The notes under the pieces: model-generated | The model's database searches: none | The model's input: the letters and a program-made list of their open reading frames with translations, nothing else | What the model was told of the DNA's origin: nothing | From: a virus | Lineage: Duplodnaviria > Caudoviricetes | Direction: 5' to 3' (one strand) | DNA length: 64,000 bases | IMG/VR virus record: IMGVR_UViG_3300013212_000088 | Location: 64,001-128,000 of that record | Part shown: positions 1 through 64,000 of the stretch, in pieces | How the letters are laid out: each line of letters opens with the position of its first letter | Position numbering within the stretch: the stretch's first letter is position 1 | Position numbers and translations under genes: made by a program

Positions 1-1
1 G

Positions 2-649
2 TTCAATTCACCTGCCACATTAGGTTCATCTAATTTATATTTCTTAAGACAATATGAAACTTTGAAAAAAGCAAATTGTAAATGTGCAACAACAACTAAT
101 ATTGCAGATTTAAATAGTCCTCCAACTACAATTGACGGGTATGTATTGCAAGAGAATGACAGAATATTAGTAAAAAATCAATCTACAAATTCGCTAAATG
201 GAATATATTATCTTTTTAATAAGCAAACAAATACTTGGCTGAGATCTTCTGACTTATCTTCGGATTATCAGCTTGTCCCTCAAATAAGTGCTTACGTAGA
301 AAATGGTACTGCAAATGGTGATAAAGTATTTGTAATTGGTCTGTCAGATATTCCTAGTACTTCAACTACATATCCATACACAATTGGGACAAGTAATATT
401 TCTTGGACTGAATATTCTATCACATCTGCAATTACTTCAAATCCAGATTTGTGGACAGATTTACCTGACTCCAGAAACAATGCCGTTGATATGCAAAGTG
501 CTAAAATAAATGCTTATGGTTATTCACAAAGCAGTGATTTTGCAATTGCAGTATACATACCAGATATTACCGGAACCATGCTAGCTTTTAGCAATGGAAA
601 AGTAAGAAATCAAAAAATAAATGTAGAATATGATATAGCAAAAGATTAA
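2..649 (+). CDS. Tail fibre / virion structural protein, C-terminal part (5'-truncated)
   Basis: The frame is open from base 2 (FNSPATLGSSNLYFLRQYETLKK...), so the TTG at 62 is not the real start. It contains the common phage fibre module CATTTNI..TIDG..L.ENDRILVKNQ...NGIY...W.RSSD. Confidence 0.7.
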   Translation, partial: FNSPATLGSSNLYFLRQYETLKKANCKCATTTNIADLNSPPTTIDGYVLQENDRILVKNQSTNSLNGIYYLFNKQTNTWLRSSDLSSDYQLVPQISAYVENGTANGDKVFVIGLSDIPSTSTTYPYTIGTSNISWTEYSITSAITSNPDLWTDLPDSRNNAVDMQSAKINAYGYSQSSDFAIAVYIPDITGTMLAFSNGKVRNQKINVEYDIAKD

Positions 650-652
650 TAG

Positions 653-680
653 AAGGTTATAACATAAATACACTGTAATT
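653..680 (+). promoter_or_regulatory. Candidate phage-specific promoter (degenerate AAGG-N18-GTAATT)
   Basis: Partial match to the WAGG-N18-AGAATA motif seen upstream of other genes; intergenic, 35 nt before the ATG at 716. Confidence 0.35.
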
Positions 681-715
681 AAAATTATATCTTGATTATC
701 ATGTGAGAACTTAAA

Positions 716-1174
716 ATGCATAATATCGAATCAGAATTTCATTCACTCTTAGAGGAAATTACTCCGAACGCTCATTCAACAGACGAACAAGCTAGAATCA
801 TTGCTGAAGCTTCAGCAATATATAGTAAAATCTCTTCTAGAAGAATTGCGAAAAGAAATAATCCAAGATTGGTTGAAGCTCAAATGACTGAAGCTATTTT
901 ACAAGCTATGGGATCTGTTTCTAAATGGGATGAAAATTATGATCTTCCATTTGTAGATGCTCATGGGTTGTCTACCAACCAGATTCTAAGACAAGCAAGC
1001 AAAACCTCAATTACTAATTGGGGTACAAACAAAGTTCTTAATCCAGACTTATTAAAAGAAGATGATCAAGATGAAGATTTGTTTGATTTCAAGAATGGCG
1101 ACAATCAAGAACCAGATGCATTTACTGAAGAACCAAAACATAGAACAGATTTTCAATCAAACAATACTAGATAA
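716..1174 (+). CDS. Hypothetical protein (152 aa, acidic C-terminus)
   Basis: ORF coupled to the next gene by a TAATG overlap; no family recognised. Confidence 0.75.
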   Translation: MHNIESEFHSLLEEITPNAHSTDEQARIIAEASAIYSKISSRRIAKRNNPRLVEAQMTEAILQAMGSVSKWDENYDLPFVDAHGLSTNQILRQASKTSITNWGTNKVLNPDLLKEDDQDEDLFDFKNGDNQEPDAFTEEPKHRTDFQSNNTR

Positions 1175-1854
1175 TGAAAAGATTAAAGATTGCTCAAATG
1201 CCACCAACTGATCCTGCTGCAGGAGCAATGGGTGCTGCACCTCCAATGGACCCTATGGGTGGTATGGGCGGTGGAATGATGGGTGGCATGAATCCTATGA
1301 TGGGCGGAATGGGTGGACCTCCAACACTACCAACTGCCATGCCTGGTGCAACTGGTGTCACTCGTGAAGAAATTGGTTCACCATTAGACAGACTTGGAAA
1401 AATCCTATATGACGTTGATATCAATTCTCTTTTGTTAACTCAACTAGGAGACGATGTTGAAGACACTGCACTTTCAGTATGGTCGCTTTATGGCGGGGAT
1501 GAACAAGGTGTTGATGTTGTGGTAGGTCGTACAGGCAAAAGAATTAAGAGAAAAGATGTCTCTAAAGAAGAAGAAGAAGCTGAACAAGAAAGAACAGAAG
1601 AAAAAAGATGGGAAAGATTACCAGCTGGAATGTCAATTGCTGATATAACTTCTTTAGACAAAATGGTAAATCAAATTAGAGGAATTGCATCAAGCGCAGT
1701 TAAGAACGAACTTAAAGCTCAAGGTGCTGCAGCTGGAGGCGGAATGCCAATGGCTCACAGAAATAGAGATATTGTAAAAATTGCCAGAAAACTCGATTTA
1801 ATTGGATTTTATCGCTTGGCAGACACAATATCCTCAAAGCTAACTAAAATCTAA
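1174..1854 (+). CDS. Hypothetical protein with Met/Gly/Pro-rich low-complexity N-terminus; possible internal head protein
   Basis: Starts MKRLKIAQ, then a PPMDPMGGMGGGMMGGMNPMMGGMGGPP tract; ends IVKIARKLDLIGFYRLAD. Confidence 0.75.
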   Translation: MKRLKIAQMPPTDPAAGAMGAAPPMDPMGGMGGGMMGGMNPMMGGMGGPPTLPTAMPGATGVTREEIGSPLDRLGKILYDVDINSLLLTQLGDDVEDTALSVWSLYGGDEQGVDVVVGRTGKRIKRKDVSKEEEEAEQERTEEKRWERLPAGMSIADITSLDKMVNQIRGIASSAVKNELKAQGAAAGGGMPMAHRNRDIVKIARKLDLIGFYRLADTISSKLTKI

Positions 1855-1859
1855 AATCT

Positions 1860-1888
1860 TTGTTTTTTTAAGCCAAAATCGGTATAAT
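1860..1888 (+). promoter_or_regulatory. Sigma70-type promoter for gyrB-gyrA
   Basis: TTGTTT (1860-1865), 17-nt spacer, TATAAT (1883-1888), 55 nt upstream of the gyrB ATG, which has an AGGA SD. Confidence 0.6.
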
Positions 1889-1921
1889 GCTGTGGTAAGA
1901 TAAATTATCACAGCATTTTTT
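1886..1921 (+). terminator. Hairpin plus U-tract overlapping the gyrB promoter (terminator of upstream genes, or operator/cruciform)
   Basis: AATGCTGTGGTAA-gataaa-TTATCACAGCATT: 13-bp stem with one G-T pair, followed by TTTT. Confidence 0.55.
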
Positions 1922-1943
1922 AATGCCTGATTAGGAAGTTAAA

Positions 1944-4073
1944 ATGGCAAATCAATACAACGAAGACTCAATCCAGATTCTGGAAAGTCAAGAAGCAGTG
2001 CGTACTCGTCCTGCTATGTATATTGGAGATACTGGTAAAAGGGGTCTTCATCACCTTGTTTGGGAAATCTTAGACAATTCTGTTGATGAAAACATGGCTG
2101 GTCATTGTTCAAAAATAAATGTTATTGTATCCTCAGACAATAAAACATTAACAATAATTGATAATGGTCGTGGGATTCCAACAGCAGTAAAACAAGAAGA
2201 CCCTAAGAAAAGAAGCACTCTTGAAATTGTTCTTACCGAACTTCACGCTGGTGGTAAGTTTGGAGATGATGGATCTGGTTATGAAGCTGCAGGTGGGTTA
2301 CACGGTGTTGGTGCTTCCTGTGTAAACTTTCTTTCTTTAAACCTTACTGCAGAAGTTAGCAGAGATAAAAAGCTATATCAATTAAATTTTCAAAGAGGTA
2401 TCCCAGTTGAGCCTATTAAGGAAATTGGGACTTCTACGAGTACTGGAACTAAAATAATATTTACTCCTGACTTTAATATCTTTGGTCAGTTTGCAGTAGA
2501 AGATGCTTTTCGTGAGCATTTAGCTGATGATTTTGAAGTTGATGAAGTCTTTGCTGAGTGTTCCGGTAAGTGGCGCAAGGCTTTAATTAACGGAGAAGTA
2601 AATGGATCTGTATTTTTTGATATTTTCAAGTCAACAAAGGTAAGTGAAGAATCCTTAGATATCATTTATAAGATTTGGTACAAGCGCAGCAATGACAATA
2701 TTCACTTTGATGAAGCGGTATTATTACGCCGTCTACGTGAAACTGCTTATCTAAATGGTGGTTTAAAGATTGTCTATGATAACAAATATACTGGCAATAA
2801 AGAAGAGTTTTACTTTGAAGGCGGAATTGCTGATTATGTCAGTTATTTAGCATCAAACAAAACAGGCATTTTTCCAAGCAAACCATTTTTCTTTGACAAT
2901 AAAAGTGGAAAGGTTAATGTCCAAGTAGCCTTTCAGTATGCCGAAGACGATGATGAATCAATCTATACATATGCAAATAATATTAATACTGCAGATGGTG
3001 GAACTCACCTAAGTGGATTCAAGACTTCAATTACCAGAGTTGTAAATCAATTTGCTCGTTCATCTGGTGTTTTAAAAGAAAAAGAGCCAAACCTTTCCGG
3101 AGAAGACATCCGAGAAGGCATTGTTGCAATTATTTCGGTAAGGCTTCCACAACCACAGTTTGAAGGACAAACTAAAGGAAAGCTTGGCTCTCAAGAAGTT
3201 GAAGGTGTAGTAAACAAATTATTTTCAGAAGCTATTACTGAATATTTTGAGAAGAATCCAACAATTGTTAAGTCAATTGCAGAAAGAGCTTTAAGGGCTG
3301 CAAAAGCAAGAGCAGCAGCAAAGAAAGCATCTGAATCTATTAAGAGACAAGGCTTTCTTGGGCGATCTGGATCTCTACCAGGAAAGCTGGCTGATTGTAA
3401 TTCAGAAGATGCAACCACTACTGAGCTTTATATTGTTGAAGGCGACTCTGCTGCTGGATCATGTAAAGGTGGTCGAGAACCAGAATATCAAGCAGTTATG
3501 CCTATTCGTGGAAAGATCATTAACCCAGAGAAAAATGATTATGCAAAGTTAATGCAAAACGAAGAAGTAGCTGCAATTATTTCTGCTCTTGGCACTGGTA
3601 TTCGTGATGATTTCAATATCGAAGATCTAAGATATGGAAAGATTATCATCATGACTGACGCAGATGACGATGGAGCACATATTGCTGCACTTTTGATGAC
3701 TTTCTTCTATCGTTTTATGCGTCCTTTAATTACAGAAGGGCACTTGTATATTGCTAAACCACCACTTTACAGAGTAAGTGTGAAGAACCAGAAGTTTTAT
3801 ATTCACACAGATGCTGAACTTGAGGGGTATCGAAAGAAGTATGGTGATAAAATTGAAGTGACAAGATTTAAAGGTCTTGGCGAAATGGATGCTGATGAAT
3901 TAGGCACCACAACCATGGAAATTGGCAAACGTCAAATCATTAAAGTAAATATTGAAGATTTGGATGAAGCGTCAAGAATCTTATCAGTTTTAATGGGAAG
4001 TAATGTTGCTCCTAGAAAAGAGCATATTATTAACAAGTCTGCGCAACGTGTATTGGAGTTAAACAATGGCTAG
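1944..4073 (+). CDS. gyrB: DNA gyrase subunit B
   Basis: RPAMYIG, EILDNSVDE, DNGRGIP, HAGGKF, GGLHGVG, FEGQTK, TOPRIM VEGDSA, MTDADDDG, RFKGLGEM. Has an extra ~70-aa insertion after FTPDFNIF and lacks the E. coli-type 170-aa TOPRIM insert. Confidence 0.97.
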   Translation: MANQYNEDSIQILESQEAVRTRPAMYIGDTGKRGLHHLVWEILDNSVDENMAGHCSKINVIVSSDNKTLTIIDNGRGIPTAVKQEDPKKRSTLEIVLTELHAGGKFGDDGSGYEAAGGLHGVGASCVNFLSLNLTAEVSRDKKLYQLNFQRGIPVEPIKEIGTSTSTGTKIIFTPDFNIFGQFAVEDAFREHLADDFEVDEVFAECSGKWRKALINGEVNGSVFFDIFKSTKVSEESLDIIYKIWYKRSNDNIHFDEAVLLRRLRETAYLNGGLKIVYDNKYTGNKEEFYFEGGIADYVSYLASNKTGIFPSKPFFFDNKSGKVNVQVAFQYAEDDDESIYTYANNINTADGGTHLSGFKTSITRVVNQFARSSGVLKEKEPNLSGEDIREGIVAIISVRLPQPQFEGQTKGKLGSQEVEGVVNKLFSEAITEYFEKNPTIVKSIAERALRAAKARAAAKKASESIKRQGFLGRSGSLPGKLADCNSEDATTTELYIVEGDSAAGSCKGGREPEYQAVMPIRGKIINPEKNDYAKLMQNEEVAAIISALGTGIRDDFNIEDLRYGKIIIMTDADDDGAHIAALLMTFFYRFMRPLITEGHLYIAKPPLYRVSVKNQKFYIHTDAELEGYRKKYGDKIEVTRFKGLGEMDADELGTTTMEIGKRQIIKVNIEDLDEASRILSVLMGSNVAPRKEHIINKSAQRVLELNNG

Positions 4074-6585
4074 AAAACAAAAGAATATGGAAACAGAAGC
4101 ATTAGTAATTGCTGATGACTATGTAATCCAAAAAGAATTTATCGAACTTATCGATGAGCGGTTTACAAATTATGCATTTGCAGTTATGGAAGACCGTGCA
4201 CTTCCAGATGCAAGGGATGGCCTAAAGCCATCCCAACGTAGGACTTTAGTTGCAATGAACGATCTTAGCCTTCGTTCTACAGGCAAGACTAAGAAGTGTG
4301 CAAAGATTTGTGGTGACGTTTCAGGTAATTATCATCCTCACGGAGAAGCAGTGGTATATCCAACTCTTGTCCGTATGGCTCAAGATTGGTCATTACGATA
4401 TCCTTTGATTACACCTCAAGGTAACTTTGGATCACCCGCACCTGAAGATAAGCCTGCTGCTATGCGCTACACAGAAGCTAAGTTTTCTTCATTCGGTGAT
4501 CAAATGGTTTCTGAATTATCTGATCAAGTAGTAGATTATGTTTCTAACTACAATGATGAGTTAATGGAGCCGACAGTATTACCTTCGCTTCTTCCTAATT
4601 TAATTATTAATGGTTGTTCTGGAATTGCAGTTGGATGGGCTACTAACATGGCTCCTCATAATTTGCGAGAAGTAGCAAATCTTATTGATGCTTATATCAA
4701 GAATCCAGATATAACAGAAGAAGAAGTCTTAACTATTCTTCCAGGACCAGACTTTCCTCTACCATGTAAGATTTTGGGCACTGAAGGTGTTAAGAATTAC
4801 TTTACAACTGGACGAGGTACTGTTCAAATTGAAGGATACTATTCAATTGAGCAAGACAAGAATAATCAACAATATATCAAGGTTACTGCTCTTCCTTATG
4901 GTGGCAGTGCCGAAGGTTTTTGTAGAGAAATTAAAGAACTTGTTGAAAGTAAGAAAATTGAAGGCATTACAAACCTTAAAAATCTTACTAACAAAAGAGG
5001 AATGGACATTCGTGTTTGGATTGGTAAGTATGCAAACACAAATGTAGTTCTCAATTTAATTCTCAAGCACACTTCACTTCGAACAAACTTTTCTGTCAAC
5101 TCCACAGTATTGATGGCAGGCAAGAAGGTTGTTGAAAATGTTCCTATGATCAAGCTTGTAGAAGTTTTTGTAAATCATAGAAAAGAAGTACTTACAAGAA
5201 AATTCAATGCAGAACTTGCTAAAAATAATCGAAGAACTCATATTCTGGAGGGCCTTATTGGAATTACCTCTAAAATTGATTCGGTTATCAAACTTATCCG
5301 TGAAGCTGACAATAGGGAAATTGCACTCCAAGGATTAATCAGCGGTGGATTTGTCGTATCACCTGAGCAAGCAGATGCAGTTTTAAAAATTACTTTAGGT
5401 AATCTTACAAAGCTTGACACTCGTGCAATGAATGATGAGTTTGACAAGTTAAATAAAAGAAGCGATTGGCTTACAGAGCAATTGGCATCAGATAAGAAAA
5501 TGCTAAAGCTTATTTCCAAAGAGCAACTTGAATTAGCTGAAAAGGTTGGAGATGACAGACGTTGCGAAATAGTTGAATCTGTTGGAGCAATGTCAATTGA
5601 AGACCTTATTCCTGAAGAGCAAATCATTGTGTCTTTGACAAAGGACGGTTATATCAAGAGAGTTCCTTTGACAACTTTTAAAGCCCAAAATCGTGGCGGT
5701 AAAGGCGTTATTGGAGTGAAGAGCCGTGAAGAAGATGAAGCTTCTGATATCTTTTCAGGTTCAACTCACGACTTGTTCTTGTTCTTTACAAATCAAGGTA
5801 ATTTGTTGAAGAAGAAAGGACATGAGATTCCTCTTGCAACCAGAACATCAAAGGGTATGCATTTAGCTAACTTGCTAAATCTGAATCCAGATGAAAAGGT
5901 AGCATCGACTATCACTGTAAAGTCACTTGACATTGATGGCTTCTTTGTTATGGTCTCAAAAAATGGATTAATAAAGCGATCCGAAATCCGTGATTATAAT
6001 TCTTCCCTTCGCAAAAGAGGCCTTAAGGCAATTACTTTGGATGAAGGTGATGAGTTGGCCTTTGTAATGTCTACAACTGGCAATCAAGAACTCATGTTCA
6101 TTACCGCTGAGGGTATGGCTGCACGTTACTCTGAACAAATTGTAAGAGAAACTGGCAAAAATTCAAAGGGTTGCAGATCGATGATTCTTGAGCGTGGAGA
6201 CTATATCGCTTCAACATTAGTGCTCAACCCTGAAGACAATCCATCTATCCTTGTAATTACAGAGCAAGGTTATGGAAAGAAAACAGATGCTTCTATGTAC
6301 CGCTCTGCTGGTGGAAGATATGTTAAGGGTTTGAGGACCATTGATAATGTCAAGAAAACACGTAATGGCTTGATTGTTTCAGGCTTAGCGGTGACTGATG
6401 AAGATGATTATCTTGTGCTTACAACCAAGGGCAAGATGATTAGAAACAGAGTAGCTGATATCAAGTCTAAGGGAAGAACAACCATGGGTGTTCCTCTTGT
6501 AAGCTTAGATAATAATGACTCCGTTCAGTCAGTAGTTGTTGTAAAAGCTGACATTGAAGAGGAATTTCAAGACGAAGTTAGTTAA
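4066..6585 (+). CDS. gyrA: DNA gyrase subunit A
   Basis: RALPDARDGLKP, YHPHG, catalytic AAMRYTE (Tyr135), GyrA-box QNRGGKG, six C-terminal pinwheel repeats and an acidic tail; overlaps gyrB by 8 nt. Confidence 0.97.
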   Translation: MARKQKNMETEALVIADDYVIQKEFIELIDERFTNYAFAVMEDRALPDARDGLKPSQRRTLVAMNDLSLRSTGKTKKCAKICGDVSGNYHPHGEAVVYPTLVRMAQDWSLRYPLITPQGNFGSPAPEDKPAAMRYTEAKFSSFGDQMVSELSDQVVDYVSNYNDELMEPTVLPSLLPNLIINGCSGIAVGWATNMAPHNLREVANLIDAYIKNPDITEEEVLTILPGPDFPLPCKILGTEGVKNYFTTGRGTVQIEGYYSIEQDKNNQQYIKVTALPYGGSAEGFCREIKELVESKKIEGITNLKNLTNKRGMDIRVWIGKYANTNVVLNLILKHTSLRTNFSVNSTVLMAGKKVVENVPMIKLVEVFVNHRKEVLTRKFNAELAKNNRRTHILEGLIGITSKIDSVIKLIREADNREIALQGLISGGFVVSPEQADAVLKITLGNLTKLDTRAMNDEFDKLNKRSDWLTEQLASDKKMLKLISKEQLELAEKVGDDRRCEIVESVGAMSIEDLIPEEQIIVSLTKDGYIKRVPLTTFKAQNRGGKGVIGVKSREEDEASDIFSGSTHDLFLFFTNQGNLLKKKGHEIPLATRTSKGMHLANLLNLNPDEKVASTITVKSLDIDGFFVMVSKNGLIKRSEIRDYNSSLRKRGLKAITLDEGDELAFVMSTTGNQELMFITAEGMAARYSEQIVRETGKNSKGCRSMILERGDYIASTLVLNPEDNPSILVITEQGYGKKTDASMYRSAGGRYVKGLRTIDNVKKTRNGLIVSGLAVTDEDDYLVLTTKGKMIRNRVADIKSKGRTTMGVPLVSLDNNDSVQSVVVVKADIEEEFQDEVS

Positions 6586-6615
6586 TTATTAATTAACTTG
6601 TAAGGAATTAAGAAT

Positions 6616-7020
6616 ATGGCTAACGCACTTTACGACACTGGAAGAAATGCTTTTTTAAGAGGCGATTTGAGTTGGAATTCACATACGTTCAAGGTAGTCC
6701 TGCTATCTAGTTCATATACTGTCAATTTAGCTTCACATCAATACTTATCTAGCCTTCCTGGTGGAGCAAGGGTAGCCACTTCTATAGCACTTACTACATC
6801 ATTGCCAGGAGCCGGTATAGCAGATGCGAGTGACATAACATTTACATCTGTCACCGGCTCCCAAGTGACCCAATTTGTAGTTTATAGAGATACTGGTGTA
6901 GAAGCCTCATCTCAACTAGTTGCATATTTTGACACTGCAACAAACCTACCTATAACACCAAATGGGGGAGATATTTCCATCACTTGGTCAAATGACACTA
7001 ACAGAATATTTAAACTCTAG
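6616..7020 (+). CDS. Conserved phage virion structural protein (minor tail type)
   Basis: MANALYD.GR..FL.G...W....KV.L...D.TF..V.G...L.AYFD....PITPNGGDI.I.W...IFKL matches a widespread small phage structural family as I recall it; AAGGA SD. Confidence 0.7.
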   Translation: MANALYDTGRNAFLRGDLSWNSHTFKVVLLSSSYTVNLASHQYLSSLPGGARVATSIALTTSLPGAGIADASDITFTSVTGSQVTQFVVYRDTGVEASSQLVAYFDTATNLPITPNGGDISITWSNDTNRIFKL

Positions 7021-7028
7021 AGGCAGAA

Positions 7029-7277
7029 ATGGATTACACATCATATACTATTGAAGAATTAGTTAATCTTAAATTAGTGAAAGAAACTGCTTTAGAATTA
7101 GCAAAAGCAGACCTTGATGAGGTTGCAGATGCTTTGAGAGAAAAGCAAGTGAGTTTGGAGCTTGCTAATAAATTAAACTCAATGACTGCAGAAGAAATTG
7201 AGTTATTAAGAAATTACAATCCTTCAGCAATGACAGTTGGTAGTATTTTATCTCAAGAGGAAATTGGCAAAGTTTAG
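7029..7277 (+). CDS. Small coiled-coil protein ending in one copy of the repeat found in the next gene
   Basis: GAGG SD; heptad-like N-terminus; C-terminal TVGSILSQEEIG resembles the I.P.sI.S.E.F repeat. Ends in TAG in frame with the ORF at 7293. Confidence 0.7.
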   Translation: MDYTSYTIEELVNLKLVKETALELAKADLDEVADALREKQVSLELANKLNSMTAEEIELLRNYNPSAMTVGSILSQEEIGKV

Positions 7278-7292
7278 CCAATTATTTCTTCT

Positions 7293-8336
7293 ATGAGCGC
7301 AAATGATTTCTTAGCGCAATCAACTCCTCAAAGTATTGGCGCAACTTCTATACCATCTTCTGAATCATTTAATAGTCAGGCTTTATTGGCTTCTAAAAAG
7401 CTTTCTCCTACCGCAATAATCACAAGAGAAACTTTTCCAATTAACTTTAGAATTGCTAATATAGTTTTTCTTTATCCTAATTTAATTGAATCTTTAGAAA
7501 GCATACCTACTGATTTACAGCTAAATGTATTTAATGCTCGCACATATTTTAAGTTTAGCAATTCAATTATAAGTGAAGAAGTATTTGGCACTCCTACTAC
7601 AACTTCAATAACAGATGTATCGCTTAGCGCAATTGGATCAACTGAATCTTTTCCTACCCTAACGGTTAACTTCTTAGTAAACATTTCAATAGGAACAGGC
7701 ATATCATCTGCAGAGTCTTTACCAAACAATAATTTACTTAAATCTATTGGAATGTTACTTCATCCTAATAATATTTTTATAGGGCAAATATTTTCACAAC
7801 CAAGCATATATTTAGCTAGAAACCTATATCCTGGTTCACTTACTAGCTCTGAATTCATTACAAACAATCACTTAATTAATGGAATACAGCCTACAATTAG
7901 ATTTGTCCAGCAATATTCCATCAATTCTACTGAAACATTCAACTCCAATAATAGCTTTTCAATAACTCCAGCTCCGCCATCAATTATAGCAGCAGGGTTT
8001 ATTAAGTCATGGATTGCAGTAGTCAATTCTATGCTAGTAAATGTCTCAAAAAAAAACATCCTAGACGTTGATACAATAATTGAATATCAAAAAGTTGTTC
8101 AACCTCAATCAAGATATATCATTGATTCGTACACCAAGGCAAATAAAATTGAAGTTGATTATTATAAAAAACACTCAGTCACTTCATACATAACTATCGA
8201 AGAAGTTGAGATGGCAAGACAAACCAATGATAATTTAGAAAGTTATATTAAACAGAAGCACCACATTGAAAGCTATTTTGTAAGTGAAAATATTAACCTG
8301 CCAAAAGTTACAAGATATAAAATTGAAAAATATTAG
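7293..8336 (+). CDS. Repeat-containing virion protein (about 9-10 degenerate I.P.xI.S.E.F repeats)
   Basis: SIGATSIPSSESF, LSPTAIITRETF, LYPNLIESLESI, FSNSIISEEVFGTP, SLSAIGSTESFP, IGTGISSAESLP, LYPGSLTSSEF, VQQYSINSTETF. Confidence 0.65.
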   Translation: MSANDFLAQSTPQSIGATSIPSSESFNSQALLASKKLSPTAIITRETFPINFRIANIVFLYPNLIESLESIPTDLQLNVFNARTYFKFSNSIISEEVFGTPTTTSITDVSLSAIGSTESFPTLTVNFLVNISIGTGISSAESLPNNNLLKSIGMLLHPNNIFIGQIFSQPSIYLARNLYPGSLTSSEFITNNHLINGIQPTIRFVQQYSINSTETFNSNNSFSITPAPPSIIAAGFIKSWIAVVNSMLVNVSKKNILDVDTIIEYQKVVQPQSRYIIDSYTKANKIEVDYYKKHSVTSYITIEEVEMARQTNDNLESYIKQKHHIESYFVSENINLPKVTRYKIEKY

Positions 8337-8348
8337 GAGATAAAAGAA

Positions 8349-8660
8349 TTGCAATCACCAATTTACACAAATACTACTGTTAAAATCTACGCTAAAATTA
8401 AGGACGAAGATGGCAACCAAATTGATCCTGATGGCGTAGATTTCTTTATCACTCAACCAGGTATTGGGGCTACAACTATTCAGTATTCTTATGGAAATGT
8501 TGATGGTACAGTTCAAAAAACAGGTTCTGGATCAACTGCAGAATACTTTGTTGAATGGCTTACTGATGACCCTGGTAGATACAAATACACCTGGGAAACA
8601 ACAGGAACAGTTCAGACAGCATTTAAGAGTTTCTTTGAAGTAGAAAACTCAAGGTGGTAA
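8349..8660 (+). CDS. Ig-like/BppU-N-like small virion protein
   Basis: TTG start with AGGAG SD; the pattern VKIYAKIKDEDG..IDP..V.F.I..P...Y......PG.Y.Y.WE.TG is typical of phage Ig-like structural domains. Confidence 0.55.
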   Translation: MQSPIYTNTTVKIYAKIKDEDGNQIDPDGVDFFITQPGIGATTIQYSYGNVDGTVQKTGSGSTAEYFVEWLTDDPGRYKYTWETTGTVQTAFKSFFEVENSRW

Positions 8661-8663
8661 TAA

Positions 8664-9605
8664 ATGGCCTTTCCTGGTTCCCTTACTAGATCAGAGATAG
8701 CTTCCGGCTTATTAGTCAGAAGTGTCAAGATAAATGGTAATTACTTATTAGTAGAAAATTGCAGCATTAATCAAGTCCAAGAAATAGATATGAATTCTTT
8801 GTATCTTCAAGGGGGACCAGGAAGCGCTATTGCAAATATTGGTGCTAAAAAATATGAAGGTGATATTTTATTTTTTATACGAGTTGATAGAGATAACGTT
8901 TTAGATCCCGCAGTTCAAGCAATATTAAGACATGCTGAATCTCCAATGTCAGGACTAACATTGGACACTAATCATCTTCTTTCTCACTTTGATATTACAG
9001 CTGAGGATGGTGCAACAGACAATAATGAACTCTTGTCAATAGATCAGTTAGTAATTAAAAGTCTAACTATTTCAGCTAATGAAAATGATTATGTTAAAAT
9101 ATCTGCTTCTTTTCAAGGAATGATTGATACCAGAGCTTCTTCTGATTATGCAGTACCAGATGAAAATCATGTGTTAGGTAGGTCTTTATCCTGGGGTGAC
9201 TGTAATGCAAGCAGATATCAATCTTCCATGCGCACAGTTTCTAATTTTGAACTAACTATAAATAATGAACTGGAATCGCTATCATTTCTTATGGCTGGAG
9301 ATTTAGCTGGAGTAAATAGATCAGATCAAATATCATTAATTAGTGTAAAATCTGTCAAGTGGGCTGGAGAATACTCAGAAATACTTCGTAAAGGCATGGA
9401 ATTAGAAACAGCTATACATGGTGGATGGATGGTTGATGAAAACTTAACCTTTACAATAGGACCAATTACTGCATCTTATAGAATACCTTTATTTCAAAAA
9501 TCAGAGCTACCACTATCTGCAAAAATGTTGATTAGGAAAGTAAAATGGAATGCTATGATTAATCCATCAGCTCCGTTAAAGCAAGGTGGATTATTTACAA
9601 TTTAA
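8664..9605 (+). CDS. Tail-tube-like structural protein (paralogue of 9699-10724)
   Basis: N-terminus aligns by eye with the next gene (SVKING..L.VE......YLQGGP..AIANIG vs SIKVSG..YVAE......YIQGSP..RVLNIG); beta-rich, probably two tandem domains. Confidence 0.45.
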   Translation: MAFPGSLTRSEIASGLLVRSVKINGNYLLVENCSINQVQEIDMNSLYLQGGPGSAIANIGAKKYEGDILFFIRVDRDNVLDPAVQAILRHAESPMSGLTLDTNHLLSHFDITAEDGATDNNELLSIDQLVIKSLTISANENDYVKISASFQGMIDTRASSDYAVPDENHVLGRSLSWGDCNASRYQSSMRTVSNFELTINNELESLSFLMAGDLAGVNRSDQISLISVKSVKWAGEYSEILRKGMELETAIHGGWMVDENLTFTIGPITASYRIPLFQKSELPLSAKMLIRKVKWNAMINPSAPLKQGGLFTI

Positions 9606-9610
9606 GAATA
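9583..9610 (+). promoter_or_regulatory. Phage-specific promoter AAGG-N18-AGAATA
   Basis: AAGG tggattatttacaattta AGAATA, a perfect motif copy upstream of the 341-aa gene. Confidence 0.65.
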
Positions 9611-9639
9611 AAATAACAACATTTCAAATGAATGTATTA

Positions 9640-9667
9640 AAGGGAAAATTTGCATCATAAGAGAAAG
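9640..9667 (+). promoter_or_regulatory. Second, tandem copy of the phage-specific promoter (AAGG-N18-AGAAAG)
   Basis: AAGG gaaaatttgcatcataag AGAAAG, intergenic, 31 nt before the ATG at 9699. Confidence 0.45.
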
Positions 9668-9698
9668 TAAAATTATATTGGTTTAAGGGAGAATTATT

Positions 9699-10724
9699 AT
9701 GCCTCTAAATAATAATCTATTTGGTGTTTACAAGTCAATCAAGGTAAGCGGTCGTACATATGTAGCTGAAAGTGCAAACAGAAACGTGAGCATGGAAGTT
9801 GATGCGAAGAACTATATCCAAGGTTCTCCAAAAGCTCGTGTTCTTAACATTGGTGGAACAAAAGAAAGTATTTCCATTACATCACCAATTCTTGTAGGCG
9901 CTGGATCTGCTGTTGACGGAAGAGAATTGGCCAACACCAAAATTAATGAGATTTTGGACCCAAACTCTGCTACACTTCCAGTCCTTGAAAGTGCCGTTTA
10001 CAAAGTTAGCCCAGACGGTGCTTCTGTATCTATCACATTAAAATCTGATGGTGATCCTGGTGATCCAACTTCAACAGCAACAAGGCCTTTTGAAGTTTCA
10101 GGTAGAGAAATTGAAGAGCTTAAGCCTGGATTTGGTGCTCAACCATCTAGAGTTGCAAGATTCTATGACTTCCGTGTTCAAATTGGTTTCAGAAAGTTCT
10201 TCATTCTTGAAGCTGAAATTACAGTTGCTGCAACTACCACAGAAGCTTACTTCTTAGTACCTTACAACACAATCAACGATGGTAACCCTGCTTATATCCA
10301 AGGCCCATCTGGTTCTGGTACAATTACAGCTGGTTATCAATTCCCATTCCTTGGTATCTCTGGTATTAAGATTACTGGAAAGGGCAAAGCTGCTGTTATC
10401 CTTAGAGATATTCCAGGTACTGCACACTACGGTGACTACTACTTCTTCGATTACTACGGTGGTGAAACCGTTGGAACCGACGAATCTATCAACCTTGGTC
10501 TTTCAAGAGGACAGTCTGACCTTACATTCCAAAGACCTGGTGAATCAGTTGCAGAAGCTCAAAGTTTCCGCCTTGAAATCTTCGATGGCCTTACTGACAA
10601 TGCGTGGGAATCACTTCTTCCAGTTTCAATTGATACCTCCAAGTCTGTTGTTTCTACTTCAAACTTCTCCGTAACAACTGGTCTTCTTACCGTTGACTTC
10701 GACTTCTACTGCTGGGTTCAATAA
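9699..10724 (+). CDS. Probable major (high-copy) tail structural protein, tail-tube-like
   Basis: Codon choice is shifted to TTC/TAC/AAC/ATC/GAC relative to neighbours; tandem promoters upstream and a strong terminator downstream; paralogue of 8664-9605. Confidence 0.55.
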   Translation: MPLNNNLFGVYKSIKVSGRTYVAESANRNVSMEVDAKNYIQGSPKARVLNIGGTKESISITSPILVGAGSAVDGRELANTKINEILDPNSATLPVLESAVYKVSPDGASVSITLKSDGDPGDPTSTATRPFEVSGREIEELKPGFGAQPSRVARFYDFRVQIGFRKFFILEAEITVAATTTEAYFLVPYNTINDGNPAYIQGPSGSGTITAGYQFPFLGISGIKITGKGKAAVILRDIPGTAHYGDYYFFDYYGGETVGTDESINLGLSRGQSDLTFQRPGESVAEAQSFRLEIFDGLTDNAWESLLPVSIDTSKSVVSTSNFSVTTGLLTVDFDFYCWVQ

Positions 10725-10745
10725 TCTAGCTGCAGAAATGCTTAT

Positions 10746-10775
10746 AAAAAAACCTCCCGAAAGGGAGGTTTTTTT
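10746..10775. terminator. Bidirectional rho-independent terminator
   Basis: AAAAAAA-CCTCCC-GAAA-GGGAGG-TTTTTTT between convergent genes. Confidence 0.9.
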
Positions 10776-11286
10776 ATTCTCTAGTCCAATCTACAATAAA
10801 CTCTTCATAATTCCAGTCATCGTAAGGATCTATTTTATCCCAAGTTTCTTTGACGACATAAAAGTTTAGTTTATTAAGTATACTCATAATTAAGCCATCA
10901 ACTATACTACATATTGAATAATATCTTCTGTGTTTTGAATCGATGTAATGTAGGGTGCAATATAAAATATCACCCACTTTCGATTCTAACACTACTTTTT
11001 CAATTGAAGAATTATTATCTTTTAAATGTTTATTGAATATTTGATAAATCGTATGTATATGAGAGTTTTTGTGTAAACTTTTAAAGAAAAATGAGAGCAT
11101 TGACCCTTCATATGCATTAAGAATTATTGCAACATCTTTATCATCACCCTCAAGTAAAGCATACATTTTACTTTCAGGGCTTATTAAAATGTGCTGTAAG
11201 TCAACTCTTAAAAGGCTTAACTCTTCAATATCATTTAAGTTTTTTGCCTTTATAGTTATTTTTTTGTTTGGTAAATCTTCCATCAA
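10774..11286 (-). CDS. Divergent bifunctional nuclease-like protein (DUF151 family)
   Basis: YALLEGDDKDVAIILNAYEG.ML...HTIYQIF......IEKVVLE...ILYCTL...CSIVDGLIMS..NKLNFYV parallels the DUF151 pattern, but the family D-x-R-P-S-D motif reads ICSIVD. Confidence 0.6.
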   Translation of the reverse strand: MMEDLPNKKITIKAKNLNDIEELSLLRVDLQHILISPESKMYALLEGDDKDVAIILNAYEGSMLSFFFKSLHKNSHIHTIYQIFNKHLKDNNSSIEKVVLESKVGDILYCTLHYIDSKHRRYYSICSIVDGLIMSILNKLNFYVVKETWDKIDPYDDWNYEEFIVDWTRE

Positions 11287-11687
11287 TGATTACAGCCTTC
11301 ATTTTTACAAGGCTTGCAGCTACCACAAAGTTTATTGTTTAAATAATGAGATGCAGCTACTAAAAATGAACCAAATACTAACACGACAGTAAATAGATCT
11401 ATTTCAAAACCATGAACTGATGAATGACTATGCTGTAATTTTCCAATAACAATTAACATGATTCCAGAACTTAAATAGGCAAATGTTTTTAATGATTTAT
11501 GCTTCCTATACCCAAAACATAAACTGCTAACACCTAAGATTGCTGAAAATACAAGTAGCCCCCATTCGAATGTTTCACTTACAAAAAGAGACAGACCAAA
11601 TACTGGGACTAATGTTATTACCAAAGGCATAACTAAGCAATGAATAGCGCATGAAACGCTCGAAAACATACCTACTTTATCTATCAT
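11283..11687 (-). CDS. MerC-family metal-binding membrane protein
   Basis: DKVG...S.SCAIHCLVMP in TM1, four hydrophobic helices, GYRKH loop, HSHSSVH loop, ASHYLN, and a Cys/His tail CGSCKPCKNEGCNH. Confidence 0.8.
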   Translation of the reverse strand: MIDKVGMFSSVSCAIHCLVMPLVITLVPVFGLSLFVSETFEWGLLVFSAILGVSSLCFGYRKHKSLKTFAYLSSGIMLIVIGKLQHSHSSVHGFEIDLFTVVLVFGSFLVAASHYLNNKLCGSCKPCKNEGCNH

Positions 11688-12301
11688 TTTAATTGGTAAC
11701 TCTTTCTATGAAAATGCTGAAGACCATGTTCAGCAACAGCTTCTTTATGTTTAGCAGTAATATAGCCTTTATTGCTTATCAAATCATACTCTGGATGTTC
11801 TTCATGCAATTTAGCAAGAACTCTATCATGATGTACTTTAGCAATTATACTAGCTGCAGCTACAGCTAATGAAGTTGAATCTGCTTTAGGTATCATCAAT
11901 TGAGGTTTTAAATTATTCTTGGGACCTTGATCAATTACATATAAATGAGGTAATTCATCTATATATTTGGTTGCTTTAGATGCTGCGCTTACCATTGCAT
12001 TTAAATTAGCTTCTTGTATGCCAATTTTGTCTATATCTTCTGCGGATATTTCAGTCACTCCATAAGAAATACAGCTAGTAATAATTCTATCGTAAAGCTC
12101 TTCTCTTTTCTTCTGGGTAAGTTTTTTAGAATCATTGACCCCTTCTAAAGTTTGTCTTTCATCTAAAACCACACAAGCAGCAACTAAGGGACCAGCTAAA
12201 GATCCACGGCCACATTCATCAATTCCAGCAATATATTTCCCGTATTTGAGCCTAAGTTCATCATCAAATTTTTTTAATTCAATATATGCTTGTGATTTCA
12301 T
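11684..12301 (-). CDS. rnhB: Ribonuclease HII
   Basis: IAGIDECGRGSLAGP, DSKKL, VIDQG, KADSTS..VAAASIIAKV..D, NKGY.T..H, HRKSY. Confidence 0.93.
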   Translation of the reverse strand: MKSQAYIELKKFDDELRLKYGKYIAGIDECGRGSLAGPLVAACVVLDERQTLEGVNDSKKLTQKKREELYDRIITSCISYGVTEISAEDIDKIGIQEANLNAMVSAASKATKYIDELPHLYVIDQGPKNNLKPQLMIPKADSTSLAVAAASIIAKVHHDRVLAKLHEEHPEYDLISNKGYITAKHKEAVAEHGLQHFHRKSYQLK

Positions 12302-14064
12302 TGCATTTCTTTCTTTGCTTTATCATGTATTTTTTTAGTCAAGAAATCAATAAGTTCTTTTCCAGATTCTACAAGGGAACTTAACAATTCAATATTTTCT
12401 GAAAAATAATCAGATTCAATGCTTTCTCTTAAATCATTAAGTTCTTTAATCTCATCACTATTTAATAATTTAGTATCAATCAATTCAAACAATTGGATTT
12501 TTAAAGATGTAAGCCAATCTCTCAACGAAGTTATTAATTTAAATCTTTCATCTTCAATTTTATTTTCTTCAGCGTCAAGTAACATTTTAGTCATTTCTTC
12601 TTCAGATAATGAACCAGATAATACCATGACCTTCTCATTATTGGTAGCTTCATCAATTGCTTTAACAGTTACGATTCCATTTGCATCAACATCAAAAACT
12701 ACTTCAATTTTTGGTGCGCCTCTTCTTACTGGTGGAATATTATCTAGCTTAAATTCACCCAAATAATGATTGTATTTTGTTTGTGGTCTTTCGCCTTGAA
12801 ACACTTTAACATCAACTGAGGTTTGATTATCTTCAGCTGTTGTAAAAACTTCTCTATATTCTGTAGGAACTTGAGTGTTACGTCTAATCATTGCATTCAT
12901 AACACCTCCTAAAGTTTCAATCCCTAAAGAAAGAGGAGTAACATCTAACAAAAATATCATCTTATCTGAATTGCCTGAAAGAACAGAAGCTTGAATTGCA
13001 GCCCCTAATGCTACAGCCTCATCTGGATTGATAGTTTTATTAGGCTTTTTACCAACCCACTCTTGTATTTTTTTAGAAACAAGTGGAATGCGAGTAGAAC
13101 CACCGACAAAAACCACTTCATCAATATCTTTAGCCTTCAAGTTAGCATCGTTAAGTGCTTGTTCAATACAGTCTTTTGTTTTGTTTAAAATTAATGTTAT
13201 TGCGTTTTCAAACTCTTCTCTTGAAACTACTACAGAAAGGTTTACTGGTTGCCTATTTCTGAAAGCAAACATTGGAATATTAACATTAGTGCTTTCTAGT
13301 TGAGATAAAGACTTCTTTGCCTTTTCTGACGCTGTTCTTAGTCTGGATTTTTGTTGATCAGACAAATCTTCTATAAGTTTTTCATTGTAATCATAATCAA
13401 ACTTTAAATTAAACTTATCTAAAATTATCTGACCAAGAATTTTATCAAAATCAGCTCCACCCAAACTAGTGTTGCCTGAAGTAGAAAGTACATGAAAATC
13501 TACTCCGTCAGACAATTTAAGTACTGTTACATCAAAAGTACCACCACCAAGATCATATACTAAAATTGTTGAGTCGTGAGTTTTATCCAGGCCATAAGCT
13601 AGAGAAGCAGCTGTAGGTTCATTAATAATTCGTAAAACATTAAGTCCAGCAAGTTCACCAGCAGCTTTCGTTGCCTTTCTTTCGTCGTTGTTAAAGTAAG
13701 CGGGAACTGTAATTACTGCATCTGTTACTTCCTGTCCTAAATAGTCTTCTGCGTCTCTTTTAAGTTTTTTGAGAATCTCAGCTGATATTTCACATGGAGT
13801 AAATTGTGAGTTATCAAAAACGTAAAGTTTATCGAATCCTGAAGACATTTTACGCTTGACTAGTCTGATTACTCTGTCTGGATTTTCTTCTTCAAAATCA
13901 ACAGCTAAATCACCAACCATGCGTGTAAGATTCTCGTCAATTGCAAAAACCGAGGGTGTGATTCGATTCCCTTCACAATTGGGAATGACTTCAGCTACAC
14001 CATTTTTTACATAAGAAACTACAGAAAATGTACTACCTAAATCTATGCCAATTGAAAGTCCCAT
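12298..14064 (-). CDS. dnaK: Hsp70 chaperone DnaK (short form)
   Basis: IGIDLGST, TVPAYF, INEPTAA, DLGGGTFDV, VGGSTRIP, NPDEAVALGAA, LLDVTPLSLGIET, FQGER. Lacks the ~23-aa subdomain-IB insert and the disordered C-terminal tail. Confidence 0.95.
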   Translation of the reverse strand: MGLSIGIDLGSTFSVVSYVKNGVAEVIPNCEGNRITPSVFAIDENLTRMVGDLAVDFEEENPDRVIRLVKRKMSSGFDKLYVFDNSQFTPCEISAEILKKLKRDAEDYLGQEVTDAVITVPAYFNNDERKATKAAGELAGLNVLRIINEPTAASLAYGLDKTHDSTILVYDLGGGTFDVTVLKLSDGVDFHVLSTSGNTSLGGADFDKILGQIILDKFNLKFDYDYNEKLIEDLSDQQKSRLRTASEKAKKSLSQLESTNVNIPMFAFRNRQPVNLSVVVSREEFENAITLILNKTKDCIEQALNDANLKAKDIDEVVFVGGSTRIPLVSKKIQEWVGKKPNKTINPDEAVALGAAIQASVLSGNSDKMIFLLDVTPLSLGIETLGGVMNAMIRRNTQVPTEYREVFTTAEDNQTSVDVKVFQGERPQTKYNHYLGEFKLDNIPPVRRGAPKIEVVFDVDANGIVTVKAIDEATNNEKVMVLSGSLSEEEMTKMLLDAEENKIEDERFKLITSLRDWLTSLKIQLFELIDTKLLNSDEIKELNDLRESIESDYFSENIELLSSLVESGKELIDFLTKKIHDKAKKEMQ

Positions 14065-14071
14065 ACAATAA

Positions 14072-14077
14072 ATTATA
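14072..14077 (-). promoter_or_regulatory. -10 box placing the dnaK ATG at about +1 (leaderless)
   Basis: The minus strand reads tgTATAATttattgtATG; no SD upstream of dnaK. Confidence 0.45.
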
Positions 14078-14079
14078 CA

Positions 14080-14436
14080 TTATTCGGGATTTTCATCAGG
14101 TAGCACAGTTCCTCCAGGCTTATAACCCTCCATTAATGAATGCAATACATCAGACTCTTCAAGTCTTTTTTGCATATTTTTAATTTCGTTTTTAGTTATA
14201 GGCTTTTCAGAGTTGATCATTGAAGGGTCTCTGTGTAAGGAACTTTTGTACTCATGAGCCATAGAAATTAATTGGACAACAGCAAAAGTGTCCTTACATT
14301 TTACACAACGCATGACAGCATATATCTCCACTTCTGATTTAGGAAGCCAACCTAAATGTGACTCCCTAAAGAATGGATGTTTGCAAGTTCTATTAAGACA
14401 ATTTTTTGGCTTTCCAACAATGGTTTGGTGATGCAT
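14080..14436 (-). CDS. Hypothetical Zn-finger protein
   Basis: CLNRTC ... RCVKC cysteine pairs; AGGCAGGT SD-like site. Confidence 0.7.
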   Translation of the reverse strand: MHHQTIVGKPKNCLNRTCKHPFFRESHLGWLPKSEVEIYAVMRCVKCKDTFAVVQLISMAHEYKSSLHRDPSMINSEKPITKNEIKNMQKRLEESDVLHSLMEGYKPGGTVLPDENPE

Positions 14437-14470
14437 AGTATACCTGCCTATAAGATGCTGATTCTTTTAA

Positions 14471-14498
14471 TATTCTATTTCAATAAGAGTAATTCCTA
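14471..14498 (-). promoter_or_regulatory. Phage-specific promoter TAGG-N18-AGAATA
   Basis: Minus strand TAGG aattactcttattgaaat AGAATA, 34 nt upstream of the ATG at 14436. Confidence 0.65.
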
Positions 14499-14527
14499 AG
14501 GTTAAAAAGTATTACTTATGGTATATT
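14498..14527 (+). promoter_or_regulatory. Divergent promoter for the sORF and 243-aa gene
   Basis: AAGG-N18-GGTATA, which can also be read as an extended -10 TGgTATATT; shares the palindrome CCTAAGG with the minus-strand promoter. Confidence 0.45.
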
Positions 14528-14530
14528 ATA

Positions 14531-14545
14531 AACAGTAGTACTGTT
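14531..14545. repeat. Operator-like inverted repeat at the predicted start site
   Basis: AACAGTA-G-TACTGTT (7-1-7 perfect). Confidence 0.5.
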
Positions 14546-14608
14546 CATTGTCGAGCATTATTCTTCCAAAGATGGTTTGTTTGAAATCTATTTAAGGAGG
14601 TATTGGCA

Positions 14609-14680
14609 ATGAATATACTTAGAGACATCGAGCAACTCTTTACAACTGTATTTGAGACTCTTTTCAAATTCGAGTTATAA
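14609..14680 (+). CDS. Unannotated 23-aa peptide MNILRDIEQLFTTVFETLFKFEL
   Basis: Perfect SD AAGGAGGT 7 nt upstream of the ATG; stop 2 nt before the ATG of the next gene; absent from the ORF track because of its length. Confidence 0.6.
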   Translation: MNILRDIEQLFTTVFETLFKFEL

Positions 14681-14682
14681 TT

Positions 14683-15414
14683 ATGAAAAACGCTATTGTA
14701 TACTCTTGTTTTTTAACAGGCAAATGGTATTCATTAGTATCTAATCAGCTAACTAAAATCTTCTCCTCCAAAACAGTGTTGAATGGAGGAGATCTTTTTA
14801 TTTGTGCTTCTGGTACTGAAGAAGAATACAAAAAACTACTTGAAATTATTGGTGAAAATAAAGCTGTTGTTTCTTATCATCCAGACACTAAATATGGGTG
14901 CGAGGCATATGGTTTTAAGAAGATGCATGAAATAAGCAAAGAAGGTTATGACTACATTTGCTTTATGCACAGCAAGGGTGTTTCCAGATTAAAAGATCCA
15001 ATGCCAGTAATTATAACTATAAATACTTGGCGAGCTTGTATGGAATATTTTGTTTTAGATAGAGCGGATGATTGTATTTCAGCATTACAAAACTTAAACA
15101 AAAACTGCGCCGGTGTGATGTTAGATGTTTTGAATTGGTTTAACGAAGATATAAGTTTTGAAAAATCTGTCTCGCATTATCTCTGGGCAATATTTCCAGG
15201 TAATTTCTTCTGGGTTAAATGTTCGTGGTTTTCTGAACAAAAAGAGCCTACATTTGAAGAAGACAGATATGAATATGAAAGATTTTTAGGAACATGTAAT
15301 GAAATAAACCCCTACTATATCTGGATTAAAAAATACTCAGAAGTAGGGGCTCATATGTCTTATTTTGAACCAATATATGAACAAGAATACAAAGATGAAG
15401 TAAAGCTTATTTAA
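14683..15414 (+). CDS. Putative glycan-modifying (glycosyltransferase/RgpF-like) protein
   Basis: YICFMHSKG, WRACMEYFV, GNFFW and DRYEYERFLG resemble a viral family related to rhamnan-synthesis proteins (from recall only). Confidence 0.45.
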   Translation: MKNAIVYSCFLTGKWYSLVSNQLTKIFSSKTVLNGGDLFICASGTEEEYKKLLEIIGENKAVVSYHPDTKYGCEAYGFKKMHEISKEGYDYICFMHSKGVSRLKDPMPVIITINTWRACMEYFVLDRADDCISALQNLNKNCAGVMLDVLNWFNEDISFEKSVSHYLWAIFPGNFFWVKCSWFSEQKEPTFEEDRYEYERFLGTCNEINPYYIWIKKYSEVGAHMSYFEPIYEQEYKDEVKLI

Positions 15415-17212
15415 TTGCAAACATCTTCCATGCTCTTTCATTTCTATAAACCTTTTTTCTCATTAAGCAGTGAGTTTTAAGGTTTTTTTGTTCAGGTAAA
15501 AAATCAATAATAACTGCATCGGGTTTACCATTTGCTACAGATTGTTCAATGTCTTTACCAACACATCTTAATACTCTTCCTACCTGTTGATAAGTGGTGA
15601 CAGAAGATTGATTTGAACCTGCTAAAATTAATACTGAAATCTTGGGTGCGTCAACTCCAACGTTTGCCCATTGAGTAGCGATTAAAACAATTTCATTATT
15701 TTCAACAGCATTAAGCATCCTTCGACGATAATTCTTTTCCTCGTCAGTTGGGTCATCAACACCTTTATCTCCACCAGGAACGAAAACAGAATCTTCTATC
15801 AATCCTTCCAATAAGAATCCATGTTCTCTTCTCTCTACAAGAATAATCGTGGGTCTTTTAGCTTCTTTAAATGCTTCTGCAAATTGTTTAATTCTAAAGT
15901 TTCTTTCCCAATTATTAACAATATTATTTAAATAAATATCTGCGTAAGTATCACCATCATGAACTTCAGCTACATTACAAACAAATATCTTGGGTGGTAC
16001 TAAATACCCTAGCTCAATCAAATCACTCGCACTGACATCAATAATTTTTCTGCCTAAAGTGCCTTCTATTCTGATTTCTTGATTGTCCATTCTCCACGGG
16101 GTACCAGATAGTCCTAAGCGGTAATATGCCTTAGTAGCATAAGAACCTAACTCTTGAATAACTACTGACGCTACATGTGCTTCATCAACTATAAAAGCCT
16201 GACAAGAACCAATGAGATTTCTCACTTGACTTTTTTGAAATAATACTTCTTGTCGATTATCCCAAGCAATTTGAGCTTTCTTGTATACTGCTAAATCAAC
16301 TTTAATTAATGAGTTAAGCTCTTTGTTAAATTGCTTTTCTAATGCCAAAGCAACTGCAGCATAAGTTTTTTTCTTTTTAGATTCAGATTCATTTAAAGCT
16401 ATTTCTGAAGCTTTTTTCATATCCAAAGACAGCTTGCTTAATTCTCTTCTTGCATTATTTTCTGAGATCTTCCATTTATTTAAAGCTTCATCTAATTCTT
16501 TTTGGAGCTGAACAGTTGTTTTTGGGCCATCTACATTAGGATCATCAATAACTTTATTCCCTTTTTCAATGTATTTTTTATCAAATGCATTTAATGCTGT
16601 TTGGTAAGTGACAACATTAATACCTTCTAAATTAATGTTGCATAAACCACCACCAGCAATGCCAACTTTGACAGGCTTACCATCAAATCTTAAATATCTT
16701 TCAAACTCTTTTTGTGTTTGTTTAAGAAGTTCAATTGCTGGTACTATAAAAATTACTGGGCTTACTCCAAGATTTTCAAATATCTTGCAAGAAGTCATAG
16801 TTTTACCCGCACCAGTACAAAGGGATAACATTCCTCTTTGCGTTTTACGTGCTAAAATTGCAGCATTCTCTTGATAAAATCTTAATTGTTTGCCATCAAA
16901 ATCACAAGTAACAGGGTAATTACGTTCTGGTTTTTTTCTAACATCAATTACTTCATGTTCAATTTTGAGAGAATTGAATAATTTTCTTATTCTTCCAGTT
17001 AATCCTGATGGAAAGGATTGTGTTCTTTTATTGTAAAGAGATATCTTTCCATCCCACTGTCCTTGTTTAAACTTCTGAGACCATTCAGCTGAAGGGACTT
17101 CATAAGACAATTCAGTCCTAATTGCATCATGTAAATTATTATTTACAGCAAACTCATTGTGCAAGTTGCCAACAAGCTTGCCAAATGAATTATCAACTTC
17201 TATTTTGACCAT
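15407..17212 (-). CDS. Superfamily 2 DNA helicase (UvsW/ResIII-like)
   Basis: Q-motif LRFYQ, Walker A CTGAGKT, VPAIELLKQ, TYQT, DEAH, GLSGTP, NVGVDAP, QQVGRVLR; N-terminal WDGKI.LY typical of phage UvsW-like helicases. Confidence 0.9.
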   Translation of the reverse strand: MVKIEVDNSFGKLVGNLHNEFAVNNNLHDAIRTELSYEVPSAEWSQKFKQGQWDGKISLYNKRTQSFPSGLTGRIRKLFNSLKIEHEVIDVRKKPERNYPVTCDFDGKQLRFYQENAAILARKTQRGMLSLCTGAGKTMTSCKIFENLGVSPVIFIVPAIELLKQTQKEFERYLRFDGKPVKVGIAGGGLCNINLEGINVVTYQTALNAFDKKYIEKGNKVIDDPNVDGPKTTVQLQKELDEALNKWKISENNARRELSKLSLDMKKASEIALNESESKKKKTYAAVALALEKQFNKELNSLIKVDLAVYKKAQIAWDNRQEVLFQKSQVRNLIGSCQAFIVDEAHVASVVIQELGSYATKAYYRLGLSGTPWRMDNQEIRIEGTLGRKIIDVSASDLIELGYLVPPKIFVCNVAEVHDGDTYADIYLNNIVNNWERNFRIKQFAEAFKEAKRPTIILVERREHGFLLEGLIEDSVFVPGGDKGVDDPTDEEKNYRRRMLNAVENNEIVLIATQWANVGVDAPKISVLILAGSNQSSVTTYQQVGRVLRCVGKDIEQSVANGKPDAVIIDFLPEQKNLKTHCLMRKKVYRNERAWKMFAIK

Positions 17213-17221
17213 AGCATAAAT

Positions 17222-17230
17222 ATTCTATCA
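17222..17230 (-). promoter_or_regulatory. Extended -10 promoter for the helicase
   Basis: Minus strand TGaTAGAAT, 9 nt before the ATG, just downstream of a terminator; no SD. Confidence 0.45.
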
Positions 17231-17237
17231 TAAAAAC

Positions 17238-17267
17238 AAAGAAACGGGAAATATTTCCCGTTTCTTT
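17238..17267. terminator. Rho-independent terminator formed by a perfect 30-bp palindrome
   Basis: AAAGAAACGGGAAAT|ATTTCCCGTTTCTTT, with T-rich runs following on both strands. Confidence 0.8.
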
Positions 17268-17283
17268 TCTGCATTAGGTAATT

Positions 17284-17733
17284 TTATTCAGGATCAGTAA
17301 ATGACATAGAATTAAACTTGTTTACAGCTACCGCAATAGCTTTTGGCTTTTTGCCTATAAACATATCAAGTGTACTCATGACAAGTGTTTGAATGTTTTC
17401 AACATCTGAGTCTGACAACTCAATGCCTTGATTTACAGCAGCCAAACGAATAAACCTTACAAATTGCTCGACTCTGTCTTCGTTAGAAAACTCACCATCT
17501 TTAATTTGTTCTAGCCCTTCAATCCAAGCGTCTACAAGCATAATGCCCTTTCTGCCTAGTTTTACTGCTAATACTGACCTAATTACGATCAAGGTTTGCA
17601 ATGCGACTTTTGTATCATTTGGTGCACTTCTTGAAAGTAGAAACAAAGCGACCATTGAAATAATACAAAGCATCCCGATTACTAATAGGCCTTGCCAGTT
17701 AGTAAGTAAAGAAGTTATTTGTGAAAGTTCCAT
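17284..17733 (-). CDS. Membrane protein, possibly an LL-H-type holin
   Basis: One N-terminal TM helix (GLLVIGMLCIISMVALFLL) followed by amphipathic helices and GIELSDSDVENI. Start moved to the ATG at 17733 (AAGGA SD, 2 nt after the upstream stop). Confidence 0.4.
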   Translation of the reverse strand: MELSQITSLLTNWQGLLVIGMLCIISMVALFLLSRSAPNDTKVALQTLIVIRSVLAVKLGRKGIMLVDAWIEGLEQIKDGEFSNEDRVEQFVRFIRLAAVNQGIELSDSDVENIQTLVMSTLDMFIGKKPKAIAVAVNKFNSMSFTDPE

Positions 17734-17735
17734 TT

Positions 17736-17948
17736 TTAACAATCCTTAGCAACTACATCATCGCCTTCATCAGACGAATCAAGGTCAAGATCAACATCAA
17801 GAGTTAGGGGAATTACAAGCTCGTCCTTAATTGGTTCTTGCTTCTTTTCATCTGCCCAAACCACTCCTTCATTAGATGCAACTACTTCGTCACCTTCAGC
17901 ATCTGTAAACTTCTCAATCTTGCCTGTGGCCCTCTTAATCATTGCCAT
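17736..17948 (-). CDS. Small acidic hypothetical protein
   Basis: GAGG SD; acidic C-terminus DVDLDLDSSDEGDD. Confidence 0.65.
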   Translation of the reverse strand: MAMIKRATGKIEKFTDAEGDEVVASNEGVVWADEKKQEPIKDELVIPLTLDVDLDLDSSDEGDDVVAKDC

Positions 17949-17959
17949 AATTTTTTACC

Positions 17960-18934
17960 TCAATTATTTAAAGTAGAAACATATTTAGAAAGAATATCTT
18001 CCTGTTCTGCAGTTAAACTGTTAGGATAATTATACAGAAAAGTAATAACAAACTCTCCCCTTGAAGAATCTGGTCTTGGGATACCTTCATTTTCAAACTT
18101 GAGTAAACTATCTAATCTTGTAAGCTTTTCAACCGTAACTTCTTTTTCAACGCCATTTGGAAATTTGATATTTTTCTTTGTTCCAACTAAAGCTTCAATC
18201 GGGTTTAACGAAAGCTTATAAAATATATTACCCTGGTTATCGAAATCAAAATCTGGATGCGGATTTAAATTAAACTCTACGATAGCTTTACCAGGCGGTT
18301 GGTTAGGATTTTCTTGATTACCGCCATCAGGAATTATAATTGCAGAGAAAACTTGGCCTAATTTTAAATGTAATGGTCTTTGGATAGTTTCATTTACAAG
18401 TCCATTTGCATGACATTGTCCACAAATAACATCTAATTTCCAACCCCTACCTCTACAATCATGACAAGGGCCAAGTATCTGTTCAAAAAAGAAGCCAGCA
18501 TGTTGCATTGTGTGCTTGTTCTGTCCAGATCCCATACATGTTCTACAAACCTGTTTAGCGCCAGAACCACCTTCACCCTTACAAGATTTACAAAAAACTC
18601 TTCTCTGGTACATAACATTTTTTATATCTTCTTTAAAAAGATCTTCTAATGACAAATTAACCTTAAGAGTTATAGGGCTGTTGAAAGATTGTGTTTTTAC
18701 TACGTTCCAAGAGTCGAAAGGGTTGTGATGCTGAGGAGGTTGGTCGTATCTACTTTTTGAATTGGGATCACTTAATACAGAATAAGCTTCATTAATTTGC
18801 TTAAACTTGTCCTCGGCATCTGGTTCTTTATTGACATCAGGATGAAACTTTTTGGATAGATTTCTGTAAGCTGATTTTATTTCGTCAGAAGTTGCGTTTC
18901 TACCAACTCCTAAAATTGCATAATGATCTTGCAT
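17960..18934 (-). CDS. dnaJ: Co-chaperone DnaJ (J-domain, Zn-finger, C-terminal domain)
   Basis: DHYAILGV, KFHPD, AYSVLSD, four CxxCxG/AxG repeats and a C-terminal GIP..GEF motif; the G/F-rich region is essentially absent. Confidence 0.93.
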   Translation of the reverse strand: MQDHYAILGVGRNATSDEIKSAYRNLSKKFHPDVNKEPDAEDKFKQINEAYSVLSDPNSKSRYDQPPQHHNPFDSWNVVKTQSFNSPITLKVNLSLEDLFKEDIKNVMYQRRVFCKSCKGEGGSGAKQVCRTCMGSGQNKHTMQHAGFFFEQILGPCHDCRGRGWKLDVICGQCHANGLVNETIQRPLHLKLGQVFSAIIIPDGGNQENPNQPPGKAIVEFNLNPHPDFDFDNQGNIFYKLSLNPIEALVGTKKNIKFPNGVEKEVTVEKLTRLDSLLKFENEGIPRPDSSRGEFVITFLYNYPNSLTAEQEDILSKYVSTLNN

Positions 18935-18940
18935 ACTTAA

Positions 18941-18948
18941 AATATACA
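18941..18948 (-). promoter_or_regulatory. -10 box placing the dnaJ ATG at about +1 (leaderless)
   Basis: The minus strand reads tgTATATTttaagtATG; no SD. Confidence 0.4.
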
Positions 18949-18950
18949 GG

Positions 18951-19631
18951 TTATCTATTTATTTTATTAAGTAAATCTATGATCTTGTTAGATGGGCAAG
19001 CCGCATTCTCACCAACCCCAACATCAGCATGTTGTCCTGTTACGCCCATCACGCAACCTGCAACTGTTCCGTCAGTGAGAACTAGCATTCCGCCAGAAGA
19101 TCCCTCAAGAATATCTGCATCGAAAAACAAAATATCTTGCCATGCCAAACTTGGAGCTTGTTCACCTAATGCTTGGTGAACATTAGTAATTCTTCCAACT
19201 GTAGCAGTGTCATGAAAACCCTCTGGAGATCCTAAAACTGCAATAATATCTCCAACTTCTACTGTGTCAGAGTTGGCAAGTTTCACAGCTGGGATGGTTT
19301 TGGCAATAGGTGTAGATAAAACAATTCCAGCATCATAATTTGGATCGGATATTTGAATTACCGCTGGATATAAACTTTCACCATCAAAGGATACTTTAAT
19401 CTCATGAGGTTTTTTTGTCAATATTGGAGGCACAACATGAGAGGCAGTGACTATGTAACCTTCCCCTACATGAAAACCACTACCAGTCCAACTTTGATCT
19501 CCAGCATCTACATAAATAGTGCAAGAAGACTGAATTGCTGTTTGAATAATTTTCTTTACAGGGTCTTCAATCTTTTGCCCTAACTTCATTCTCCATGCAA
19601 GAGAATCAGCGTTGAATGAAAACAAACTCAT
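18951..19631 (-). CDS. Trypsin-like serine protease (S1, HtrA-like core without PDZ or signal peptide)
   Basis: GSGF, VTASHVV (His), YDAGIV (Asp), LGSPEG, DADILEGSSGG (Ser). Confidence 0.85.
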   Translation of the reverse strand: MSLFSFNADSLAWRMKLGQKIEDPVKKIIQTAIQSSCTIYVDAGDQSWTGSGFHVGEGYIVTASHVVPPILTKKPHEIKVSFDGESLYPAVIQISDPNYDAGIVLSTPIAKTIPAVKLANSDTVEVGDIIAVLGSPEGFHDTATVGRITNVHQALGEQAPSLAWQDILFFDADILEGSSGGMLVLTDGTVAGCVMGVTGQHADVGVGENAACPSNKIIDLLNKINR

Positions 19632-20089
19632 TTATTTATAACCTTGTACATGATAACAGATTTTTGAACTGCTCCGAATCTTCTTGAGTCATCTGAGTTT
19701 TCAGAATTATCTCCAAGCACATAAACATAACCCCTAGGAACAACATGCTTCATTACTAAAAAATTATGATTACCTTCATAATACTTTTCAGCCATTACTC
19801 CTATATGTTGATCAAATACTTCAACTTTTTCAGAATTAAAACTCATCAAAGAATAATAAACATCATTTTCAACAAACTTTATTCTTTTTATAATAGTTTC
19901 GTTATAATCATTCTTCAAAACAACAATATCATTTAAAGAAAAATTATTAGTTCTTACTGCCAAAAGTAATTGATTATTTTTGAGGCTAGGTAACATAGAA
20001 TTACCAATAACCACAACTACTTTAAAAGGTATAGCCCATAAAGTTAAAACTACTAACAAACAAACAATTAATTTGATATATTTTCTCAT
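19628..20089 (-). CDS. lepB: Signal peptidase I (S26)
   Basis: N-terminal TM anchor, GNSMLPSL (Ser), IIKRI (Lys), VLGDNSENSDDSRRFG. Confidence 0.88.
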   Translation of the reverse strand: MRKYIKLIVCLLVVLTLWAIPFKVVVVIGNSMLPSLKNNQLLLAVRTNNFSLNDIVVLKNDYNETIIKRIKFVENDVYYSLMSFNSEKVEVFDQHIGVMAEKYYEGNHNFLVMKHVVPRGYVYVLGDNSENSDDSRRFGAVQKSVIMYKVINK

Positions 20090-20152
20090 TGCACTTCTCC
20101 TATTTGCAGAAGAAGAGCTTAAAGATTTTTGTTTTTTGCCTTTTGGCTCTTT

Positions 20153-21172
20153 TTAAATTAATTTCTCTGGTAATGGCTGTGGATCCTCAACTATTTGAGT
20201 AACGACAGACGCCTTATAATGATCTGGATTAATATTAGCAAAATTAGGAACGCCGTATCCCCATTGTTTAATATCACCAGCAGTTATAAAAGGACTATCA
20301 TCAGCTACAGTTTTTAAAGCTTGCATCATCTCAATGTAATTCTTGATTAATGGTACACCTGCAGTTTTTCTTGAGTATGATAAAAGTAAAGCGCAAATAC
20401 CAGCCATGAAAGGTGATGCTTGGCTTGTTCCTGACATTTTTGCATAACCATTGTTGAAGTGTGTTGAGTATATGTCAACACCAGGCACAGCTCCATCAAC
20501 TTCCTGACCTCTAGAAGAAAAGTGTGCCAAATTACCATTTTTGTCTAAAGCAGCTACAGCTATAACTTCATCATAATGTGCTGGATAATTAACTTTTCCA
20601 GAATCATTACCGGCAGCTGCAATAATAATGATGCCTTTAGAAACAGCTTCTTTAATTAAATTATGAATCTCTCTTGGCGGTTCTGAAGGAGCGCCTAAAG
20701 ACATGTTGATAATATCGCAATTGGCATCGATAGCAAATCTTAAACCTTTTGCAATTGCTTCATATGATCCAGAGCCATCACTATTTAAAACCTTGACTGG
20801 CAATATGTGGCAACCAGGAGCAACGCCTACAATGCCTCTGCCATTTTCTCTCGCAGCAATGATACCTGTAACGTGAATGCCGTGACCGCTTCCATTGTCA
20901 AGTCCAGTACCTTCGCTTGTAGCATCAAGCATAGTTCCCCAAACTTTCTCTAAATCGTTATGCGGTACGATGCCAGTATCTAAAACACCAATTAAAATGC
21001 CTTCACCTTTAGAATATTGCCAAAACTTTTCAATATTACAGGTCATCATTCCCCAATCTTTCTTCTCTCCATCAGAAAGAGAAGTCATAACATGGGTAAC
21101 TTTCAAATCCTCTTCTGGAATAAAGTCTAATTGATCTTTAAGGGAAACTTTTTCTCTTTCGATTGCTGCCAT
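20153..21172 (-). CDS. Subtilisin-family serine protease (S8), intracellular (ISP-like)
   Basis: VLDTG (Asp), HGIHV.GII (His), AAAGN oxyanion Asn, GTSQASP (Ser); no signal peptide, short N-terminal extension containing FIP. Confidence 0.92.
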   Translation of the reverse strand: MAAIEREKVSLKDQLDFIPEEDLKVTHVMTSLSDGEKKDWGMMTCNIEKFWQYSKGEGILIGVLDTGIVPHNDLEKVWGTMLDATSEGTGLDNGSGHGIHVTGIIAARENGRGIVGVAPGCHILPVKVLNSDGSGSYEAIAKGLRFAIDANCDIINMSLGAPSEPPREIHNLIKEAVSKGIIIIAAAGNDSGKVNYPAHYDEVIAVAALDKNGNLAHFSSRGQEVDGAVPGVDIYSTHFNNGYAKMSGTSQASPFMAGICALLLSYSRKTAGVPLIKNYIEMMQALKTVADDSPFITAGDIKQWGYGVPNFANINPDHYKASVVTQIVEDPQPLPEKLI

Positions 21173-21203
21173 TTTCTTAATCTCCTTGAAATACTATATA
21201 TAA

Positions 21204-21232
21204 TATTCTGAATGCAAGCAGATTAAATCCTA
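21204..21232 (-). promoter_or_regulatory. Phage-specific promoter TAGG-N19-AGAATA
   Basis: Minus strand TAGG atttaatctgcttgcattc AGAATA upstream of the S8 gene (AAGGAG SD). Confidence 0.55.
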
Positions 21233-24200
21233 TACAATTTGAACTTGATAGCTGAAAACTTTAAGTCCAGTATTTGCTCCATTTGAAGGTAGAAGAGAAA
21301 CAGATATTTGGCTTCCCTTGGCGAATAAACTTGCATCTAGAGTAGTGTTAGGTTCAGAAATAGATATTTGTTTATCTTTATCAAACCAAGCCAATGCTGT
21401 TTGATTATTTATTGTAGTGGGTGAACCAGAACTTCCATCATAGTAATCATATGACAAAACAATATTTGGCCCCACAGACATTGAATATATCAATGTTGAG
21501 CTATCTAGAGTAATAGGTTTAGTTGGGTCATTTGAAGTTAAAACTATATTAGAAGCATATGGAACGTAATTGCCTGCTAATATTACAGATGTACTTGTAA
21601 CAGCAATTCCAGTTTTAAATCCATCCGAAGGAGAGACTTCAGCATAAATTACATCTCCAGCTAAGAAATAATTATTTGCCTCATCTAAATCTTCCAATCT
21701 CTGTACTGTTCTATTTCTATAATTTGGTAATGAGTTTGTAGTAAAAACTTCTACAGTAGTTCCGCTTCCAGAAACTTCTCTATATCTAAACCATTTGGTC
21801 TGAGTGTTTCTCTCTCTATTTCCGTCAGGTGAATTGTACTCATAATCTAAAATCATTCTTTCTAATACTGAAATAGATGAGCCTATAGAAGACATTGATA
21901 TAATTTTTGGCTTTCCAGTTAAATTAGGCAGTGTAGAGTTTAGATAAGAAGAAAAAACATTTCTATTTTTGACTACAGAATACTGCAAAGCAAAATCATA
22001 TGTATTAGCTACAGCATCATCATAATCTTGCACTAATAGGCCTATTCTAAACTTATTTGATGGGAGAATAAATAAAGTTACAATGTCTGTTCTTTCTAAT
22101 TCCTGAACAAATGTAACCGCACCATCCTCCCTGTTAACGAAGTAATTGCCCCTATTAATTACTCCATTTTTTAAAACAACCAATTGGCTGTCAGCAGACC
22201 ATCTTCCGTTTACTGCAAAGAAAGTTCTATTATCTACAGTTGTTGTTGGCTCACCTTCGTAGAAGTTTTGCAATTCAGGATAAACAATTTCTACAGTTGG
22301 TAACTCAAACAAAGGAATCTCAAATGTAATTGTGCCTAATTTATAATCAGTCTTGTATGTAATTGGGCTTATAATGTCGCCGCTAGCTAATGTAAGAGTA
22401 ATAACAGCATCAGATCTCCAATTTTTAAACTTTGTTCCGTTTAAATATGTTTGAAATATCTGTGGAGTTACTGGCGCTCCTTGTTCATCTAAACCTGTAG
22501 TATCTTGTAATAGTAAACCATTTTCAGAATTGTAAATAACTTGATCTAAATATTGGAATGTTTTTTGACGATTAGACAAGCAACCATTTCTATTGGTAAA
22601 TATTAATTCATAGTCAGCCCAATCAGTACTATCTCCTCTACAAATACCCCATTGTAATTTACTTGTATCTGGAACTGTAGAATTAGAAGTTAAATTATAT
22701 TCAAAAATACTTCCCTTAATATCATATGCATCTGTGAAATAATATCTTTCAGAAGGTGAAGTTTCTACATGATAAAGAGAAGTTACTACAGGTCTCACAG
22801 TTGCACCAGCAGAGTATCCTTCGGTCATATTAACTTTGTATTCAAGATTGGTAATTTGTTTTCTAAAAGTATAACCAACTCCACTATTCAATGTAATCCA
22901 AGTTGAGTAATCTTTTCTGTTGCTGGACCATCTAAATTGCACGCTACAAGTAGATCCTGATGCAGCTGAATATGATGAGCGTAATTCTTTTATATAAGTT
23001 GGATCTGTATACTCAAAATCTCTAGTCCATGAAGCAGTATATAAATCATTTGCCTGTCCATGTAAAAATGAGTTTAATGAGTTTTCAAGATCACCATTAT
23101 CAGCACCATTAAGAATATCAAAATAATTACCATCTGTATCAATGGAAAGTGTTTGTAATTCTCTTTGGTCATTAGCTCTTCCGAAACCAAAAGAATTGAT
23201 GTTTACTCCGGTTTCGAGCCAAGAAGTTTGAGCAGTAGTAACAACATCAGACGTTAAATCCGTTGAAATATTGTCACCATCAGCAAAGACCATTGAAAGT
23301 GGCTTATAAGTTTCTGACCATTTTCTAATTAGCTCTGTTCTTGCTGTATCGGAGTTTTTAATATCTGAAGAAGATCCATCCCAATCTTGCCTCAAATACA
23401 CTTCTAAACTATCACCTGAAGTTACTCCATAACCAGAAGCAAATACTACAGAACCGTTAGTAGGAGAAACAGTGTAATTTGTAGTTCTTGTAACTCCGCT
23501 TACGACTACTTCAACGTCAGGGTATGTACTTGAAGACCATTTATATGTACTTCCAGTGCTTGATTTAGAAAGATATACTATTGGGTTTGTTACAGCAGAA
23601 CCAGCCCAAGGACCAAGTGTAACCTGCTTATCGCTTGAAGTCTTGTACCAATTCCTTAAACTATCTAACCCTAAAGCAGCAATTTGTGTAAGATATCCTA
23701 CAATTAAATTAACTCTTGAAACATTGTTAGTCTCATCATTAGATTTCAAAATTGATTCAGAAATTGATTGTGGAGAAAGTCCAACAATAGATAAAGCAAC
23801 AGCCTCAATTAACTCAGATTTCGTGCCTTTTTGTTTTAAACTAAGCAAATTGGTGTTAAGTTCAGTTTGTGAACTTTCATATCCAGTAGTTTTTTGAGTT
23901 ACAGAAGAACCATATTGCCAAAAGTCAAAATATGTAGTGAATAAAGTAGTTCCGATTCCAGCAACATATTTTTTGTTTCTAGTTATAAATGTGTCAAAGA
24001 AATCCTTAATTGTGTAAACATATTGAGTACTTCCAAAGCTTGATTTGATTGATGTTGAATCGTCAAATACTAAGCTTGTGGCAAACTTTAAATCAGTAGT
24101 TAGGTGCCCAATATCTTTAACTAAAACACCTGCGCCTGCTCCATTTGCCCAATCAAAAGAAGTTGCTCCTGAACCTGAATAATATGCGCCTACAGGAATG

Positions 24201-27200
24201 GCGGTATCTGTAGGTGTTGGCGCAGCTTCAAAAAATACTTTAAAGAAGTAATCTAAAGTTGTATCATTATAAACTTCATCCCAAGATCCATCTAACTTAA
24301 AAGCTCTACCATTTGTGAATGGATTTGATAAATTGCTCAGTTTCCATTGAACAATAGAAATGCCTGATGCTGCTAAAGTCTCAGTTATTACTAATGCATA
24401 TGTAGTACCAGCAGTAGCAGTATATGCAAAATCAAATGTTACAAAACTAGAGTTGACTATATCTTCTGGATTGTAAATAGTACTCGAAACGGCAAGCTGA
24501 CTCAATGGCAGTCCTGAGCCATTTACAGAATAAATGTAAGCTCTTATTGTATTACCAGCAAATGATGTTGTGTATCTACTATCAGATGATAATTCTGTTT
24601 TGACTTTAAGATATACAGAGGCTTTAACTAGATCTGTTTGTCCAACTCCAACCTTAAATGTTTGAGCTAAAGAACCACTAGCAGTTAATGAAACACCTAA
24701 GTTAACATTATTGTTTGGTCTACTTGTAAATGAAACTGCGGGGGTAATTGATCCATTTTCAAAACCGGGCTCATACCAAGTGTCACCATCGTCAATACTG
24801 TACCAAAATCCATCTTCTGTAGCTGCTAACAAAACTTGATCAGATGTAATTGAGCTAGTGAAAACTTTTAAATCATATACCGCATAAGACGCTGAACTAA
24901 TTTTTTCACATCTCTCAAATGAGTTTCCCTCGTCTAAAGATCTATAGACTCCATTATTAGTGCCAATAAATATTTTTGATTTTCCAGGTTCAGTGCCACC
25001 TGGTGATGCTTCCGAATCTAAGGCATAACAATAGCAAGATATCCCAGATAGGTATTTATTTTCTATAATAAAATCTGGTGTAGCATCATCTGTCGGATCT
25101 AACCATCTCCAGTTTCTTACTTTTAAAACTCCATTGTTTGTAAGTATAAACATTGGAATTGGAGCTTTGGTTGATGGTGGAGTTGAAAGGGCTCTAAATA
25201 TTCTGTAATATTTGTAGTCTTCAACCTTTCCGCCAAACACCTCTCTGCCCTTTAAAAATGCAGTAAGATTAGTTCCAGAAGTTGCACCATTAGTAACAGC
25301 AAATAACCCATTTTCAGCACAAACATACAATGAATCAATTTCAGATTGTTTTGAATTACCTTGTGAATCAGTAGTAATCCTAATAAACTTATCTTGATAT
25401 AAACCGTTTACTCTCTTTTTATCTACTAAAGTAAGGTGGTCAGATTGGAATGCACTTGCTCCTTCCGGGGTCCATACAAATGATAATCCATCTTCCTTTC
25501 CAAAAGCTTCATAAGTTCCACTAAACCAACTTCCTCTTAAATAATCAAATTGAGGCTGGTTGAAAGTTATATCTTCTGTCCAGTTTGATGATGTTGTTCC
25601 ATACCATAAATTATTGTCAGTACCAGCATTTAAAGTTGATCCATTACTTTTGATGTAATAAACTCTTGAAGAATTACCTAAATCTGAAATCTGTTCCCAG
25701 CTATTTCCATAAACCCAAAGACCCTGATCAGTTCCAGCAAGCATGTTTGAGCCTGTAGCTGATGCATCATATATAGAATAAATAGATTTTGGATTATTTG
25801 CTTTATCGTTTTCTGTTGGTATTAATCCAATATAGTCATATGAAATTGAATTAGTGGTGTCAAATAAGGCACTTGCATCAACATCAGAAACTAATGTTAA
25901 GTTTTTAAGACCAGTTTCTTTTTCCACACTTTTTGCTGAAATTGTTGGGTATGGATCAAATGTAGTAGCATCATTCTTATATAGTTTTAAAGCTGCATGG
26001 GATGTATTAGCTACATCAACTGACTCATAATAGTAATGATGACCTGATTGTTTTAATGAAATAAAATCTTGAATACCAGCATACTTTTTCGTTCTGACTG
26101 CATAAACTTCAGTGTTAATTGGAAAAACAACTGAACTTGTTCTAGGAGTAATATTGTTTATGTATCTTTTATTTCTCTCATCGTAAACAATGCTAACAAT
26201 TACTTGCTCAGAAATTGCTGGTTTAACAGTGTTATTTCTAAACTCAAGAATATTCAGAGCTGTTTCAGTAATTGGTTTTTTAGTAAAGAATAAAGATTCA
26301 GAAGCAGAATTAGATTTACTTAAAAGAGTGAGTGGTGATGCATCCGCTACTAAATCCCTAATAGCTTCTTCATGATACGTTTCGCCAATATTTGTTAAAA
26401 AAGCTCCTTCTCTAATAATAGTAATATAAACACTATTTATTTGAGATGCTTTTAAACTTTGGACAAACTGTATTTTGCCCAAAGAAGGAGTTAAAATATA
26501 CGGAATAGTACTTGGATTCTTGCCAACGTAAACCACTACTTTAGCATTAGTATCTGACCAAGGATCTACATAAAAGACACCGTAGTCTCTTTCGTAAAAT
26601 AAGTTTTTACCATAGTCAGCAGTAGAATCCAATTGAATTAATTGATAAGGATAGTGTGTCGTAAAGTTATATTCTTGCACTAAGTCTTGAGCATTAAATA
26701 TTGAAACTTCATCCGTTTTTCTAAATGAAGTATATGGTCTTATCCATGGGTAATTGACACTAGCATTGGAATAATCAGAACTCCAAATGAAATCAGTAGA
26801 AATGTAAACCCCTCTGTTTGTTCCAGCATAAATTAAACCTAAACCAGAATCACTTGCTTCTTTTGAATAAACTGTATTAACTTCACCCTGTAATGCTGAT
26901 GACCAATATAGATTTCTTGATGTAGGGTTTATTCCAGGACCAGAAGCATCAGTAACCAATCCAATGCCTTTAGTGTGACCAATTAAATATTCATAAGATC
27001 CAGAAACATTTCGTTTTTCAACACTTGTAATTGTAGACCCCAAAGCTGCAGTAGAAAATATTTTATATCTATTAATTTTCCAATTCAGCTCAGTTGTTCC
27101 GTAAGTGACAGTTGATGTGTCTTTATCTAAAAACCAAATACTGTCTGAGTTTTGAGTACCATTTAGTACCTTAAAATTATCACCAGCAGTTGGGACAGAT

Positions 27201-30200
27201 GATACTCTTGATAAAATCCAGTTAGCGCTTGAACTACCTAAAGTGCTAACATAGTAAACACCATTATGTACAGAGCTAGATTGGTTCTTAACTAAAACGG
27301 TTTGCCCAACTCCAGTGCTTGCAAAAGAATATCCATCAACAGAAAATGCAGTATTAGGATATCTAATTATATATGTCGTTGATGCTGTTGAACTTCCTGA
27401 GTAGTTGCTTGATAAGTATAATCCAGCATCACTATTGATTGAATTGATGTTGTACCAAGTAGAAACCAAAGATCCTAAAGTAGCTCCAATACCAATACTA
27501 GCTCCAGTACCAGAATATATTAAAAAGCTTGTACCTGTACCTGTAATTGAAGTAGATCCATTTGATGCTGAAATAGTACCTAATGTATATTCATCATATG
27601 GATTAAATGTCAGAATATGGGGTGAAGAAGCAGTACTATAATTTGCTGATAATTTAGATACTGTGGCTGCTTTGACTGGGGTAGATGTAATAGTACCAAA
27701 AAGTGGATGTTCCCAATAAGTAGTAGAAGTCGTACCATCATCAGTTTCAACATATCTTGCTGAGTGTGAAATATAGGCATTCTGTTCTGTCCACCAAATT
27801 AAATCATTATTATTGATATTATTAGTGCCATTTTCAATCCAATATATTCCTTTAACACCTTCATTAAATACTCTAGTAATTAAACCGGAATTACCATAAA
27901 AAAGCCCTGTATTTCCAGAAGAAGCAGCAACATACAAAGTTCTATCATAGGTAATCTTTAATGATCCTTCTTTCTTTTCTGTTCTTCTAGTTGATATTTC
28001 TTTAATGTCTGAGATTGGCTTGACGTAGCTTAAAGTACTGCCATTTTCATCATAAATAGATTTTACTTTTGACCATGTCCAATCGTTTTCAGTCATTTTA
28101 TCTGCTATGACTGCTGTGTAAAGTCCATCATCTGTACCATTGTAAGAATAATATGTGTAATTATATTTCCCAGTAAATCTACCAGCTTTGTCATACATTT
28201 CTTCTCTATCTGAAGAAATGTAGAATGAGGTAGTCTTGATAGCTGGTATTGTTGAATCTATAGGATTTTTAACTACGGTCCAATTATCACCAAAGTCTAC
28301 AGTAGTCCAAATCCTGCCTTCTTTAGTAAGCGCATATGCTGTCTTAAAATAATTAACATTTTCTGGTCTTAAAATGTTATCAATAAAGTATTTAACTTGT
28401 CCTCTATCAATATTCCACCCAGTTAAATATGACCCAGTTGAAAGATCTGTAGACGATAAAAAGCCTCTTTTGTTTCCAGCCAAATATTTAGTTGTTTCTA
28501 CATTTAGAGATTTATCAATATAAAATATTTCAGAGGTGTTTTGTAAATCAGAAGATGGTATTTCAGTATAGAAGTATGTATGATTTCCTTCTGCAAATAA
28601 ACTTTTTGATGGAATTAAAGATGCATTTTCCTTATATCTATTTAAACCAATGTGATCTAAATTATATATTCTTTTTGGATCAAGAGTGCCAGAATTAAAA
28701 GAAGAAGCATTGATATCTTTTAATCTTTTTCCAGATAATTTGTCATCAATTTCTCTACCTACAGCTTCAATAACAACACTTACATCAGAATAATCAAAAG
28801 TCTCTAAATCAATTAAAGAAGATTTGAAAGAAAGCTCCGCAGAAAATGGTTTAATTTCGTAATAATCACTGTCTATGAGAGTGTCATTTATATAAACTGA
28901 AGCTGGTAAATAATCTGCATTTGACCATATAGTTCTATTGTAATATGTGGTTTTTGTATTAGTATTTGAATCTGTAACTGTTGTAGTACTACCATCAGAC
29001 AAATAAATACTATAACCAGCAACAATATTTCCAGTTAATAAAGAACCATAAGATTTATTTGTAGAATTAAGACTGATGGCTTGCAATGCTTTTTGAGGAG
29101 ACTTTGGCAAAAATATCTGAAGCTTATCAGTGGAAAGTATGTTATTTTTAAGTGAAAGGCGTGATGAGGATAAGTTTAAACTATATTGAGATGTGTCTAA
29201 TTTCACATCATTAAGTCTTACTTCAGGTATCCCATAAAATCCAATTGTCTTTCCAGTTCCAGAAGAAGTGGAAGTTGGTTTGAAATTATTATTTGATTGA
29301 ATGACAAAGATATTTGAAGCATAATTTAAAGAACCATTTGATTCTATTGGTAGAGCGTCTAGAACGACTCTTGTAGACAAATCTATTTTTGATGGATTGT
29401 TCTCTCCTCCAGCATGAACGTGCTTGTAAAAACTCTTTCTTAAAGCTTTTTGAAATGAACCAGAAAAGTTTTTTAAGTCATTTCTACTATCAGAATAAAT
29501 AATTTCATCAACCACATATGTATCGAGCTGAATAGAATAATCTGAATCAACTTTATTGAATGTACTAACTTCGGCTAAATAAATTGCATCGTTTTGTAAA
29601 TAGTATTCATCGTCAGGAATTGAAGGTGATGTAATGGCGCAAATACCTTCAGATTGTAAACAAATACTTGGCTCTGCCCATACATAATAAGTATTGTTTC
29701 CAGTATATCTAAAGTAATTATATTTTAAGGTTTTTGCAGAGAAAGTGCTGACAATTCCGTTGCCAGGTGTGACTAAAACACACTGCTCAAACGCATTAAT
29801 AAAATAAAGGTTTGAAGTTCCTAAAATAAAACTTGTTTCAACTCCAGCTGCCTTCCAAGATGCAAGCCATAAAGTTTGCTTGTAATTATTTCCAGTCTTA
29901 ACATAAACAAGAAAATTTGAATTAAAATCACTATTATTGTTAAGTTCGGAAGCTCTAGCCCATGCAGAAGCGCTAACTACATAAACACCATTTTGGCTTT
30001 CATCACTTTGCAATCTAACTAAAACTCTATCTCCAACAATGCAACTTATGCCGTCTATTGTTTGAGTGCCAGAAAGTGTAATATTTCCAGTTGTTGCAGC
30101 TACACAATATCTTTTTTGTGCAGAAGTTTCACGAGTAAAATTAAGATTTAAATATGTAAGTCTTTGGCCTAATTCGCTCTCAAAGTTTTCTAAATAAGCA

Positions 30201-30400
30201 TCAATTAACAGTAGCTGATTTTCTCTATAATCAGATAACTTATATACATCCCAGCCTTCGATAATTCCAGGACCAACAAACTTAAACATAGCTTCCAGCT
30301 GATTTTCAGCAGTGAGCATATTTTCTTTGTCAAAACCTGGATACCATTTATCTCCATACTGAAGATAAAGGTAGTTATATATATTTGTTCGTTGAGCCAT
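21230..30400 (-). CDS. Giant multidomain tail fibre/baseplate protein (3056 aa)
   Basis: HxHxGGxNNPS motif, two TIDG-type fibre modules, Asp-box beta-propellers, a vWA domain with DDSTS, repeated small beta domains and two C-terminal Ig-like repeats. Confidence 0.75.
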   Translation of the reverse strand: MAQRTNIYNYLYLQYGDKWYPGFDKENMLTAENQLEAMFKFVGPGIIEGWDVYKLSDYRENQLLLIDAYLENFESELGQRLTYLNLNFTRETSAQKRYCVAATTGNITLSGTQTIDGISCIVGDRVLVRLQSDESQNGVYVVSASAWARASELNNNSDFNSNFLVYVKTGNNYKQTLWLASWKAAGVETSFILGTSNLYFINAFEQCVLVTPGNGIVSTFSAKTLKYNYFRYTGNNTYYVWAEPSICLQSEGICAITSPSIPDDEYYLQNDAIYLAEVSTFNKVDSDYSIQLDTYVVDEIIYSDSRNDLKNFSGSFQKALRKSFYKHVHAGGENNPSKIDLSTRVVLDALPIESNGSLNYASNIFVIQSNNNFKPTSTSSGTGKTIGFYGIPEVRLNDVKLDTSQYSLNLSSSRLSLKNNILSTDKLQIFLPKSPQKALQAISLNSTNKSYGSLLTGNIVAGYSIYLSDGSTTTVTDSNTNTKTTYYNRTIWSNADYLPASVYINDTLIDSDYYEIKPFSAELSFKSSLIDLETFDYSDVSVVIEAVGREIDDKLSGKRLKDINASSFNSGTLDPKRIYNLDHIGLNRYKENASLIPSKSLFAEGNHTYFYTEIPSSDLQNTSEIFYIDKSLNVETTKYLAGNKRGFLSSTDLSTGSYLTGWNIDRGQVKYFIDNILRPENVNYFKTAYALTKEGRIWTTVDFGDNWTVVKNPIDSTIPAIKTTSFYISSDREEMYDKAGRFTGKYNYTYYSYNGTDDGLYTAVIADKMTENDWTWSKVKSIYDENGSTLSYVKPISDIKEISTRRTEKKEGSLKITYDRTLYVAASSGNTGLFYGNSGLITRVFNEGVKGIYWIENGTNNINNNDLIWWTEQNAYISHSARYVETDDGTTSTTYWEHPLFGTITSTPVKAATVSKLSANYSTASSPHILTFNPYDEYTLGTISASNGSTSITGTGTSFLIYSGTGASIGIGATLGSLVSTWYNINSINSDAGLYLSSNYSGSSTASTTYIIRYPNTAFSVDGYSFASTGVGQTVLVKNQSSSVHNGVYYVSTLGSSSANWILSRVSSVPTAGDNFKVLNGTQNSDSIWFLDKDTSTVTYGTTELNWKINRYKIFSTAALGSTITSVEKRNVSGSYEYLIGHTKGIGLVTDASGPGINPTSRNLYWSSALQGEVNTVYSKEASDSGLGLIYAGTNRGVYISTDFIWSSDYSNASVNYPWIRPYTSFRKTDEVSIFNAQDLVQEYNFTTHYPYQLIQLDSTADYGKNLFYERDYGVFYVDPWSDTNAKVVVYVGKNPSTIPYILTPSLGKIQFVQSLKASQINSVYITIIREGAFLTNIGETYHEEAIRDLVADASPLTLLSKSNSASESLFFTKKPITETALNILEFRNNTVKPAISEQVIVSIVYDERNKRYINNITPRTSSVVFPINTEVYAVRTKKYAGIQDFISLKQSGHHYYYESVDVANTSHAALKLYKNDATTFDPYPTISAKSVEKETGLKNLTLVSDVDASALFDTTNSISYDYIGLIPTENDKANNPKSIYSIYDASATGSNMLAGTDQGLWVYGNSWEQISDLGNSSRVYYIKSNGSTLNAGTDNNLWYGTTSSNWTEDITFNQPQFDYLRGSWFSGTYEAFGKEDGLSFVWTPEGASAFQSDHLTLVDKKRVNGLYQDKFIRITTDSQGNSKQSEIDSLYVCAENGLFAVTNGATSGTNLTAFLKGREVFGGKVEDYKYYRIFRALSTPPSTKAPIPMFILTNNGVLKVRNWRWLDPTDDATPDFIIENKYLSGISCYCYALDSEASPGGTEPGKSKIFIGTNNGVYRSLDEGNSFERCEKISSASYAVYDLKVFTSSITSDQVLLAATEDGFWYSIDDGDTWYEPGFENGSITPAVSFTSRPNNNVNLGVSLTASGSLAQTFKVGVGQTDLVKASVYLKVKTELSSDSRYTTSFAGNTIRAYIYSVNGSGLPLSQLAVSSTIYNPEDIVNSSFVTFDFAYTATAGTTYALVITETLAASGISIVQWKLSNLSNPFTNGRAFKLDGSWDEVYNDTTLDYFFKVFFEAAPTPTDTAIPVGAYYSGSGATSFDWANGAGAGVLVKDIGHLTTDLKFATSLVFDDSTSIKSSFGSTQYVYTIKDFFDTFITRNKKYVAGIGTTLFTTYFDFWQYGSSVTQKTTGYESSQTELNTNLLSLKQKGTKSELIEAVALSIVGLSPQSISESILKSNDETNNVSRVNLIVGYLTQIAALGLDSLRNWYKTSSDKQVTLGPWAGSAVTNPIVYLSKSSTGSTYKWSSSTYPDVEVVVSGVTRTTNYTVSPTNGSVVFASGYGVTSGDSLEVYLRQDWDGSSSDIKNSDTARTELIRKWSETYKPLSMVFADGDNISTDLTSDVVTTAQTSWLETGVNINSFGFGRANDQRELQTLSIDTDGNYFDILNGADNGDLENSLNSFLHGQANDLYTASWTRDFEYTDPTYIKELRSSYSAASGSTCSVQFRWSSNRKDYSTWITLNSGVGYTFRKQITNLEYKVNMTEGYSAGATVRPVVTSLYHVETSPSERYYFTDAYDIKGSIFEYNLTSNSTVPDTSKLQWGICRGDSTDWADYELIFTNRNGCLSNRQKTFQYLDQVIYNSENGLLLQDTTGLDEQGAPVTPQIFQTYLNGTKFKNWRSDAVITLTLASGDIISPITYKTDYKLGTITFEIPLFELPTVEIVYPELQNFYEGEPTTTVDNRTFFAVNGRWSADSQLVVLKNGVINRGNYFVNREDGAVTFVQELERTDIVTLFILPSNKFRIGLLVQDYDDAVANTYDFALQYSVVKNRNVFSSYLNSTLPNLTGKPKIISMSSIGSSISVLERMILDYEYNSPDGNRERNTQTKWFRYREVSGSGTTVEVFTTNSLPNYRNRTVQRLEDLDEANNYFLAGDVIYAEVSPSDGFKTGIAVTSTSVILAGNYVPYASNIVLTSNDPTKPITLDSSTLIYSMSVGPNIVLSYDYYDGSSGSPTTINNQTALAWFDKDKQISISEPNTTLDASLFAKGSQISVSLLPSNGANTGLKVFSYQVQIV

Positions 30401-30402
30401 AA

Positions 30403-33400
30403 TTACAATTCGGGCATAAAGTTCATATCTTCATCACCAGCATCAAGTTGAACAGCAAAGTCATAGACAATTGAAGGATCGCCGTCTATAGATGTTAACA
30501 GGATAGCAAACTTGATTGTGGAAGATGGTGATTCAAGTTCAAATGACTTGTTAGGTTCGATGATTGTGTATCTTGCAAAATCATACTTATAACCATCTCT
30601 GTCATCAGTTGTATACCCATAAACAATTTCTCCATCCTTCTTATCTTGGTTTGATGTCAACAAGCCTCTTCTAAATGTAGGTACAGGAGATGTTGTACTG
30701 TAATCTGTAGAATCAAATGTCTTGGTAAAGAAATATGATCCTGTTGCTGCTGAATAAGAAACCGTAACTGCTAAGACTTCAGGTGAGTCACCTTGAGTTG
30801 CAGTTACAAGCTCAAGATAGAATTGTAAGAACTTACCACTGTAGGCCTGTAGATCAATGGATAAAGTCTCTGCAGAAGCTGGAGCTGTGGAATTATTGAT
30901 GTATGATTTAGAATAAGCACTGGACCAATCTGCAAGCAAACATGCAGCAGAAGAATCTGCTGTTCTAACATATACATTAACCTCAGTTCCAGCATCTAAA
31001 CCCAAAGCAGAGTTTAGATTATATTTATTCAAAACAAGTACTGACATTGTGTCCCATCTTGTCAAAGTTGGAACATAGAATGGTCTACTTACATAATTAC
31101 CTGTAGATCTAACCCTTCTCTTAGGTGAGTAAATCGTGTCTAAAGTGCCGGATTTATAAGTTATAGGATCAACTGTAGAACTCATTGCTGGTTTGACTTG
31201 ATAAATGACTGTTGTAGTTTTGGTTGTAGTTGTTCCGCCACCACCGTCTGCAGGGTTGATATTTAATGTTCCAGTATAGACTTCATCGCTAAGTGTTGCA
31301 GTGACTATAGTGCTTGTTACTGTACTAGCAATAGTAGTTGGCACAGTAATTGTAAATGGATCTGAAGACCTAAATCCAGCAGCCACAGTAACACTTGTAA
31401 CTGCTGATGTTGAATTGCCATCTGTAGTGATTGTGAATACTGATGTTGTTGCTTTTGCTTCTGCAATAGTCAAAACTGCTTGAGAAGTATTGCCAGCTGT
31501 AATTTTTACTGGAGTGAAGGTAATTTTTCCAGTTCCTATTATAATATCATCTTCACCTCCTTGTTCTTCAGCGCCAAGGATAATAAAGTCATCTAGCGAA
31601 GCATACGGAATACTACCGTCCTCAAGTTGGTAATTATGATAGTTGCCAGCTTCATCTTTCAATCTTACATAAGTATACTTTTTATTACTTTCATAAAAAT
31701 AAGGACTGAATGTGTAAGAAAAACCATCTAAAGAAGACCCAACATAATTGTTAACTACATTGGAAATTGATGTAATATTTGTTGGTCTATAAATTGCCGT
31801 ATTTGGTACTACGTCCATAGACCCAAAATCTGTTGCATTATCCTTCCATAGTAAACTAAATGTAGGGGTTATGCCTCCAGATATTTCCTTGACAGCTAAT
31901 TCCAATTTAATTTTATATAATTGTTCTTCAACAAACTCTACTGTGCTAGTAGAATAATAATCAGTAGTAGTATTTGTAGTAATATTGTTTTGAGTAGTCC
32001 ATAATGACGCTGGTGTCAATACATTTTCATCAATAGTCAATCTAGCCGGTGAATTTGTTTTAAGAAGAAACTGATAGTTTGTAGTATCAGGAGACTTAAT
32101 CAAAAAATCTAAAGTAGCAGTGTAATACGATGAACCTATTCCAGAAGGCTTAAGCGTATTAAAATTAATAGTGCTCAATGAACTTTGAAGTGTTTGTCTT
32201 TGGATTAAAGAAAAATCTCTGTCATTTTTATAATCAGTTGAGCCTGCTGCAGCAAATTGTTTATAGGTTAAGTTAGAATAGTTTTCAGTATTTTTTGGGA
32301 ATGCACCCTCGTACCATATATCTAAGTTTTTGACATAAACATGGAAACTGTCAGATAAAGAAACAAACAGAAACTTACCTGAAGTATCATCACTAATATT
32401 AACAATTTTAGAATCAGTACCAAACTCATTTAAAGAAACCCATGAAGAAGGGTTTGAATTAGAATCATATGTAAGTTTGTATACTGTACCATTACTAAAT
32501 CCAGCAACAATTGTGTCAAGGGCTGTAGAGTAAACCATTGATAGAGTTTCATCAAATCCAGAAGGGTTGTCTATATTGTTTATGTCTGCTCCATCAAAAG
32601 TGTAAACATTTCCATCAGCACTACCAGAAAGTCCAGATGTTGCAATATAAAGTAAACCCTTGTTGGTAGCTAAAAGTGAAACTTTATTTTCAGTAAATGA
32701 ATTAGAAACTAGAATAATTCTTTTATCTTGATACTTATATAGAGAAGCATTTTTTGACGTTGTTTTTTTAGTGCCAATATATAAAGAACCAGCATGAGAA
32801 ATCAGTGCTGTAATAGGCGGTAATAAAACTCGAGTTGAAGTGTCTAATGGATTTTTAGTGTTAACAATTGTCCAGTAGTCTCCTCTGGAAGATTGTAATA
32901 AATATCCCAATCTTGTTCCAGCATAGATGATAGAGTTATGAACAGTAGTACATAAAATAGTATCTCCAGCAGCTAAAGATGTATTGATTGCATTCCTTAT
33001 TAGTGATCCTTGAGAAACATTTATTTCATTATCACCAAAAATAGCAGCCTGGTTTGATGATGGTGAAGTAAATAGCTTAGGCTGACCAAAAGTGATTCCT
33101 GAATGCTTTTGCCATAATCCAGCTTCGTTTGTTACATTCCAATTGTAAACTGTAGAACCTTCGGTAAAAGGTGCCCAACCTCTAGGATTAGACCCTGTGA
33201 AGTCATCAGCATCTCTAAAATCAGAAAAATGAGAAACTTGAACTTCAGTTACATCAGACCAATCATCAATACCCGCAATAGTTAAAGTTCCACCAGTTCT
33301 TTGAAGAGTGTTGTAGTCACCCTTGTATACAACTCTAATATTTGAGAGCCTTGTAGATGTAGTGAACTTGTACCTAATAAAATCAATGGTTGTAATATCT

Positions 33401-34806
33401 GATACATTTATAAATAATGTTTGCCACTTAGCTGTAGGAGCTGTTTTAATTTCAACACTATAATTTTTAGAGACAGAAGAAGTTACACCAATATCTATCG
33501 CACTGACCAAAGGATATAGATAAGTTTGACTATCTGGAGTAAAATACATATTCAAAATATATGCATCTTCAGAACCTATTCTTTCGTATTTTGATATATT
33601 TGAAGAACCACCAAAGTTAGTAGCCTCATAAAGATTTTTACCCAAAATGTCTTGTGCCATAATGGTATTAGAAATAGCTGAACCATCTTTGAATGAGCTT
33701 ACAAAACCAAGATAACCTACTTGTTTAGCTGTTAGTCTTCTCCAAACACTACTTTCAAAAACTGCATAACTATAATCATCACTTGCCTTTACTGGTATTT
33801 TTATGTTGCCAGCAGAAGTGACACCAGACTTTATAATTGTTTCAAATGACAAAACTACCCAATAAATAGTTTGTGCATCTAAAGTTACGGGCAAAGCTGG
33901 AGTAATTGTAAAGTCTTGATATGAAGCACTTAATTGATCATATTGAATAAATCCAATATCTTTAATTTTATTATTTGGAATATCGCCAGTAGTATTAGAG
34001 TAAAGCGAGATTGTAACTCTACCTGCAGTATTACCAATTGCAGGATCAGAGCCAGTTTGAGTATATTTTATCCTTAAAATGAATGACTTAACTACTTGAC
34101 TGGTGCTAGATAAAAATTGCCAACCTTCCAAGGATGCTGAAGTAAGTAGTAAAGTTCTATCTGAAAAACCGCTTGTGCTAGTATCTACAGGGGCATAAGC
34201 TGAAAATGTTCTTACTTCAATTCCATCATCTGAATTGATTTTGTCATTTATAATAATAAGTCCATCTGGCGGTGTAGTATCCAATATAACTTCAGCGGAT
34301 GGATATGCTAATTCTCTTTTGAATAAATCAGTGTCATCAGTAAAAAATGTATTAGTATTACCAATATTTTGTTCGCCAGAATCTAACGCATTATTCCAGT
34401 TAACAGCATCAAAATAAAGTGGATCATATTCACTTACATTATTAGTAATATCAATTGCATTAAAGCTACTTACTGCTGTTGTATCTGTGTCTGTTAAATT
34501 ACCACTAAAATATTTTATAGATACAGTGTCATCAGAATTAATTTTTACATAAGTTTTAAGTTTTATGGTTGATTGTTCTACTTCAGTTCCAGTAGGGTTT
34601 AAAACTGTTGCAGATTTAACGCTTACAATTACATCATTAACATAAATATGAAACCCGGTTACTCCCGTAGATGGAAGTAATGGCAAGGTTACAATACCAG
34701 ATAAAGCTACATAAATTGTATATCCATCTGAAAGCACATAGGTATTACTTGTATCTAATGCTACTGTAAATGCCTTAAAATCTTGACTTGGGTTATTATC
34801 TTCCAT
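30403..34806 (-). CDS. Large virion adhesin-like protein (beta-propeller, PA14-like and Ig-like domains)
   Basis: Propeller repeats (IYAGT, LYIGT, LYIAT), a PA14-like YQFLLKTNSPARLTID...YKIKLEL...LLW segment, and Ig-like pieces. Confidence 0.65.
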   Translation of the reverse strand: MEDNNPSQDFKAFTVALDTSNTYVLSDGYTIYVALSGIVTLPLLPSTGVTGFHIYVNDVIVSVKSATVLNPTGTEVEQSTIKLKTYVKINSDDTVSIKYFSGNLTDTDTTAVSSFNAIDITNNVSEYDPLYFDAVNWNNALDSGEQNIGNTNTFFTDDTDLFKRELAYPSAEVILDTTPPDGLIIINDKINSDDGIEVRTFSAYAPVDTSTSGFSDRTLLLTSASLEGWQFLSSTSQVVKSFILRIKYTQTGSDPAIGNTAGRVTISLYSNTTGDIPNNKIKDIGFIQYDQLSASYQDFTITPALPVTLDAQTIYWVVLSFETIIKSGVTSAGNIKIPVKASDDYSYAVFESSVWRRLTAKQVGYLGFVSSFKDGSAISNTIMAQDILGKNLYEATNFGGSSNISKYERIGSEDAYILNMYFTPDSQTYLYPLVSAIDIGVTSSVSKNYSVEIKTAPTAKWQTLFINVSDITTIDFIRYKFTTSTRLSNIRVVYKGDYNTLQRTGGTLTIAGIDDWSDVTEVQVSHFSDFRDADDFTGSNPRGWAPFTEGSTVYNWNVTNEAGLWQKHSGITFGQPKLFTSPSSNQAAIFGDNEINVSQGSLIRNAINTSLAAGDTILCTTVHNSIIYAGTRLGYLLQSSRGDYWTIVNTKNPLDTSTRVLLPPITALISHAGSLYIGTKKTTSKNASLYKYQDKRIILVSNSFTENKVSLLATNKGLLYIATSGLSGSADGNVYTFDGADINNIDNPSGFDETLSMVYSTALDTIVAGFSNGTVYKLTYDSNSNPSSWVSLNEFGTDSKIVNISDDTSGKFLFVSLSDSFHVYVKNLDIWYEGAFPKNTENYSNLTYKQFAAAGSTDYKNDRDFSLIQRQTLQSSLSTINFNTLKPSGIGSSYYTATLDFLIKSPDTTNYQFLLKTNSPARLTIDENVLTPASLWTTQNNITTNTTTDYYSTSTVEFVEEQLYKIKLELAVKEISGGITPTFSLLWKDNATDFGSMDVVPNTAIYRPTNITSISNVVNNYVGSSLDGFSYTFSPYFYESNKKYTYVRLKDEAGNYHNYQLEDGSIPYASLDDFIILGAEEQGGEDDIIIGTGKITFTPVKITAGNTSQAVLTIAEAKATTSVFTITTDGNSTSAVTSVTVAAGFRSSDPFTITVPTTIASTVTSTIVTATLSDEVYTGTLNINPADGGGGTTTTKTTTVIYQVKPAMSSTVDPITYKSGTLDTIYSPKRRVRSTGNYVSRPFYVPTLTRWDTMSVLVLNKYNLNSALGLDAGTEVNVYVRTADSSAACLLADWSSAYSKSYINNSTAPASAETLSIDLQAYSGKFLQFYLELVTATQGDSPEVLAVTVSYSAATGSYFFTKTFDSTDYSTTSPVPTFRRGLLTSNQDKKDGEIVYGYTTDDRDGYKYDFARYTIIEPNKSFELESPSSTIKFAILLTSIDGDPSIVYDFAVQLDAGDEDMNFMPEL

Positions 34807-34811
34807 TATGC

Positions 34812-37727
34812 TTATCTATTTTGATTATACTTAATAGAGCTGTATTGACCACTTAAATAAAATGCATTATCAAAGCTTTTAGCAGTAAGTGCTCTTACAA
34901 TTCCTAAGATATCTCCAGTATTGGTTTGAATCTTTCTTTCAAATGAAGAGTTCTCTTGAATCCAGATTTCTTTGTCTGGCGAATAAGAGAAAATCTTTAT
35001 TTGTCTATCGTCTGGATTATCTGAAAATCTGTTAGTATTTAGACCATCACAAATAGCATATAAAGTGCCATTATGAAAAGTTAAAATCCTAGTTCCACCA
35101 GCAGAAGGGAATCTCCATGAATTGTGAAGATTCAATACTTTTTTACTGTTTGGATTGTAAGTACCACCTGCTATAAATCTTAGTTGAGTGTATCCAAACA
35201 AAGAATCATCATCAGTAGGAGTTAGTTTACCAATTTTAATTTTTGGTCTATCGTAATCAGAAATAGAAGTTTTAAAAGTATCAGCTACAATAAAGTTTTT
35301 GTAATCTAAAATAGGATAATCTTGATTTCCAGCCCAAACTTGAATATCTTTATCTTGAACTGTTATTCTCACTTTGGATGGGAATAAATTAATATCAAAG
35401 AAACTATCTTTATTTATAATCTGAACATAGTCTATATATGCATTTGTAGGTCTAGAACTATCTTCTGACAATCCATTGAACTCTATAGCAATTTGACTAA
35501 TAGATCCATGCCATGCTGGGCTTATTTCATACAAAACATAATCACTTGAGTTTTTAATATCAACGCCAGACCAATTTTCGAACTGCTGATTCTTGTAACT
35601 CCATGACAGTCTTATTTGACCCTTAGAAATTGTATATCCAGATTGTGCATTGATTTTGAGTTTAACAAAGACTTTAGTATTTGAGTTTACTTCAACATTT
35701 ACAGAACTATTTAAAATATAAGGATTGCCTGTTGCTCCCAATGTTTCTAAGAATAATACTTGAGTTTTCTTAGCAACATTGTCAACAGTATATTCATCTT
35801 GTTCTACCACTGATAAAGTTTCAATTAAACCGCCAATTTCCCAATCTGATGTTGTTCTTGCATCATAAAAGTTCCAGTTTTTAAGAAATCCAAAACGTGG
35901 CAAATCTATGATGGCTTGACTGTTTCCACTTGATAATTTAATTTTTTGGAAATTAAACTCTAATTTATATTGTCTGTAACCATCAGAAACTTCTATTCCC
36001 TGATAGCCTTGCTTAATATTTTCAAGCAAATCAACATATGAATTATTTGCAAAATTATTACTAAAACCTATCCAATAAGGTTCAGCATCTTCATTTGAAT
36101 ATTTTTTATAGCCAGCATTAAATAAATCTAATTCTATTGTGTGCTGTGGTTTGTAAAAATTAAAATTACCAAGATAAACATCATTTGTATCAATAAGGTA
36201 TCTGGTATTAGAATTAATGCTTCCATTTTTAATAATGAATCCAACTCTGACAGAAGAAGCAGTGTTAAATGAAGCTCTTACTAAATTATAACTTCCACCA
36301 GAAAAGGCTACTTTATATATTCCATTCTGTGATTCTGTAGTTTGATCTTTAAGTAAGACTGTTGAATTGATAGCTGTTTGGAATCCATCAATTATAGGAA
36401 GGATAGTATTAGTCAAACTAACATTTTCAGTTGATGCGCAGTCAACTTCATTAAAAGCTAATTGCGTAGATGTTTTATCAAGGACCTGTTCCCAATCTGA
36501 ACCTGTTGTAAACTCAAATGCAGTTTCAGCATTTGCAACACCAGTAACAAGCATCAAATCTTTTACTTTACTTGGATTAGAAAGATCATATAGAAACTGA
36601 TGATTTACGTTTGAGTGAAATCTTGAATTAGTTACGCCGCCTTGAGTATAAAATTGCGCTGGTGAAGGGTCATCAATAAAACTTCTATCAAAAATCTGTG
36701 TACCCCATTCTTCGTCATTTAAAGGGTTGTTAATTTTGACTTCTGAATACGACCAAATTTCTGGGCGATTAGAAATACCAGCAAACAATTGATTATGACC
36801 CACTTCAAAACATTGTATATCGAATGTCTCTCTGTCGTAATCTTCAATGTTGTCTGGAATTAAAATATAAATCTCAGTGGATTCAGTTTCAATTATTACC
36901 TGTTCATTTGCATCAGAAAGGAAAGAATCAGGAGGATTTAATTTACTTTCTGGGATTCTTGAATATATTCCAAATTGATTATTCTTCATACCCAAAAAGA
37001 GTTTATTAAAAGCTGAAGCCATGCAATTTACGCCTGGATTAGAAAGATCTCCAACTGCTTCCCAGGTATTGCCATATTGTGCTTCTGCTAATTCTGCTCT
37101 AAAAAGGCTTGTGTCATCACTACTTCCAGCATACAAATATGGAATTGTTTCATGAGCAAATTGATGTATGCATAAAGCTGATACTGGTTTTAATACACCT
37201 GAATTGGCAAATTGATATACTTCTTTAATTCTAATTCCATCATAAAACCAAATCTTTCCAGACACACCACCTAAAAATAAACCTTCGTCGCTGCTTACTA
37301 CAGACAAGATTGCTCTTTCATTTTGGTAAGTAAAATCAATTAAAAATTGAGGTCTTTCTTGATTTCTTTTCCAAATTGATGCAACATTTTTTACGACCTT
37401 AACAGATACTGAAGTGGCGCTTGTTACTGGGTAATCTGGATCAAAAATTAATAAGTTGTTAGCTTCATCAATACCAAAAGCATTATTATTAGGTGCGCCA
37501 GTAATTGTTATAGTATCTGAAGAACTTAAAACAATTCTTCTACCTATTGAACCTGTATCTTGTGAAATTAAATAATATGCAGTATTGTCATCATAGTCAG
37601 TGTTTTGAGAATTAAGTAGAGTAGCATAATTATATGTAGTCTGAGTGATTCCCATCATATACAACCATGATTTAGAATCAAACTTACTTTGCCAAACTAT
37701 GCTTTGATTAAATATTGTGCTACTCAT
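34812..37727 (-). CDS. Large tail/baseplate protein with beta-propeller and fibre module
   Basis: GLFLGG..GKIW, YLYAGS, KLFLGM and QLFAG repeats; CASTENV..IIDG...VLLKDQ...QNGIY module. Confidence 0.65.
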   Translation of the reverse strand: MSSTIFNQSIVWQSKFDSKSWLYMMGITQTTYNYATLLNSQNTDYDDNTAYYLISQDTGSIGRRIVLSSSDTITITGAPNNNAFGIDEANNLLIFDPDYPVTSATSVSVKVVKNVASIWKRNQERPQFLIDFTYQNERAILSVVSSDEGLFLGGVSGKIWFYDGIRIKEVYQFANSGVLKPVSALCIHQFAHETIPYLYAGSSDDTSLFRAELAEAQYGNTWEAVGDLSNPGVNCMASAFNKLFLGMKNNQFGIYSRIPESKLNPPDSFLSDANEQVIIETESTEIYILIPDNIEDYDRETFDIQCFEVGHNQLFAGISNRPEIWSYSEVKINNPLNDEEWGTQIFDRSFIDDPSPAQFYTQGGVTNSRFHSNVNHQFLYDLSNPSKVKDLMLVTGVANAETAFEFTTGSDWEQVLDKTSTQLAFNEVDCASTENVSLTNTILPIIDGFQTAINSTVLLKDQTTESQNGIYKVAFSGGSYNLVRASFNTASSVRVGFIIKNGSINSNTRYLIDTNDVYLGNFNFYKPQHTIELDLFNAGYKKYSNEDAEPYWIGFSNNFANNSYVDLLENIKQGYQGIEVSDGYRQYKLEFNFQKIKLSSGNSQAIIDLPRFGFLKNWNFYDARTTSDWEIGGLIETLSVVEQDEYTVDNVAKKTQVLFLETLGATGNPYILNSSVNVEVNSNTKVFVKLKINAQSGYTISKGQIRLSWSYKNQQFENWSGVDIKNSSDYVLYEISPAWHGSISQIAIEFNGLSEDSSRPTNAYIDYVQIINKDSFFDINLFPSKVRITVQDKDIQVWAGNQDYPILDYKNFIVADTFKTSISDYDRPKIKIGKLTPTDDDSLFGYTQLRFIAGGTYNPNSKKVLNLHNSWRFPSAGGTRILTFHNGTLYAICDGLNTNRFSDNPDDRQIKIFSYSPDKEIWIQENSSFERKIQTNTGDILGIVRALTAKSFDNAFYLSGQYSSIKYNQNR

Positions 37728-37738
37728 TTACAGTCTCA

Positions 37739-40700
37739 TTACTTTTTAATTTTAATTATTTTATTCCACTTTACTTCAGGTTGTGTTATATTGTTGCCAT
37801 AGTCTCTAAAAGCTATTTCAACTTTCTTAACACCATCTGATTCATTGGTAAATAAAACTGGTGCATATGAATTGTACATTTGCCAATTTGACCAGGTGGA
37901 AGGACCATCATTATAGACTCTTCTAATTTTGAAGTCTTTGATACCAGAAACTGTGTCTGTTCCATTAACTTTTAACCATGAGTTTACTTTATTTGTTAAT
38001 GTAACTTTGTTATTAGTCTCTAAATTGTAAAACTCTATTGTTCCAAAAGGAGACTCTGTGTCAACTGCTGCAATCGCTTGTGCAACAAACGTATATGGAT
38101 ATGATTCAGATATATTTCCAGCAAAGTCCATTAATTGAACCCATACTTTACGAGCTCCTGCATATCCAATGTTTTGTTGTGCGAAAAGATTATTTGAAGC
38201 ACCGGCATAATCATATCTAGAAGAACCATGGAAGAAAACTGTGTAAAGATTATCCCCTTGATAATTAGTGAAAAGATCCCAGCTCTGCCATGGTTCAAAA
38301 TAAATCAAACCATAATCAGTTTCTTTGGCAAATCTAAACGCTAGAATACCAGAAGCATCATCTATTGCAATAATTTCAAAAGTGGCTGTTCTAACTGTTA
38401 CTTTGTCATGTAAAGAAAGTGTTGGTCTTAAAGCTAAAGAAGAAGTTAAATCAGCTGGACCTTTGATATCAATCTTTACTGGTGATGAAATATTTGATCC
38501 ATCACTTGATAAACCTGAATGTGATATAGCTGATATTCTTGCTTGTTGAATTGATAAATGTGTAGTATTAGATCTTCTTTCTGAATATCTTGCAAATAAT
38601 TTAAACCACAAATCAGACGCAAGATTCCAACCAGCATATTTTCCAGACTCTATCTTGTTACCAGAATCATATTTAATTCCGTTTGCTGTTCCTAAATCAC
38701 ATCCCATTGGAGTGTTAACAGCAAGCCAGATCTTATCCCCTGCATCTAAACTAAGTAAATTGTTAGCAAGAACAAACTGAACTAAATCATTGTTGCTTTT
38801 TAGAGTAGAAATTGACGAAGATATGTTTTCAGAATTTAATGAAATCCAATCAGTCAAAGGGCTATCTGGAACATTATTTGCAGAGTCATTAGAGTAGAAT
38901 CTAATTTTGAACTCATCATAAGGAAAAGATGTTTCAGCAACTGTCCATTTTGATTTTATTTCAAGCAACAAAGGATTCATTGAAGTAGAAATAAAACTTG
39001 AGAAAGATGATATTTCTATATCCTTGAACCAAATTGTGCTGTAAAAATATCTCTTAACCCCTTTTCTCTGGACAAACCAGATAGTATTGGCATTTACTGT
39101 TCCAGAACTTACAGTAATTTTTTGATTATTTACATAAGAATCATAAATTGTAAATGTAGTGTTATTGACTTTTTTGTAAATCTTGTTGTATGAATTGTCT
39201 ACTTGATCTTTAATAATTATCAAATCATTTACATTAAGACTAGCTATAGACACACCATCTATTGAAGTGGTGGTTTTCAGAAATAATGTGCTTCCAACTA
39301 ACAAAAGATCATCAATATTTCCACCAGCTGAAGCACAAGACACTCTTAGGTTTGTAGCATCGCCAGCTTGAGGTGCAGAATAATTAAAACCATCAAAATC
39401 AGTATTGGAACTCATCAAAACTTGTCCCAAATATGGTTTTGATTTACTAGCTCCTTCATTTGCTAACATAAAAGATCTTATGCTTTCGGGCTTATTAAAA
39501 TAATCTTTCTCAATTCCTGGTAATGATCTAAATGTTGCTTCATATATAAAGTTTTCATCAGATGTAAGTCCATAGCCATCTTCTTTAAATCCAAAGCCCA
39601 CATAATATCCTAATCCATTTGCGTTAGGACTGAATTTTTTTGATAACTGAATGTAGCCTTCAATATTAGTCCCTCTTCTCAAACAGACCCATGTTGCATC
39701 AGCTGACTTTCTTTGACTTGTACCAACCAGGCCTTCAGGATTAAAATCTGTTATTTCAATTGTATAGGTATCATTTTCAACACCTGTAAGTGGTTTGTAT
39801 GCCCTTAATACATAACTTGATAAAGAATTATCAGAGTTTCTTTGACTTACATTTACTTCATTCTTGATAGCACTAAATCTAACAACAAGAGTTTCATTAT
39901 TTGTGTAATCTTCTGATAAATTATATTCAGGATCACAATTAATACCTAATACGCTTGCATAATTGAAATCTGTTGGTAAGTTTGTAGCAAAAACAACATA
40001 AAGCTCATCGCAATTATGTTTATAATTTAATGTTATACTAGCTCTGTTTGACAAAGATGGTTTTAAAAATTGAAATTCTTGATAACTTGCAGCAAAAGGA
40101 GTGTCTACAGAAATATCTTGTATTTTTGGGACTGTGATCTTATCAGTGTCATAAGTTAGAATTGTAGTAGATGATTGTTCAAAATAAGATGCTAGTTTCA
40201 TCTCTTCATCAAAATATACATCCCAATTTGAAGTTATAGATGATATTGGAAAGTTTAAACTTGTAAAATCATCATTCTTACAATCACCTAAATCTGCTGC
40301 AATTATGGAAGGCCCGGAGGCAGCAATTATCTCTTGAACTTTAACAGTCACACCAATCGCACTAGAGCCATTGTAAAAAACATTAAACTGAGGATAAAAA
40401 TCAACAACTTGTGGTGGATAAGGTATTAAAGAGCGAGATAAAAGGTAGCTTTTTTTATCCAAATTAGAAACATGAGTAGAACCAATGTTTTCAGTAAAAT
40501 AACTTTCTACTAAGAACTCATTATTTCCCGTGTCTTGTAAATAAGTTTCAAATATTCCGCCATTCAAAATCTTAGGAGTAATATGGGCTGGTAATGTAGT
40601 TCTTTGATATATTGATGATTCACCAATAGATGCAGTCACATCATACATAAAAGATTCTGGAAAGGTCAAATCACTTACATCGAGCCTGGTAACAATTTGG

Positions 40701-41782
40701 TCTTCATCTGTAGCAGATTGTGTCTTAATTACATTGTAAAAAGAAATTGTATATCCATTTCCAGCGTTTGCAGTATTTAAAGTATATTTTGATTGAACAT
40801 AGAATCCATTGTTTGTTGAGTCTAATGTTAAACCAGTGTCACCGTCAAAACACACACCTTTGGTATATGATGAGCCACTTGAATACAATCTAAAATCGGT
40901 GTTGATATCAGCTGTTGATGGAGAATTATAGGTAAATGTAGTTGATGGATTTGGAAGTCTAGTGCCTGAACGTGCAAAACCATATGTTGTAAACGAAAGT
41001 GCAGCTAATGGACCTACAGCTGGAGTGCCTAAAGTTGAATAAAATATGTTTGTATTTCCAATGGCTGAGTTTAAGTTGTATGATCCAGTTAGCTTAGCAA
41101 CTTCAATAATACTGCCAAGGTATGCAGATGGTCCATTTAAATAAGTTTCATTAGCATCTGAAGACCCTTTAAATGTAATCAAAGAATGAGCGCCAGTCCA
41201 TCCACTTTTTAGTGCTGAATATTCAACTTGGGTTGGCGTTGTTGGTAATTGTCCTTCCCAATATATTTGGTCAAAAACTCCACCACCATTAGGATATTCT
41301 GCCTGATCATCTCCAATAGCAAGAACAACTTTCATGTAAACAGTTGAAAGTCCACCATTTGCACTCAATGGCCAGTTATTAATTAAAAAATAACCTGTTC
41401 CTGCTGCTGATGATGTGCTAGAGATTGATGATAATGAAGTATCGTAAAAATATTGTGGATTTAAATTAATTGTGTAATCTAAATCAGGATCGTATTCTGT
41501 TGGGACAGCTGGGAAATTGCTGATTATTAAAGTTGCAGAAGGATCAAACTGTGGATCGTTTGAAATATACAAGTTTTTAATTCTTGTAGGTGTGTAAATA
41601 GTTTGTCTAGTTTCAGCATCCCTTACTTCAAACTTAAATTTTAAAAGATTTCTATTAAGATCTAAATTAGGGTCTTGCGATGATTTCTTATTGACATAGA
41701 TTTTACCTAGCTCAATGAACTCTGAATTGAGTGATTCGCTTCTTAAATTGTCAGGTAAAATAATCTTAGTTGAAAACGCCAT
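37739..41782 (-). CDS. Large virion structural protein with C-terminal Ig-like repeats
   Basis: Two D..SGI....W..W......KVWVQLMDFAGN / KKVEIAFRDYGNN repeats and one TIDG-type module. Confidence 0.65.
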   Translation of the reverse strand: MAFSTKIILPDNLRSESLNSEFIELGKIYVNKKSSQDPNLDLNRNLLKFKFEVRDAETRQTIYTPTRIKNLYISNDPQFDPSATLIISNFPAVPTEYDPDLDYTINLNPQYFYDTSLSSISSTSSAAGTGYFLINNWPLSANGGLSTVYMKVVLAIGDDQAEYPNGGGVFDQIYWEGQLPTTPTQVEYSALKSGWTGAHSLITFKGSSDANETYLNGPSAYLGSIIEVAKLTGSYNLNSAIGNTNIFYSTLGTPAVGPLAALSFTTYGFARSGTRLPNPSTTFTYNSPSTADINTDFRLYSSGSSYTKGVCFDGDTGLTLDSTNNGFYVQSKYTLNTANAGNGYTISFYNVIKTQSATDEDQIVTRLDVSDLTFPESFMYDVTASIGESSIYQRTTLPAHITPKILNGGIFETYLQDTGNNEFLVESYFTENIGSTHVSNLDKKSYLLSRSLIPYPPQVVDFYPQFNVFYNGSSAIGVTVKVQEIIAASGPSIIAADLGDCKNDDFTSLNFPISSITSNWDVYFDEEMKLASYFEQSSTTILTYDTDKITVPKIQDISVDTPFAASYQEFQFLKPSLSNRASITLNYKHNCDELYVVFATNLPTDFNYASVLGINCDPEYNLSEDYTNNETLVVRFSAIKNEVNVSQRNSDNSLSSYVLRAYKPLTGVENDTYTIEITDFNPEGLVGTSQRKSADATWVCLRRGTNIEGYIQLSKKFSPNANGLGYYVGFGFKEDGYGLTSDENFIYEATFRSLPGIEKDYFNKPESIRSFMLANEGASKSKPYLGQVLMSSNTDFDGFNYSAPQAGDATNLRVSCASAGGNIDDLLLVGSTLFLKTTTSIDGVSIASLNVNDLIIIKDQVDNSYNKIYKKVNNTTFTIYDSYVNNQKITVSSGTVNANTIWFVQRKGVKRYFYSTIWFKDIEISSFSSFISTSMNPLLLEIKSKWTVAETSFPYDEFKIRFYSNDSANNVPDSPLTDWISLNSENISSSISTLKSNNDLVQFVLANNLLSLDAGDKIWLAVNTPMGCDLGTANGIKYDSGNKIESGKYAGWNLASDLWFKLFARYSERRSNTTHLSIQQARISAISHSGLSSDGSNISSPVKIDIKGPADLTSSLALRPTLSLHDKVTVRTATFEIIAIDDASGILAFRFAKETDYGLIYFEPWQSWDLFTNYQGDNLYTVFFHGSSRYDYAGASNNLFAQQNIGYAGARKVWVQLMDFAGNISESYPYTFVAQAIAAVDTESPFGTIEFYNLETNNKVTLTNKVNSWLKVNGTDTVSGIKDFKIRRVYNDGPSTWSNWQMYNSYAPVLFTNESDGVKKVEIAFRDYGNNITQPEVKWNKIIKIKK

Positions 41783-41826
41783 TTAGAGCACCATGTTATA
41801 TTTTTTTGGGAGATCTTTAATGAAAT

Positions 41827-41854
41827 TATTCTCGTAAAAGAACTCTTAACCCTT
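41827..41854 (-). promoter_or_regulatory. Phage-specific promoter AAGG-N18-AGAATA
   Basis: Minus strand AAGG gttaagagttcttttacg AGAATA in the only sizeable intergenic gap of the tail block. Confidence 0.65.
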
Positions 41855-41856
41855 GA

Positions 41857-42843
41857 CTAACTTATAAGGAAATCAAATTGTAAAGGTATATCTCTTTGTA
41901 CAGTTACGGGAGAATAGACATCTAAGTACATATATCCATCAACATATTCAACATTGTCTTGTATACCAGATTTGTGAAATATATATTCAGCATAATAAAT
42001 TGAAATGTTTTTGGATGTATCTTTATGAAGCAAAGTCATGGAAATATACTCAGCTGCTTTAACAGTATCTAGCCCATTTGGAAGATAAAGTTTTAATTGG
42101 CATTTAGAAGAAGATCCAATTGTAAGTGTTGACTCTAAAATAGAATTACAAACAATCTTAAAGTAAAGTAGCTTATTCATTTCACCCAGACCAAGGTTGT
42201 ATGCATTCTTTTCAGACTCAGTAAGAAATGTACTGTCTTCTGCTGGAACTGTAGAAATGATAGGTACTCCTTGCCTTATTAGTCTTGGTAATTTAAAAGC
42301 TGGGTCTGCTGAAGATGTAACTGATTTTGAAGAACTATAATAATCAAAAATACCAATTGAAAACTCTGGCTTTCTTACTCCAAAAGGTATAGTAGGTAAA
42401 CCAGAAGGGCTAGTAAAAGCAACTACATCTGGAATATTTAATTTTCTAATTCCTGTATCTTTTGCTTGTAATTTAAGGTTTGCATTATCGTTCAGTAATT
42501 TGACTAAAATTGTGTTATTAGAATTAAACTCAAACTTACCAAAATCAATTGAGAGTTGTAGTTCGTCATCTAAAGTTAAAGTTTTTTCATCAATTTGGTT
42601 AATTTTAACTTCATCAATCTTAATTGCAAAAGAGACGCTATAGGAAGCTTCTTTACTTATTTCAAAAATTAAACTCTCATCAGATTCGATGATTGTAGCT
42701 TTGACATTTTTTCTTACAAAAATTACTGGGTTAAATTGATTTGTATTTTCTATAAAGTTGTCAGGAGCAGAGACGAGCTTTATATCAATCTGCCTGTTGT
42801 TGATTGTGGTTTGTATTGATGGGTTTCTTGCAGATATATTCAT
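41857..42843 (-). CDS. Hypothetical beta-rich protein, probably virion-associated
   Basis: ORF embedded in the tail operon; no family recognised. Confidence 0.65.
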   Translation of the reverse strand: MNISARNPSIQTTINNRQIDIKLVSAPDNFIENTNQFNPVIFVRKNVKATIIESDESLIFEISKEASYSVSFAIKIDEVKINQIDEKTLTLDDELQLSIDFGKFEFNSNNTILVKLLNDNANLKLQAKDTGIRKLNIPDVVAFTSPSGLPTIPFGVRKPEFSIGIFDYYSSSKSVTSSADPAFKLPRLIRQGVPIISTVPAEDSTFLTESEKNAYNLGLGEMNKLLYFKIVCNSILESTLTIGSSSKCQLKLYLPNGLDTVKAAEYISMTLLHKDTSKNISIYYAEYIFHKSGIQDNVEYVDGYMYLDVYSPVTVQRDIPLQFDFLIS

Positions 42844-42847
42844 GTCT

Positions 42848-45800
42848 TTACTCAGCTATCAAAAGATCTCCATTACTTAAAACATTAAGGCCTGTTGGTT
42901 TTGTAAGCAATCCCTTATTATTCCAAGATTTTACAACAGTACCAGAAGTGTTTATTCTTAAAAGCTTGGAGTTTTTACCACTGTTAAATCTATCATCAAC
43001 TAAAACATAATATTCGCCAGATTTTTCACTAGGGAGAGCATAAACGGCATCTCCTTGTAATGTTATGTTGACAATCGGGAAATCATCTGTATTTGTTCTT
43101 CTTATAACCATTAGTTTACCAAGAGCTGTGGATGATTGAGAAGGCAAAGCTATTAAAATATTTCCATTGTTCAATTCATATGCTGAACCTAACAAGTCTG
43201 CATTGAATGGCACTAATGTACTTGGTAAAGTCCAAAGTACACTATTTGCAGTGTCATAGTCAAAAGCAATAACAGAATTAACAAATGGCTGGGCAACAAT
43301 GTATTGATATGATTTATTTACCATTACAGATATTGGATTGAATATATTTGCATAGTAAACCGGACCTGTCAACATATTTAATTCAATCGGAGTTGTTTGA
43401 GCAATAGTTTGACCAGATTTAGGAGGAGCAATTAAAGTTGTGGTTATGCCATCTCCATTATAATCAAATATTTCAGTTATATCCCCATCAGCCATTGCTT
43501 TAAAATCAAAACTCTGGAATCCTGAAAACGTATTCTTTTTAGACATTGAATCAAATATCTCAACCGTTCCTGAAAGATTTGTATTTCCTTTTAATTCAAA
43601 TCTTTTTAAGGAAGGACTGTCTAAAATATCCATAACATTTAAATCAGCTTTAACAGAAAGTGTGTTGGGTTTACCACCATCTCCTAATCCGCTGTTTGTG
43701 TAGCCAGAAGGTGGTCCAACTATAGTTCCTGGAGTTGACGATCCAGTGCCAGAAATGTTGTTTGTATTATCTGAAGATTCACTATCATTTGTTGCAGTTC
43801 CATTTGTTGAAAAAGCACCGGTCAATATAATGACTCTTTTATCAGTAGCAGAAGATAAAAGCTTATTCATTTTTGATGTAAGTTTTATTACGACAGTAGA
43901 TGATTTAAGACTTACTAAAGGTGTTAGTAATTCTACAGATGATACATAAGCGATTTCATTTGCAGATATGTCTAAACCATCATAAATAATTTTAATTTTG
44001 CTAGCATTTAAAATATTGACACATTGTGAAAAAGGAAGATATATAACTGCAACATCAGGATTATAATGAGCAGCCAAAACCATAAAATCTCTTTCAGATA
44101 ATTTAAGTCTCAAATTACCTTGAATTATTTTTTTAACCACTCCAGCTGTGTCAAAGTGGATAATTCTGTCATTGTAAGTATCAGCGTAAATTGCAGACTC
44201 ATCCCATAGTATTCTAAAATCTTTTGGTTTATAAAAGCCATAATTTGAAGATTTGTTGAATATTTGCCAAGGAGTTAAATAAGTTGAAAGACTATTGACA
44301 GCAGTGCTATTGTCATTACCATCTTCATAGGTAGACTTTGTTGTTGTTGAAGCGGTTTGTAATGCAGACAAAGCACTACTTTTTGCTAAGTAAATCCAAT
44401 TACCAACATCTTTTTTATCAAGTGTTAAAACGTTTTTAGTCAAACCGCCTTCAGTATAGTTAGGTCCATATAAGATGTTAAACTTTTGGTATTCACTTTC
44501 AACCCATCCAGATTGGTCGTCTGCTATGTTGTCGTATTTTGTGTTCCAAGTTCTACTTTGAGCACCACCAACTGAAGTGTAATCAATACTTAACTCTTCA
44601 AACTCTGGTGTATTTAAACCCTCGGAATCTGCATAAAGATCAATAACAATGTCTAACCACTTACCAATATTAAACTTTGAACTTGTATATGTACCTGAGC
44701 CTGGAAGAGTAATACTATAAGATGATGGAGGCACAATTTCATATGTCCCACTAATTAATGTAGCCTCTTCAGTAATATTAAGAGCAGTCAAAGAGTTTAA
44801 ATCATCTTCTGTTGCACTGTCAGTTATTCTCGCAGATATAGTATATGAAGTGCCTGCAGGAACAGTTATTTTATATGAATACAAATTAAGAGTGGCTGAT
44901 GTGCTTCCAGTGTCTAGTCTAAATATATATCTTGAACTTTCAGCATACAAATATTCGTTCCACAAAAATAAAGCCGAAAGATTGCCATTTGATTCATTGA
45001 GTCTAGCATCTTGTAAAGTTGTTAAATCATCGCCAGCGTTATCAACAAGTAATTCTGAAGCTGGAGCAATCAATTTTAAAGTTGGAGAAGCGTCACCATT
45101 CCATCTTTCGGTAGATGTGTCATCAGTTTTAATATAAAAAGCAAAACCAACAACATTTACTCTATCAGAAGGTAACTCTATCATTTCTGAAAGATCTACA
45201 TTAACAAATATATCTGTTGCGTAATCATCAGCACCTTTTGTAAAAATCTTTCTTGGAAGTGTTCTTTTAATTTCTAATGTCTGAACAGTTGTATTTGCCC
45301 TATCTTCAATAGTTTCACTAACTAAAGTTCCGTCAGATATTCTATTATCAGTTGGGTCTACTAATAAAACCATATAAATGGAACAAGCAGAATCGGTATC
45401 AGCTAAATTAATTCCTAGGCCAATATTAGTCACATTGCTCCAATCTCTTTTTGTTGCAGGGATTGTAAATAAAGTATATTGAGTGTCAGTATAGGTGTCG
45501 TCTGTGTTTCTTAATTTCTTAGTGTAATAATTCCAACCGTATGCTGTATTTTCAAAATCAGAGCCAGCAGCATTTGATAGTATAGTAAAGTTAATTGGAG
45601 TATCAATTTTAAAAATACCATCAGCATTATCGTCTGTAGTACCTTCAATTTTGATATTTGAGTTTACATACAATTCACCAATGTCTTTGCCATTTATGTA
45701 ATTTAACATTGTGGTAAAGTTATTTTTTGAAGTAAAAAATACATTAAATGCAGTATTTGAATCACTCGATGCAGCTTCTATAAAGTTTACTGCAGTATCG

Positions 45801-46780
45801 TAACCAGCTCCAGGGTCATCATATACATTAGCCTCTAATATGTAAGCTGGTAAACTTAGATCTCTAAAAGTAGTAGCTGTGTCTGTATCTCTACTTGGAA
45901 AAATACCTGGAATATAAAACAAAGCATTAATTTGAGTAGAGTCTGAATCTGATGCAAATTGTTTTTTCATAGCTAAAACAATTTGTAATCTGTTGGCCAT
46001 AGACAAATCTGATAATCTATATGAACTATCAGGTAAAGATAGAGCACCAAGTAAAGAGTCTATTTGAGTATGGGTAAGCGTTCCAATATTTTCAAGTGTT
46101 TTGTGGTCAATTTGAGGCAGTCTTTCAGCAGACAACGTACCTTTAGTAACTGTAGATATATCAAGATTTTCTATATATTCTCCAGACAGTTTTCCTTGAA
46201 CATGTTTGGCTAAATTAATTGGGCTTGGGTTATTAGATCCACCAATATGTTTATGTGAATTAATGATTCCTGAAAGAGAAGAAATTATGCTGATTCTTAC
46301 TCTTCCTGTAGTAAACGGTTCAATAGTGGTTGTTTCACCAAAAGTAACAATAACGCCACCTAATGAAACGAAATTGTCTATGTCAGTAATCTCTACCAGT
46401 GATGTAAGAAAGTCAATGTCTTTGGTAACTGGAGTGTTATCATTCGTAACTGCATAAACCCAAACTGTTGCACTTGTAATACCTGTTGGAAGAATAGGAA
46501 GCGCTACATCCTCATATGCTATTGTTTCAGAAGCTTTCCAAGAAACAAATCCTTTACCACTAGATATTCTAATGTTTTGAACATCATTAGGAATTACACT
46601 AATAACCCAAGATGAATAATTGTTACTTTCATCCTCAATAATTCCATTACCAAATATTTGATAAAGAGAATATGTTTGGGTATCTATAGCACGAAAGCGA
46701 AGCTCATCTAAATCGAGCTCTTCGCTTAAATCTTGATTGGGCTCTAAATATCCAAGCCCATAAATTGGTGTCTTTCCCAT
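42848..46780 (-). CDS. Tail fibre/baseplate protein with C-terminal NHL-type propeller (N-terminal paralogue of the 3056-aa protein)
   Basis: KTPIYGLGYL...GNGII N-terminus, HKHIGGSNNPSPINL, IYADTYNDRIIHFD, and KPTGLNVLSNGDLLIAE. Confidence 0.7.
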   Translation of the reverse strand: MGKTPIYGLGYLEPNQDLSEELDLDELRFRAIDTQTYSLYQIFGNGIIEDESNNYSSWVISVIPNDVQNIRISSGKGFVSWKASETIAYEDVALPILPTGITSATVWVYAVTNDNTPVTKDIDFLTSLVEITDIDNFVSLGGVIVTFGETTTIEPFTTGRVRISIISSLSGIINSHKHIGGSNNPSPINLAKHVQGKLSGEYIENLDISTVTKGTLSAERLPQIDHKTLENIGTLTHTQIDSLLGALSLPDSSYRLSDLSMANRLQIVLAMKKQFASDSDSTQINALFYIPGIFPSRDTDTATTFRDLSLPAYILEANVYDDPGAGYDTAVNFIEAASSDSNTAFNVFFTSKNNFTTMLNYINGKDIGELYVNSNIKIEGTTDDNADGIFKIDTPINFTILSNAAGSDFENTAYGWNYYTKKLRNTDDTYTDTQYTLFTIPATKRDWSNVTNIGLGINLADTDSACSIYMVLLVDPTDNRISDGTLVSETIEDRANTTVQTLEIKRTLPRKIFTKGADDYATDIFVNVDLSEMIELPSDRVNVVGFAFYIKTDDTSTERWNGDASPTLKLIAPASELLVDNAGDDLTTLQDARLNESNGNLSALFLWNEYLYAESSRYIFRLDTGSTSATLNLYSYKITVPAGTSYTISARITDSATEDDLNSLTALNITEEATLISGTYEIVPPSSYSITLPGSGTYTSSKFNIGKWLDIVIDLYADSEGLNTPEFEELSIDYTSVGGAQSRTWNTKYDNIADDQSGWVESEYQKFNILYGPNYTEGGLTKNVLTLDKKDVGNWIYLAKSSALSALQTASTTTKSTYEDGNDNSTAVNSLSTYLTPWQIFNKSSNYGFYKPKDFRILWDESAIYADTYNDRIIHFDTAGVVKKIIQGNLRLKLSERDFMVLAAHYNPDVAVIYLPFSQCVNILNASKIKIIYDGLDISANEIAYVSSVELLTPLVSLKSSTVVIKLTSKMNKLLSSATDKRVIILTGAFSTNGTATNDSESSDNTNNISGTGSSTPGTIVGPPSGYTNSGLGDGGKPNTLSVKADLNVMDILDSPSLKRFELKGNTNLSGTVEIFDSMSKKNTFSGFQSFDFKAMADGDITEIFDYNGDGITTTLIAPPKSGQTIAQTTPIELNMLTGPVYYANIFNPISVMVNKSYQYIVAQPFVNSVIAFDYDTANSVLWTLPSTLVPFNADLLGSAYELNNGNILIALPSQSSTALGKLMVIRRTNTDDFPIVNITLQGDAVYALPSEKSGEYYVLVDDRFNSGKNSKLLRINTSGTVVKSWNNKGLLTKPTGLNVLSNGDLLIAE

Positions 46781-46782
46781 AA

Positions 46783-47004
46783 TTAGTTAACTGGCTTATC
46801 TTCGTTGATTACTTTTGCCTGTCCCCATCTTGAAACGCCCCAAGTCAATGCATCTTGATTTGGATCATAAGTATCCCTTCTGAACTTAGACAGCATAAGA
46901 TCAGCAGCTAATTGAGACTGTGAATTGAGCTGAGCATCTCTTTGTTGCTGGTTACTTTGTATCTGATATTTGATCGCATCAGAGAGGTTGAAGAATTGAG
47001 GCAT
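46783..47004 (-). CDS. Small Gln-rich hypothetical protein
   Basis: AGGAG SD; WGVSRWG motif near the C-terminus. Confidence 0.7.
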   Translation of the reverse strand: MPQFFNLSDAIKYQIQSNQQQRDAQLNSQSQLAADLMLSKFRRDTYDPNQDALTWGVSRWGQAKVINEDKPVN

Positions 47005-47022
47005 AGTAATCTCCTAATTCAA

Positions 47023-49815
47023 TTATTTAAGGTCAAAGATTGATTTTCCTTGCACAGAAGCTGTAATAATATTTTCTTTTTTGTTAGCTTTATAAGTTAC
47101 TGCAGAATAAAAATAATTATCTGTAACCTTAAAACCACCATTCCAAAGATATTTTATATGGAAAGTTCCCATATGATGCAAAGGTCTAGTGACATAACAA
47201 TTAAAACTAACCGTGTAATTAGGTTTTCTATTCAACTCAATTTGTCTATTATGCCAATCTCTTAATGCCAATGTATCTGGCATTCCTTTTCCCCAGTTCC
47301 TATAAGTAGTTTTTTCAAAACCTACATAGCCTACTACATTAAAATTTCCGTTTAAAATTGGGTTTGGATTTTGGATAACAGGAATACGATCAAAAATAAA
47401 ACCTTCGTATCCTGAGCCTTCAGCTATCCAATTGCTATGATATCGTCCAGTGTCAGATTCAATTTGATATCCGCCTTCAGATAACAATCCGTGCCAATCT
47501 GTTAAACGCTCACTAAATGTTGTATTTCTAGAATTAGCTTGTCTCAAATCAATGTCAAAAAGTTTTAATTCATCTCTATATTTTGGATCATATTTCCAGT
47601 CTAACTTTAAATACTGCCTACTTGCATCATAAAACATGACTGGCCAATCACTTTGTTTATTCATTCTCGGCCCTAACATATTAAAAACATCTATGACGTC
47701 TGTGTAAATAGAAGCTTTTATTGCATCTTCCTCTAAAGGAGTGTTTGAGATATTTAGGTTCATTCCTGCTTGAAATCCAGGATTTAAATTATCTACATCA
47801 AAGTCAAAGAATCTGTGGAAAGATGAATGCTCCATGATTCTTCTGAAGCAGTATTTATATTTAGCTCCATGAAAAGAAAGGAAGCCAAATAATTTTGTAT
47901 TTTTAAGGACATAAGATCCTACATCTACAGCAGAAACATTAGTTACACTTCCAGATGCGGTTCTGTTAGTTTTTAATTTGATTATAAATCCTTGGAAAAA
48001 AACTTCTTCTTGCTCATATCCAGCAGAAAGCTCTATCACTAATTGATTTTGCTCAATCAAGGTTAGAATATTTACTCCATTGTAAACAGTGTCTAAAGAA
48101 AAAGCTACATCAATATTAGCTAAATTAATTTCTGCAGTAGACGATAATATTTTGCTGCCTTCATCAAATTGTGTAGATACAGACCAATCTTCTAAATATT
48201 TTGTAAGATTACCACCTAATGCATCTGAAATTGGCTTAAGCAATGACTTTGGAGGAGCTAATGAGTAGCTTGGAGTATTTTCAGATTTAACAAAAAGAGG
48301 ACCAGAGATTGCAGAACTAAACTTAATTTGAGCATATTTACTATCACCCAATGATGTGTAATCAATTTTAAGCTGATCATTCAAAACAGATCTTTGATCA
48401 TGAAAAAATGATACTCCATTTTCTAATTGAGTCGAATATCCCTGGTATGGCTGCAATGCAAAACTGTTTTCAATATGCTCAAAATATCTGTAAGTAAGAG
48501 TAGGTAAAGTATCGTCAATAAGTTGAGGGTCAAAATTATTAAAACACAATGGTTCAAACTGAAAATTTACTGAAGCATAATAAACATCCATGTATATTTC
48601 TGCTTTCTCAGATATTCCATGTGTATATTTGTCTAAAGGCTGGTTCTTGTTTTTAGAACTTGGGAAATTAGAAACCCATGTACTTGGATCTGGTGTAGTT
48701 CCATAAAGCAAAATGTCATTTAGAAAATGAAAATAAAGATTAATTTCATTTCCAGATGTAGCAATAATACCCAAATTGAACTTTGCTACTGTGACGTTTG
48801 CTTGATTTACCATATATATTTGCACTTTTTCATTAGGCGCTATAATTATTATATATTTAAAAGCGTTTTGTTTATTTTTGATATGTGCAAACTCTTTTGC
48901 ATCTTTGGATAATGCTATGGAATCTATAACAATTTCAATTCTGGACTGTTTTCCTTGGATTTGTTGCTGAGGAAAACTAGGAAGTAATTGCAAATGAAAA
49001 CTTGAATTGTATGATCCTTTCTCCTTTACATCAAATGAATATTTTTTTTGTTTAGCATCAAAACAAAATAGTTTTGCATTTTCTTCAGATGTTCCATAAA
49101 CAATATCATTTGATATAGTAAAGAGTCTTTTTACTCTACATGCATGGTCAGGACTAGTGACCTCAACAAAAGCACCGTTATTTATATCATCGACAGTATT
49201 AATATTGGGTGTATTGGGATCTTCAAATATTTGCCCAGAATATTTTTGACATTTAGTAAGATCAATTTTTTTGCCAAATATTTCAGTAATTTTCCAAATA
49301 TTGTAAGTTATAAAAGCACTAGCATTATATAAATTAGATTTTCTATAAGGCATGAAGGGTTGTTGTGGACCTTGTAAGACATCTAATGTTGGGAAAACAT
49401 TTTCTACATTACTGTTATTTCTTGGATTGTTATCAAACTGCGGAAGTGTTTTATATTGATCCTTTCTTGGCCCCATAATTAAATTAAATACTGGGTGTGG
49501 AATAGAATCAGTACCAACATCAAATGCACCATAGGCAAATGTACATTTAGGAGCGCCAACAGCAGTATTTACTTTAGGTATAAATCCACCATAAATACTT
49601 GGTACAGAACTTAAATAATCTGATGTATTTAATGTGTAAAGATTATTATTAATCTTTACTTGAGAGGAATGCATCTTATTATTTTGAGGGGAAAAATTTT
49701 CTACATTTTCACTTTTATTTGCAGTGTAAAAACCCTCAGCAATAGGCTTATCAGGATTATATAAAAGATATAATCTGCATGATTGCTTTAATTCTCTTGT
49801 TGGATCAATTATCAT
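47023..49815 (-). CDS. Baseplate hub-like protein
   Basis: C-terminal half has the IELSAGY....FFQGFI.......VTNVSAVD..Y.L pattern typical of gp27/gpD-like hub proteins; lies downstream of the tape-measure candidates. Confidence 0.5.
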   Translation of the reverse strand: MIIDPTRELKQSCRLYLLYNPDKPIAEGFYTANKSENVENFSPQNNKMHSSQVKINNNLYTLNTSDYLSSVPSIYGGFIPKVNTAVGAPKCTFAYGAFDVGTDSIPHPVFNLIMGPRKDQYKTLPQFDNNPRNNSNVENVFPTLDVLQGPQQPFMPYRKSNLYNASAFITYNIWKITEIFGKKIDLTKCQKYSGQIFEDPNTPNINTVDDINNGAFVEVTSPDHACRVKRLFTISNDIVYGTSEENAKLFCFDAKQKKYSFDVKEKGSYNSSFHLQLLPSFPQQQIQGKQSRIEIVIDSIALSKDAKEFAHIKNKQNAFKYIIIIAPNEKVQIYMVNQANVTVAKFNLGIIATSGNEINLYFHFLNDILLYGTTPDPSTWVSNFPSSKNKNQPLDKYTHGISEKAEIYMDVYYASVNFQFEPLCFNNFDPQLIDDTLPTLTYRYFEHIENSFALQPYQGYSTQLENGVSFFHDQRSVLNDQLKIDYTSLGDSKYAQIKFSSAISGPLFVKSENTPSYSLAPPKSLLKPISDALGGNLTKYLEDWSVSTQFDEGSKILSSTAEINLANIDVAFSLDTVYNGVNILTLIEQNQLVIELSAGYEQEEVFFQGFIIKLKTNRTASGSVTNVSAVDVGSYVLKNTKLFGFLSFHGAKYKYCFRRIMEHSSFHRFFDFDVDNLNPGFQAGMNLNISNTPLEEDAIKASIYTDVIDVFNMLGPRMNKQSDWPVMFYDASRQYLKLDWKYDPKYRDELKLFDIDLRQANSRNTTFSERLTDWHGLLSEGGYQIESDTGRYHSNWIAEGSGYEGFIFDRIPVIQNPNPILNGNFNVVGYVGFEKTTYRNWGKGMPDTLALRDWHNRQIELNRKPNYTVSFNCYVTRPLHHMGTFHIKYLWNGGFKVTDNYFYSAVTYKANKKENIITASVQGKSIFDLK
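47024..47051 (-). promoter_or_regulatory. Candidate phage-specific promoter AAGG-N18-TAAATA
   Basis: Minus strand AAGG aaaatcaatctttgacct TAAATA, 19 nt before the ATG at 47004. Confidence 0.45.
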
Positions 49816-52800
49816 TATGATAAACCTTTGTAGTATTTTTTTTCTGTTACGTAAGAGTAAGGAATAATATTTCTTGAAACTATGGTGTTGTCTATGTCCT
49901 TATACCAAACAGACAACGAGCTAGACGTTCCTTTATTTTCAAGACTAATTCCGGCCCTCTGCAAAACAATATCTACTTTTTCATCTCTGTCATTATTATT
50001 CATAACTAAATATTTTTCTTGATTCAATGCATAAACTAATTTATTTTTCTCATCCAAAGTAAAATTACCCGCTATCAGCTGTAATTTTGGATTTATGTTT
50101 GCACCACCAGGATAACCAGAATAACCAGTTTTAAAATAAAACAGTTTGTTATCACACCAAAAAATTGTATGCATTACTCTTCTTACAGAATCATATTTTG
50201 AACTAATGCCATATATTTGAAGAGATGAATAGAGTTTTGGAAGTAGTGCTTCGAAAGTAAATAAAGTAAATTCTGGGCTTGTTTGACTTAAATTAAAACT
50301 TTTTGATTTAATTGCATACTGTGAAGAGTTTTTAATATAATGCAATAAAAAATCATTAGTATTTAGCTTAATCAAATCTACATGTGTTGCTAGTAAATTG
50401 TCAACAGTTGCAACTTCTTCAGCAGTTCTTAAATCAATGAGACCTGGGAACAAACTTAAATCTTCGGGCTTATCTCCGGCTAATAAATAATTTCTATATT
50501 CGTTTTTACCGTCTGAAGATACGTTGACTGATCTATTAATTTTAAAAATAAGAGATCCTGGCTGAGCAAATCCAGCTCCATAAAATGTTTGACTAGCTTT
50601 ATCTATTGCTGGAGTAAACAAATTAAAACCAGAAAATATTTTCTTTACTTCTTGCCCAAAACCTGCTGTTGTTGCATATCTTTGCTCTGCAGGAAGACCC
50701 CATCTTTTAGCATCACCATCATTTTGATTTAGTGCAGCTGAAATAAAATTACCTTCCGAACTTTCTGCTTCTGTCATCAAATAAATATGATCAGCGCTAT
50801 ATGGGTTGCCGTTAGAAGTTGAAAAATTAAGCATCTTTGGCTTAGAACCATGTAAGCTAGCAACTACTGATCCTGATGAATTATAATTAGCTACAGTATA
50901 TTGATCAAGTGAGCTTCCATATGAATTAACTCTTAATACATCAATTTCACCTAATTCATTTGCGCTTGTCCTATTACTCGAATAAGCCACTATAAATGAA
51001 TCACTAAAACCGCTATTAACAACTCCAATTGAATCTTCTGCTAAATCTGCAACACCAGCAACAGTCCTAAACTTCGGCTCTGCACTTCCAAAGCTATGGT
51101 TTAGTCTTACCTCCATATCAGAGGGTAGATTTACATACCAAGTAGGTGAATAAAGTGTTCCACTTAGGACATATGGATCTTGAAATGTAACTGTTTTTGT
51201 GCCCAAGCTTTCTGAAGAAGCAATAAAATAAAATTGACTGTCTGCATCAGCGTCAGCTCCAAGTATTTTAGTTGGTGCTAATGGGAGATCTTCATAATAT
51301 GCTGGAGATCCTATTGCTGAAGGCGTAGAGGGAGAATTGTAAATGATTCTTTCTTGCTCAATTGTATTTTGTTTAATTTCTATGCTGTCAATTCTAAAAC
51401 CAAATTTAATTTTTAATATTTTGTCATAGTATTCTAGTAATTCAGAGTACGTGTAATTTAAATCACAATAAGGCAAATATGTTAATCTTAAAACAAATTG
51501 AGTTTCTGCGCCATCAATTAAAAATGGGAAGTTGATATTAGTTCTGTAGGAATATGTTTGAAAAGATAACCCCACGCCTTTAAGTTCAGAAGATTTAAAT
51601 AATCTACTTACTACTTTGCCCTCAACATCTACAAGCAAGCCTTCGATTATAAGATTAAAATCAATGCTTATATCGCTTATTCTATTTCTTTTAACTTCAA
51701 TTTCCCAAGATCCTGTATTAATTCTGCCGTTTTGTAATGAAACTACATCCGTAACAAAATCCGTAATAATTGTTTTGCTAACACTTGTAGTCTTTGATAA
51801 CGTTCTAAAAAGCTCTTCAGTAATTGAAACATTCAATTTACCAGTATCATAATTTTCAAATGCATCTGGTTTTTTAAGAAGTACAACATCTTCAAAAGCA
51901 TAACTATTTTCAGCACCCGCATATGAAACAAACTTATTACTATATGGTATGTAATCATAATTTTTTTCAAAATCGGTTGCATTTTCATAAGTTATAGGTA
52001 TTGGTCTCTTGCCTGTCATGCTTGAAGAAACTTTCAATGAATCAGCAATTTTTAAGTATGAATTGGATGTGAAGCTTGTATCTGATGGATTTCTGATAGC
52101 ATGAAGCTCTCTAGAAATAACCTGATAAATTGGAGTTTCAAACCCATTTTTTTCTGTGTCTGAAGCAAAATTCACAACAGTACCAGAAACTTTACTTCCA
52201 GAAGCTTTTACATATACTCCAACAACTAATACTGCTTGATCAAAAGAAGCTTCAGGCATAGATATAATTTGCTTATCCGAAATATATCTTGCTATTTCAT
52301 ATTGTGTAAGATTAGTTGGAGATGGAGGGGCTATTAAAACTTGATCATACTTTGTTGGTGACTTTTTGATTAATTTAGTAGTAGTTGAAGTTGACTCAAA
52401 ACAAATCTCTGTTTCAGATCTATATGCTAATAAATTATTTTTTTGATATGAGTCTTTAGGGGCAAACCACATTCTAAAATAAACATGATAGTTATTATTA
52501 TTAAAATTATTGATTGTTTGAGTTTGAAATGACGCTCTAAATAATCCCTTAGAAAAGTTAACTCCATTTTTAAGAGACACAGGATTTGTTTCATCTTCTG
52601 CCACAAATGTTGCTATTTCTTGATCAAAATCAATAAGCCCTGACTCTTGATTAACTGTTTGTTTAAATGAAAAAGATTCATTTTTTGAAAGTGTTGCAAC
52701 TTTGTTTAGCTTTAAATATTGAGATGCAGGGTTGTCTTTTTTAAGTTTAGCATCTTCAAAGAAAACATATCTTGCCTGTCTTTTACCAGCTTGAATACCT

Positions 52801-53921
52801 AAAAGTGTAAATTGATAAGCTGAAAATGGTGTTTCTAATCCTAAACCACCAAATATATCAAACGCCCCAGTAATAGGAACAGACGCAAAATAAAATCTTA
52901 AATTGACACCATGAGCAAACCCTGGACTATTAGTTCTAGCCTCAGGATTAAATAATTTCAAATTTACTGTAGGTCTATAATTATCGCCTTTGGGAAAAGT
53001 TACAAAATAAGTATTTTTTTCAGGTTCAATTACTTTTCTTAGAGTAATTGCATATCCTAAAATACTACATGGAAGATTTTTGGGATTTAAGTTATTTTCG
53101 TCTACAGCTCTAAAAATCCAAATACGCCTAATTCTAAAACGTAAACTTGAACAATTTAAAGCTTCGTCAGTAAGAGAAAACTTTAAATTGTCAGCAGAGG
53201 GTCTTTGAAGAGCTGATAAGGATATTCCAGTTAATAAATTCTTCTGTATTACTTCAGGGTAGGATGTTGTCGCCACTCCATTTTTAGAAACTTCTTTATG
53301 AATACCAGTTAAGCTTAATGTTAATGGGATGGTTCCATTGTCAGGACTAAATTGTTTGCCTTCTAATAACAAACTAATTAATTTATATTCTGCATAAGGA
53401 AAATCACTTAATGCTGTTGTATCACCTTGCCTATAAGCAATTATTTTAGCAATATGTTCTTCATTAGTAATAAAGCTAAATATAGAATCATCATAAGGAT
53501 CAAAAGATAAACTATATTCAATATTTAAGCATCCAAGTTTAAAAGTAAAATTGGGTAATTTTATTGAATAGCTTAATGAAGTTCTTATTGAAAAATCTTC
53601 TTCGAGTTCATTCGTCAAAACAAAACTTTTCATAGGTGGTAAGCCAATATATAAAGTTGGGTTTGTTAATGGACGATATGTATTAAAGAAAGGCCATATT
53701 TCAGAATTAGTATTAGTTAAAATAGTCCCAGTTGTACTAATAAAAATCTTGTCAGTTTCTAATATAGATTTTGTGGCTTGAACATTATAATACTGTCCTC
53801 TTACACACCTGGCAATAGAATATCCAGTGCCAATATCGTCTCCATTAGCATTTGTTGTTGGGAACCATTTCTTACCTGCTTTGGGTGGTGAAAATGGGGG
53901 ATTGATATGTGAATCTGGCAT
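49815..53921 (-). CDS. Large hypothetical virion protein (1368 aa)
   Basis: Beta-rich ORF coupled by an overlap to the hub-like gene; no family recognised. Confidence 0.55.
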   Translation of the reverse strand: MPDSHINPPFSPPKAGKKWFPTTNANGDDIGTGYSIARCVRGQYYNVQATKSILETDKIFISTTGTILTNTNSEIWPFFNTYRPLTNPTLYIGLPPMKSFVLTNELEEDFSIRTSLSYSIKLPNFTFKLGCLNIEYSLSFDPYDDSIFSFITNEEHIAKIIAYRQGDTTALSDFPYAEYKLISLLLEGKQFSPDNGTIPLTLSLTGIHKEVSKNGVATTSYPEVIQKNLLTGISLSALQRPSADNLKFSLTDEALNCSSLRFRIRRIWIFRAVDENNLNPKNLPCSILGYAITLRKVIEPEKNTYFVTFPKGDNYRPTVNLKLFNPEARTNSPGFAHGVNLRFYFASVPITGAFDIFGGLGLETPFSAYQFTLLGIQAGKRQARYVFFEDAKLKKDNPASQYLKLNKVATLSKNESFSFKQTVNQESGLIDFDQEIATFVAEDETNPVSLKNGVNFSKGLFRASFQTQTINNFNNNNYHVYFRMWFAPKDSYQKNNLLAYRSETEICFESTSTTTKLIKKSPTKYDQVLIAPPSPTNLTQYEIARYISDKQIISMPEASFDQAVLVVGVYVKASGSKVSGTVVNFASDTEKNGFETPIYQVISRELHAIRNPSDTSFTSNSYLKIADSLKVSSSMTGKRPIPITYENATDFEKNYDYIPYSNKFVSYAGAENSYAFEDVVLLKKPDAFENYDTGKLNVSITEELFRTLSKTTSVSKTIITDFVTDVVSLQNGRINTGSWEIEVKRNRISDISIDFNLIIEGLLVDVEGKVVSRLFKSSELKGVGLSFQTYSYRTNINFPFLIDGAETQFVLRLTYLPYCDLNYTYSELLEYYDKILKIKFGFRIDSIEIKQNTIEQERIIYNSPSTPSAIGSPAYYEDLPLAPTKILGADADADSQFYFIASSESLGTKTVTFQDPYVLSGTLYSPTWYVNLPSDMEVRLNHSFGSAEPKFRTVAGVADLAEDSIGVVNSGFSDSFIVAYSSNRTSANELGEIDVLRVNSYGSSLDQYTVANYNSSGSVVASLHGSKPKMLNFSTSNGNPYSADHIYLMTEAESSEGNFISAALNQNDGDAKRWGLPAEQRYATTAGFGQEVKKIFSGFNLFTPAIDKASQTFYGAGFAQPGSLIFKINRSVNVSSDGKNEYRNYLLAGDKPEDLSLFPGLIDLRTAEEVATVDNLLATHVDLIKLNTNDFLLHYIKNSSQYAIKSKSFNLSQTSPEFTLFTFEALLPKLYSSLQIYGISSKYDSVRRVMHTIFWCDNKLFYFKTGYSGYPGGANINPKLQLIAGNFTLDEKNKLVYALNQEKYLVMNNNDRDEKVDIVLQRAGISLENKGTSSSLSVWYKDIDNTIVSRNIIPYSYVTEKKYYKGLS

Positions 53922-53922
53922 T

Positions 53923-56900
53923 TTAGGTGTTTAAGAACTTTATAAACATATCTTGAATATCGTCTTTTACTCTTTTCTCTGTTTTTCTTATTTCATCTGA
54001 AGTTCGTCTTTCATAATATTCTGTAACTTCAAATATAATTTTCTGTTTTAAAATTATAATGTCTTCTTGTGTAACATTATAAGATTTTAATTTTTGTTCT
54101 ATCTTCTCAAAAACTGTTTCTGTAATTTCAAGAATGTTTATTCTTTCAATTTCAGTGATTGTTGTTTCTGTTTCTCTAATAATTTTAGAAGTATTTGAAG
54201 AAACAGTTGCACCATCATTCAAATTATAATAGTTTGACTCATTCTTGGTTGATGAGTAATCTTGATTTAAATTATTTTCAACACTATTATTTACAACATT
54301 ATTTGTGGTTGAATTAATATTATTTGAGCTATTGTTAAAAGTTCTTTGATCAACATTGTTAACATTATTTATTTCGCTTTCAGAGTTGATTTCTTCAACT
54401 ATCTTATTAACTTCTGTTTTGACAAAGCTATTCCAAATCTTATCGATTCTAAGATTACTTACATCTACATCTTCTTCATTATTAATTACTTCAAATGAAC
54501 TGTTTGTATTTTTGAATGTTTGTTCAGTTGTACTTGTTGTATTAATCTTTGAAATATTATCAGGTAAGCTTATGTTCTTTGAATTATTATCGTAGTTTAG
54601 TACACTTAACTGGCTATAGTTTTGCGCACTGTTATTTGTAATTTTTTGACTTATAACTTCATTAATTTCATTTTGAAAATTATCCAAAATAACAGTATTT
54701 AAAAGAGAATAATTATTTGTAGATTTTAAAACTCTAGCTAGATCATTAGATAATTCAGTGTTATTTTGTTGGTTTAAAATATTGTCAATATTTTCATTAA
54801 ATATTTCTGTTTTTAAAGTATTTTTAATTAAATCAGATGCTCTACTTACAACTTGTGAATTAAGAATATTTTGATTTATATAAATGTTGTTATTTAATGT
54901 TTGGGTAATAACTTTTTGAATGTCATAATTTTGTATATTTAGTTCAGCTTGTTCAATTAAGTTTTTTGTCAAATAGTTGAAAGTTCTCTCCATGTTAAAG
55001 ACATTATAATTTTTCATTAAGCTATTTAGAATAGAATCTCTAGTTGCGCTCATGAATGAAATTGAACTTACAATATTTTCAACTTTTTGCTGAACTGAAA
55101 GACTATTGTTCAAACTAATAAGCTTTACAGTTTCCAAAAGATTTGAATATGTTTTGGTTTCATAATTTTCAAATCTTTGTTTAACCACCTCTTCAGAATA
55201 AATGTTATTAAGTTCTGTAATTATATTATTTTTTTCCACAACATTCATATTGGAAAAATTAGCATTAGTAGATGAACTTTGATAAACACTTGAAATATTT
55301 TGTTGTGTTACATTAGAGAAATTATTTATAACATTTTGCAGACTGTTATTGGATTCTAAAACATTATTTAAAACCTGCTTTACTTCATTATTCAAAAACA
55401 CAGAATTAGTATTTAATTTTTCTTGAAAATTAGAAAAAGTCAAAAGTTCTTTATTTTCTTTGACAAAACTTTTGTATTCATTATTTTCAATTAAAGTGTT
55501 GGCAATAAAATCAATCTGCTCTAATTTAACTTGATTTATTTTATTTTCAAAATTATTTATAACTTGCTTTAATTCATTATAATTTTCAATATTTTCTATT
55601 TCATTTCTAAGCGTGTTAAGTATTTTAATTTCATTTTTTACTTCAGAAAATTCAGTGGTATATTTAAGCGCTGTCTCCCTTGCTAAAATATTTATTTCTT
55701 CAAAATTATTTATTGTGGTTGAGCTTTCTATAAGATCTACTTTAAATGCTAAATTATTCAAATAGTTTGCAAAATAATTTAATTGATTGTTTTCATTAAT
55801 TTCATAATTATTTGCTATGATATTTCTTTGAATAACATTTTTAAGTTGATTGACATTACTGGAATTAAAGTTATTTACATTTAATGTTTTAAGTACATTT
55901 GAGATATTTTCTATCTTAATATTTTGGTTACTTAAAATATTTTCAGCTGTGGATAAAGTTTCATTTAAGAATTGTTGCTTTAAATTATTTACATAATTTT
56001 TATTTTCTTCTTGGCTATTATTTTTGACAGAATTATAAATCTCATTAATAAACTCTGAGTTTTCATTTACAATTGTGTTTTCATTCAAACTTTGATTAAC
56101 ACTTAAATTGTTCAATTCAGTATTGATAGTATTAAGTATTTGCTCAACATTTGTAGTAGCGTTCAGTTGCTCGGTTATATTATTTACCGCAGTATTAAAT
56201 TGTTGAGATAAATTAGAGTTATTTATTTGATTTAAAACTGATATATTTTTAAGTTCAGAATAGTTTTTATTTTCAATTAAAGTCTTTGCCACTAATTCGC
56301 TAGTAATGTTTGAGAGATTGTTAACATAACTGTCTATATTTTCAACTATAGAATTATTTAAAATATTATCGCTTGAAGAGTTTGTAATAATATTTTTGAT
56401 GTCTACAAATGCATTCTTCACTTCTTCAAGGTTATATTTATTCAACACTTCTTTGATTTCGGTAAGTGTGGCGAAGCTATTTACAGACTCTTTTTTCTCA
56501 ATAATATTTTTAATTTCACTTACAAAAATATAATCATCAAAAGCAGAATTATATACGTTCTCTTTGATTACATTTAGAGTGTAGTTAGAAATAGTTTCAT
56601 TCTGTCTGATTAAGAAATTCTTGACTTCTTCTTCAACAATATTGCTAGAAGTTATTAAATTAAAAAACTTATTAGTAATATCGGTATTTTGAGTCTTAGT
56701 TAATCTTTCTTGTATTTCAGAAACTACTTCATTATTTGGTGCAAGAATAGATATTTTGTCAATAGTGTTTTGGAATGTTTTAAGTATATCTCTAGTGCCA
56801 ATTAAAGACTGAGAAATATTTGTCAGCTCAATTGAAGTTTTATAAACCTTGTTGATAAATGATTCAATATTGTTATTTTTTATATCAGTAAATCTATTCA

Positions 56901-59271
56901 AAGACTCGTAGGCTGAAAGATTACTAACATAATTTTTATTACTTAACTTAGTTTCAAGATTATATTGAGCAAGATAATGTTTAATCTTGTTTATAATGTC
57001 ATACTTGCTTATATTAGAATTAAAAATATTAGTTATTTCTTCATATTGTTTTTGAGAAATTACCGAGCTGTTATATTCTTCTTCAATTACTCTATTTGTG
57101 TTATTAATAATTTCGTCACCCAAAATATTGATAGCGCTGCTCAATGAATTATCTATCATTGTCAAACTTTGTAATGAGTAATCTAAATTATTATTATTTT
57201 GAACTGTAGTATTAACAGTCTTGATATTATTTAACAGATTTGTAATTGATTCATTTTCTGTGTTTATCTCTATATCAGACGCTTTGTAAATAATATCTTT
57301 GGTGAGGTTTGTAATACTTTCATTAATTGTATTTTCAAAGTTTTGAACAATCTGTCTATTTTCAGTAATGCTTAAAGATTTTAAATTAAAATTGTTAACT
57401 TCTTGATTAATAATATTTTGAATAAAGTTTTTAATTTCGTTATTATTTATCAACTGATCTATATCTTGATTGAGTGTTGAAATAATAACATCTACATTTT
57501 CATTTTTTGATATCGTATTTACAATATTTGATCGAATATTTTTTACATTTAGAGATGTTTTAAAATCAGTGAATGAGGAGTTAATGTTATTTACTACATA
57601 TTTTTTAACATTGTTTAAAACTAAACTATTATCTAAATTTTGCAATTGGCTTAATGCGACACTTGAATAGAAGTAATTTGCATTATTTACAATTGAATTT
57701 TTATGCTGATTGTAAATATTTTCAATTTGCTGAATATAATCTACATCATTATTTGAAAAATTATTTTGATTAATGTACTGTGCCAATCTTAGCGCACTTT
57801 CATTTACAATTTGAATATTTAAGTTTTGAGTTATATAAGAAGACAATTCATTTCTAAGATTATTTACTTCTTTGTTTTGAATGTTTTGAATGTTTGCTAA
57901 AAAACTATTATATAAACTATAGTTGTGTAGTTCATTTGTTTGATTAATTACATTTTCAAGTGGAGATATAAAGTCTTTAAATGCATTAGATAATTGCTCA
58001 GTTTTAACTTCAGAAAATATATTTTTAATCTGTTGAATGGATTCTAATACAGAAACTAAATTAGTGTTATTTTGATTATTATTAACAATATTAATTATTT
58101 CATTTTTATAATTTTGAAATATGTTATTTTGTTCTAAAAAATCTTGTTCTGCCTTCATTATAATTTGTGGCAAAGTTTCATTTAAGTAAACATTCAATAC
58201 CTGAATTGTTTTCTCATCTTGTTTGTTTTCAAGTTTATTTACAATTACAGATTCAATTACTTGTTGAATATTTTTTACATCTTCAACATTATTTATCTCA
58301 TTTAAAATTTGATTCTTAATTTCTTCAATCTTATCTCCCTCAAAAACTGCTAATTCATTAACAATATTTTTGATAAGATTTTGTCTAAATTCTACTTTGG
58401 TGTTATTGAAGAATTGATTTACATCACTTGATATTTTAGACAAGTTTACTGTATTACTATTTAGTATTTTATTTTGAAACTTGACGTCTATGATTTCAGT
58501 TTTATTATTGTTTATTGAAAGAAAATCAATAGGCTGAGTATACTGAGAAATTCTTGTAGTTTTTACTGGCTTTTCAATTTGTATAGACTTAAAATCTTCT
58601 TTTGGAATATTTGTCTGTTGGTTTTTATTGATCAGTATAGATTCTGATGGTCTAGCTTCTCTTGTTATAGATGAAGTTTTAATTTCAATTGGTTTTGCAG
58701 CAATATTGTAAGCTTGGGAAACATTTTGAGTTTCATTATAAGACTCTGAAATATCTTGAGCTTCTGGAACTTTAATTTCAGGATTAGTTTTTTGAAGCAT
58801 TTGTAAAAATTCTTTTGCTTCTGAACTAATCATATAGTCTTCTTTCTTTGATGCTAGTTGCTTTACATTAAAACCCTTTTGATCTTTTTTATCAAAATCT
58901 GCAACATTCTTATATTTTGTTGGGCCTTCAGTGACTAGAAAATTGCTTTTAGAGTCTTGATATGACAAAAAAACAGGGTCTGGTGGTCGGTATCCACTAT
59001 AGTCATGCTTATTTGCTGGGGAATATCTTCGAGCTACACTAGAAGGGTTTTGAGTTAAGAAAGACTCTGATGATGAAATACTTTCACTGGCATCATTAGT
59101 ATTACCAGCAGTGTACTTTTCTGTTGGAATGCCTTTAGCTCTTACTGGAGAGCCTTGATTTAAGTGTTCAAATGAATCGTTCAAATCAAAACCTATATCT
59201 TTGATGTAAGAGAAAGCATCAGATAAATTAGAAATCTTGTCGTAACTCAACCATGATTTTTTGTTTTCCAT
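53923..59271 (-). CDS. Asn/Ile-rich helical protein (1782 aa), tape-measure candidate
   Basis: About 1500 residues dominated by N/I/S/E/Q/K, almost no G/P/W and no Cys seen; upstream of the hub-like gene. Confidence 0.45.
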   Translation of the reverse strand: MENKKSWLSYDKISNLSDAFSYIKDIGFDLNDSFEHLNQGSPVRAKGIPTEKYTAGNTNDASESISSSESFLTQNPSSVARRYSPANKHDYSGYRPPDPVFLSYQDSKSNFLVTEGPTKYKNVADFDKKDQKGFNVKQLASKKEDYMISSEAKEFLQMLQKTNPEIKVPEAQDISESYNETQNVSQAYNIAAKPIEIKTSSITREARPSESILINKNQQTNIPKEDFKSIQIEKPVKTTRISQYTQPIDFLSINNNKTEIIDVKFQNKILNSNTVNLSKISSDVNQFFNNTKVEFRQNLIKNIVNELAVFEGDKIEEIKNQILNEINNVEDVKNIQQVIESVIVNKLENKQDEKTIQVLNVYLNETLPQIIMKAEQDFLEQNNIFQNYKNEIINIVNNNQNNTNLVSVLESIQQIKNIFSEVKTEQLSNAFKDFISPLENVINQTNELHNYSLYNSFLANIQNIQNKEVNNLRNELSSYITQNLNIQIVNESALRLAQYINQNNFSNNDVDYIQQIENIYNQHKNSIVNNANYFYSSVALSQLQNLDNSLVLNNVKKYVVNNINSSFTDFKTSLNVKNIRSNIVNTISKNENVDVIISTLNQDIDQLINNNEIKNFIQNIINQEVNNFNLKSLSITENRQIVQNFENTINESITNLTKDIIYKASDIEINTENESITNLLNNIKTVNTTVQNNNNLDYSLQSLTMIDNSLSSAINILGDEIINNTNRVIEEEYNSSVISQKQYEEITNIFNSNISKYDIINKIKHYLAQYNLETKLSNKNYVSNLSAYESLNRFTDIKNNNIESFINKVYKTSIELTNISQSLIGTRDILKTFQNTIDKISILAPNNEVVSEIQERLTKTQNTDITNKFFNLITSSNIVEEEVKNFLIRQNETISNYTLNVIKENVYNSAFDDYIFVSEIKNIIEKKESVNSFATLTEIKEVLNKYNLEEVKNAFVDIKNIITNSSSDNILNNSIVENIDSYVNNLSNITSELVAKTLIENKNYSELKNISVLNQINNSNLSQQFNTAVNNITEQLNATTNVEQILNTINTELNNLSVNQSLNENTIVNENSEFINEIYNSVKNNSQEENKNYVNNLKQQFLNETLSTAENILSNQNIKIENISNVLKTLNVNNFNSSNVNQLKNVIQRNIIANNYEINENNQLNYFANYLNNLAFKVDLIESSTTINNFEEINILARETALKYTTEFSEVKNEIKILNTLRNEIENIENYNELKQVINNFENKINQVKLEQIDFIANTLIENNEYKSFVKENKELLTFSNFQEKLNTNSVFLNNEVKQVLNNVLESNNSLQNVINNFSNVTQQNISSVYQSSSTNANFSNMNVVEKNNIITELNNIYSEEVVKQRFENYETKTYSNLLETVKLISLNNSLSVQQKVENIVSSISFMSATRDSILNSLMKNYNVFNMERTFNYLTKNLIEQAELNIQNYDIQKVITQTLNNNIYINQNILNSQVVSRASDLIKNTLKTEIFNENIDNILNQQNNTELSNDLARVLKSTNNYSLLNTVILDNFQNEINEVISQKITNNSAQNYSQLSVLNYDNNSKNISLPDNISKINTTSTTEQTFKNTNSSFEVINNEEDVDVSNLRIDKIWNSFVKTEVNKIVEEINSESEINNVNNVDQRTFNNSSNNINSTTNNVVNNSVENNLNQDYSSTKNESNYYNLNDGATVSSNTSKIIRETETTITEIERINILEITETVFEKIEQKLKSYNVTQEDIIILKQKIIFEVTEYYERRTSDEIRKTEKRVKDDIQDMFIKFLNT

Positions 59272-59295
59272 TAGTTGTGTTATACGTTAGAGAAT

Positions 59296-61656
59296 TTAAA
59301 TCAATTTGAAGTTTGACTTTTTCTTTAATTCTGGATGATCGTTTAATATTTGCTCAATTGTATCTCCAGCATGATCAGGAGATTCTTTCAAAGCAGTACC
59401 TTCACCAGGAAGCAATCCATCCCAATAATTTGCAGCTTCATCATCTTCGAGCTTTTTAAATCCAGCAATTTTGACAAACTTACTTTCAATTTTAGCAAAA
59501 GCTGCGCTAGGTGATTCAATTGCTTTGGTATAGAAATCTTTAGTAAAGGAACCACTTAAAGCATCTTGCAAATTAGATAAGCCCTTAGATTCTAATTGGC
59601 TTAGCTTACTCTTTTCTTGAACAATGTCAGCTTGTAATGCGGTTTTTCTTTCACCAACTGCCGCAGCCTCCATCGCTTGTAGATTTTGAATTTTTTGTTT
59701 TTGTTCTGCAATTAAAGGTTCATTAAGTCTGTTAAGTTCCATTACATGACCAACTGCAAAAGGCCCACCTAAGGTTTTTTGAATTAGTTCAGCATCTGTA
59801 GCTGTTTGAGAACCGCCAAAGAATCTTATATCTCTTTGTTTCATTGATTGCTCAATGGTTGCGCCTTCTCTTTCTACTTCTAACTGCTCTTTTTTAATAT
59901 TGTCAATTTTAATCTTTAATTGATTTAAGTTAACTTTTAATTGTTCTACTTGGGCTGCTGCCTGTTCACTAGTAGACGAAACACCAGTCATGATTGTTGG
60001 ATTAGAAAGAATCTGTTGATATTTTTGAAGCAAAGTTTCACCAGCCATTACAGCTGCATTAGTGCTTTCCACCATAACACCAATCTTTTCTTTTACTTGT
60101 TCTGCACTATTATAGGCAACTTGCTTATCTTCACCAAGTTCTTTGACTATGGTTTTGATCATTCCAGCGTTTGTTCCGCCAGTTCCATAGTAAGAATTTT
60201 TTGCTGTTTCGTAATTCTTTATTGCTCTGTCAAACTTTTGTTGTTCTTGAGCAAAAAGATTTTTGTTCATAACTGCACCAAACACAGCTTCGGAAGTTTC
60301 TTGTAATGTTGCGTTTAAGTCACCTACATTTGTAGTGGATCCAGTTGTAACAAAATCCAGTCCTGCACTTAAAGCTTTTTTAAAATTAGGTGCCCCAGCT
60401 ACAGCTGCAACATAGTTTCTCAATTCTCCACTTAATCTAGTGACTTCAGCTGCATTTCCGCTTATTGATGCATTATTAAGTGCTACCATTGCGTTTATTG
60501 CTTTTGAAGCATTAACATTGAAAATAGGATTTATCCCGAGTAATGGAGTTTTTTTAATATCCTCTTGAAGTTTTGTGTCAAGCTCATTTTTTAAGATTCT
60601 AGGGTCCATATTTGCTGCTGTTCTTACATTTGCAACCTTGACAAACTTATAGGTGGAATCAGATACTGTAATTCCTGGAGAAAATGGAGCTTGGACTCTT
60701 TGTGCCTTGCCTGGGACTAGCTCAGTTGTTGCTTGTTCAGACAATGAGTAACCAATATTAAGTGTATAGAAAATACTTCGTACTAGTCCCAATACTGGAG
60801 CAAAGTTTTTAAATGCTCCTTGAGCAAACTGATAAAGATTTTTTTCTGCTTCCAAAAACTTTGGTGCTTCTAAACCTTGTTGAAGGCCTCTTGCTAATCC
60901 TAACTCTTGTAAGGATCTCTTTGTAGCATCCATTGCTTTTTGGGTTGTTGAAACAATTTGTTCAGCAGATGATTGTCCATGACCAACTGCATGAGCTAAA
61001 GCTCTACTAAACTTAACTTGTAATTTAGGGTCTCCAATCATTAAAGAGAAAAACTCTTTGCCTGAAGTATTTTTTGAACGAGCACACTTAGTTATAAACT
61101 CTATAACTCCTAAACCCAAAAGTTCATTTTCAATTTCTGCTGCATTCTGAACAACTAATTTTACTTGCTGAATATTATGGTTTCTTTGCCAAATAATTAT
61201 TCCTAAATCTAAAATCTTTTCAAGATATGTAGATCCAACAACATTTAAAAACATTTCTAGGAGTTCAATTGTTTGGTCAATCCTGCTATCTTGTGACATT
61301 TTTGCCATTGCAGCAGGGTTTTTGATATCAAATTGAGATGGAAAGAATGAATCAAACTTAGCTTGAGGAACCCCTTCTTTAAGATATTCATCTTTCAGAA
61401 GGGAGACTTTTCTCACAACATCTGCAGTGTTTTCAAACTCTTTATATTGGCTTTTTTTGGATTGCTCTAAAGCATCGTCAACTATCTCTTCCCCAAAGCC
61501 CTTGGATTTATTTCCAAAAGCATCTTGAAGTGCTTTTACTTGAACAGCAGAAAGCGCCCCTTCTGCTAAACCTGCAGCGCCTGCTTCAGCCGCTCCAGCT
61601 GCCAAAGCGGCAGCTCCTGGAATCGCTAATGGGTTAGCTATTTTGACGAATTTCAT
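59296..61656 (-). CDS. Ala/Gln-rich coiled-coil protein with three KFVK[IV]A motifs (internal/ejection or tape-measure-type protein)
   Basis: MKFVKIA, YKFVKVA and SKFVKIA; long heptad-rich segments. Confidence 0.5.
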   Translation of the reverse strand: MKFVKIANPLAIPGAAALAAGAAEAGAAGLAEGALSAVQVKALQDAFGNKSKGFGEEIVDDALEQSKKSQYKEFENTADVVRKVSLLKDEYLKEGVPQAKFDSFFPSQFDIKNPAAMAKMSQDSRIDQTIELLEMFLNVVGSTYLEKILDLGIIIWQRNHNIQQVKLVVQNAAEIENELLGLGVIEFITKCARSKNTSGKEFFSLMIGDPKLQVKFSRALAHAVGHGQSSAEQIVSTTQKAMDATKRSLQELGLARGLQQGLEAPKFLEAEKNLYQFAQGAFKNFAPVLGLVRSIFYTLNIGYSLSEQATTELVPGKAQRVQAPFSPGITVSDSTYKFVKVANVRTAANMDPRILKNELDTKLQEDIKKTPLLGINPIFNVNASKAINAMVALNNASISGNAAEVTRLSGELRNYVAAVAGAPNFKKALSAGLDFVTTGSTTNVGDLNATLQETSEAVFGAVMNKNLFAQEQQKFDRAIKNYETAKNSYYGTGGTNAGMIKTIVKELGEDKQVAYNSAEQVKEKIGVMVESTNAAVMAGETLLQKYQQILSNPTIMTGVSSTSEQAAAQVEQLKVNLNQLKIKIDNIKKEQLEVEREGATIEQSMKQRDIRFFGGSQTATDAELIQKTLGGPFAVGHVMELNRLNEPLIAEQKQKIQNLQAMEAAAVGERKTALQADIVQEKSKLSQLESKGLSNLQDALSGSFTKDFYTKAIESPSAAFAKIESKFVKIAGFKKLEDDEAANYWDGLLPGEGTALKESPDHAGDTIEQILNDHPELKKKSNFKLI

Positions 61657-61658
61657 AA

Positions 61659-61838
61659 TTAATCTTTTGCTATAATTTTATAAGTAGATGTTGAGCAGTG
61701 AGGACATTTGCCATGCAAAGCATTCCTGGAACTCTTCATAGTAACAACTTTTGGTCCAGTAACTGTGACCATAGTTCTACATTTTACACAGTACATAGGA
61801 TGCGTTTTTGTAGCATCTTTAATTTCGGTATCAGCCAT
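61659..61838 (-). CDS. DUF5679-like Zn-ribbon protein (59 aa, not in the ORF track)
   Basis: MADTEIKDATKTHPMYCVKCRTMVTVTGPKVVTMKSSRNALHGKCPHCSTSTYKIIAKD; AGGAG SD; YCVKC...MK..R.A..G.CP.C.T pattern. Confidence 0.8.
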   Translation of the reverse strand: MADTEIKDATKTHPMYCVKCRTMVTVTGPKVVTMKSSRNALHGKCPHCSTSTYKIIAKD

Positions 61839-61859
61839 TTTAAATAACTCCTAAAGTTT

Positions 61860-61886
61860 TATTATTAATTTTTGTACAAATACCTT
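61860..61886 (-). promoter_or_regulatory. Candidate phage-specific promoter at the head of the 46-kb minus-strand block (AAGG-N17-ATAATA)
   Basis: Minus strand AAGG tatttgtacaaaaatta ATAATA, 21 nt before the ATG at 61838. Confidence 0.45.
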
Positions 61887-61901
61887 TGAGGATTAGCTTC
61901 A

Positions 61902-62252
61902 ATGCCCAGGTATGAATACTGTTGTAAATGTGATGGAAGTGAAAAGAAATTCACAGTCAATATTTCATTTAATGAATATTCTCCAGAAATTCCTTGCCCT
62001 TGTGGTGCAGAAAATGGTTTGGCAATGAGAGTTTTTACAACTTTTGCCGTTCAAGAAGGTCGCACTGCTAATGAAATTAAGTTTGGCACTACTAATAAGA
62101 GAAAGCAAATGGCTGATTTTATGAAAGATCAAAAACAAGTTAGAAAAAAATCTTATGCTGCTGATACTCGAGAAGCTAAATCAAACGAAATATGGACAGG
62201 CAAGGAAGGCTTAGACGGTATAACATCTTTACCTATTAATAAGGACAAGTAA
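61902..62252 (+). CDS. FmdB-family zinc-ribbon protein
   Basis: MPRYEYCC.C....F......E.....PCPCG......RVF; GAGG SD. Confidence 0.75.
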   Translation: MPRYEYCCKCDGSEKKFTVNISFNEYSPEIPCPCGAENGLAMRVFTTFAVQEGRTANEIKFGTTNKRKQMADFMKDQKQVRKKSYAADTREAKSNEIWTGKEGLDGITSLPINKDK

Positions 62253-62253
62253 C

Positions 62254-63030
62254 ATGGAAGAACCAGAATCATTTATTATTCAAAACGTCACTATGAATTA
62301 TCAATATATTAGTGATATCAGACTTCAATTGGATCCACTACAAGTTGAAGATCTAACATGGTGGGAATCTAAAGTTGTTAAGGCATCTAGAGACCTAAAG
62401 GAAGCACTGCGTAGAGGTGTTTTACGACAAATCACTCAGACAGAATGGGATTCTAAACTAGAAAAGCAAGCTGCTAAAGAAAGAAGAGAACTTTCTTTAA
62501 ACACTAAACAAGAGAGAATTAAGACCATCGAAACCGAAGATGGAAAGCAATTTGAAGCTGAATCTATTGATGCCGAAAAGCCTTATAGCAAAGAAGCTGA
62601 ACTTAACACTGCTGGTTATGCAAATGATTCTCTTTCTTACACCATTGCTTTAGAAACTGCTCAGGTTCAAGCTGAGTTAAATGGTGAAGAGCTTACTGTA
62701 GAAGACTTTGCTGAAAGAGTAGAGCGTGATCCAACATTAGTTGCTAGGCTTCTACGACAACAAACAGGCGCAGTCACATCTGGTACCACTCGTCAATCAA
62801 GAGCATTTGTAGCTCAAGCTCCTGAACTTGGTAGATCTGAGACTACTGTTGCTGGAATGAAAATGTCTAACATGCAACGAGATGGATATATTGCAGGCGG
62901 AGATTTTAATTACACTGCTAAACCAAATGATGATTTTGGTTTTGATAGTGATCCTTCTATTGCTGAAGAAATTGACCTTGAAGTGGATTCTTTAGGGGAT
63001 GATGAAAAGGGCTCAATCAGAAGACTCTAG
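62254..63030 (+). CDS. Hypothetical phage protein (258 aa, acidic C-terminus)
   Basis: Starts 1 nt after the upstream stop; N-terminal I.NVT...YISDIRLQLDP...DL...S.DLKEALRRG.L domain. Confidence 0.7.
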   Translation: MEEPESFIIQNVTMNYQYISDIRLQLDPLQVEDLTWWESKVVKASRDLKEALRRGVLRQITQTEWDSKLEKQAAKERRELSLNTKQERIKTIETEDGKQFEAESIDAEKPYSKEAELNTAGYANDSLSYTIALETAQVQAELNGEELTVEDFAERVERDPTLVARLLRQQTGAVTSGTTRQSRAFVAQAPELGRSETTVAGMKMSNMQRDGYIAGGDFNYTAKPNDDFGFDSDPSIAEEIDLEVDSLGDDEKGSIRRL

Positions 63031-63055
63031 AAAAATTGTAATAAGACTTAAGCTT

Positions 63056-63089
63056 AAGAAGGCAGTCTAACAAGGCTGCCTTCTTTTTT
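63056..63089 (+). terminator. Rho-independent terminator-like hairpin
   Basis: AAGAAGGCAGTC-taacaa-GGCTGCCTTCTT followed by TTTT. Confidence 0.75.
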
Positions 63090-63102
63090 ATGGAGACATC
63101 TT

Positions 63103-64000
63103 ATGGCAGACTTCAACGCATCATCATTTACACAAAGTGAACTTGTATTCTACAATAGATCTGCTGGAACTCAAGGTATATACATTGAGTGGGAAAGATA
63201 TTCAGGATCTGGAGTAAGCATATATAATATTTACAGAAGTGAGTATTTTGATGGAAACTATCAACTTGTAGATGCTGTTATGTTTCCAAGAAATGAGTAT
63301 GTAGACAGGACCGGTAAACCTTCATATTATTACAAAATAGAAGAAGTTGGTGGCACAGGGTATACAGTATCCTATAGTACAAGTCAGCCAATTTCAGGTG
63401 ATGAATTACTTACAAAAAGTAGTTTAAGATTTGAATTGGAGCATTTACTTAACATTCCTATCTATGATGAAGAAGTAATATTCAATGCTAACAGAACATC
63501 GGCTTCCGTTGCTTTCCCGCATTGGAATTATTCACCAAGACCTCAAATTAGAATTACAGGAGCTTCAAATGAGGGTGATAGTGAACCAATGAAGTTCTTA
63601 TCAGAATATGATCCTATTTACACTACTCTTTCAGGAACAGCTACTTCATCATACCCCGATGGTTTAAAATACAAAACAGACTACCAAGGAAATATTTATT
63701 TCTTAAAAGCAAATGGTACAGCACAATCTATAAAAAGTTATGACACTGTAATGGTTTCATATAATATAAAAATGTTTTCAAGCCAACATATGAACAGTGC
63801 TTTGAACATGGCATTGCAATCAGTTAATTCACAACCAGGATCGGCTAAATATCAATCAGTTTCAACAGCGCCATTTTATTATGAACCAGCATTAGTGATT
63901 GGAGCATCATATTATCTTTTAAGAAGTTTACTCGTTTCTTTAACTGGTAGACAAAGAAGATTGCTGCTTGAAGATCCAGATGCCAAAATTGTTGATGACC
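63103..64000 (+). CDS. Probable neck/head-tail adaptor-like virion protein (3'-truncated, not in the ORF track)
   Basis: GGAG SD; open to the window end: MADFNASSFTQSELVF...IEWERY...YNIYRSE...YYYKI (FN3-like), then a helical LNMALQSVNSQP...YEPALVIGASYYLLRSL region. Confidence 0.55.
   Translation, partial: MADFNASSFTQSELVFYNRSAGTQGIYIEWERYSGSGVSIYNIYRSEYFDGNYQLVDAVMFPRNEYVDRTGKPSYYYKIEEVGGTGYTVSYSTSQPISGDELLTKSSLRFELEHLLNIPIYDEEVIFNANRTSASVAFPHWNYSPRPQIRITGASNEGDSEPMKFLSEYDPIYTTLSGTATSSYPDGLKYKTDYQGNIYFLKANGTAQSIKSYDTVMVSYNIKMFSSQHMNSALNMALQSVNSQPGSAKYQSVSTAPFYYEPALVIGASYYLLRSLLVSLTGRQRRLLLEDPDAKIVDD

Follow-up and report, generated by a model that had tools for sequence, protein, structure and literature searches.

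A probable SigH-like promoter motif in an uncultivated jumbo phage, most likely read by the phage's own sigma factor

The two-box motif AGG-N18-AGAA recurs with rigid spacing, on the sense strand, upstream of genes in a 261-kb uncultivated jumbo-phage record (G000) and in two distant relatives (G001 and G004). It is probably a phage promoter class read by the phage's own SigH-like sigma factor, a reading that draws on sequence comparison and to which we give a probability of about 70%. The sigma gene co-occurs with enrichment of the motif, and all three examined genomes carry it. The system is most likely a real but ordinary phage gene switch made from an unusual part.

The window analysed comprises 64,000 nucleotides, bases 64001-128000 of the G000 record. 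Its DNA had no megablast match among cultured phages, and a terminase protein search returned only relatives at ≤26% identity, so G000 has no cultured stand-in. G000, G001 and G004 were compared as whole genomes, with 109, 257 and 160 upstream regions, respectively. Single-protein locus searches yielded near copies only, and an alignment used as query gave 16 relatives of the leader gene of the Hsp70 operon. All spaced dyads in the upstream regions were scanned without bias, with correction for about 1.8 million dyad-by-spacing tests and with the mean over spacings 8-25 as background. The scan replaced a home-made EM search (ZOOPS, width 30) of upstream regions, which converged on noise. Plain k-mer enrichment gave nothing beyond the ribosome-binding site and A/T-rich words, and AGAATA by itself was not enriched (95 observed, 81 expected).

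AGG-N18-AGAA was the top-ranked dyad of G000. Of 109 upstream regions, 14 carry it, where spacings 8-25 average 1.24 (Poisson p = 7e-11; corrected, about 1e-4). The spacing peak lies at exactly N18 in all three genomes, with 10-14 against 0-3 at other spacings in G000, 23 of 257 regions against 0-5 in G001 (p = 5e-15), and 10 of 160 regions against 0-4 in G004 (p = 9e-6). The peak is sharp, and N17 and N19 are at background as classes. The initial annotation had named upstream frequency relative to coding or shuffled sequence as a check on its motif, and the comparison falls in its favour: in G000 the motif is 25-fold commoner in upstream regions than in coding DNA, shuffled upstream regions yield 1.05 matches against 15 observed, and 15 upstream matches are sense and 1 antisense. 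Orthologous genes have the motif in common above chance (6/14 vs 11/107, Fisher p = 0.005). It is the only two-box motif jointly enriched in G000, G001 and G004; a search for further shared two-box motifs, as candidates for the other factors, found none in all three.

The pattern originally proposed was longer, WAGG-N18-AGAATA. It stands as an excess, with three exact matches in the window against 0.34 expected (three were reached in 1 of 100 shuffles) and five in the 261-kb genome, where a reversed control pattern gave none. The conserved core is shorter, AGG-N18-AGAA, or AGG-N19-GAA in a looser form. With one mismatch allowed, the 10-base pattern is at chance level in the window (13 vs 14.3 expected), and no single-base variant of the 7-base core was enriched in G000. 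AGG is the enriched left box in all three genomes. A follows it in 19 of 49 sites, which makes this base a preference only. GAA is needed in the right box, where substitutions within G, A, A were never enriched; A ahead of it is strongly preferred in G000, T follows it in only 12 of 49 sites, and the sequence 3′ of it is rich in A/T. With seven fixed bases the motif holds little information and about 1 in 15 upstream matches is expected by chance, so single sites are not callable from sequence alone.

A sigma-70-family gene encoding 242 aa lies at genome positions 195117-195845 on the reverse strand, 67 kb beyond the window end; a gene of this family had been predicted to lie elsewhere in the genome. 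Its product has SigH models as its five best NCBIfam matches (E 7e-33 to 2e-25), which span positions 7-196 out of about 200. Their E values beat the generic sigma-70/ECF superfamily model (E 1.5e-14) by about 11 orders and the next named subfamily (SigB/F/G, E 7e-8) by about 18. Pfam domains Sigma70_r2 and r4_2 are present, and the best PDB match is the sigma-H factor 3mzy (E 3e-16), aligned through the region-4 helix. Scores of 104-114 bits lie under the curated NCBIfam SigH cut-offs of 208-414, so the protein is SigH-like and not an equivalog. The gene is located among replication genes and is kept in G001 and G004 at 57% and 77% identity. Large phage contigs hold hundreds of close homologues, which bear the JGI label sporulation-specific sigma; a 50,697-record collection of cultured phages gave no convincing homologue. 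G000 has a second verified sigma-70-family gene, for a 184-aa ECF/SigF-like sigma (191340-191894). A 329-aa protein (204042-205031) is without a Pfam or NCBIfam match, and two verified sigma genes are therefore counted. No motif was found upstream of sigma genes or clamp-loader genes. The initial annotation had supposed that its promoters, middle or late, are read by a phage-encoded sigma from outside the window. The SigH-like gene, its conservation in the two relatives with the same motif enrichment, the match of the boxes to the SigH consensus and the kinds of gene behind the motif support this. With two sigma genes in the genome, only family resemblance ties the motif to this one.

Four predicted SigH-type promoters in the window are supported by relatives in which the boxes are kept while the spacers diverge. 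They are the four full matches of the initial annotation, whose site coordinates and sequences proved correct, and all four lie 32-89 nt from a start codon on the same strand, near it as had been described. The site at 9583..9610 (+) is an exact match, with AGG at 9584-9586, AGAA at 9605-9608 and a predicted +1 A at 9619. It precedes a 341-aa gene (9699-10724) that adjoins tail-like genes. Its -35 box and spacer fall in the final codons of the tail-tube-like gene 8664-9605, and conservation here, as at position 63007 below, is confounded by protein constraint. G002 (73% aa identity) and G001 (43%) both retain the boxes at N18. The codon preceding the Gly codon always ends in A, though the residue varies (Q/L/T), and AGAATA is kept both as coding and as post-stop sequence. 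The site at 41827..41854 (-) is an exact and fully intergenic match (AGG 41853-41851, AGAA 41832-41829, predicted +1 A at 41818), and G002 and G003 retain its boxes and N18. It heads a giant-protein unit consisting of 37739-41782 (1347 aa) and then 971-, 1467- and 3056-aa genes; the 971- and 3056-aa proteins carry Ig-like 'virion structural / head decoration' domains. An N19 site at 21204..21232 (-) (AGG 21231-21229, AGAA 21209-21206, predicted +1 A at 21195) precedes the S8 subtilase gene 20153-21172, and its -35 box shares bases with the TAG stop codon that ends the 3056-aa gene. G002 retains the site with N19; upstream of the G001 orthologue it has N18.

The fourth site, at 14471..14498 (-), is again exact and fully intergenic (AGG 14497-14495, AGAA 14476-14473, predicted +1 A at 14462). 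Behind it lies a chaperone operon with a 118-aa Cys-rich gene (14080-14436), Hsp70 (12298-14064), RNase HII (11684-12301) and two small genes. The boxes and N18 recur in G002, in G001 and in a further relative (L061), where the spacers are unrelated. Just upstream, a sigma-70-like promoter is predicted from its consensus match at 14525..14554 (-) (TCGACA-18-TATAAT, 11/12 consensus), and its TCGACAATGAA box is also found in G002. The two sites possibly form a tandem early/late arrangement. In 11 of the 16 relatives of the leader gene the motif is absent and a terminator and a TATAAT-like site are found, which indicates that promoter use shifts between lineages. These absences count against universal conservation of this site and not of the class, because G004, of the same group, has the genome-wide peak.

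Further matches are doubtful. The initial annotation also listed six near matches, two of which fit the core. The one at 63007..63034 (+) is AGG-N18-AGAA with a predicted +1 at 63043, and its function is uncertain. It lies within the last codons of gene 62254-63030, ahead of a 354-aa gene starting at 63103, with a G+C-rich hairpin and T run (terminator) about 15 nt 3′ of 63043. G003 (81% aa identity) has it at the same place; in G001, on our reading of the frames, the match lies 6 nt off in the protein alignment, so its position is not conserved. The other, at 9640..9667 (+), is probably a chance match; its AGAA is lost in G002 and missing from G001, and it is the sole one of 15 G000 sites without A at +1. 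A core match that had not been listed, at 20163..20187 (-), is probably due to chance or lineage-specific. It falls within the 3′-terminal part of the subtilase gene, with the S26 peptidase gene 19628-20089 starting 74 nt further on, and neither G002 nor G001 has it. The remaining near matches, at 653, 14498 (+), 47024 and 61860 (N17), lack GAA, show no motif conservation in relatives and are not supported; 61860..61886 (-), with no GAA at the right distance, is not a SigH-type site. Positions 61860..61886, in the divergent intergenic region 61839-61901, are a conserved block, AAAGGTATTTGTACAAAAA, that contains the palindrome TTTGTACAAA. The block is kept in G003, and TGTACA was found again in further divergent intergenic regions.

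The transcription start is most likely a purine, mostly A, 11 nt 3′ of AGAA. Of 15 G000 sites, 14 have A at position +35 from AGG; across 49 sites in the three genomes this position is A in 31, G in 9, T in 9 and C in none. Start codons lie 34 to 123 nt from the motif. ATG lies exactly at the predicted start position in three genes, as it would in leaderless messages, and some targets of the motif may be expressed in this way.

In the proposed mechanism, AGG(A) would serve as the -35 box and (A)GAA as the -10 box. The phage SigH-like sigma would direct host core RNA polymerase to these sites, with transcription starting at the purine 11 nt past AGAA. The sigma gene itself sits among replication genes and lacks such a promoter. 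The four supported sites would turn on the gene beside the tail-like genes, the Hsp70 operon, the subtilase and the giant virion-like proteins, with expression presumably middle or late. Outside the window the motif precedes a head-protease fusion adjoining the portal gene and the gene directly after terminase. The targets had been described as mostly the heads of structural units. This is only partly right: besides the giant-protein operon, the units in the window comprise the Hsp70 operon, the subtilase gene and an unknown gene beside the tail-tube-like gene, so they are not only structural. Replication genes such as topoisomerase have sigma-70-like TTG...TATAAT sites instead of the motif. 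None of the four supported sites was among the matches of a sigma-70 consensus scan of the window (TTGACA-N17-TATAAT, both hexamers at 16-18 nt spacing), which taken overall showed no excess over shuffles and is uninformative.

The sites could be real promoters read by a SigH-type sigma of the host, if the host belongs to the Bacillota, with the phage sigma having some other role, for example interfering with host sporulation or competence. The boxes do match the cellular sigmaH consensus, and phage 'sporulation-type' sigma genes are treated in the literature as host-manipulating and non-essential (bioRxiv 10.1101/2021.11.12.468384; PMC12484599). We consider this unlikely, since the phage sigma is kept at 57-77% identity across all three motif-bearing genomes, has its many close homologues on large phage contigs, and sits in the replication module, as expected of a timing switch. 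A comparably improbable reader is another phage factor, either the ECF/SigF-like sigma or the 329-aa protein. Both genes are kept in G001, where the motif also stands in front of the ECF-like sigma gene, which implies that a cascade exists in some form. However, the consensus boxes of ECF, SigF/G, SigB and FliA-type factors are unlike AGG and GAA, Pfam and NCBIfam find no sigma domain in the 329-aa protein, and the SigH likeness of both sigma and motif would be a coincidence if another factor read it.

Somewhat less probable still is that the boxes form a regulator binding site or an RNA signal for processing or translation. An RNA-level signal would also give strand bias. Against it, the two boxes are asymmetric, with a free spacer that separates them by about two helical turns, AGG and AGAA cannot form compensating pairs, and a purine is conserved at a fixed distance downstream while the distance to the start codon is variable; together these favour a sigma-70-family promoter over a dimeric operator or RNA structure. 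The low information of the motif and the chance-level frequency of its one-mismatch variants would suit a chance origin, with a purine-rich pattern clustering at random in intergenic DNA rich in A+T. This reading is refuted by the spacing controls, with a spacing-specific peak in three genomes beside the shuffle and strand counts, and we regard it as negligible. The preferred reading is a promoter class read by the phage's SigH-like sigma.

Such a class would give a sequence-level handle on gene timing for a large group of uncultivated giant phages, in which a 7-base, fixed-spacing signal marks non-early transcription units, each with a predicted start site. Phage Hsp70/DnaJ chaperones and several proteases would share a regulon with head and virion genes. 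A gene labelled 'sporulation-specific sigma factor' would be reassigned to the phage's own programme, which matters for virome annotation. More tentatively, it is conceivable, though we lean against it, that uncultivated freshwater jumbo phages of a widespread clade control their assembly through a co-opted SigH-family sigma whose targets include Hsp70/DnaJ, proteases and giant virion proteins. Elsewhere the SigH family is associated with sporulation and competence in Bacillota. If this were true, annotated phage 'sporulation' genes would be late-gene switches, and in hosts other than Bacillota a SigH-type factor would work with a foreign core polymerase.

The closest known promoters are those of Bacillus SigH (Spo0H), with the consensus -35 RNAGGAWWW and -10 RNNGAATWW (DBTBS, quoted in PMC8510167). 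Both have AGG(A) at -35, GAA at -10 and A/T-rich sequence 3′ of GAA. In the phage motif the A of AGG and the G of GAA are 22 nt apart, which would put it at the long end of the 21-22 nt (to the G of GAAT) of Bacillus SigH promoters. The phage sites keep the T of GAAT (12/49) and the A of AGGA (19/49) weakly, and the phage genome favours A before GAA. Bacillus SigH serves a sporulation and competence regulon, whereas the predicted SigH dependence here belongs to a lytic-type jumbo phage.

Re-aiming of host polymerase by a phage sigma is a textbook mechanism, exemplified by SPO1 gp28 and gp34 and T4 gp55 (bioRxiv 10.1101/2021.11.12.468384). The logic proposed here is that of SPO1 gp28 (middle) and gp33/34 (late) and of T4 gp55, in which an earlier-made phage sigma reads boxes before later genes. 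The G000 sigma belongs to the SigH branch, and the SPO1 and T4 sigmas to the gp28, gp34 and gp55 clades. The boxes of SPO1 and T4 differ from AGG and AGAA. SP10 g120, SPO1 gp2.21 and phage G gp300 are annotated, like the homologues of the G000 sigma, as sporulation-specific sigma factors, and are reported to be non-essential and to act on host sporulation (bioRxiv 10.1101/2021.11.12.468384; PMC12484599). Unlike these Bacillus-phage genes, the G000 sigma is accompanied by a matching promoter set before the phage's own assembly genes, which argues for a role in the phage's own programme.

The two-box motif AGG-N18-AGAA appears to represent a genuine and conserved class of phage-specific promoters, and its most likely reader is the phage's own SigH-like sigma factor. 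The virus record is a single sequence of 261,424 bp with an estimated completeness of 73%, and no close cultured phage was found when window DNA and the terminase protein were compared against cultured phages. The window has 27–37% G+C, tight gene packing and clear Shine-Dalgarno sites. It encodes a split type II topoisomerase (1944–6585), a tail-tube-like gene with a weak match (8664–9605), RNase HII (11684–12301, −), a full-length Hsp70/DnaK (12298–14064, −; Pfam E = 1e-176), a helicase (15407–17212), a DnaJ with J, Zn and C-terminal domains (17960–18934, −), a trypsin-like protease (18951–19631, −), an S26-type signal-peptidase-like peptidase (19628–20089, −) and an S8 subtilase (20153–21172, −). 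Nine consecutive ORFs of 786–3056 aa follow (21230–61656, −), nearly all without a family match; two of them contain Ig-like "virion structural / head decoration" domains. G+C falls to 27% over 52–60 kb, within a 1782-aa ORF and its neighbors. The three unlike peptidase genes lie in series (18951–21172, −), directly downstream of the giant-protein genes. Hsp70/DnaK and DnaJ form a phage-encoded chaperone set (10774–14436, −, and 17960–18934, −). The Hsp70 gene is headed by the gene for a conserved 118-aa protein (14080–14436) with two CxxC-type pairs and no known family, and is followed by the RNase HII gene.

The initial annotation had proposed WAGG-N18-AGAATA as a recurrent promoter with four full and six near matches, and the sequences and coordinates of these sites were confirmed. 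The exact 10-base pattern matches the window 3 times (0.34 expected) and the whole genome 5 times, where a reversed control pattern gives 0. So that this pattern would not be the sole one tested, a dyad scan was performed using whole-genome gene calls and the 125 nt before each gene that is preceded by a gap of 25 nt or more, 109 regions in all. All pairs of 3- and 4-mers at spacings of 8 to 25 were each scored against the same pair at the remaining spacings. The top dyad was AGG-N18-AGAA, found in 14 of 109 upstream regions versus 1.24 expected (p = 7e-11; corrected p ~1e-4 for roughly 1.8 million tests), with a sole peak at N18 in the series from N10 to N27. Upstream regions hold 15 sense copies and 1 antisense copy of the core, its rate there is 25 times that in coding DNA, and shuffled upstream regions yield 1.05 versus 15, so the objection that the motif might be no more frequent upstream of genes than in coding or shuffled sequence clearly fails.

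Changing any one of the seven core bases gave no variant that was enriched in this genome. The 10-base pattern with one mismatch matches the window 13 times versus 14.3 expected, which is chance level, and the near matches therefore carry no weight on their own. Of the proposed AGAATA box, AGAA holds; the TA that follows is a preference and not a requirement. Across 49 sites in three genomes, G is absent just before AGG and C is absent two bases after AGAA. The base 11 nt after AGAA is A in 31 of these sites, G in 9, T in 9 and C in 0, and is A in 14 of the 15 sites of this genome. If the −10 element opens with GAA, this purine is where a sigma-70-family polymerase would be expected to initiate. 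ATG falls exactly at the predicted start base in three genes. Orthologous genes at genome 133563–133600 (window coordinates 69563–69600, outside the window) and at 163383 in the large relative G004 have ATG at the predicted start base, exactly 35 nt downstream of the A in AGG, and have no ribosome site. Genes with ATG at the predicted start base are candidate leaderless messages, a reading that is suggestive only because two of the three are orthologous and the starts are our own calls.

Related contigs were found by protein-anchored searches, and two large ones were taken whole. G001 is 378,848 bp in length, is rated complete and has 40.6% G+C; its comparison with this genome gives 121 reciprocal best hits (median identity 42%). 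G004 is 315,852 bp with 33% G+C. The motif at N18 is found in 23 of 257 upstream regions in G001 versus 0–5 at each other spacing (p = 5e-15), and in 10 of 160 regions in G004 versus 0–4 at other spacings (p = 9e-6). G001 is less strict about the A that precedes GAA, which makes AGG-N19-GAA the common core. In a joint scan, no two-box signal other than the AGG/GAA dyad was enriched in all three. The motif is common to orthologous genes above chance (Fisher p = 0.005). Promoter use shifts between lineages, since 11 of 16 relatives have no motif before the 118-aa leader gene of the Hsp70 operon.

By far the strongest signal in G001 is a long conserved upstream element of about 30 nt, AATCCCC ... 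ATCGGATATA, with about 33–42 copies (L015–L033), probably an early promoter class. None was seen in this genome, the record of which is an estimated 73% complete; the early region may lie in the part that is absent. About 20 upstream regions in G004 (L063–L078) share a repeated hairpin element, a G+C-rich inverted repeat TGGGGT ... ACCCCA with arms 12–16 nt apart.

Site conservation was judged in G002 (55 kb) and G003 (44 kb), two relatives that are colinear with the window and have amino acid identities of 25–91%. Of the ten proposed sites, four are well supported, one is uncertain and five lack support. Transcription from the four supported sites is predicted to begin at 9619 (+), 14462 (−), 21195 (−) and 41818 (−). 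The site at 14471 (−) is intergenic, and its boxes and N18 spacing are kept in G002, G001 and a further relative locus (L061) with unrelated spacers. The site at 41827 (−) is also intergenic; G002 and G003 both retain it, and the spacers have diverged. At 21204 (−) the N19 spacing is kept in G002, and an N18 site precedes the orthologous subtilase gene in G001; N19 as a class is at background level. The site at 9583 (+) is kept in G002 and G001. It overlaps the end of the upstream gene, where the codon before a conserved Gly-Gly always ends in A while the residue varies, and AGAATA is kept both where it is coding and where it lies past the stop codon.

The uncertain site is 63007 (+), which has the core and is retained in G003, but its counterpart in G001 is shifted relative to the protein alignment. 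The site overlaps the end of a gene, and a hairpin with a T run follows no more than about 15 nt past the predicted start; it may be a promoter with an attenuator behind it or a chance match. In 63029–63100 the promoter-like core match comes first, then this strong hairpin with its T run, and next the gene 63103 ribosome site; G003 has the same order. The site at 9640 (+) fits the core and is probably a chance match; its AGAA is lost in G002 and it alone among the 15 sites of this genome has T at the predicted start. Sites 653, 14498 (+) and 47024 have neither GAA nor conservation. The site at 61860 (−) is part of another kind of element, a conserved block with the palindrome TTTGTACAAA at its center. 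A core match at 20163 (−) had been overlooked; it is not conserved and is probably due to chance.

Window targets are the Hsp70 operon, the subtilase, the giant-protein run and a gene of no assigned family after the tail-tube-like gene. Targets outside the window are a 1401-aa protein with a head-maturation-protease domain that adjoins the portal gene, the gene immediately after the large terminase, and an Ig-domain protein. Taken together, these targets point to a regulon that is assembly-related in a broad sense, spanning chaperones, proteases and virion parts. The sites had been placed mostly at the heads of structural units, which holds for the virion parts and is too narrow for the chaperones and proteases.

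Other upstream elements were also found. A sigma-70-like site matching 11 of 12 consensus bases lies at 14554–14525, just upstream of the SigH-type site of the Hsp70 operon, so this operon may be transcribed at early as well as late times. Other genes, such as the topoisomerase, are preceded by canonical TTGACA/TATAAT-type sites. The divergent intergenic region 61839–61901 contains the block AAAGGTATTTGTACAAAAA, which is kept in G003, is centered on the perfect palindrome TTTGTACAAA, and is a candidate operator for a regulator. TGTACA also occurs in the divergent intergenic regions at genome 197413–197680 and 238219–238358. At the record's right end (genome 258000–260300; window coordinates 194000–196300, outside the window), three upstream regions share AAAATC-TA-GATTTTTTTA, after which come an A/T-rich stretch and boxes resembling TAATAAT. 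This looks like another repeated promoter type.

A phage sigma factor had been predicted outside the window, and a whole-record family search identified two sigma-70-family genes. One encodes 242 aa (genome 195117–195845, −) between clamp-loader and adenylosuccinate synthetase genes. Its top five NCBIfam matches are all full-length matches to SigH models (E = 7e-33 to 2e-25), with scores under the equivalog cut-offs, versus E = 1.5e-14 for a generic sigma-70/ECF superfamily model and 7e-8 for the next named subfamily, SigB/F/G. The closest solved structure is sigma-H factor 3mzy (E = 3e-16), aligned through the region-4 helix. The protein is kept in G001 (57%) and G004 (77%). Metagenomic contigs reaching 337 kb in length carry hundreds of homologs with at least 70% identity, which JGI labels "sporulation-specific sigma factor"; no convincing homolog was found in cultured phage records. 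The second sigma (184 aa) is ECF/SigF-like. The motif lies upstream of its G001 copy, which hints at a regulatory cascade; in this genome, neither the sigma genes nor the replication genes have the motif upstream. A third protein (329 aa, genome 204042–205031) has no Pfam or NCBIfam match. The published sigmaH consensus is RNAGGAWWW / RNNGAATWW (PMC8510167). The SigH-like protein is the most likely reader of the motif on the basis of family resemblance and co-occurrence in three genomes.

A jumbo-phage survey described phage-G-type (group 3) phages as without sigma factors (PMC7824862). A later study of phage G reported three sigma-70-like genes and one "sporulation-specific" sigma, the latter read as a host-sporulation gene (PMC12484599). 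Sporulation-type sigma genes were non-essential in Bacillus phage work (bioRxiv 10.1101/2021.11.12.468384). No paper was found that describes both a phage sigma of the SigH type and a set of phage promoters to match it. The mechanism proposed here, in which a phage sigma would read phage promoters, is the same classic one used by SPO1 and T4.

Follow-up and report, generated by a model that had tools for sequence, protein, structure and literature searches.

A Phage-Specific Gene Order around an Hsp70 without the K55/R56 Pair

Results and Discussion

The window analysed here is a stretch of 64,000 nucleotides from a Caudoviricetes record (IMGVR_UViG_3300013212_000088, positions 64,001 to 128,000). 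Between positions 10774 and 14436 it is filled by five minus-strand genes coding for a zinc ribbon, an Hsp70, an RNase HII, a MerC-family protein and a DUF151-fold protein, showing that the five-gene unit proposed in the first-pass annotation is indeed present, with open reading frames that match the coordinates given there. The features of the locus are:

14525..14554, minus strand: sigma-70-like site TCGACA-18-TATAAT, 11/12 matches, upstream of the AGG-N18-AGAATA motif
14471..14497, minus strand: phage-type promoter motif AGG-N18-AGAATA; the zinc-ribbon gene starts about 35 nt downstream
14436..14080, minus strand: 4-Cys zinc-ribbon gene, 118 aa, without Pfam match, assigned by four invariant Cys and a zinc-ribbon model
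14072..14079, minus strand: TGTATAAT element; the Hsp70 ATG follows after 7 nt
14064..12298, minus strand: Hsp70 gene (DnaK-like), 588 aa, PF00012 E 1.4e-176
12301..11684, minus strand: RNase HII gene, 205 aa, PF01351 E 1.1e-39
11687..11283, minus strand: MerC-family gene, 134 aa, PF03203 MerC E 5.5e-22
11286 or 11283..10774, minus strand: DUF151-fold gene, 169–170 aa (169 aa if the ATG at 11283 is used)
10744..10777, both strands: bidirectional intrinsic terminator between the operon and a convergent tail-tube-like gene
17960..18934, minus strand: gene of the phage's DnaJ, the J-domain partner, which carries an HPD motif and four CxxCxG zinc motifs; not part of the operon

Three ATGA overlaps had been described for these genes. 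Two of them, at the dnaK/rnhB and rnhB/merC junctions, can be read as such, while the merC/DUF151 junction is either TTGA with a TTG start or a 1-nt TGATG overlap with an ATG start. Because this genome is 96% coding and, by rough gene calls, has 4-nt overlaps at 19 and 1-nt overlaps at 32 of its 206 co-directional junctions, the run of overlaps supports co-transcription but is by itself not unusual here.

The AGG-N18-AGAATA motif agrees with the expected start at a phage-type promoter. It has three matches in the window against 0.87 expected, a count reached in 4 of 100 shuffles, and each match lies just upstream of a correctly oriented gene, the other two preceding the tail-tube-like gene (9699) and the gene of a 1347-aa giant protein (41782). 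The motif is also found 51–61 nt before the zinc-ribbon ATG in v47476, v21138 and v32116. The sigma-70-like site carries little weight, since such sites are not more frequent in the region than in shuffles. Before the Hsp70 ATG no Shine-Dalgarno sequence is seen; instead, TGTA(T/C)AAT is kept 6–8 nt before this ATG in most relatives, though the proteins are only about 55% identical. It could possibly be an internal promoter for a leaderless mRNA, and its conservation suggests a second, internal transcription start, so that the unit may not be one simple operon. Finally, the bidirectional terminator that had been noticed at the end of the unit is a hairpin whose 15-bp stem is perfectly paired, with A7 on one side and U7 on the other (minus strand: dG −20.7 kcal/mol, z about −6.3; plus strand: dG −21.1 kcal/mol, z about −6.6), and none of 200 shuffles folds as well. 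It belongs to the window's own clade only: v47476 keeps it with compensatory changes, and the other relatives lack it, their convergent genes lying end to end.

We compared the locus across 17 related phage genomes of 260–440 kb. Hsp70 is present in all 17, the MerC-like protein and the zinc ribbon in 16 each, DUF151 in 15 and RNase HII in 8, being missing from the other nine. The complete five-gene order is found in the window's clade (three genomes) and in two deep relatives (L127 and L128), and all remaining genomes have four-gene or three-gene versions of it, showing that the genes are kept together in related phages. We looked at 80 MerC-like loci of bacteria, and in none of them does a gene for an Hsp70, RNase HII, zinc ribbon or DUF151 protein lie nearby, which agrees with the earlier remark that these families do not adjoin one another in known bacterial operons. 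The gene order is real and phage-specific. It does not describe an obligate machine, because no accessory gene has stayed in place in every lineage: MerC is absent from a complete 441-kb relative that still has Hsp70, RNase HII and DUF151, L140 lacks both the zinc ribbon and DUF151, and in G329 the zinc ribbon stays beside UvsW and DnaJ, 37 kb from Hsp70. Thus, the functionally linked stress module proposed in the first-pass annotation could not be upheld, its accessory genes being individually dispensable. Assembly from multiple donors, the second part of that proposal, found no support as a recent event: in the gene trees Hsp70, RNase HII (100/99) and the MerC-like protein (14 of 15 copies together, support 97) each come out as a single phage clade, distant from the bacteria sampled, so that the assembly is ancient and the donors are not nameable.

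The Hsp70 matches PF00012 with 588.7 bits over residues 5–571 (profile positions 2–589 of 599), a full-length superfamily match that runs from the ATPase domain through the interdomain linker into the substrate-binding domain. Neither the catalytic motifs nor the DVTPLSLG linker are disrupted; DLGGGTFD, NEPTAAS and LLDVTPLSLGIET are all present. Nevertheless, it stays under the DnaK equivalog cut-offs (NF001413, 632.3 vs 648; TIGR02350, 612.8 vs 822.55) as well as under that of HscA (TIGR01991, 503.6 vs 708.55), and the HscA models score below the DnaK model. In place of K55/R56 of DnaK the window's Hsp70 has V55/D56. All 17 phage copies have V, A or I at position 55 and D or E at position 56, while all canonical DnaKs aligned have KR or RR there, with KR kept by bacterial, Firmicutes-type and other huge-phage DnaKs, among the latter LR756508 and LR756502 (two sequences inspected). 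In HscA the K55-E267 and R56-E264 bridges are absent and ADP is released 700 times faster (Mayer 2021, PMC8215388). The phage Hsp70s keep E267, and the residue at position 264 varies, with E or D in part of the copies, which counts against the reading favoured below. The GrpE-signature loop is deleted in two phage subclades.

In the trees the phage Hsp70s form their own clade (support 94–100, with SH-aLRT values of 94–99 for its monophyly) outside canonical DnaK, on the HscA/HscC side, and a branch with support of 95–99 separates it from all canonical DnaKs. Since the bacterial sample is small (about 30 sequences) and branches are long, the deep position could reflect fast evolution rather than age. 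A first tree, which came with a long-branch warning, joined the phage proteins to E. coli HscC at 96/94; this sister link was probably a long-branch effect and dissolved when a second HscC-like sequence was added (two HscC sequences only), and in the final tree phage Hsp70, HscA and HscC are three separate clades.

A GrpE (PF01025) match was not found at E ≤ 1 in about six to seven genome records, comprising the window's own record (73% complete) and relatives, of which five are 84–100% and two at least 99% complete. A host GrpE may serve the phage Hsp70, and, with 73% of the genome in the record, a GrpE gene might lie in the remainder of this particular genome. A DnaJ is present in every relative examined. 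In the window its gene lies 4 kb upstream of the operon's Hsp70 behind a helicase gene; the UvsW helicase gene adjoins the operon. The phage DnaJ is class-A-like, combining a zinc finger with the C-terminal domain of DnaJ proteins, and, unlike in DjlB or DjlC, its last residues form no hydrophobic tail anchor. Among 28 neighbouring proteins scanned there is no HscB or Isc protein.

The other four proteins are of separate kinds. RNase HII scores 136.9 bits with PF01351 (vs 25.8) and 192.8 with the NCBIfam equivalog NF000595 (cut-off 167), and its motifs IDECGRGS, DSKKLT and KADS..AVAAASIIAKV, with the catalytic acidic residues and GRG, are readable. The MerC-like membrane protein (PF03203, 78.8 bits vs a gathering score of 27.6) has four hydrophobic segments, of which TM1 contains CAIHC, as well as a loop rich in His and a cluster of Cys at the C-terminus, with C13, H16, C17, C57, H63, C121, C124 and C127 invariant. 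We rejected a mercury-resistance function, as there is no mer operon context (no merR, merT, merP or merA in the operon neighbourhood) and no HMA domain of the MerP or MerA N-terminal type in the 261-kb record. The 80 bacterial loci contain Fur (26), CobW (10), SCO1 (10) and TonB-receptor (8) genes, and ABC genes also adjoin bacterial relatives; these contexts point to metal homeostasis rather than mercury resistance. The metal handling that had been suggested for the unit is hence plausible in a Fur-type sense and not for mercury.

The zinc-ribbon protein has invariant C13, C18, C44 and C47, also H27, followed by helices and a disordered tail. Its model (pLDDT 78) best matches the zinc ribbon at the N-terminus of NrdR (Z 4.3 over 44 residues). 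The family is small, with 58 clusters in 1.84 billion proteins, and absent from GenBank phages. For DUF151, 16 of 17 family members match PF02577 (best E 3e-7); the window's own copy gives no match at E ≤ 1, and its model aligns by Foldseek with 1vjl_A (E 4.7e-8, probability 1.00, TM 0.75, rmsd 2.6). ESMLSF, SHI and ESKVGD are invariant. Nuclease activity of DUF151/BFN proteins is disputed, plant BBD proteins being reported as active and Cor as having none (PMC3870250).

Taken together, we lean, by a narrow measure, towards the view that this is an old, vertically inherited operon of freshwater phages of 260–440 kb, anchored by a specialised Hsp70 that works independently of a nucleotide exchange factor on giant-protein clients and is accompanied by four passengers. 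The Hsp70 retains the ATPase motifs, the linker and the substrate-binding domain and has lost the cationic K55 and R56 that lock ADP into DnaK. This loss, together with the lack of a GrpE match, suggests that it most likely cycles without an exchange factor, like HscA and HscC. It probably partners the phage's own DnaJ and acts on a narrow set of phage clients. Since the promoter motif is common to the tail-tube-like and giant-protein genes, between which the operon lies, the likeliest clients are the phage's very large proteins. These reach up to 3056 aa and are probably virion proteins that would be served during assembly; we infer both the client set and the timing of expression. The genes of the zinc ribbon, RNase HII, MerC-like and DUF151 proteins would be passengers on a shared transcript, each serving a purpose of its own. 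RNase HII would remove RNA primers or embedded ribonucleotides, and the MerC-like protein may be a thiol-lined permease for a soft metal, with Zn or Cu as candidates.

One may instead think of a membrane-integrated system, in which the Hsp70 chaperones or works with the Cys-rich MerC-like protein, and RNase HII and DUF151 are the nucleic-acid side of the same response. Indeed, in 16 of 17 genomes the MerC-like gene comes directly after Hsp70 or RNase HII and often overlaps the preceding gene by 4 nt, a persistence beyond what is expected for a mere passenger and thus counting against the passenger view. Additionally, the phage Hsp70 shares the K55/R56 loss with HscC and its side of the tree with HscA/HscC. 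E. coli HscC, which has membrane-anchored J-proteins, protects against Cd2+ and UV and has been proposed to chaperone Cd2+-handling transmembrane proteins (Mayer 2021, PMC8215388), so that an analogy may be drawn. However, the sister link to HscC has dissolved, the phage DnaJ is of the soluble class-A-like type and not tail-anchored, the 441-kb relative has no MerC, and E. coli hscC has no MerC neighbour. We regard such a system as unlikely.

Could the zinc-ribbon or the DUF151 protein be a new co-chaperone, be it a GrpE replacement, an escort like Zim17/Hep1 or a factor for client delivery? The zinc ribbon lies 15–90 nt upstream of Hsp70 in 15 of 17 genomes, the place that grpE has in many bacteria; Zim17/Hep1 is the mitochondrial zinc-finger escort of Hsp70. 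The ribbon is as conserved among relatives as Hsp70 itself (41–68% vs 41–65% identity), GrpE was not found, and plant UVR-DUF151 proteins are trapped by the chaperone CLPC1 (PMC8889267). Against this, the ribbon is far from Hsp70 in G329 and missing in L140, 28 family members give neither a zf-DNL nor a GrpE signal even at E 10, and the best fold match is only a generic ribbon. No zf-DNL structure is among the fold matches listed, which by itself says little against such a fold. Moreover, the conserved C-terminal GYxPGGTVLP tail does not extend to distant family members, and with the salt bridges gone the Hsp70 might do without any exchange factor. This role is accordingly rather improbable.

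To a role of the chaperone genes in host take-over or counter-defence instead of assembly, as suggested for moraphage DnaK/DnaJ, we give similarly little credence. Phage heat-shock proteins may overcome anti-phage defences, and a bacterial NLR-like sensor needs host DnaJ (PMC12619734); yet the operon shares its promoter motif with the tail-tube-like and giant-protein genes that surround it, and its Hsp70 is an old diverged lineage, not a host-like decoy. Finally, simple capture of a ready-made bacterial gene block is highly improbable: apart from the bacterial type of all families but the zinc ribbon we found nothing in its favour, and against it stand the 80 bacterial MerC-like loci free of these neighbours, the flat identity of the Hsp70 to bacterial DnaKs (45–51% across phyla), the best RNase HII identity of 50% among 301 Bacteroidota genomes, and a zinc ribbon with no relatives outside its own small family, whose placeable members are all in phage contigs.

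Comparison with Known Systems

The favoured reading of a specialised, exchange-factor-independent Hsp70 has its closest counterparts in HscA/HscB and HscC/DjlC (Mayer 2021, PMC8215388), which share the cleft-bridge loss, the lack of a GrpE partner, a dedicated J-protein and presumably narrow clients; HscA, like the two phage subclades, also has the GrpE-signature loop deleted. The phage Hsp70 differs in that it groups with neither family in the final tree, has as J-protein a class-A-like DnaJ that carries a zinc domain instead of HscB or DjlC, and lies away from any isc genes. The bacterial hrcA-grpE-dnaK-dnaJ operon resembles the locus in that dnaK has a small gene immediately before it and shares its neighbourhood with dnaJ. 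In the phage, however, grpE and hrcA are missing, a 4-Cys ribbon is upstream, dnaJ is 4 kb off and the downstream genes are unrelated to proteostasis.

Like the phage protein, the MerC protein of Tn21-type mer operons has the Pfam domain and four hydrophobic segments, with paired Cys in TM1 and clustered Cys at a cytoplasmic C-terminus. Its TM1 motif is CxxC, while that of the phage protein is CxxxC, and the phage record has no HMA-domain gene. The DUF151/BFN proteins, namely Thermotoga TM0160 (1VJL), M. tuberculosis Cor (Rv1829) and the plant BBD and UVR-DUF151 proteins, have the same fold as the phage protein (TM 0.75), and Cor is likewise a single-domain protein of about 165 aa. The phage protein is only 14% identical to TM0160 and has no UVR domain.

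Moraphages, Lak phages and the LR7565xx huge phages (Perez-Hernandez et al. 2025, PMC12619734) are similarly large, uncultivated, mostly from freshwater or gut, and have their own Hsp70 and J-protein. Seven of the eight moraphage DnaKs are reported to form a clade within Flavobacteriaceae, read as a transfer from a member of this lineage (PMC12619734), and in our tree the DnaKs of LR756502, LR756501 and Lak-A2 nest inside Bacteroidota DnaK. MerC and RNase H have 0 occurrences each in PMC12619734, and tblastn with the operon proteins placed none of the four neighbours within about 6 kb of four other huge-phage DnaKs. The window's phage clade, in contrast, is separate and deep-branching, lacks K55/R56 and has zinc-ribbon, RNase HII, MerC and DUF151 neighbours. 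While DnaK and DnaJ of huge phages as such are already known, the new element is thus a phage Hsp70 without K55/R56.

Results and Discussion

The window covers bases 64001-128000 of an IMG/VR virus record of 261 kb (estimated 73% complete); it has a low G+C content of about 33% and giant ORFs that reach 3056 aa. Between 14436 and 10774 we found the five minus-strand ORFs that the first-pass annotation had described, so that its five-gene observation was confirmed with one small correction at the junctions.

The five genes of the operon, in gene order
First ORF, minus strand: zinc-ribbon protein, 118 aa; no family match
12298-14064, minus strand: Hsp70, 588 aa; PF00012, E 1.4e-176
Third ORF, minus strand: RNase HII, 205 aa; PF01351, E 1.1e-39; NCBIfam equivalog NF000595, score 192.8 against a cut-off of 167
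Fourth ORF, minus strand: MerC-family protein, 134 aa; PF03203, E 5.5e-22
Last ORF, minus strand: DUF151 protein, 169 aa; no direct family match

Read from the sequence, the Hsp70/RNase HII and RNase HII/MerC-like junctions are indeed ATGA overlaps. The claim that all junctions are of this type fails at the third, MerC-like/DUF151, which is TTGA or, if ATG is the start, a 1-nt TGATG overlap. On rough gene calls, 4-nt overlaps occur at 19 and 1-nt overlaps at 32 of 206 co-directional junctions. Overlaps so common in a genome that is 96% coding support co-transcription and not a functional link. The following signals flank or interrupt the operon.

Signals of the operon
Right behind the last stop codon, both strands: bidirectional hairpin with a perfect 15-bp stem and A7/U7 flanks
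About 35 nt upstream of the zinc-ribbon start: AGG-N18-AGAATA motif
14065-14082, 6-8 nt before the Hsp70 ATG: TGTATAAT, an element of the TGTA(T/C)AAT type; no Shine-Dalgarno sequence

The hairpin folds with -20.7 and -21.1 kcal/mol on the two strands (z about -6.5) and was overlooked by a simple terminator scan because its U-run is absorbed into the stem. It is restricted to the window's own clade of three genomes; in other relatives the convergent genes abut. The AGG-N18-AGAATA motif occurs three times within the window, with 0.87 copies expected. Of the remaining two copies, one immediately precedes a tail-tube-like gene (9699) and one a 1347-aa giant gene (41782); upstream of the zinc ribbon, the motif is also found in three further lineages. 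The TGTA(T/C)AAT element before Hsp70 is kept in most relatives despite a protein identity of about 55%. It may mark an internal start of transcription that yields a leaderless mRNA, and its conservation suggests either leaderless transcripts or a phage-specific start signal. The genes dnaJ (box at 18935-18955) and uvsW (17213-17235) likewise have a TGTA(T/C)AAT or TAGAAT box 6-9 nt before the ATG and no Shine-Dalgarno sequence. A strong 13-bp terminator-like hairpin (17238-17267, minus strand) stands between uvsW and the gene of a 152-aa membrane protein (17284-17742, minus strand), and the dnaJ unit therefore probably ends there.

Seventeen related phage genomes, the largest of 441 kb, came from locus searches that had Hsp70, the DUF151 family, the zinc ribbon and the MerC-like protein as queries. 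All 17 share a wider synteny of S8 protease, S26 signal peptidase, trypsin-like protease, DnaJ, the 152-aa membrane protein, UvsW and the operon, in which the operon is convergent on two tail-tube-like genes.

Gene order in the related phages
Window's clade (3 genomes), L127 (378 kb, 100% complete) and L128 (347 kb, 99% complete): zinc ribbon, Hsp70, RNase HII, MerC-like, DUF151
10 genomes: the same order without RNase HII
L126: DUF151 position taken by an unrelated 139-aa ORF
L140: Hsp70, RNase HII and MerC-like only
G329 (441 kb): Hsp70, RNase HII and DUF151, adjoining the tail-tube genes

The MerC-like gene follows Hsp70 in 16 of the 17 genomes; the complete 441-kb genome G329 has no MerC anywhere. 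In G329 the zinc ribbon sits 37 kb off, beside UvsW and DnaJ, and the place that it left is held by a different protein of 227 aa (L194:8378-9061, minus strand) with an N-terminal CxxC...CxxxC, whose gene overlaps the start of the Hsp70 gene. This conservation, together with the phage clades in the gene trees described below, indicates that the five-gene order is old and inherited by descent. The earlier idea of a phage-assembled module thus stands insofar as the unit is phage-specific and conserved, yet it is ancient instead of freshly assembled. No accessory gene has kept its place in every lineage, each being lost or relocated in at least one. This speaks against an obligate machine of five parts, and we found no evidence joining the parts in function; the proposal of a functionally linked stress module is therefore not upheld. 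Two neighbouring features vary among the phages. A 243-aa gene between uvsW and the zinc ribbon (14683-15414, plus strand) is present in the window's clade only (57-87% identity) and absent from the other relatives; its sole match is weak and RgpF-like (E 0.0045). In the 378-kb phage L127 (v32116) the UvsW ORF (L127:2843-5929) has about 1028 aa against the usual 600 or so. Its UvsW match consists of two segments separated by about 1.2 kb in a single uninterrupted reading frame, and the extra stretch looks like an intein or another in-frame insertion.

The phage Hsp70 has a flat 45-51% identity to bacterial DnaKs across phyla and scores 632, just below the DnaK equivalog cut-off of 648. We aligned the phage copies with DnaK, HscA and HscC of E. 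coli, three Firmicutes-type DnaKs, 21 other bacterial DnaKs and four other huge-phage DnaKs. The phage protein retains intact catalytic motifs and an intact DVTPLSLG linker. In all 17 phage copies, K55 is replaced by V, A or I and R56 by D or E, while a KR or RR pair is kept in all the canonical DnaKs aligned, and KR in the two other huge-phage DnaKs that were inspected. In DnaK these residues form two salt bridges, K55-E267 and R56-E264, that close the nucleotide cleft; HscA has neither bridge, works without GrpE and releases ADP 700 times faster; most HscCs lack the bridges as well (Mayer 2021, PMC8215388). As in HscA, the GrpE-signature loop is deleted in two phage subclades. A PF01025 search (E <= 1) covered the window's record and five relatives, of which two are at least 99% complete; it detected no GrpE in any of them and gave a match in every control genome. 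The ORFs upstream of other huge-phage DnaKs gave no GrpE match either. We also considered the 152-aa protein as a hidden exchange factor and rejected it, as it carries a membrane helix at its N-terminus and matched no family.

In the trees, all 17 phage Hsp70s fall into a single clade (support 94-100), which a branch with support of 95-99 splits from all canonical DnaKs, on the HscA/HscC side. Two closer ties to HscC failed our checks. In lobe I of the ATPase domain, a gap of 21 residues proved to be shared with Firmicutes-type DnaKs, and a sister link to E. coli HscC (96/94) was gone after a second HscC-like sequence was added and the longest phage branch removed. We consequently file the protein as an Hsp70 that is neither a canonical DnaK nor a demonstrated HscC. 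It appears to be an old viral lineage with a cleft remodelled as in the specialised HscA and HscC. Three GenBank records named as Staphylococcus, Enterococcus and Listeria phages (L198, L199 and L200; OR844995, OR846635 and OR847154; UNVERIFIED_ORG) carry an ordinary Firmicutes-type dnaK, probably host DNA in the assemblies.

Our best reading, which we hold with moderate confidence, is that of an Hsp70 free of an exchange factor, with its own DnaJ, virion-linked expression, giant-protein clients and four co-transcribed passengers. Starting from the observed residue losses and the missing GrpE match, we infer fast nucleotide exchange: the Hsp70 would cycle without an exchange factor and pair with the phage DnaJ (17960-18934, minus strand, beyond uvsW), which carries HPD and four CxxCxG zinc motifs. 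It would be expressed alongside the virion genes, with the giant proteins of the phage as likely clients. Its four neighbours would be passengers with separate jobs.

For RNase HII, which is encoded close to the UvsW helicase, this job would be replication and repair. When an Hsp70 tree is rooted with bacterial sequences, the lineages with this gene sit at the base along with the window's clade, and no more than two changes explain the distribution of the trait. In an RNase HII tree with 17 bacterial enzymes, the seven phage ones included form one clade (100/99). The gene is thus ancestral and was lost later, and a late insertion in the window's clade is rejected. A donor could be named neither for RNase HII nor for the other operon genes. 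Some Bacteroidota genomes (L099-L110) have two or three RNase HII matches each, and the Bacteroidota enzymes closest to the phage (44-50% identity) group apart from the Ferruginibacter, Mucilaginibacter and Lewinella copies.

The MerC-like protein has an invariant CxxxC in TM1, a His-rich loop and a C-terminal Cys cluster, and 14 of 15 phage copies fall into one clade (support 97). A scan with one bacterial genome per species gave 80 loci with relatives of 27-43% identity. The genes that recur beside them serve metal homeostasis: Fur-family regulators (26 loci), CobW/COG0523 GTPases and SCO1/SenC (10 each), TonB-dependent receptors (8) and MacB-type ABC transporters. The phage record holds no HMA-domain gene (MerP, or the N-terminus of MerA). 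Taken together, these features point to a permease for a soft metal and not to mercury resistance. The protein would supply metal; that this supply is tied to the zinc proteins DnaJ, for which two Zn are expected, and the ribbon, with one Zn, is only a thought. Among the bacterial loci, a Fur - SCO1/SenC - MerC-like triad recurs in Chitinophagaceae and Ferruginibacter MAGs (L018-L023, L026, L031, L050, L054), and other Bacteroidota show CobW - Fur - Fur - MerC-like followed by a MacB-type ABC transporter. These orphan-MerC-centred loci appear to be an unstudied type of metal-homeostasis locus.

The most interesting rival explanation is that the Hsp70 works together with this Cys-rich membrane protein. 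The position of the MerC-like gene downstream of Hsp70 in 16 of 17 genomes speaks for it, as does HscC, which has the same cleft changes, is thought to chaperone membrane proteins and gives E. coli protection against Cd2+ and UV through an unexplained route. However, one complete relative has no MerC, the phage J-protein is soluble and the link between the phage Hsp70 and HscC is not robust, so that we consider this explanation improbable. A bolder form, likewise improbable, would make the phage Hsp70 a hitherto overlooked, virus-specific class that requires no exchange factor and has the MerC-like protein as its constant genomic partner, the two acting jointly at the membrane on a soft metal and the zinc ribbon serving as a dedicated adaptor. 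If true, it would offer a concrete candidate client for the unexplained Cd2+/UV phenotype of HscC-type Hsp70s. A role of the chaperone genes in counter-defence is possible.

A further rival makes the zinc ribbon or the DUF151 protein a new co-chaperone. The ribbon has four invariant cysteines (C13, C18, C44, C47), and its predicted fold is a ribbon followed by helices and a disordered tail, with the N-terminal ribbon of NrdR as the closest fold at a Z of only 4.3. Searches of Pfam, PHROG and NCBIfam as well as Foldseek gave no match, VIA returned a generic ribbon only, and there was no named Atlas cluster. With 58 clusters in 1.84 billion representatives, this is a very small family; its members all have about 100-130 aa, and GenBank phages contain none of them. 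In IscU, LPPVK is the Hsp70-binding motif; we give less weight to a similar role of the ribbon's conserved C-terminal GYxPGGTVLP tail, which distant family members do not have. The assignment of the last gene as DUF151-like proved right: relatives at 37-47% identity carry PF02577, which 16 of 17 family members match, and a fold comparison of the AlphaFold model (pLDDT 80) picked out 1VJL, a DUF151 crystal structure (E 4.7e-8, TM 0.75). The family profile found no match among the sequences of solved structures, and the fold search alone succeeded. Nuclease activity of DUF151 proteins is disputed, with none found for the DUF151 protein Cor (PMC3870250), and plant UVR-DUF151 proteins are trapped by the chaperone CLPC1 (PMC8889267). 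The co-chaperone explanation is weakened because the ribbon is apart from Hsp70 in G329 and missing in L140. Capture of a bacterial block, finally, is very unlikely, since no gene for an Hsp70, RNase HII, zinc ribbon or DUF151-family protein lies within 6 kb in any of the 80 bacterial MerC-like loci.

Conclusion

In summary, if biochemistry confirms the exchange-factor-free reading, the phage would provide a natural and compact two-component system of Hsp70 and J-protein, tuned by a virus for few clients. Such a system would shed light on the folding of 1300-3000-residue proteins in giant phages and on ways to tune the Hsp70 cycle in the absence of an exchange factor. The MerC-type permease that constantly accompanies the Hsp70 has bacterial cousins in Fur-regulated metal loci; this pairing flags an unstudied group of metal transporters and hints at a possible link between chaperone and metal. 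To our knowledge, descriptions of phage-encoded Hsp70s have until now presented them as recent copies of the host's DnaK. The DnaKs of LR756502, LR756501 and Lak-A2 nest within Bacteroidota DnaK, as is reported for those of moraphages (PMC12619734), whereas the clade described here does not. Two features of this system are genuinely new: a GrpE-less cleft of the HscA/HscC type, and the constant presence of a MerC-type neighbour.

Follow-up and report, generated by a model that had tools for sequence, protein, structure and literature searches.

A conserved operon in giant freshwater phages joins three unrelated serine proteases to a DnaJ protein

The window analysed in this study is a stretch of 64,000 nt from a phage genome record of 261 kb that is ~73% complete. 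It contains a six-gene operon on the minus strand, encoding a subtilase (S8), a type I signal peptidase (S26), an S1 protease, DnaJ and two proteins designated h70 and h152, with a promoter-like box in front and a strong terminator behind (Table 1). The first four open reading frames are consecutive, on the same strand, and located at the coordinates predicted for them. An original prediction, made from the letters of the DNA, had described these four as intact genes, and all of the catalytic residues and the HPD motif of DnaJ can indeed be read from the sequence. The extent of the unit was underestimated, since h70, h152 and the terminator also belong to it. The predicted ATGA overlap of the S26 and S1 genes is real, and in most relatives the two genes likewise overlap, by 1 or 4 nt.

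Table 1. Features of the operon and its surroundings, with positions in the window
Feature	Position	Strand	Evidence or remarks
Giant gene, 3056 aa, directly upstream of S8	21230..30400	-	PHROG Ig-like module only
Promoter-like two-box element AGG-N19-AGAA	21206..21231	-	Sequence
S8 subtilase, 339 aa	20153..21172	-	Pfam Peptidase_S8, E 3.8e-52
RNA hairpin pairing Shine-Dalgarno and start region of S26	20084..20125	-	MFE -19.5 kcal/mol, z -3.9
S26 signal peptidase I, 153 aa	19628..20089	-	Pfam Peptidase_S26, E 6.4e-17
S1 (S1C/HtrA-like) protease, 226 aa	18951..19631	-	Pfam Trypsin_2, E 5.3e-17
DnaJ, 324 aa	17960..18934	-	J domain, E 1.1e-26, plus zinc-finger and C-terminal domains
h70, 70-aa acidic protein, no known family	17736..17948	-	After DnaJ in every relative reaching there
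h152, conserved membrane protein	17284..17733	-	One N-terminal transmembrane helix, helical C-terminal domain
Intrinsic terminator, 13-bp stem and T tail, closing the operon	17238..17267	-	Sequence
h118 zinc-ribbon protein	14080-14436	-	Partner unit with DnaK (12298..14436), behind promoter-type box
DnaK	12298-14064	-	HSP70, E 1.4e-176

The phage-type promoter that had been predicted before S8 corresponds to a two-box element located 33 nt 5′ of the S8 start, within the 57-nt gap that follows the giant gene. The same arrangement, a loose two-box pattern on which the whole promoter class rests, is found within 100 nt upstream of 20 of the 249 ORFs, compared with ~4.6 expected from its genome-wide frequency, and it is recognisable 5′ of S8 in most relatives. 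A generic sigma-70 promoter scan performed no better than on shuffled sequence. Genes preceded by the box include head-module genes and the h118-DnaK unit; judged from its sequence, the box that the operon has in common with the head genes fits a role in the assembly phase. At the other end of the operon, a strong hairpin with a T-rich tract behind it was read by eye at the terminator position in 13/13 relatives examined, with at least three different stems. Among metatranscriptome contigs, two pieces of 170 nt (19962-20131) and 177 nt (19685-19861) lie on S26, where carry-over of DNA is possible; the other pieces shown were matches of 21-58 nt, most of them in conserved regions of DnaK, and other organisms are their likely source. 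No RNA record is listed for the whole stretch, and these pieces speak neither for nor against expression.

Of the related IMG/VR contigs, 22 extend far enough to show the gene order giant gene-S8-S26-S1-DnaJ, and all of them have it, at identities of 31-99%. The clustering is not due to chance, because the order held in every one of these contigs; scattering or absence of the genes in close relatives, which would have counted against the original prediction, was not found. Catalytic residues and motifs were invariant in 13-15 further distinct orthologue sequences per gene. Near-identical DNA was present in lake, river, estuary and sediment metagenomes from at least eight studies, and these giant freshwater phages form a widespread clade. 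When GenBank phages were searched at the DNA level, the only matches were short ones to the J domain.

The S8 protein has the triad order and oxyanion Asn of subtilases (MEROPS S8), and D65, H97, N189 and S250 are invariant in 11 orthologues. It carries neither a signal peptide nor an I9 prodomain but has a short N-terminal extension, in which F17 and P19 of a motif F-I-P-E are invariant in the alignment; in most orthologues this F and P lie at positions 7-9. In the PDB it matches subtilisins and intracellular subtilisin proteases best, with the extracellular enzymes scoring slightly higher. Intracellular subtilisins follow a rule according to which the pro-peptide contains a LIPY/F motif (PMC6220982), and the F-x-P site of S8 corresponds to the position of this motif. 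Like the Bacillus and Planococcus enzymes (PDB 2X8J, 2WV7, 6F9M; PMC6220982), S8 lacks a signal peptide and an I9 prodomain, and has a short N-terminal extension with a hydrophobic-Ile-Pro motif near residue 7 together with a full Asp-His-Ser triad. The phage motif F-I-P-E differs from L-I-P-Y/F in the fourth residue, and the phage extension exceeds theirs by ~5 residues (14 for the window protein). S8 therefore appears from its sequence to be built like an intracellular-type subtilisin. Most likely it would be a self-inhibited zymogen, the F-I-P extension blocking the active site until it is removed. The AlphaFold2 model of S8 had a mean pLDDT of 58, and <50 over residues 1-46, which is too low to judge the docking of F-I-P.

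S26 passes the NCBIfam model for bacterial signal peptidase I (TIGR02227) with 73.8 bits against a cut-off of 47. S31, K68 and the GDN...SDDSRRFG box are invariant, giving the Ser-Lys dyad and boxes B, D and E. The protein begins with a positive N-terminus and one hydrophobic helix (residues 8-26), with the catalytic Ser five residues further on. Its closest solved structures are the signal peptidases of Bacillus, Enterococcus and Staphylococcus: in common with Gram-positive-type signal peptidase I (SpsB and its counterparts in Bacillus anthracis and Enterococcus faecalis; PDB 4WVH, 4NV4, 4ME8) it has one N-terminal anchor, a Ser-Lys dyad and boxes B, D and E, is small and lacks the extra beta-domain of E. 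coli LepB. Unlike these cellular enzymes it is phage-encoded and forms a lineage of its own, comprising ~40 metagenomic clusters at 38-96% identity, the next match being a cellular enzyme at 29%. A protein search of GenBank phages gave weak matches only (22-29%), in records that are fragments or lack annotation and appear to be bacterial, and no convincing homologue was found in cultured phages. S26 is predicted to be a type I signal peptidase anchored in the cytoplasmic membrane, with an active site that faces outwards; its predicted substrates are exported proteins only, and virion proteins in the cytoplasm would be out of its reach.

The leader of the S26 gene also proved to be structured. 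The Shine-Dalgarno sequence was wholly or mostly paired in the minimum-free-energy fold of 16/16 distinct orthologous S26 leaders whose stem sequences differ, compared with 1/9 S8 leaders and 5/12 h70 leaders, and the consensus pairs carry compensating changes. A hairpin over the ribosome-binding site would throttle translation of S26 and of the coupled S1 gene.

The S1 protein contains the His (in TASHV), Asp and Ser (in GSSGG) of an S1C triad; its PDB matches are to HtrA/DegP, and it scores below the cut-off of the NCBIfam Do family. It has in common with HtrA/DegP the S1 protease-domain fold and the His-Asp-Ser triad but, at 226 aa only, ends right after the protease domain: no PDZ domain, membrane anchor, signal peptide or other export signal was found. 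On this basis we file it as a stand-alone S1C-type protease rather than as an HtrA/DegP protein, which would have at least one C-terminal PDZ domain and an extracytoplasmic location; bacteria and viruses have many stand-alone Trypsin_2 proteins, and S1 resembles these. S8 and S1 are both predicted to be cytoplasmic, as neither has an export signal. In the alignment, the N-terminal extension of S1 carries a motif K-x-(S/G/A)-Q that is invariant across orthologues. This tag is 4.1-fold enriched at the N-termini of the proteins of this genome (p = 0.0015), with S1 among nine carriers. The tag, K-x-S-Q in S1, suggests that this PDZ-less protease is probably either a substrate of the head protease, which would trim it, or cargo of the head.

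A tag held in common with a few otherwise unrelated phage proteins leaves room for the proposal, made as an alternative in the original prediction, that the operon is a protease battery directed at host defence. According to this explanation S8 and S1 would degrade host defence or regulatory proteins, S1 perhaps being carried in the capsid and injected, while S26 would maintain or redirect host protein export. That all three proteases come from families of broad specificity is in agreement with it. However, we found no evidence for any host target and no direct support, S8 and DnaJ lack the tag, and the promoter type is that of the structural genes and not of early accessory islands. We consider a host-directed set unlikely.

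DnaJ has the HPD motif, four Cys-x-x-Cys repeats and the C-terminal substrate-binding domain of class A (type I) proteins, but a short Pro/Gln/His linker takes the place of the Gly/Phe-rich linker of that class, and against NCBIfam DnaJ_bact (TIGR02349) it scores 218 bits, where 377 are required of an equivalog. The genome encodes three J-domain proteins and one DnaK, which starts, as predicted, 3.9 kb past the end of DnaJ; no Pfam match to GrpE or ClpP was found in the 261-kb record. The phage DnaK lineage comprises >120 protein clusters, and a homologue search with it returned proteins of the phage clade only, which gave no clue to the host. A comparable pair of Hsp70 and J-protein is carried by the moraphages, large uncultured freshwater jumbo phages in which its role has been discussed as phage protein folding or counter-defence (Perez-Hernandez et al. 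2025, PMC12619734). That paper describes neither a subtilase or signal-peptidase gene nor a fixed protease-DnaJ operon, and uses 'peptidase' once, in the name of a core gene, and 'signal peptidase' nowhere; moraphages also have T4-type head and tail core genes, whereas the head protease of the present phage belongs to another PHROG family. It cites a further J-domain protein, Rki of phage RB43 (PMC12619734). The DnaJ described here is near-complete and class-A-like, and is encoded in an operon with three proteases and accompanied by the phage's own DnaK. In these respects it differs from Rki, which is reportedly a single accessory protein, a phage-encoded helper of host or phage chaperone machinery.

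The giant genes upstream of the operon had been taken for tail genes, and this identification was not confirmed. None of the ten giant proteins has a Pfam match, and PHROG matches exist for just two of them, to an Ig-like module common to fibre, decoration and virion proteins. The 3056-aa protein, whose module covers residues 95-200, is one for which a virion role is presumed; a homologue of its gene lies upstream of S8 in all relatives. The three proteases themselves matched no head-protease family and do not qualify as the prohead protease. A separate head-protease domain (phrog_18299, E 1.2e-16) is located in a 1408-aa protein encoded beside the portal gene, ~88 kb away. The Pfam head-protease family S78 gave no match in the 261-kb record; neither did S77 (T4-type) or S21, but for these two the control genomes gave nothing either, so that their blanks carry little weight.

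These data support only in part the main proposal of the original prediction, a single line in which DnaK/DnaJ fold, and S8, S26 and S1 trim, the virion proteins of 1000-3000 aa encoded upstream. The genes are intact, co-oriented and syntenic, as such a line would have them; in every relative the operon comes directly after the 3056-aa gene and has its orientation, with no terminator found between that gene and S8, and the promoter-type box is common to the operon and structural genes. The active site of S26, however, lies outside the cytoplasm according to its predicted topology, and a hydrophobic segment at the N-terminus is absent from all ten giant proteins. S26 also occurs by itself: in two other viral contigs a homologue (~40% identity) has no S8, S1, DnaJ or other operon gene within the 20-kb loci. 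In cultured phages of Bacillus and Moorella, related S8 genes have replication and nucleotide genes as neighbours instead of structural genes. Together with the separate head protease and giant genes whose tail identity is putative, this makes a common fold-and-trim line, in our view, distinctly improbable. Products predicted to act in different compartments would not form one assembly line for virion proteins, and gene neighbourhood alone is no proof of a shared function.

The two distal genes are less readily classified. The ends of h70 are conserved in the alignment (N-terminal M-x-M-(V/I)-K-R-A and C-terminal A-K-(D/N)-C), and the protein has no Pfam, PHROG or NCBIfam match and an Atlas score of only 0.75. 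For h152, 3/12 members gave sub-threshold matches to Pfam Phage_holin_6_1 (PF09682; best E 0.038, with 13 bits for the window protein versus a cut-off of 24.9), and 3/12 gave sub-threshold matches to PHROG holins. By Atlas features it scores 0.92 to viral clusters, 11-26% of whose members carry the PF09682 family. By sequence h152 is weakly like the LL-H-type holins, which we treat as a lead only. Its AlphaFold2 model is poor (mean pLDDT 52), and no endolysin gene adjoins it. We also considered h152 as a TerB/DjlA-like tether, for which no supporting family match was found, and as a substrate of S26, but no small-x-small motif follows the helix.

Among four families of peptidoglycan hydrolases searched in the genome, the sole match was a lytic-transglycosylase-like protein with an SLT domain; Amidase_2, Amidase_3 and Phage_lysozyme gave none. 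The SLT protein has an N-terminal hydrophobic segment kept in four large relatives, which were reached through their own records as an IMG/VR search with this protein matched a near-identical contig only. Few other phage proteins carry export signals. Its candidate signal-peptidase sites are not conserved among orthologues, and the protein may, from its sequence, have an uncleaved signal anchor. These observations bear on an accessory role in export and lysis, in which S26 would process or release an exported lysis protein such as the SLT protein, h152 would be the holin, and co-expression would be all that links the cytoplasmic enzymes to this role. The convergent holin signals in h152 and the conserved hydrophobic segment of the SLT protein point in this direction, as does the position of the S26 homologue in the two other viral contigs, two genes after a GH108 endolysin and with the other operon genes absent nearby. 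But these GH108 enzymes have no signal peptide, the SLT cleavage motifs are not conserved and the SLT gene lies 37 kb from the operon; every holin signal falls short of its threshold, and the model of h152 is too poor to use. We regard this explanation as quite improbable. A more specific form, in which S26 cuts loose a membrane-tethered, exported SLT hydrolase and the hairpin times the event, seems to us very unlikely. If true, such protease-triggered lysis would be a release mechanism unlike that of the known signal-arrest-release endolysins.

The interpretation that we favour, though with only about an even chance of being correct, is that the operon is one conserved transcription unit supplying protein-handling enzymes in two compartments, the cytoplasm and the membrane. 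It would probably be switched on together with the structural genes. In the cytoplasm, DnaJ would feed the phage's own DnaK, for which the large phage proteins are obvious clients; at the membrane, S26 would cut host pre-proteins or the SLT-domain protein with its hydrophobic export segment.

Phage-encoded chaperones and single accessory proteases are already known. What is new is the joining of three mechanistically unrelated serine proteases and DnaJ in one fixed operon; there was none of this kind in the papers and cultured-phage records searched. The same searches found no phage-borne type I signal peptidase, and the original statement that no characterised phage system is known to have this combination agrees with the literature searched. 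The operon offers an entry to how giant phages fold and process very large proteins, to whether phages interfere with the protein export of their hosts and to how intracellular proteases stay harmless until they are needed.

As originally predicted, genes for an S8 subtilase, an S26 signal peptidase I, an S1 HtrA-like protease domain and DnaJ follow one another as consecutive ORFs on the minus strand. The active site of S8 could be read from the sequence as Asp65, His97, oxyanion Asn189 and Ser250. The corresponding residues of S26 are Ser31 (in G-N-S-M-L-P), Lys68 (in K-R-I) and the G-D-N...S-D-D-S-R-R-F-G box, and those of S1 are the His of T-A-S-H-V, an Asp and the Ser of G-S-S-G-G; DnaJ contains H-P-D plus four Cys-x-x-Cys repeats. 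These residues, expected to be intact, are invariant in 13-15 further distinct orthologues per gene. The proposed ATGA overlap of S26 and S1 was seen, and DnaK starts 3.9 kb past DnaJ, as had been claimed.

Positions of the operon, its control elements and other features (numbers alone are window positions; G000:C1 is the whole record, G003 a 300-kb relative, and L-numbers are loci of viral contigs)
Feature	Position	Strand	Remarks
S8 subtilase	20153-21172	minus	family searches, solved-structure matches
S26 signal peptidase I	19628-20089	minus	family searches, solved-structure matches
S1 HtrA-like protease domain	18951-19631	minus	family searches, solved-structure matches
DnaJ	17960-18934	minus	family searches
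Two-box element	21206-21231	minus	AGG, 19 nt, AGAA; 5′ end of operon, 33 nt ahead of S8 start
Terminator	17238-17267	minus	13-bp stem, 3′ of 152-aa gene; closes operon
Box ahead of DnaJ, window sites	17949-17959; 18935-18950		window copy less canonical
Box ahead of DnaJ, example in a relative	L003:10664-10676		
Giant-gene run	21230-61656	minus	ten consecutive ORFs, 328-3056 aa
Low-G+C stretch	54000-58000		23-24% G+C
MerC-family membrane protein	11283-11687		DnaK unit
Extra sequence between S1 and DnaJ	L002:10679-11581		~0.9 kb, one relative
S26 loci lacking S8, S1 and DnaJ	L038:8676-11720; L040:8727-11687		GH108 endolysin, 195-aa protein, S26 (~40% identity), closely spaced 414-424-aa protein
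SLT protein	G000:C1:45798-46433 (L051:1312-1947)	minus	outside window; E 7.6e-8
Further J-domain proteins	G000:C1:56254-56466; 252910-253044		
Prepilin-like ORF	G000:C1:249333-250301	minus	322 aa
Hsp70 genes of G003	116919-118595; 254567-256276		

The source of the window is a giant tailed phage. The record is a single viral sequence of 261,424 bp, about 73% complete by CheckV, of which the window covers bases 64001-128000 (33.6% G+C, no tRNA genes, ORFs over ~97% of the length under the standard code). Around the operon lie genes for gyrase B, gyrase A, a tail-tube-like protein, DnaK, RNase HII, a MerC-like membrane protein and a UvsW-type helicase, and the portal gene, a head-maturation protease domain and the large terminase are found ~88-105 kb further on. 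At least eight metagenome studies of lake, river, estuary or sediment samples contain DNA nearly identical to the window. The prepilin-like ORF opens with M-K-K-A-F-T-L-I-E-L-L-V..., a motif typical of type IV pilin-like proteins; it may be a pointer to the host group or mark a chimeric contig end.

To follow gene order, relatives were gathered by IMG/VR searches with S1, DnaJ and an S26 alignment, giving 22 contigs of 16-358 kb. For every gene within contig reach the order was constant, and neither the scattering nor the absence of genes that would have spoken against the original prediction was seen. The first strand carries the giant gene, S8, S26, S1, DnaJ, the 70-aa gene, the 152-aa gene, the UvsW helicase, a 118-aa zinc-ribbon gene, DnaK, (RNase HII), the MerC-like gene and a 170-aa gene; a 341-aa gene and then the tube gene follow on the opposite strand. 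Identity to the window proteins ranges from 99% down to 31% (DnaJ), 36% (S26) and 49-50% (S8, S1). The synteny is old and maintained, and recent copying is not its cause. The extra sequence in one relative indicates that the operon tolerates insertion at the S1-DnaJ junction. RNase HII belongs to the DnaK unit in some relatives only, and the MerC-family protein in all that reach that far.

The transcription unit is a six-gene operon that also includes the 70-aa and 152-aa genes. A phage-type promoter had been proposed before S8, and a promoter-like two-box element is indeed present there, in the 57-nt gap between the giant gene and S8. Of 249 ORFs, 20 have AGG-N19-AGAA in the 100 nt upstream, versus ~4.6 expected, mostly 28-46 nt before the start codon. 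Among its carriers are four head-region ORFs, one of which is the 1408-aa gene with the protease domain, along with one giant gene and the 118-aa gene heading the DnaK unit; it was not found before the helicase gene. Most relatives have a related element before S8. A strong hairpin with a T-rich tail occupied the terminator position in all 13 relatives examined, and its stem came in at least three different sequences. A T-A-G-T-A-T-A-A-T box stands only 5-9 nt ahead of the DnaJ start in most relatives, and a Shine-Dalgarno sequence is absent there. Such an arrangement points to an additional promoter inside the operon, from which DnaJ would be transcribed without a leader.

The spacer between S8 and S26 contains a hairpin that pairs the Shine-Dalgarno sequence of S26 (-19.5 kcal/mol, z -3.9 for the window copy). 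The same architecture, with stems differing in sequence, was found in 16 of 16 distinct S26 leaders, compared with 1 of 9 S8 leaders and 5 of 12 leaders of the 70-aa gene. In most relatives S1 translation is coupled to that of S26, and the hairpin is therefore predicted to hold down both.

S26 scores above the NCBIfam curated threshold for signal peptidase I. Its N-terminus, M-R-K-Y-I-K, is followed by one hydrophobic helix (residues 8-26), with the catalytic Ser five residues after it. An N-in, catalytic-domain-out arrangement is the standard layout of small Gram-positive-type signal peptidases, which are the closest solved relatives of S26 and share its predicted layout. S26 is not a recent capture. 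In a collection of 5.8 billion proteins its kin fall into ~40 metagenomic clusters (38-96% identity), with some members on contigs of up to 363 kb; beyond these, scores drop to 29% identity (a Chloroflexota enzyme). A convincing homologue was not found in GenBank phages. The lineage also occurs without S8, S1 or DnaJ inside 20-kb loci of two other viral contigs, where a GH108 endolysin lies two genes before it and the 414-424-aa protein after it belongs to no known family; DnaK was not matched in these two records, which are 29% and 19% complete.

Export signals are present in very few proteins of the 261-kb record. One carrier is a 211-aa SLT lytic-transglycosylase domain protein, the only match among four peptidoglycan-hydrolase families searched. 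Its catalytic Glu lies in Y-V-E-S-E-F, and its N-terminus has a hydrophobic segment, which is also present in the single orthologue of each of four large relatives. We consider this protein a candidate S26 substrate and a candidate endolysin, either exported or signal-anchored. The orthologues do not share small-x-small cleavage motifs, and therefore it may instead be an uncleaved anchor. Host pre-proteins are another possibility as S26 substrates.

A signal peptide and an I9 prodomain were not found in S8. Ahead of the mature-subtilisin start point lies an N-terminal extension; its length is ~24 residues for most orthologues, and the window protein has 33. Within this extension F17 and P19 never vary, and Q16 and I18 hardly do; the F-I-P falls at residues 7-9 in most orthologues. 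In Bacillus and Planococcus, the pro-peptide of intracellular subtilisins is 18-20 residues long and carries L-I-P-Y/F at residues 6-9; it covers the active site, and its proline shifts the scissile bond beyond reach of the catalytic serine (PMC6220982). Because the extension and its F-I-P resemble this pattern, we infer that S8 is a cytoplasmic, self-inhibited zymogen; docking of the extension could not be seen in a predicted model. Related S8 genes of large Bacillus and Moorella phages (33-41% identity) have nucleotide and replication genes as neighbours and are not accompanied by the other three genes; both N-termini read lack F-I-P.

S1 is a bare S1C protease domain of 226 aa in which a PDZ domain and an export signal were not found. 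The first domain strand is preceded by an extension of 13-27 residues (~18 in most orthologues) whose end reads hydrophobic-K-x-(S/G/A)-Q; its K and Q do not vary. In this genome hydrophobic-(K/R)-x-(A/G/S)-Q occurs in the first 35 residues of nine proteins versus ~2.9 expected (4.1-fold, p = 0.0015), including S1 and a 170-aa head-region ORF adjoining the portal gene. DnaJ has a J domain, zinc finger and C-terminal domain without a Gly/Phe linker, and scores under the NCBI equivalog cut-off. Two further J-domain proteins are encoded, which brings the possible J partners of the phage's only DnaK to three; GrpE was not found in the recovered 73% of the genome. Of the two Hsp70 genes of G003, one has a much better score with the family model and was perhaps acquired separately. 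The 70-aa and 152-aa genes are as conserved as the enzymes. No family or database match was found for the acidic 70-aa protein. The 152-aa protein consists of one N-terminal helix and a helical body, with three weak, convergent, sub-threshold pointers to LL-H-type holins.

The original prediction joined the proteases, DnaJ and DnaK into a single fold-and-trim pipeline for 1000-3000-aa virion proteins. This was not borne out, because synthesis and assembly of virion proteins take place in the cytoplasm, S26 is predicted to have its active site on the far side of the membrane from virion assembly, the phage has its own head protease separate from S8, S26 and S1, and the S26 lineage is also found alone. 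An N-terminal hydrophobic segment was not found in any of the ten giant proteins. That these are tail proteins is itself unproven, with Pfam matching none of the ten and PHROG matches missing in eight.

In agreement with the earlier claim that no characterised phage system has this arrangement, we found no literature description of S8, S26, S1 and DnaJ together or of their fixed operon structure; nor did we find one of the S26 hairpin or of any signal peptidase encoded by a phage. DnaK and DnaJ have already been described in freshwater jumbo phages, without the proteases (PMC12619734). Each protein of the operon is a new member of a known family, and we class the group with phage auxiliary proteostasis genes.
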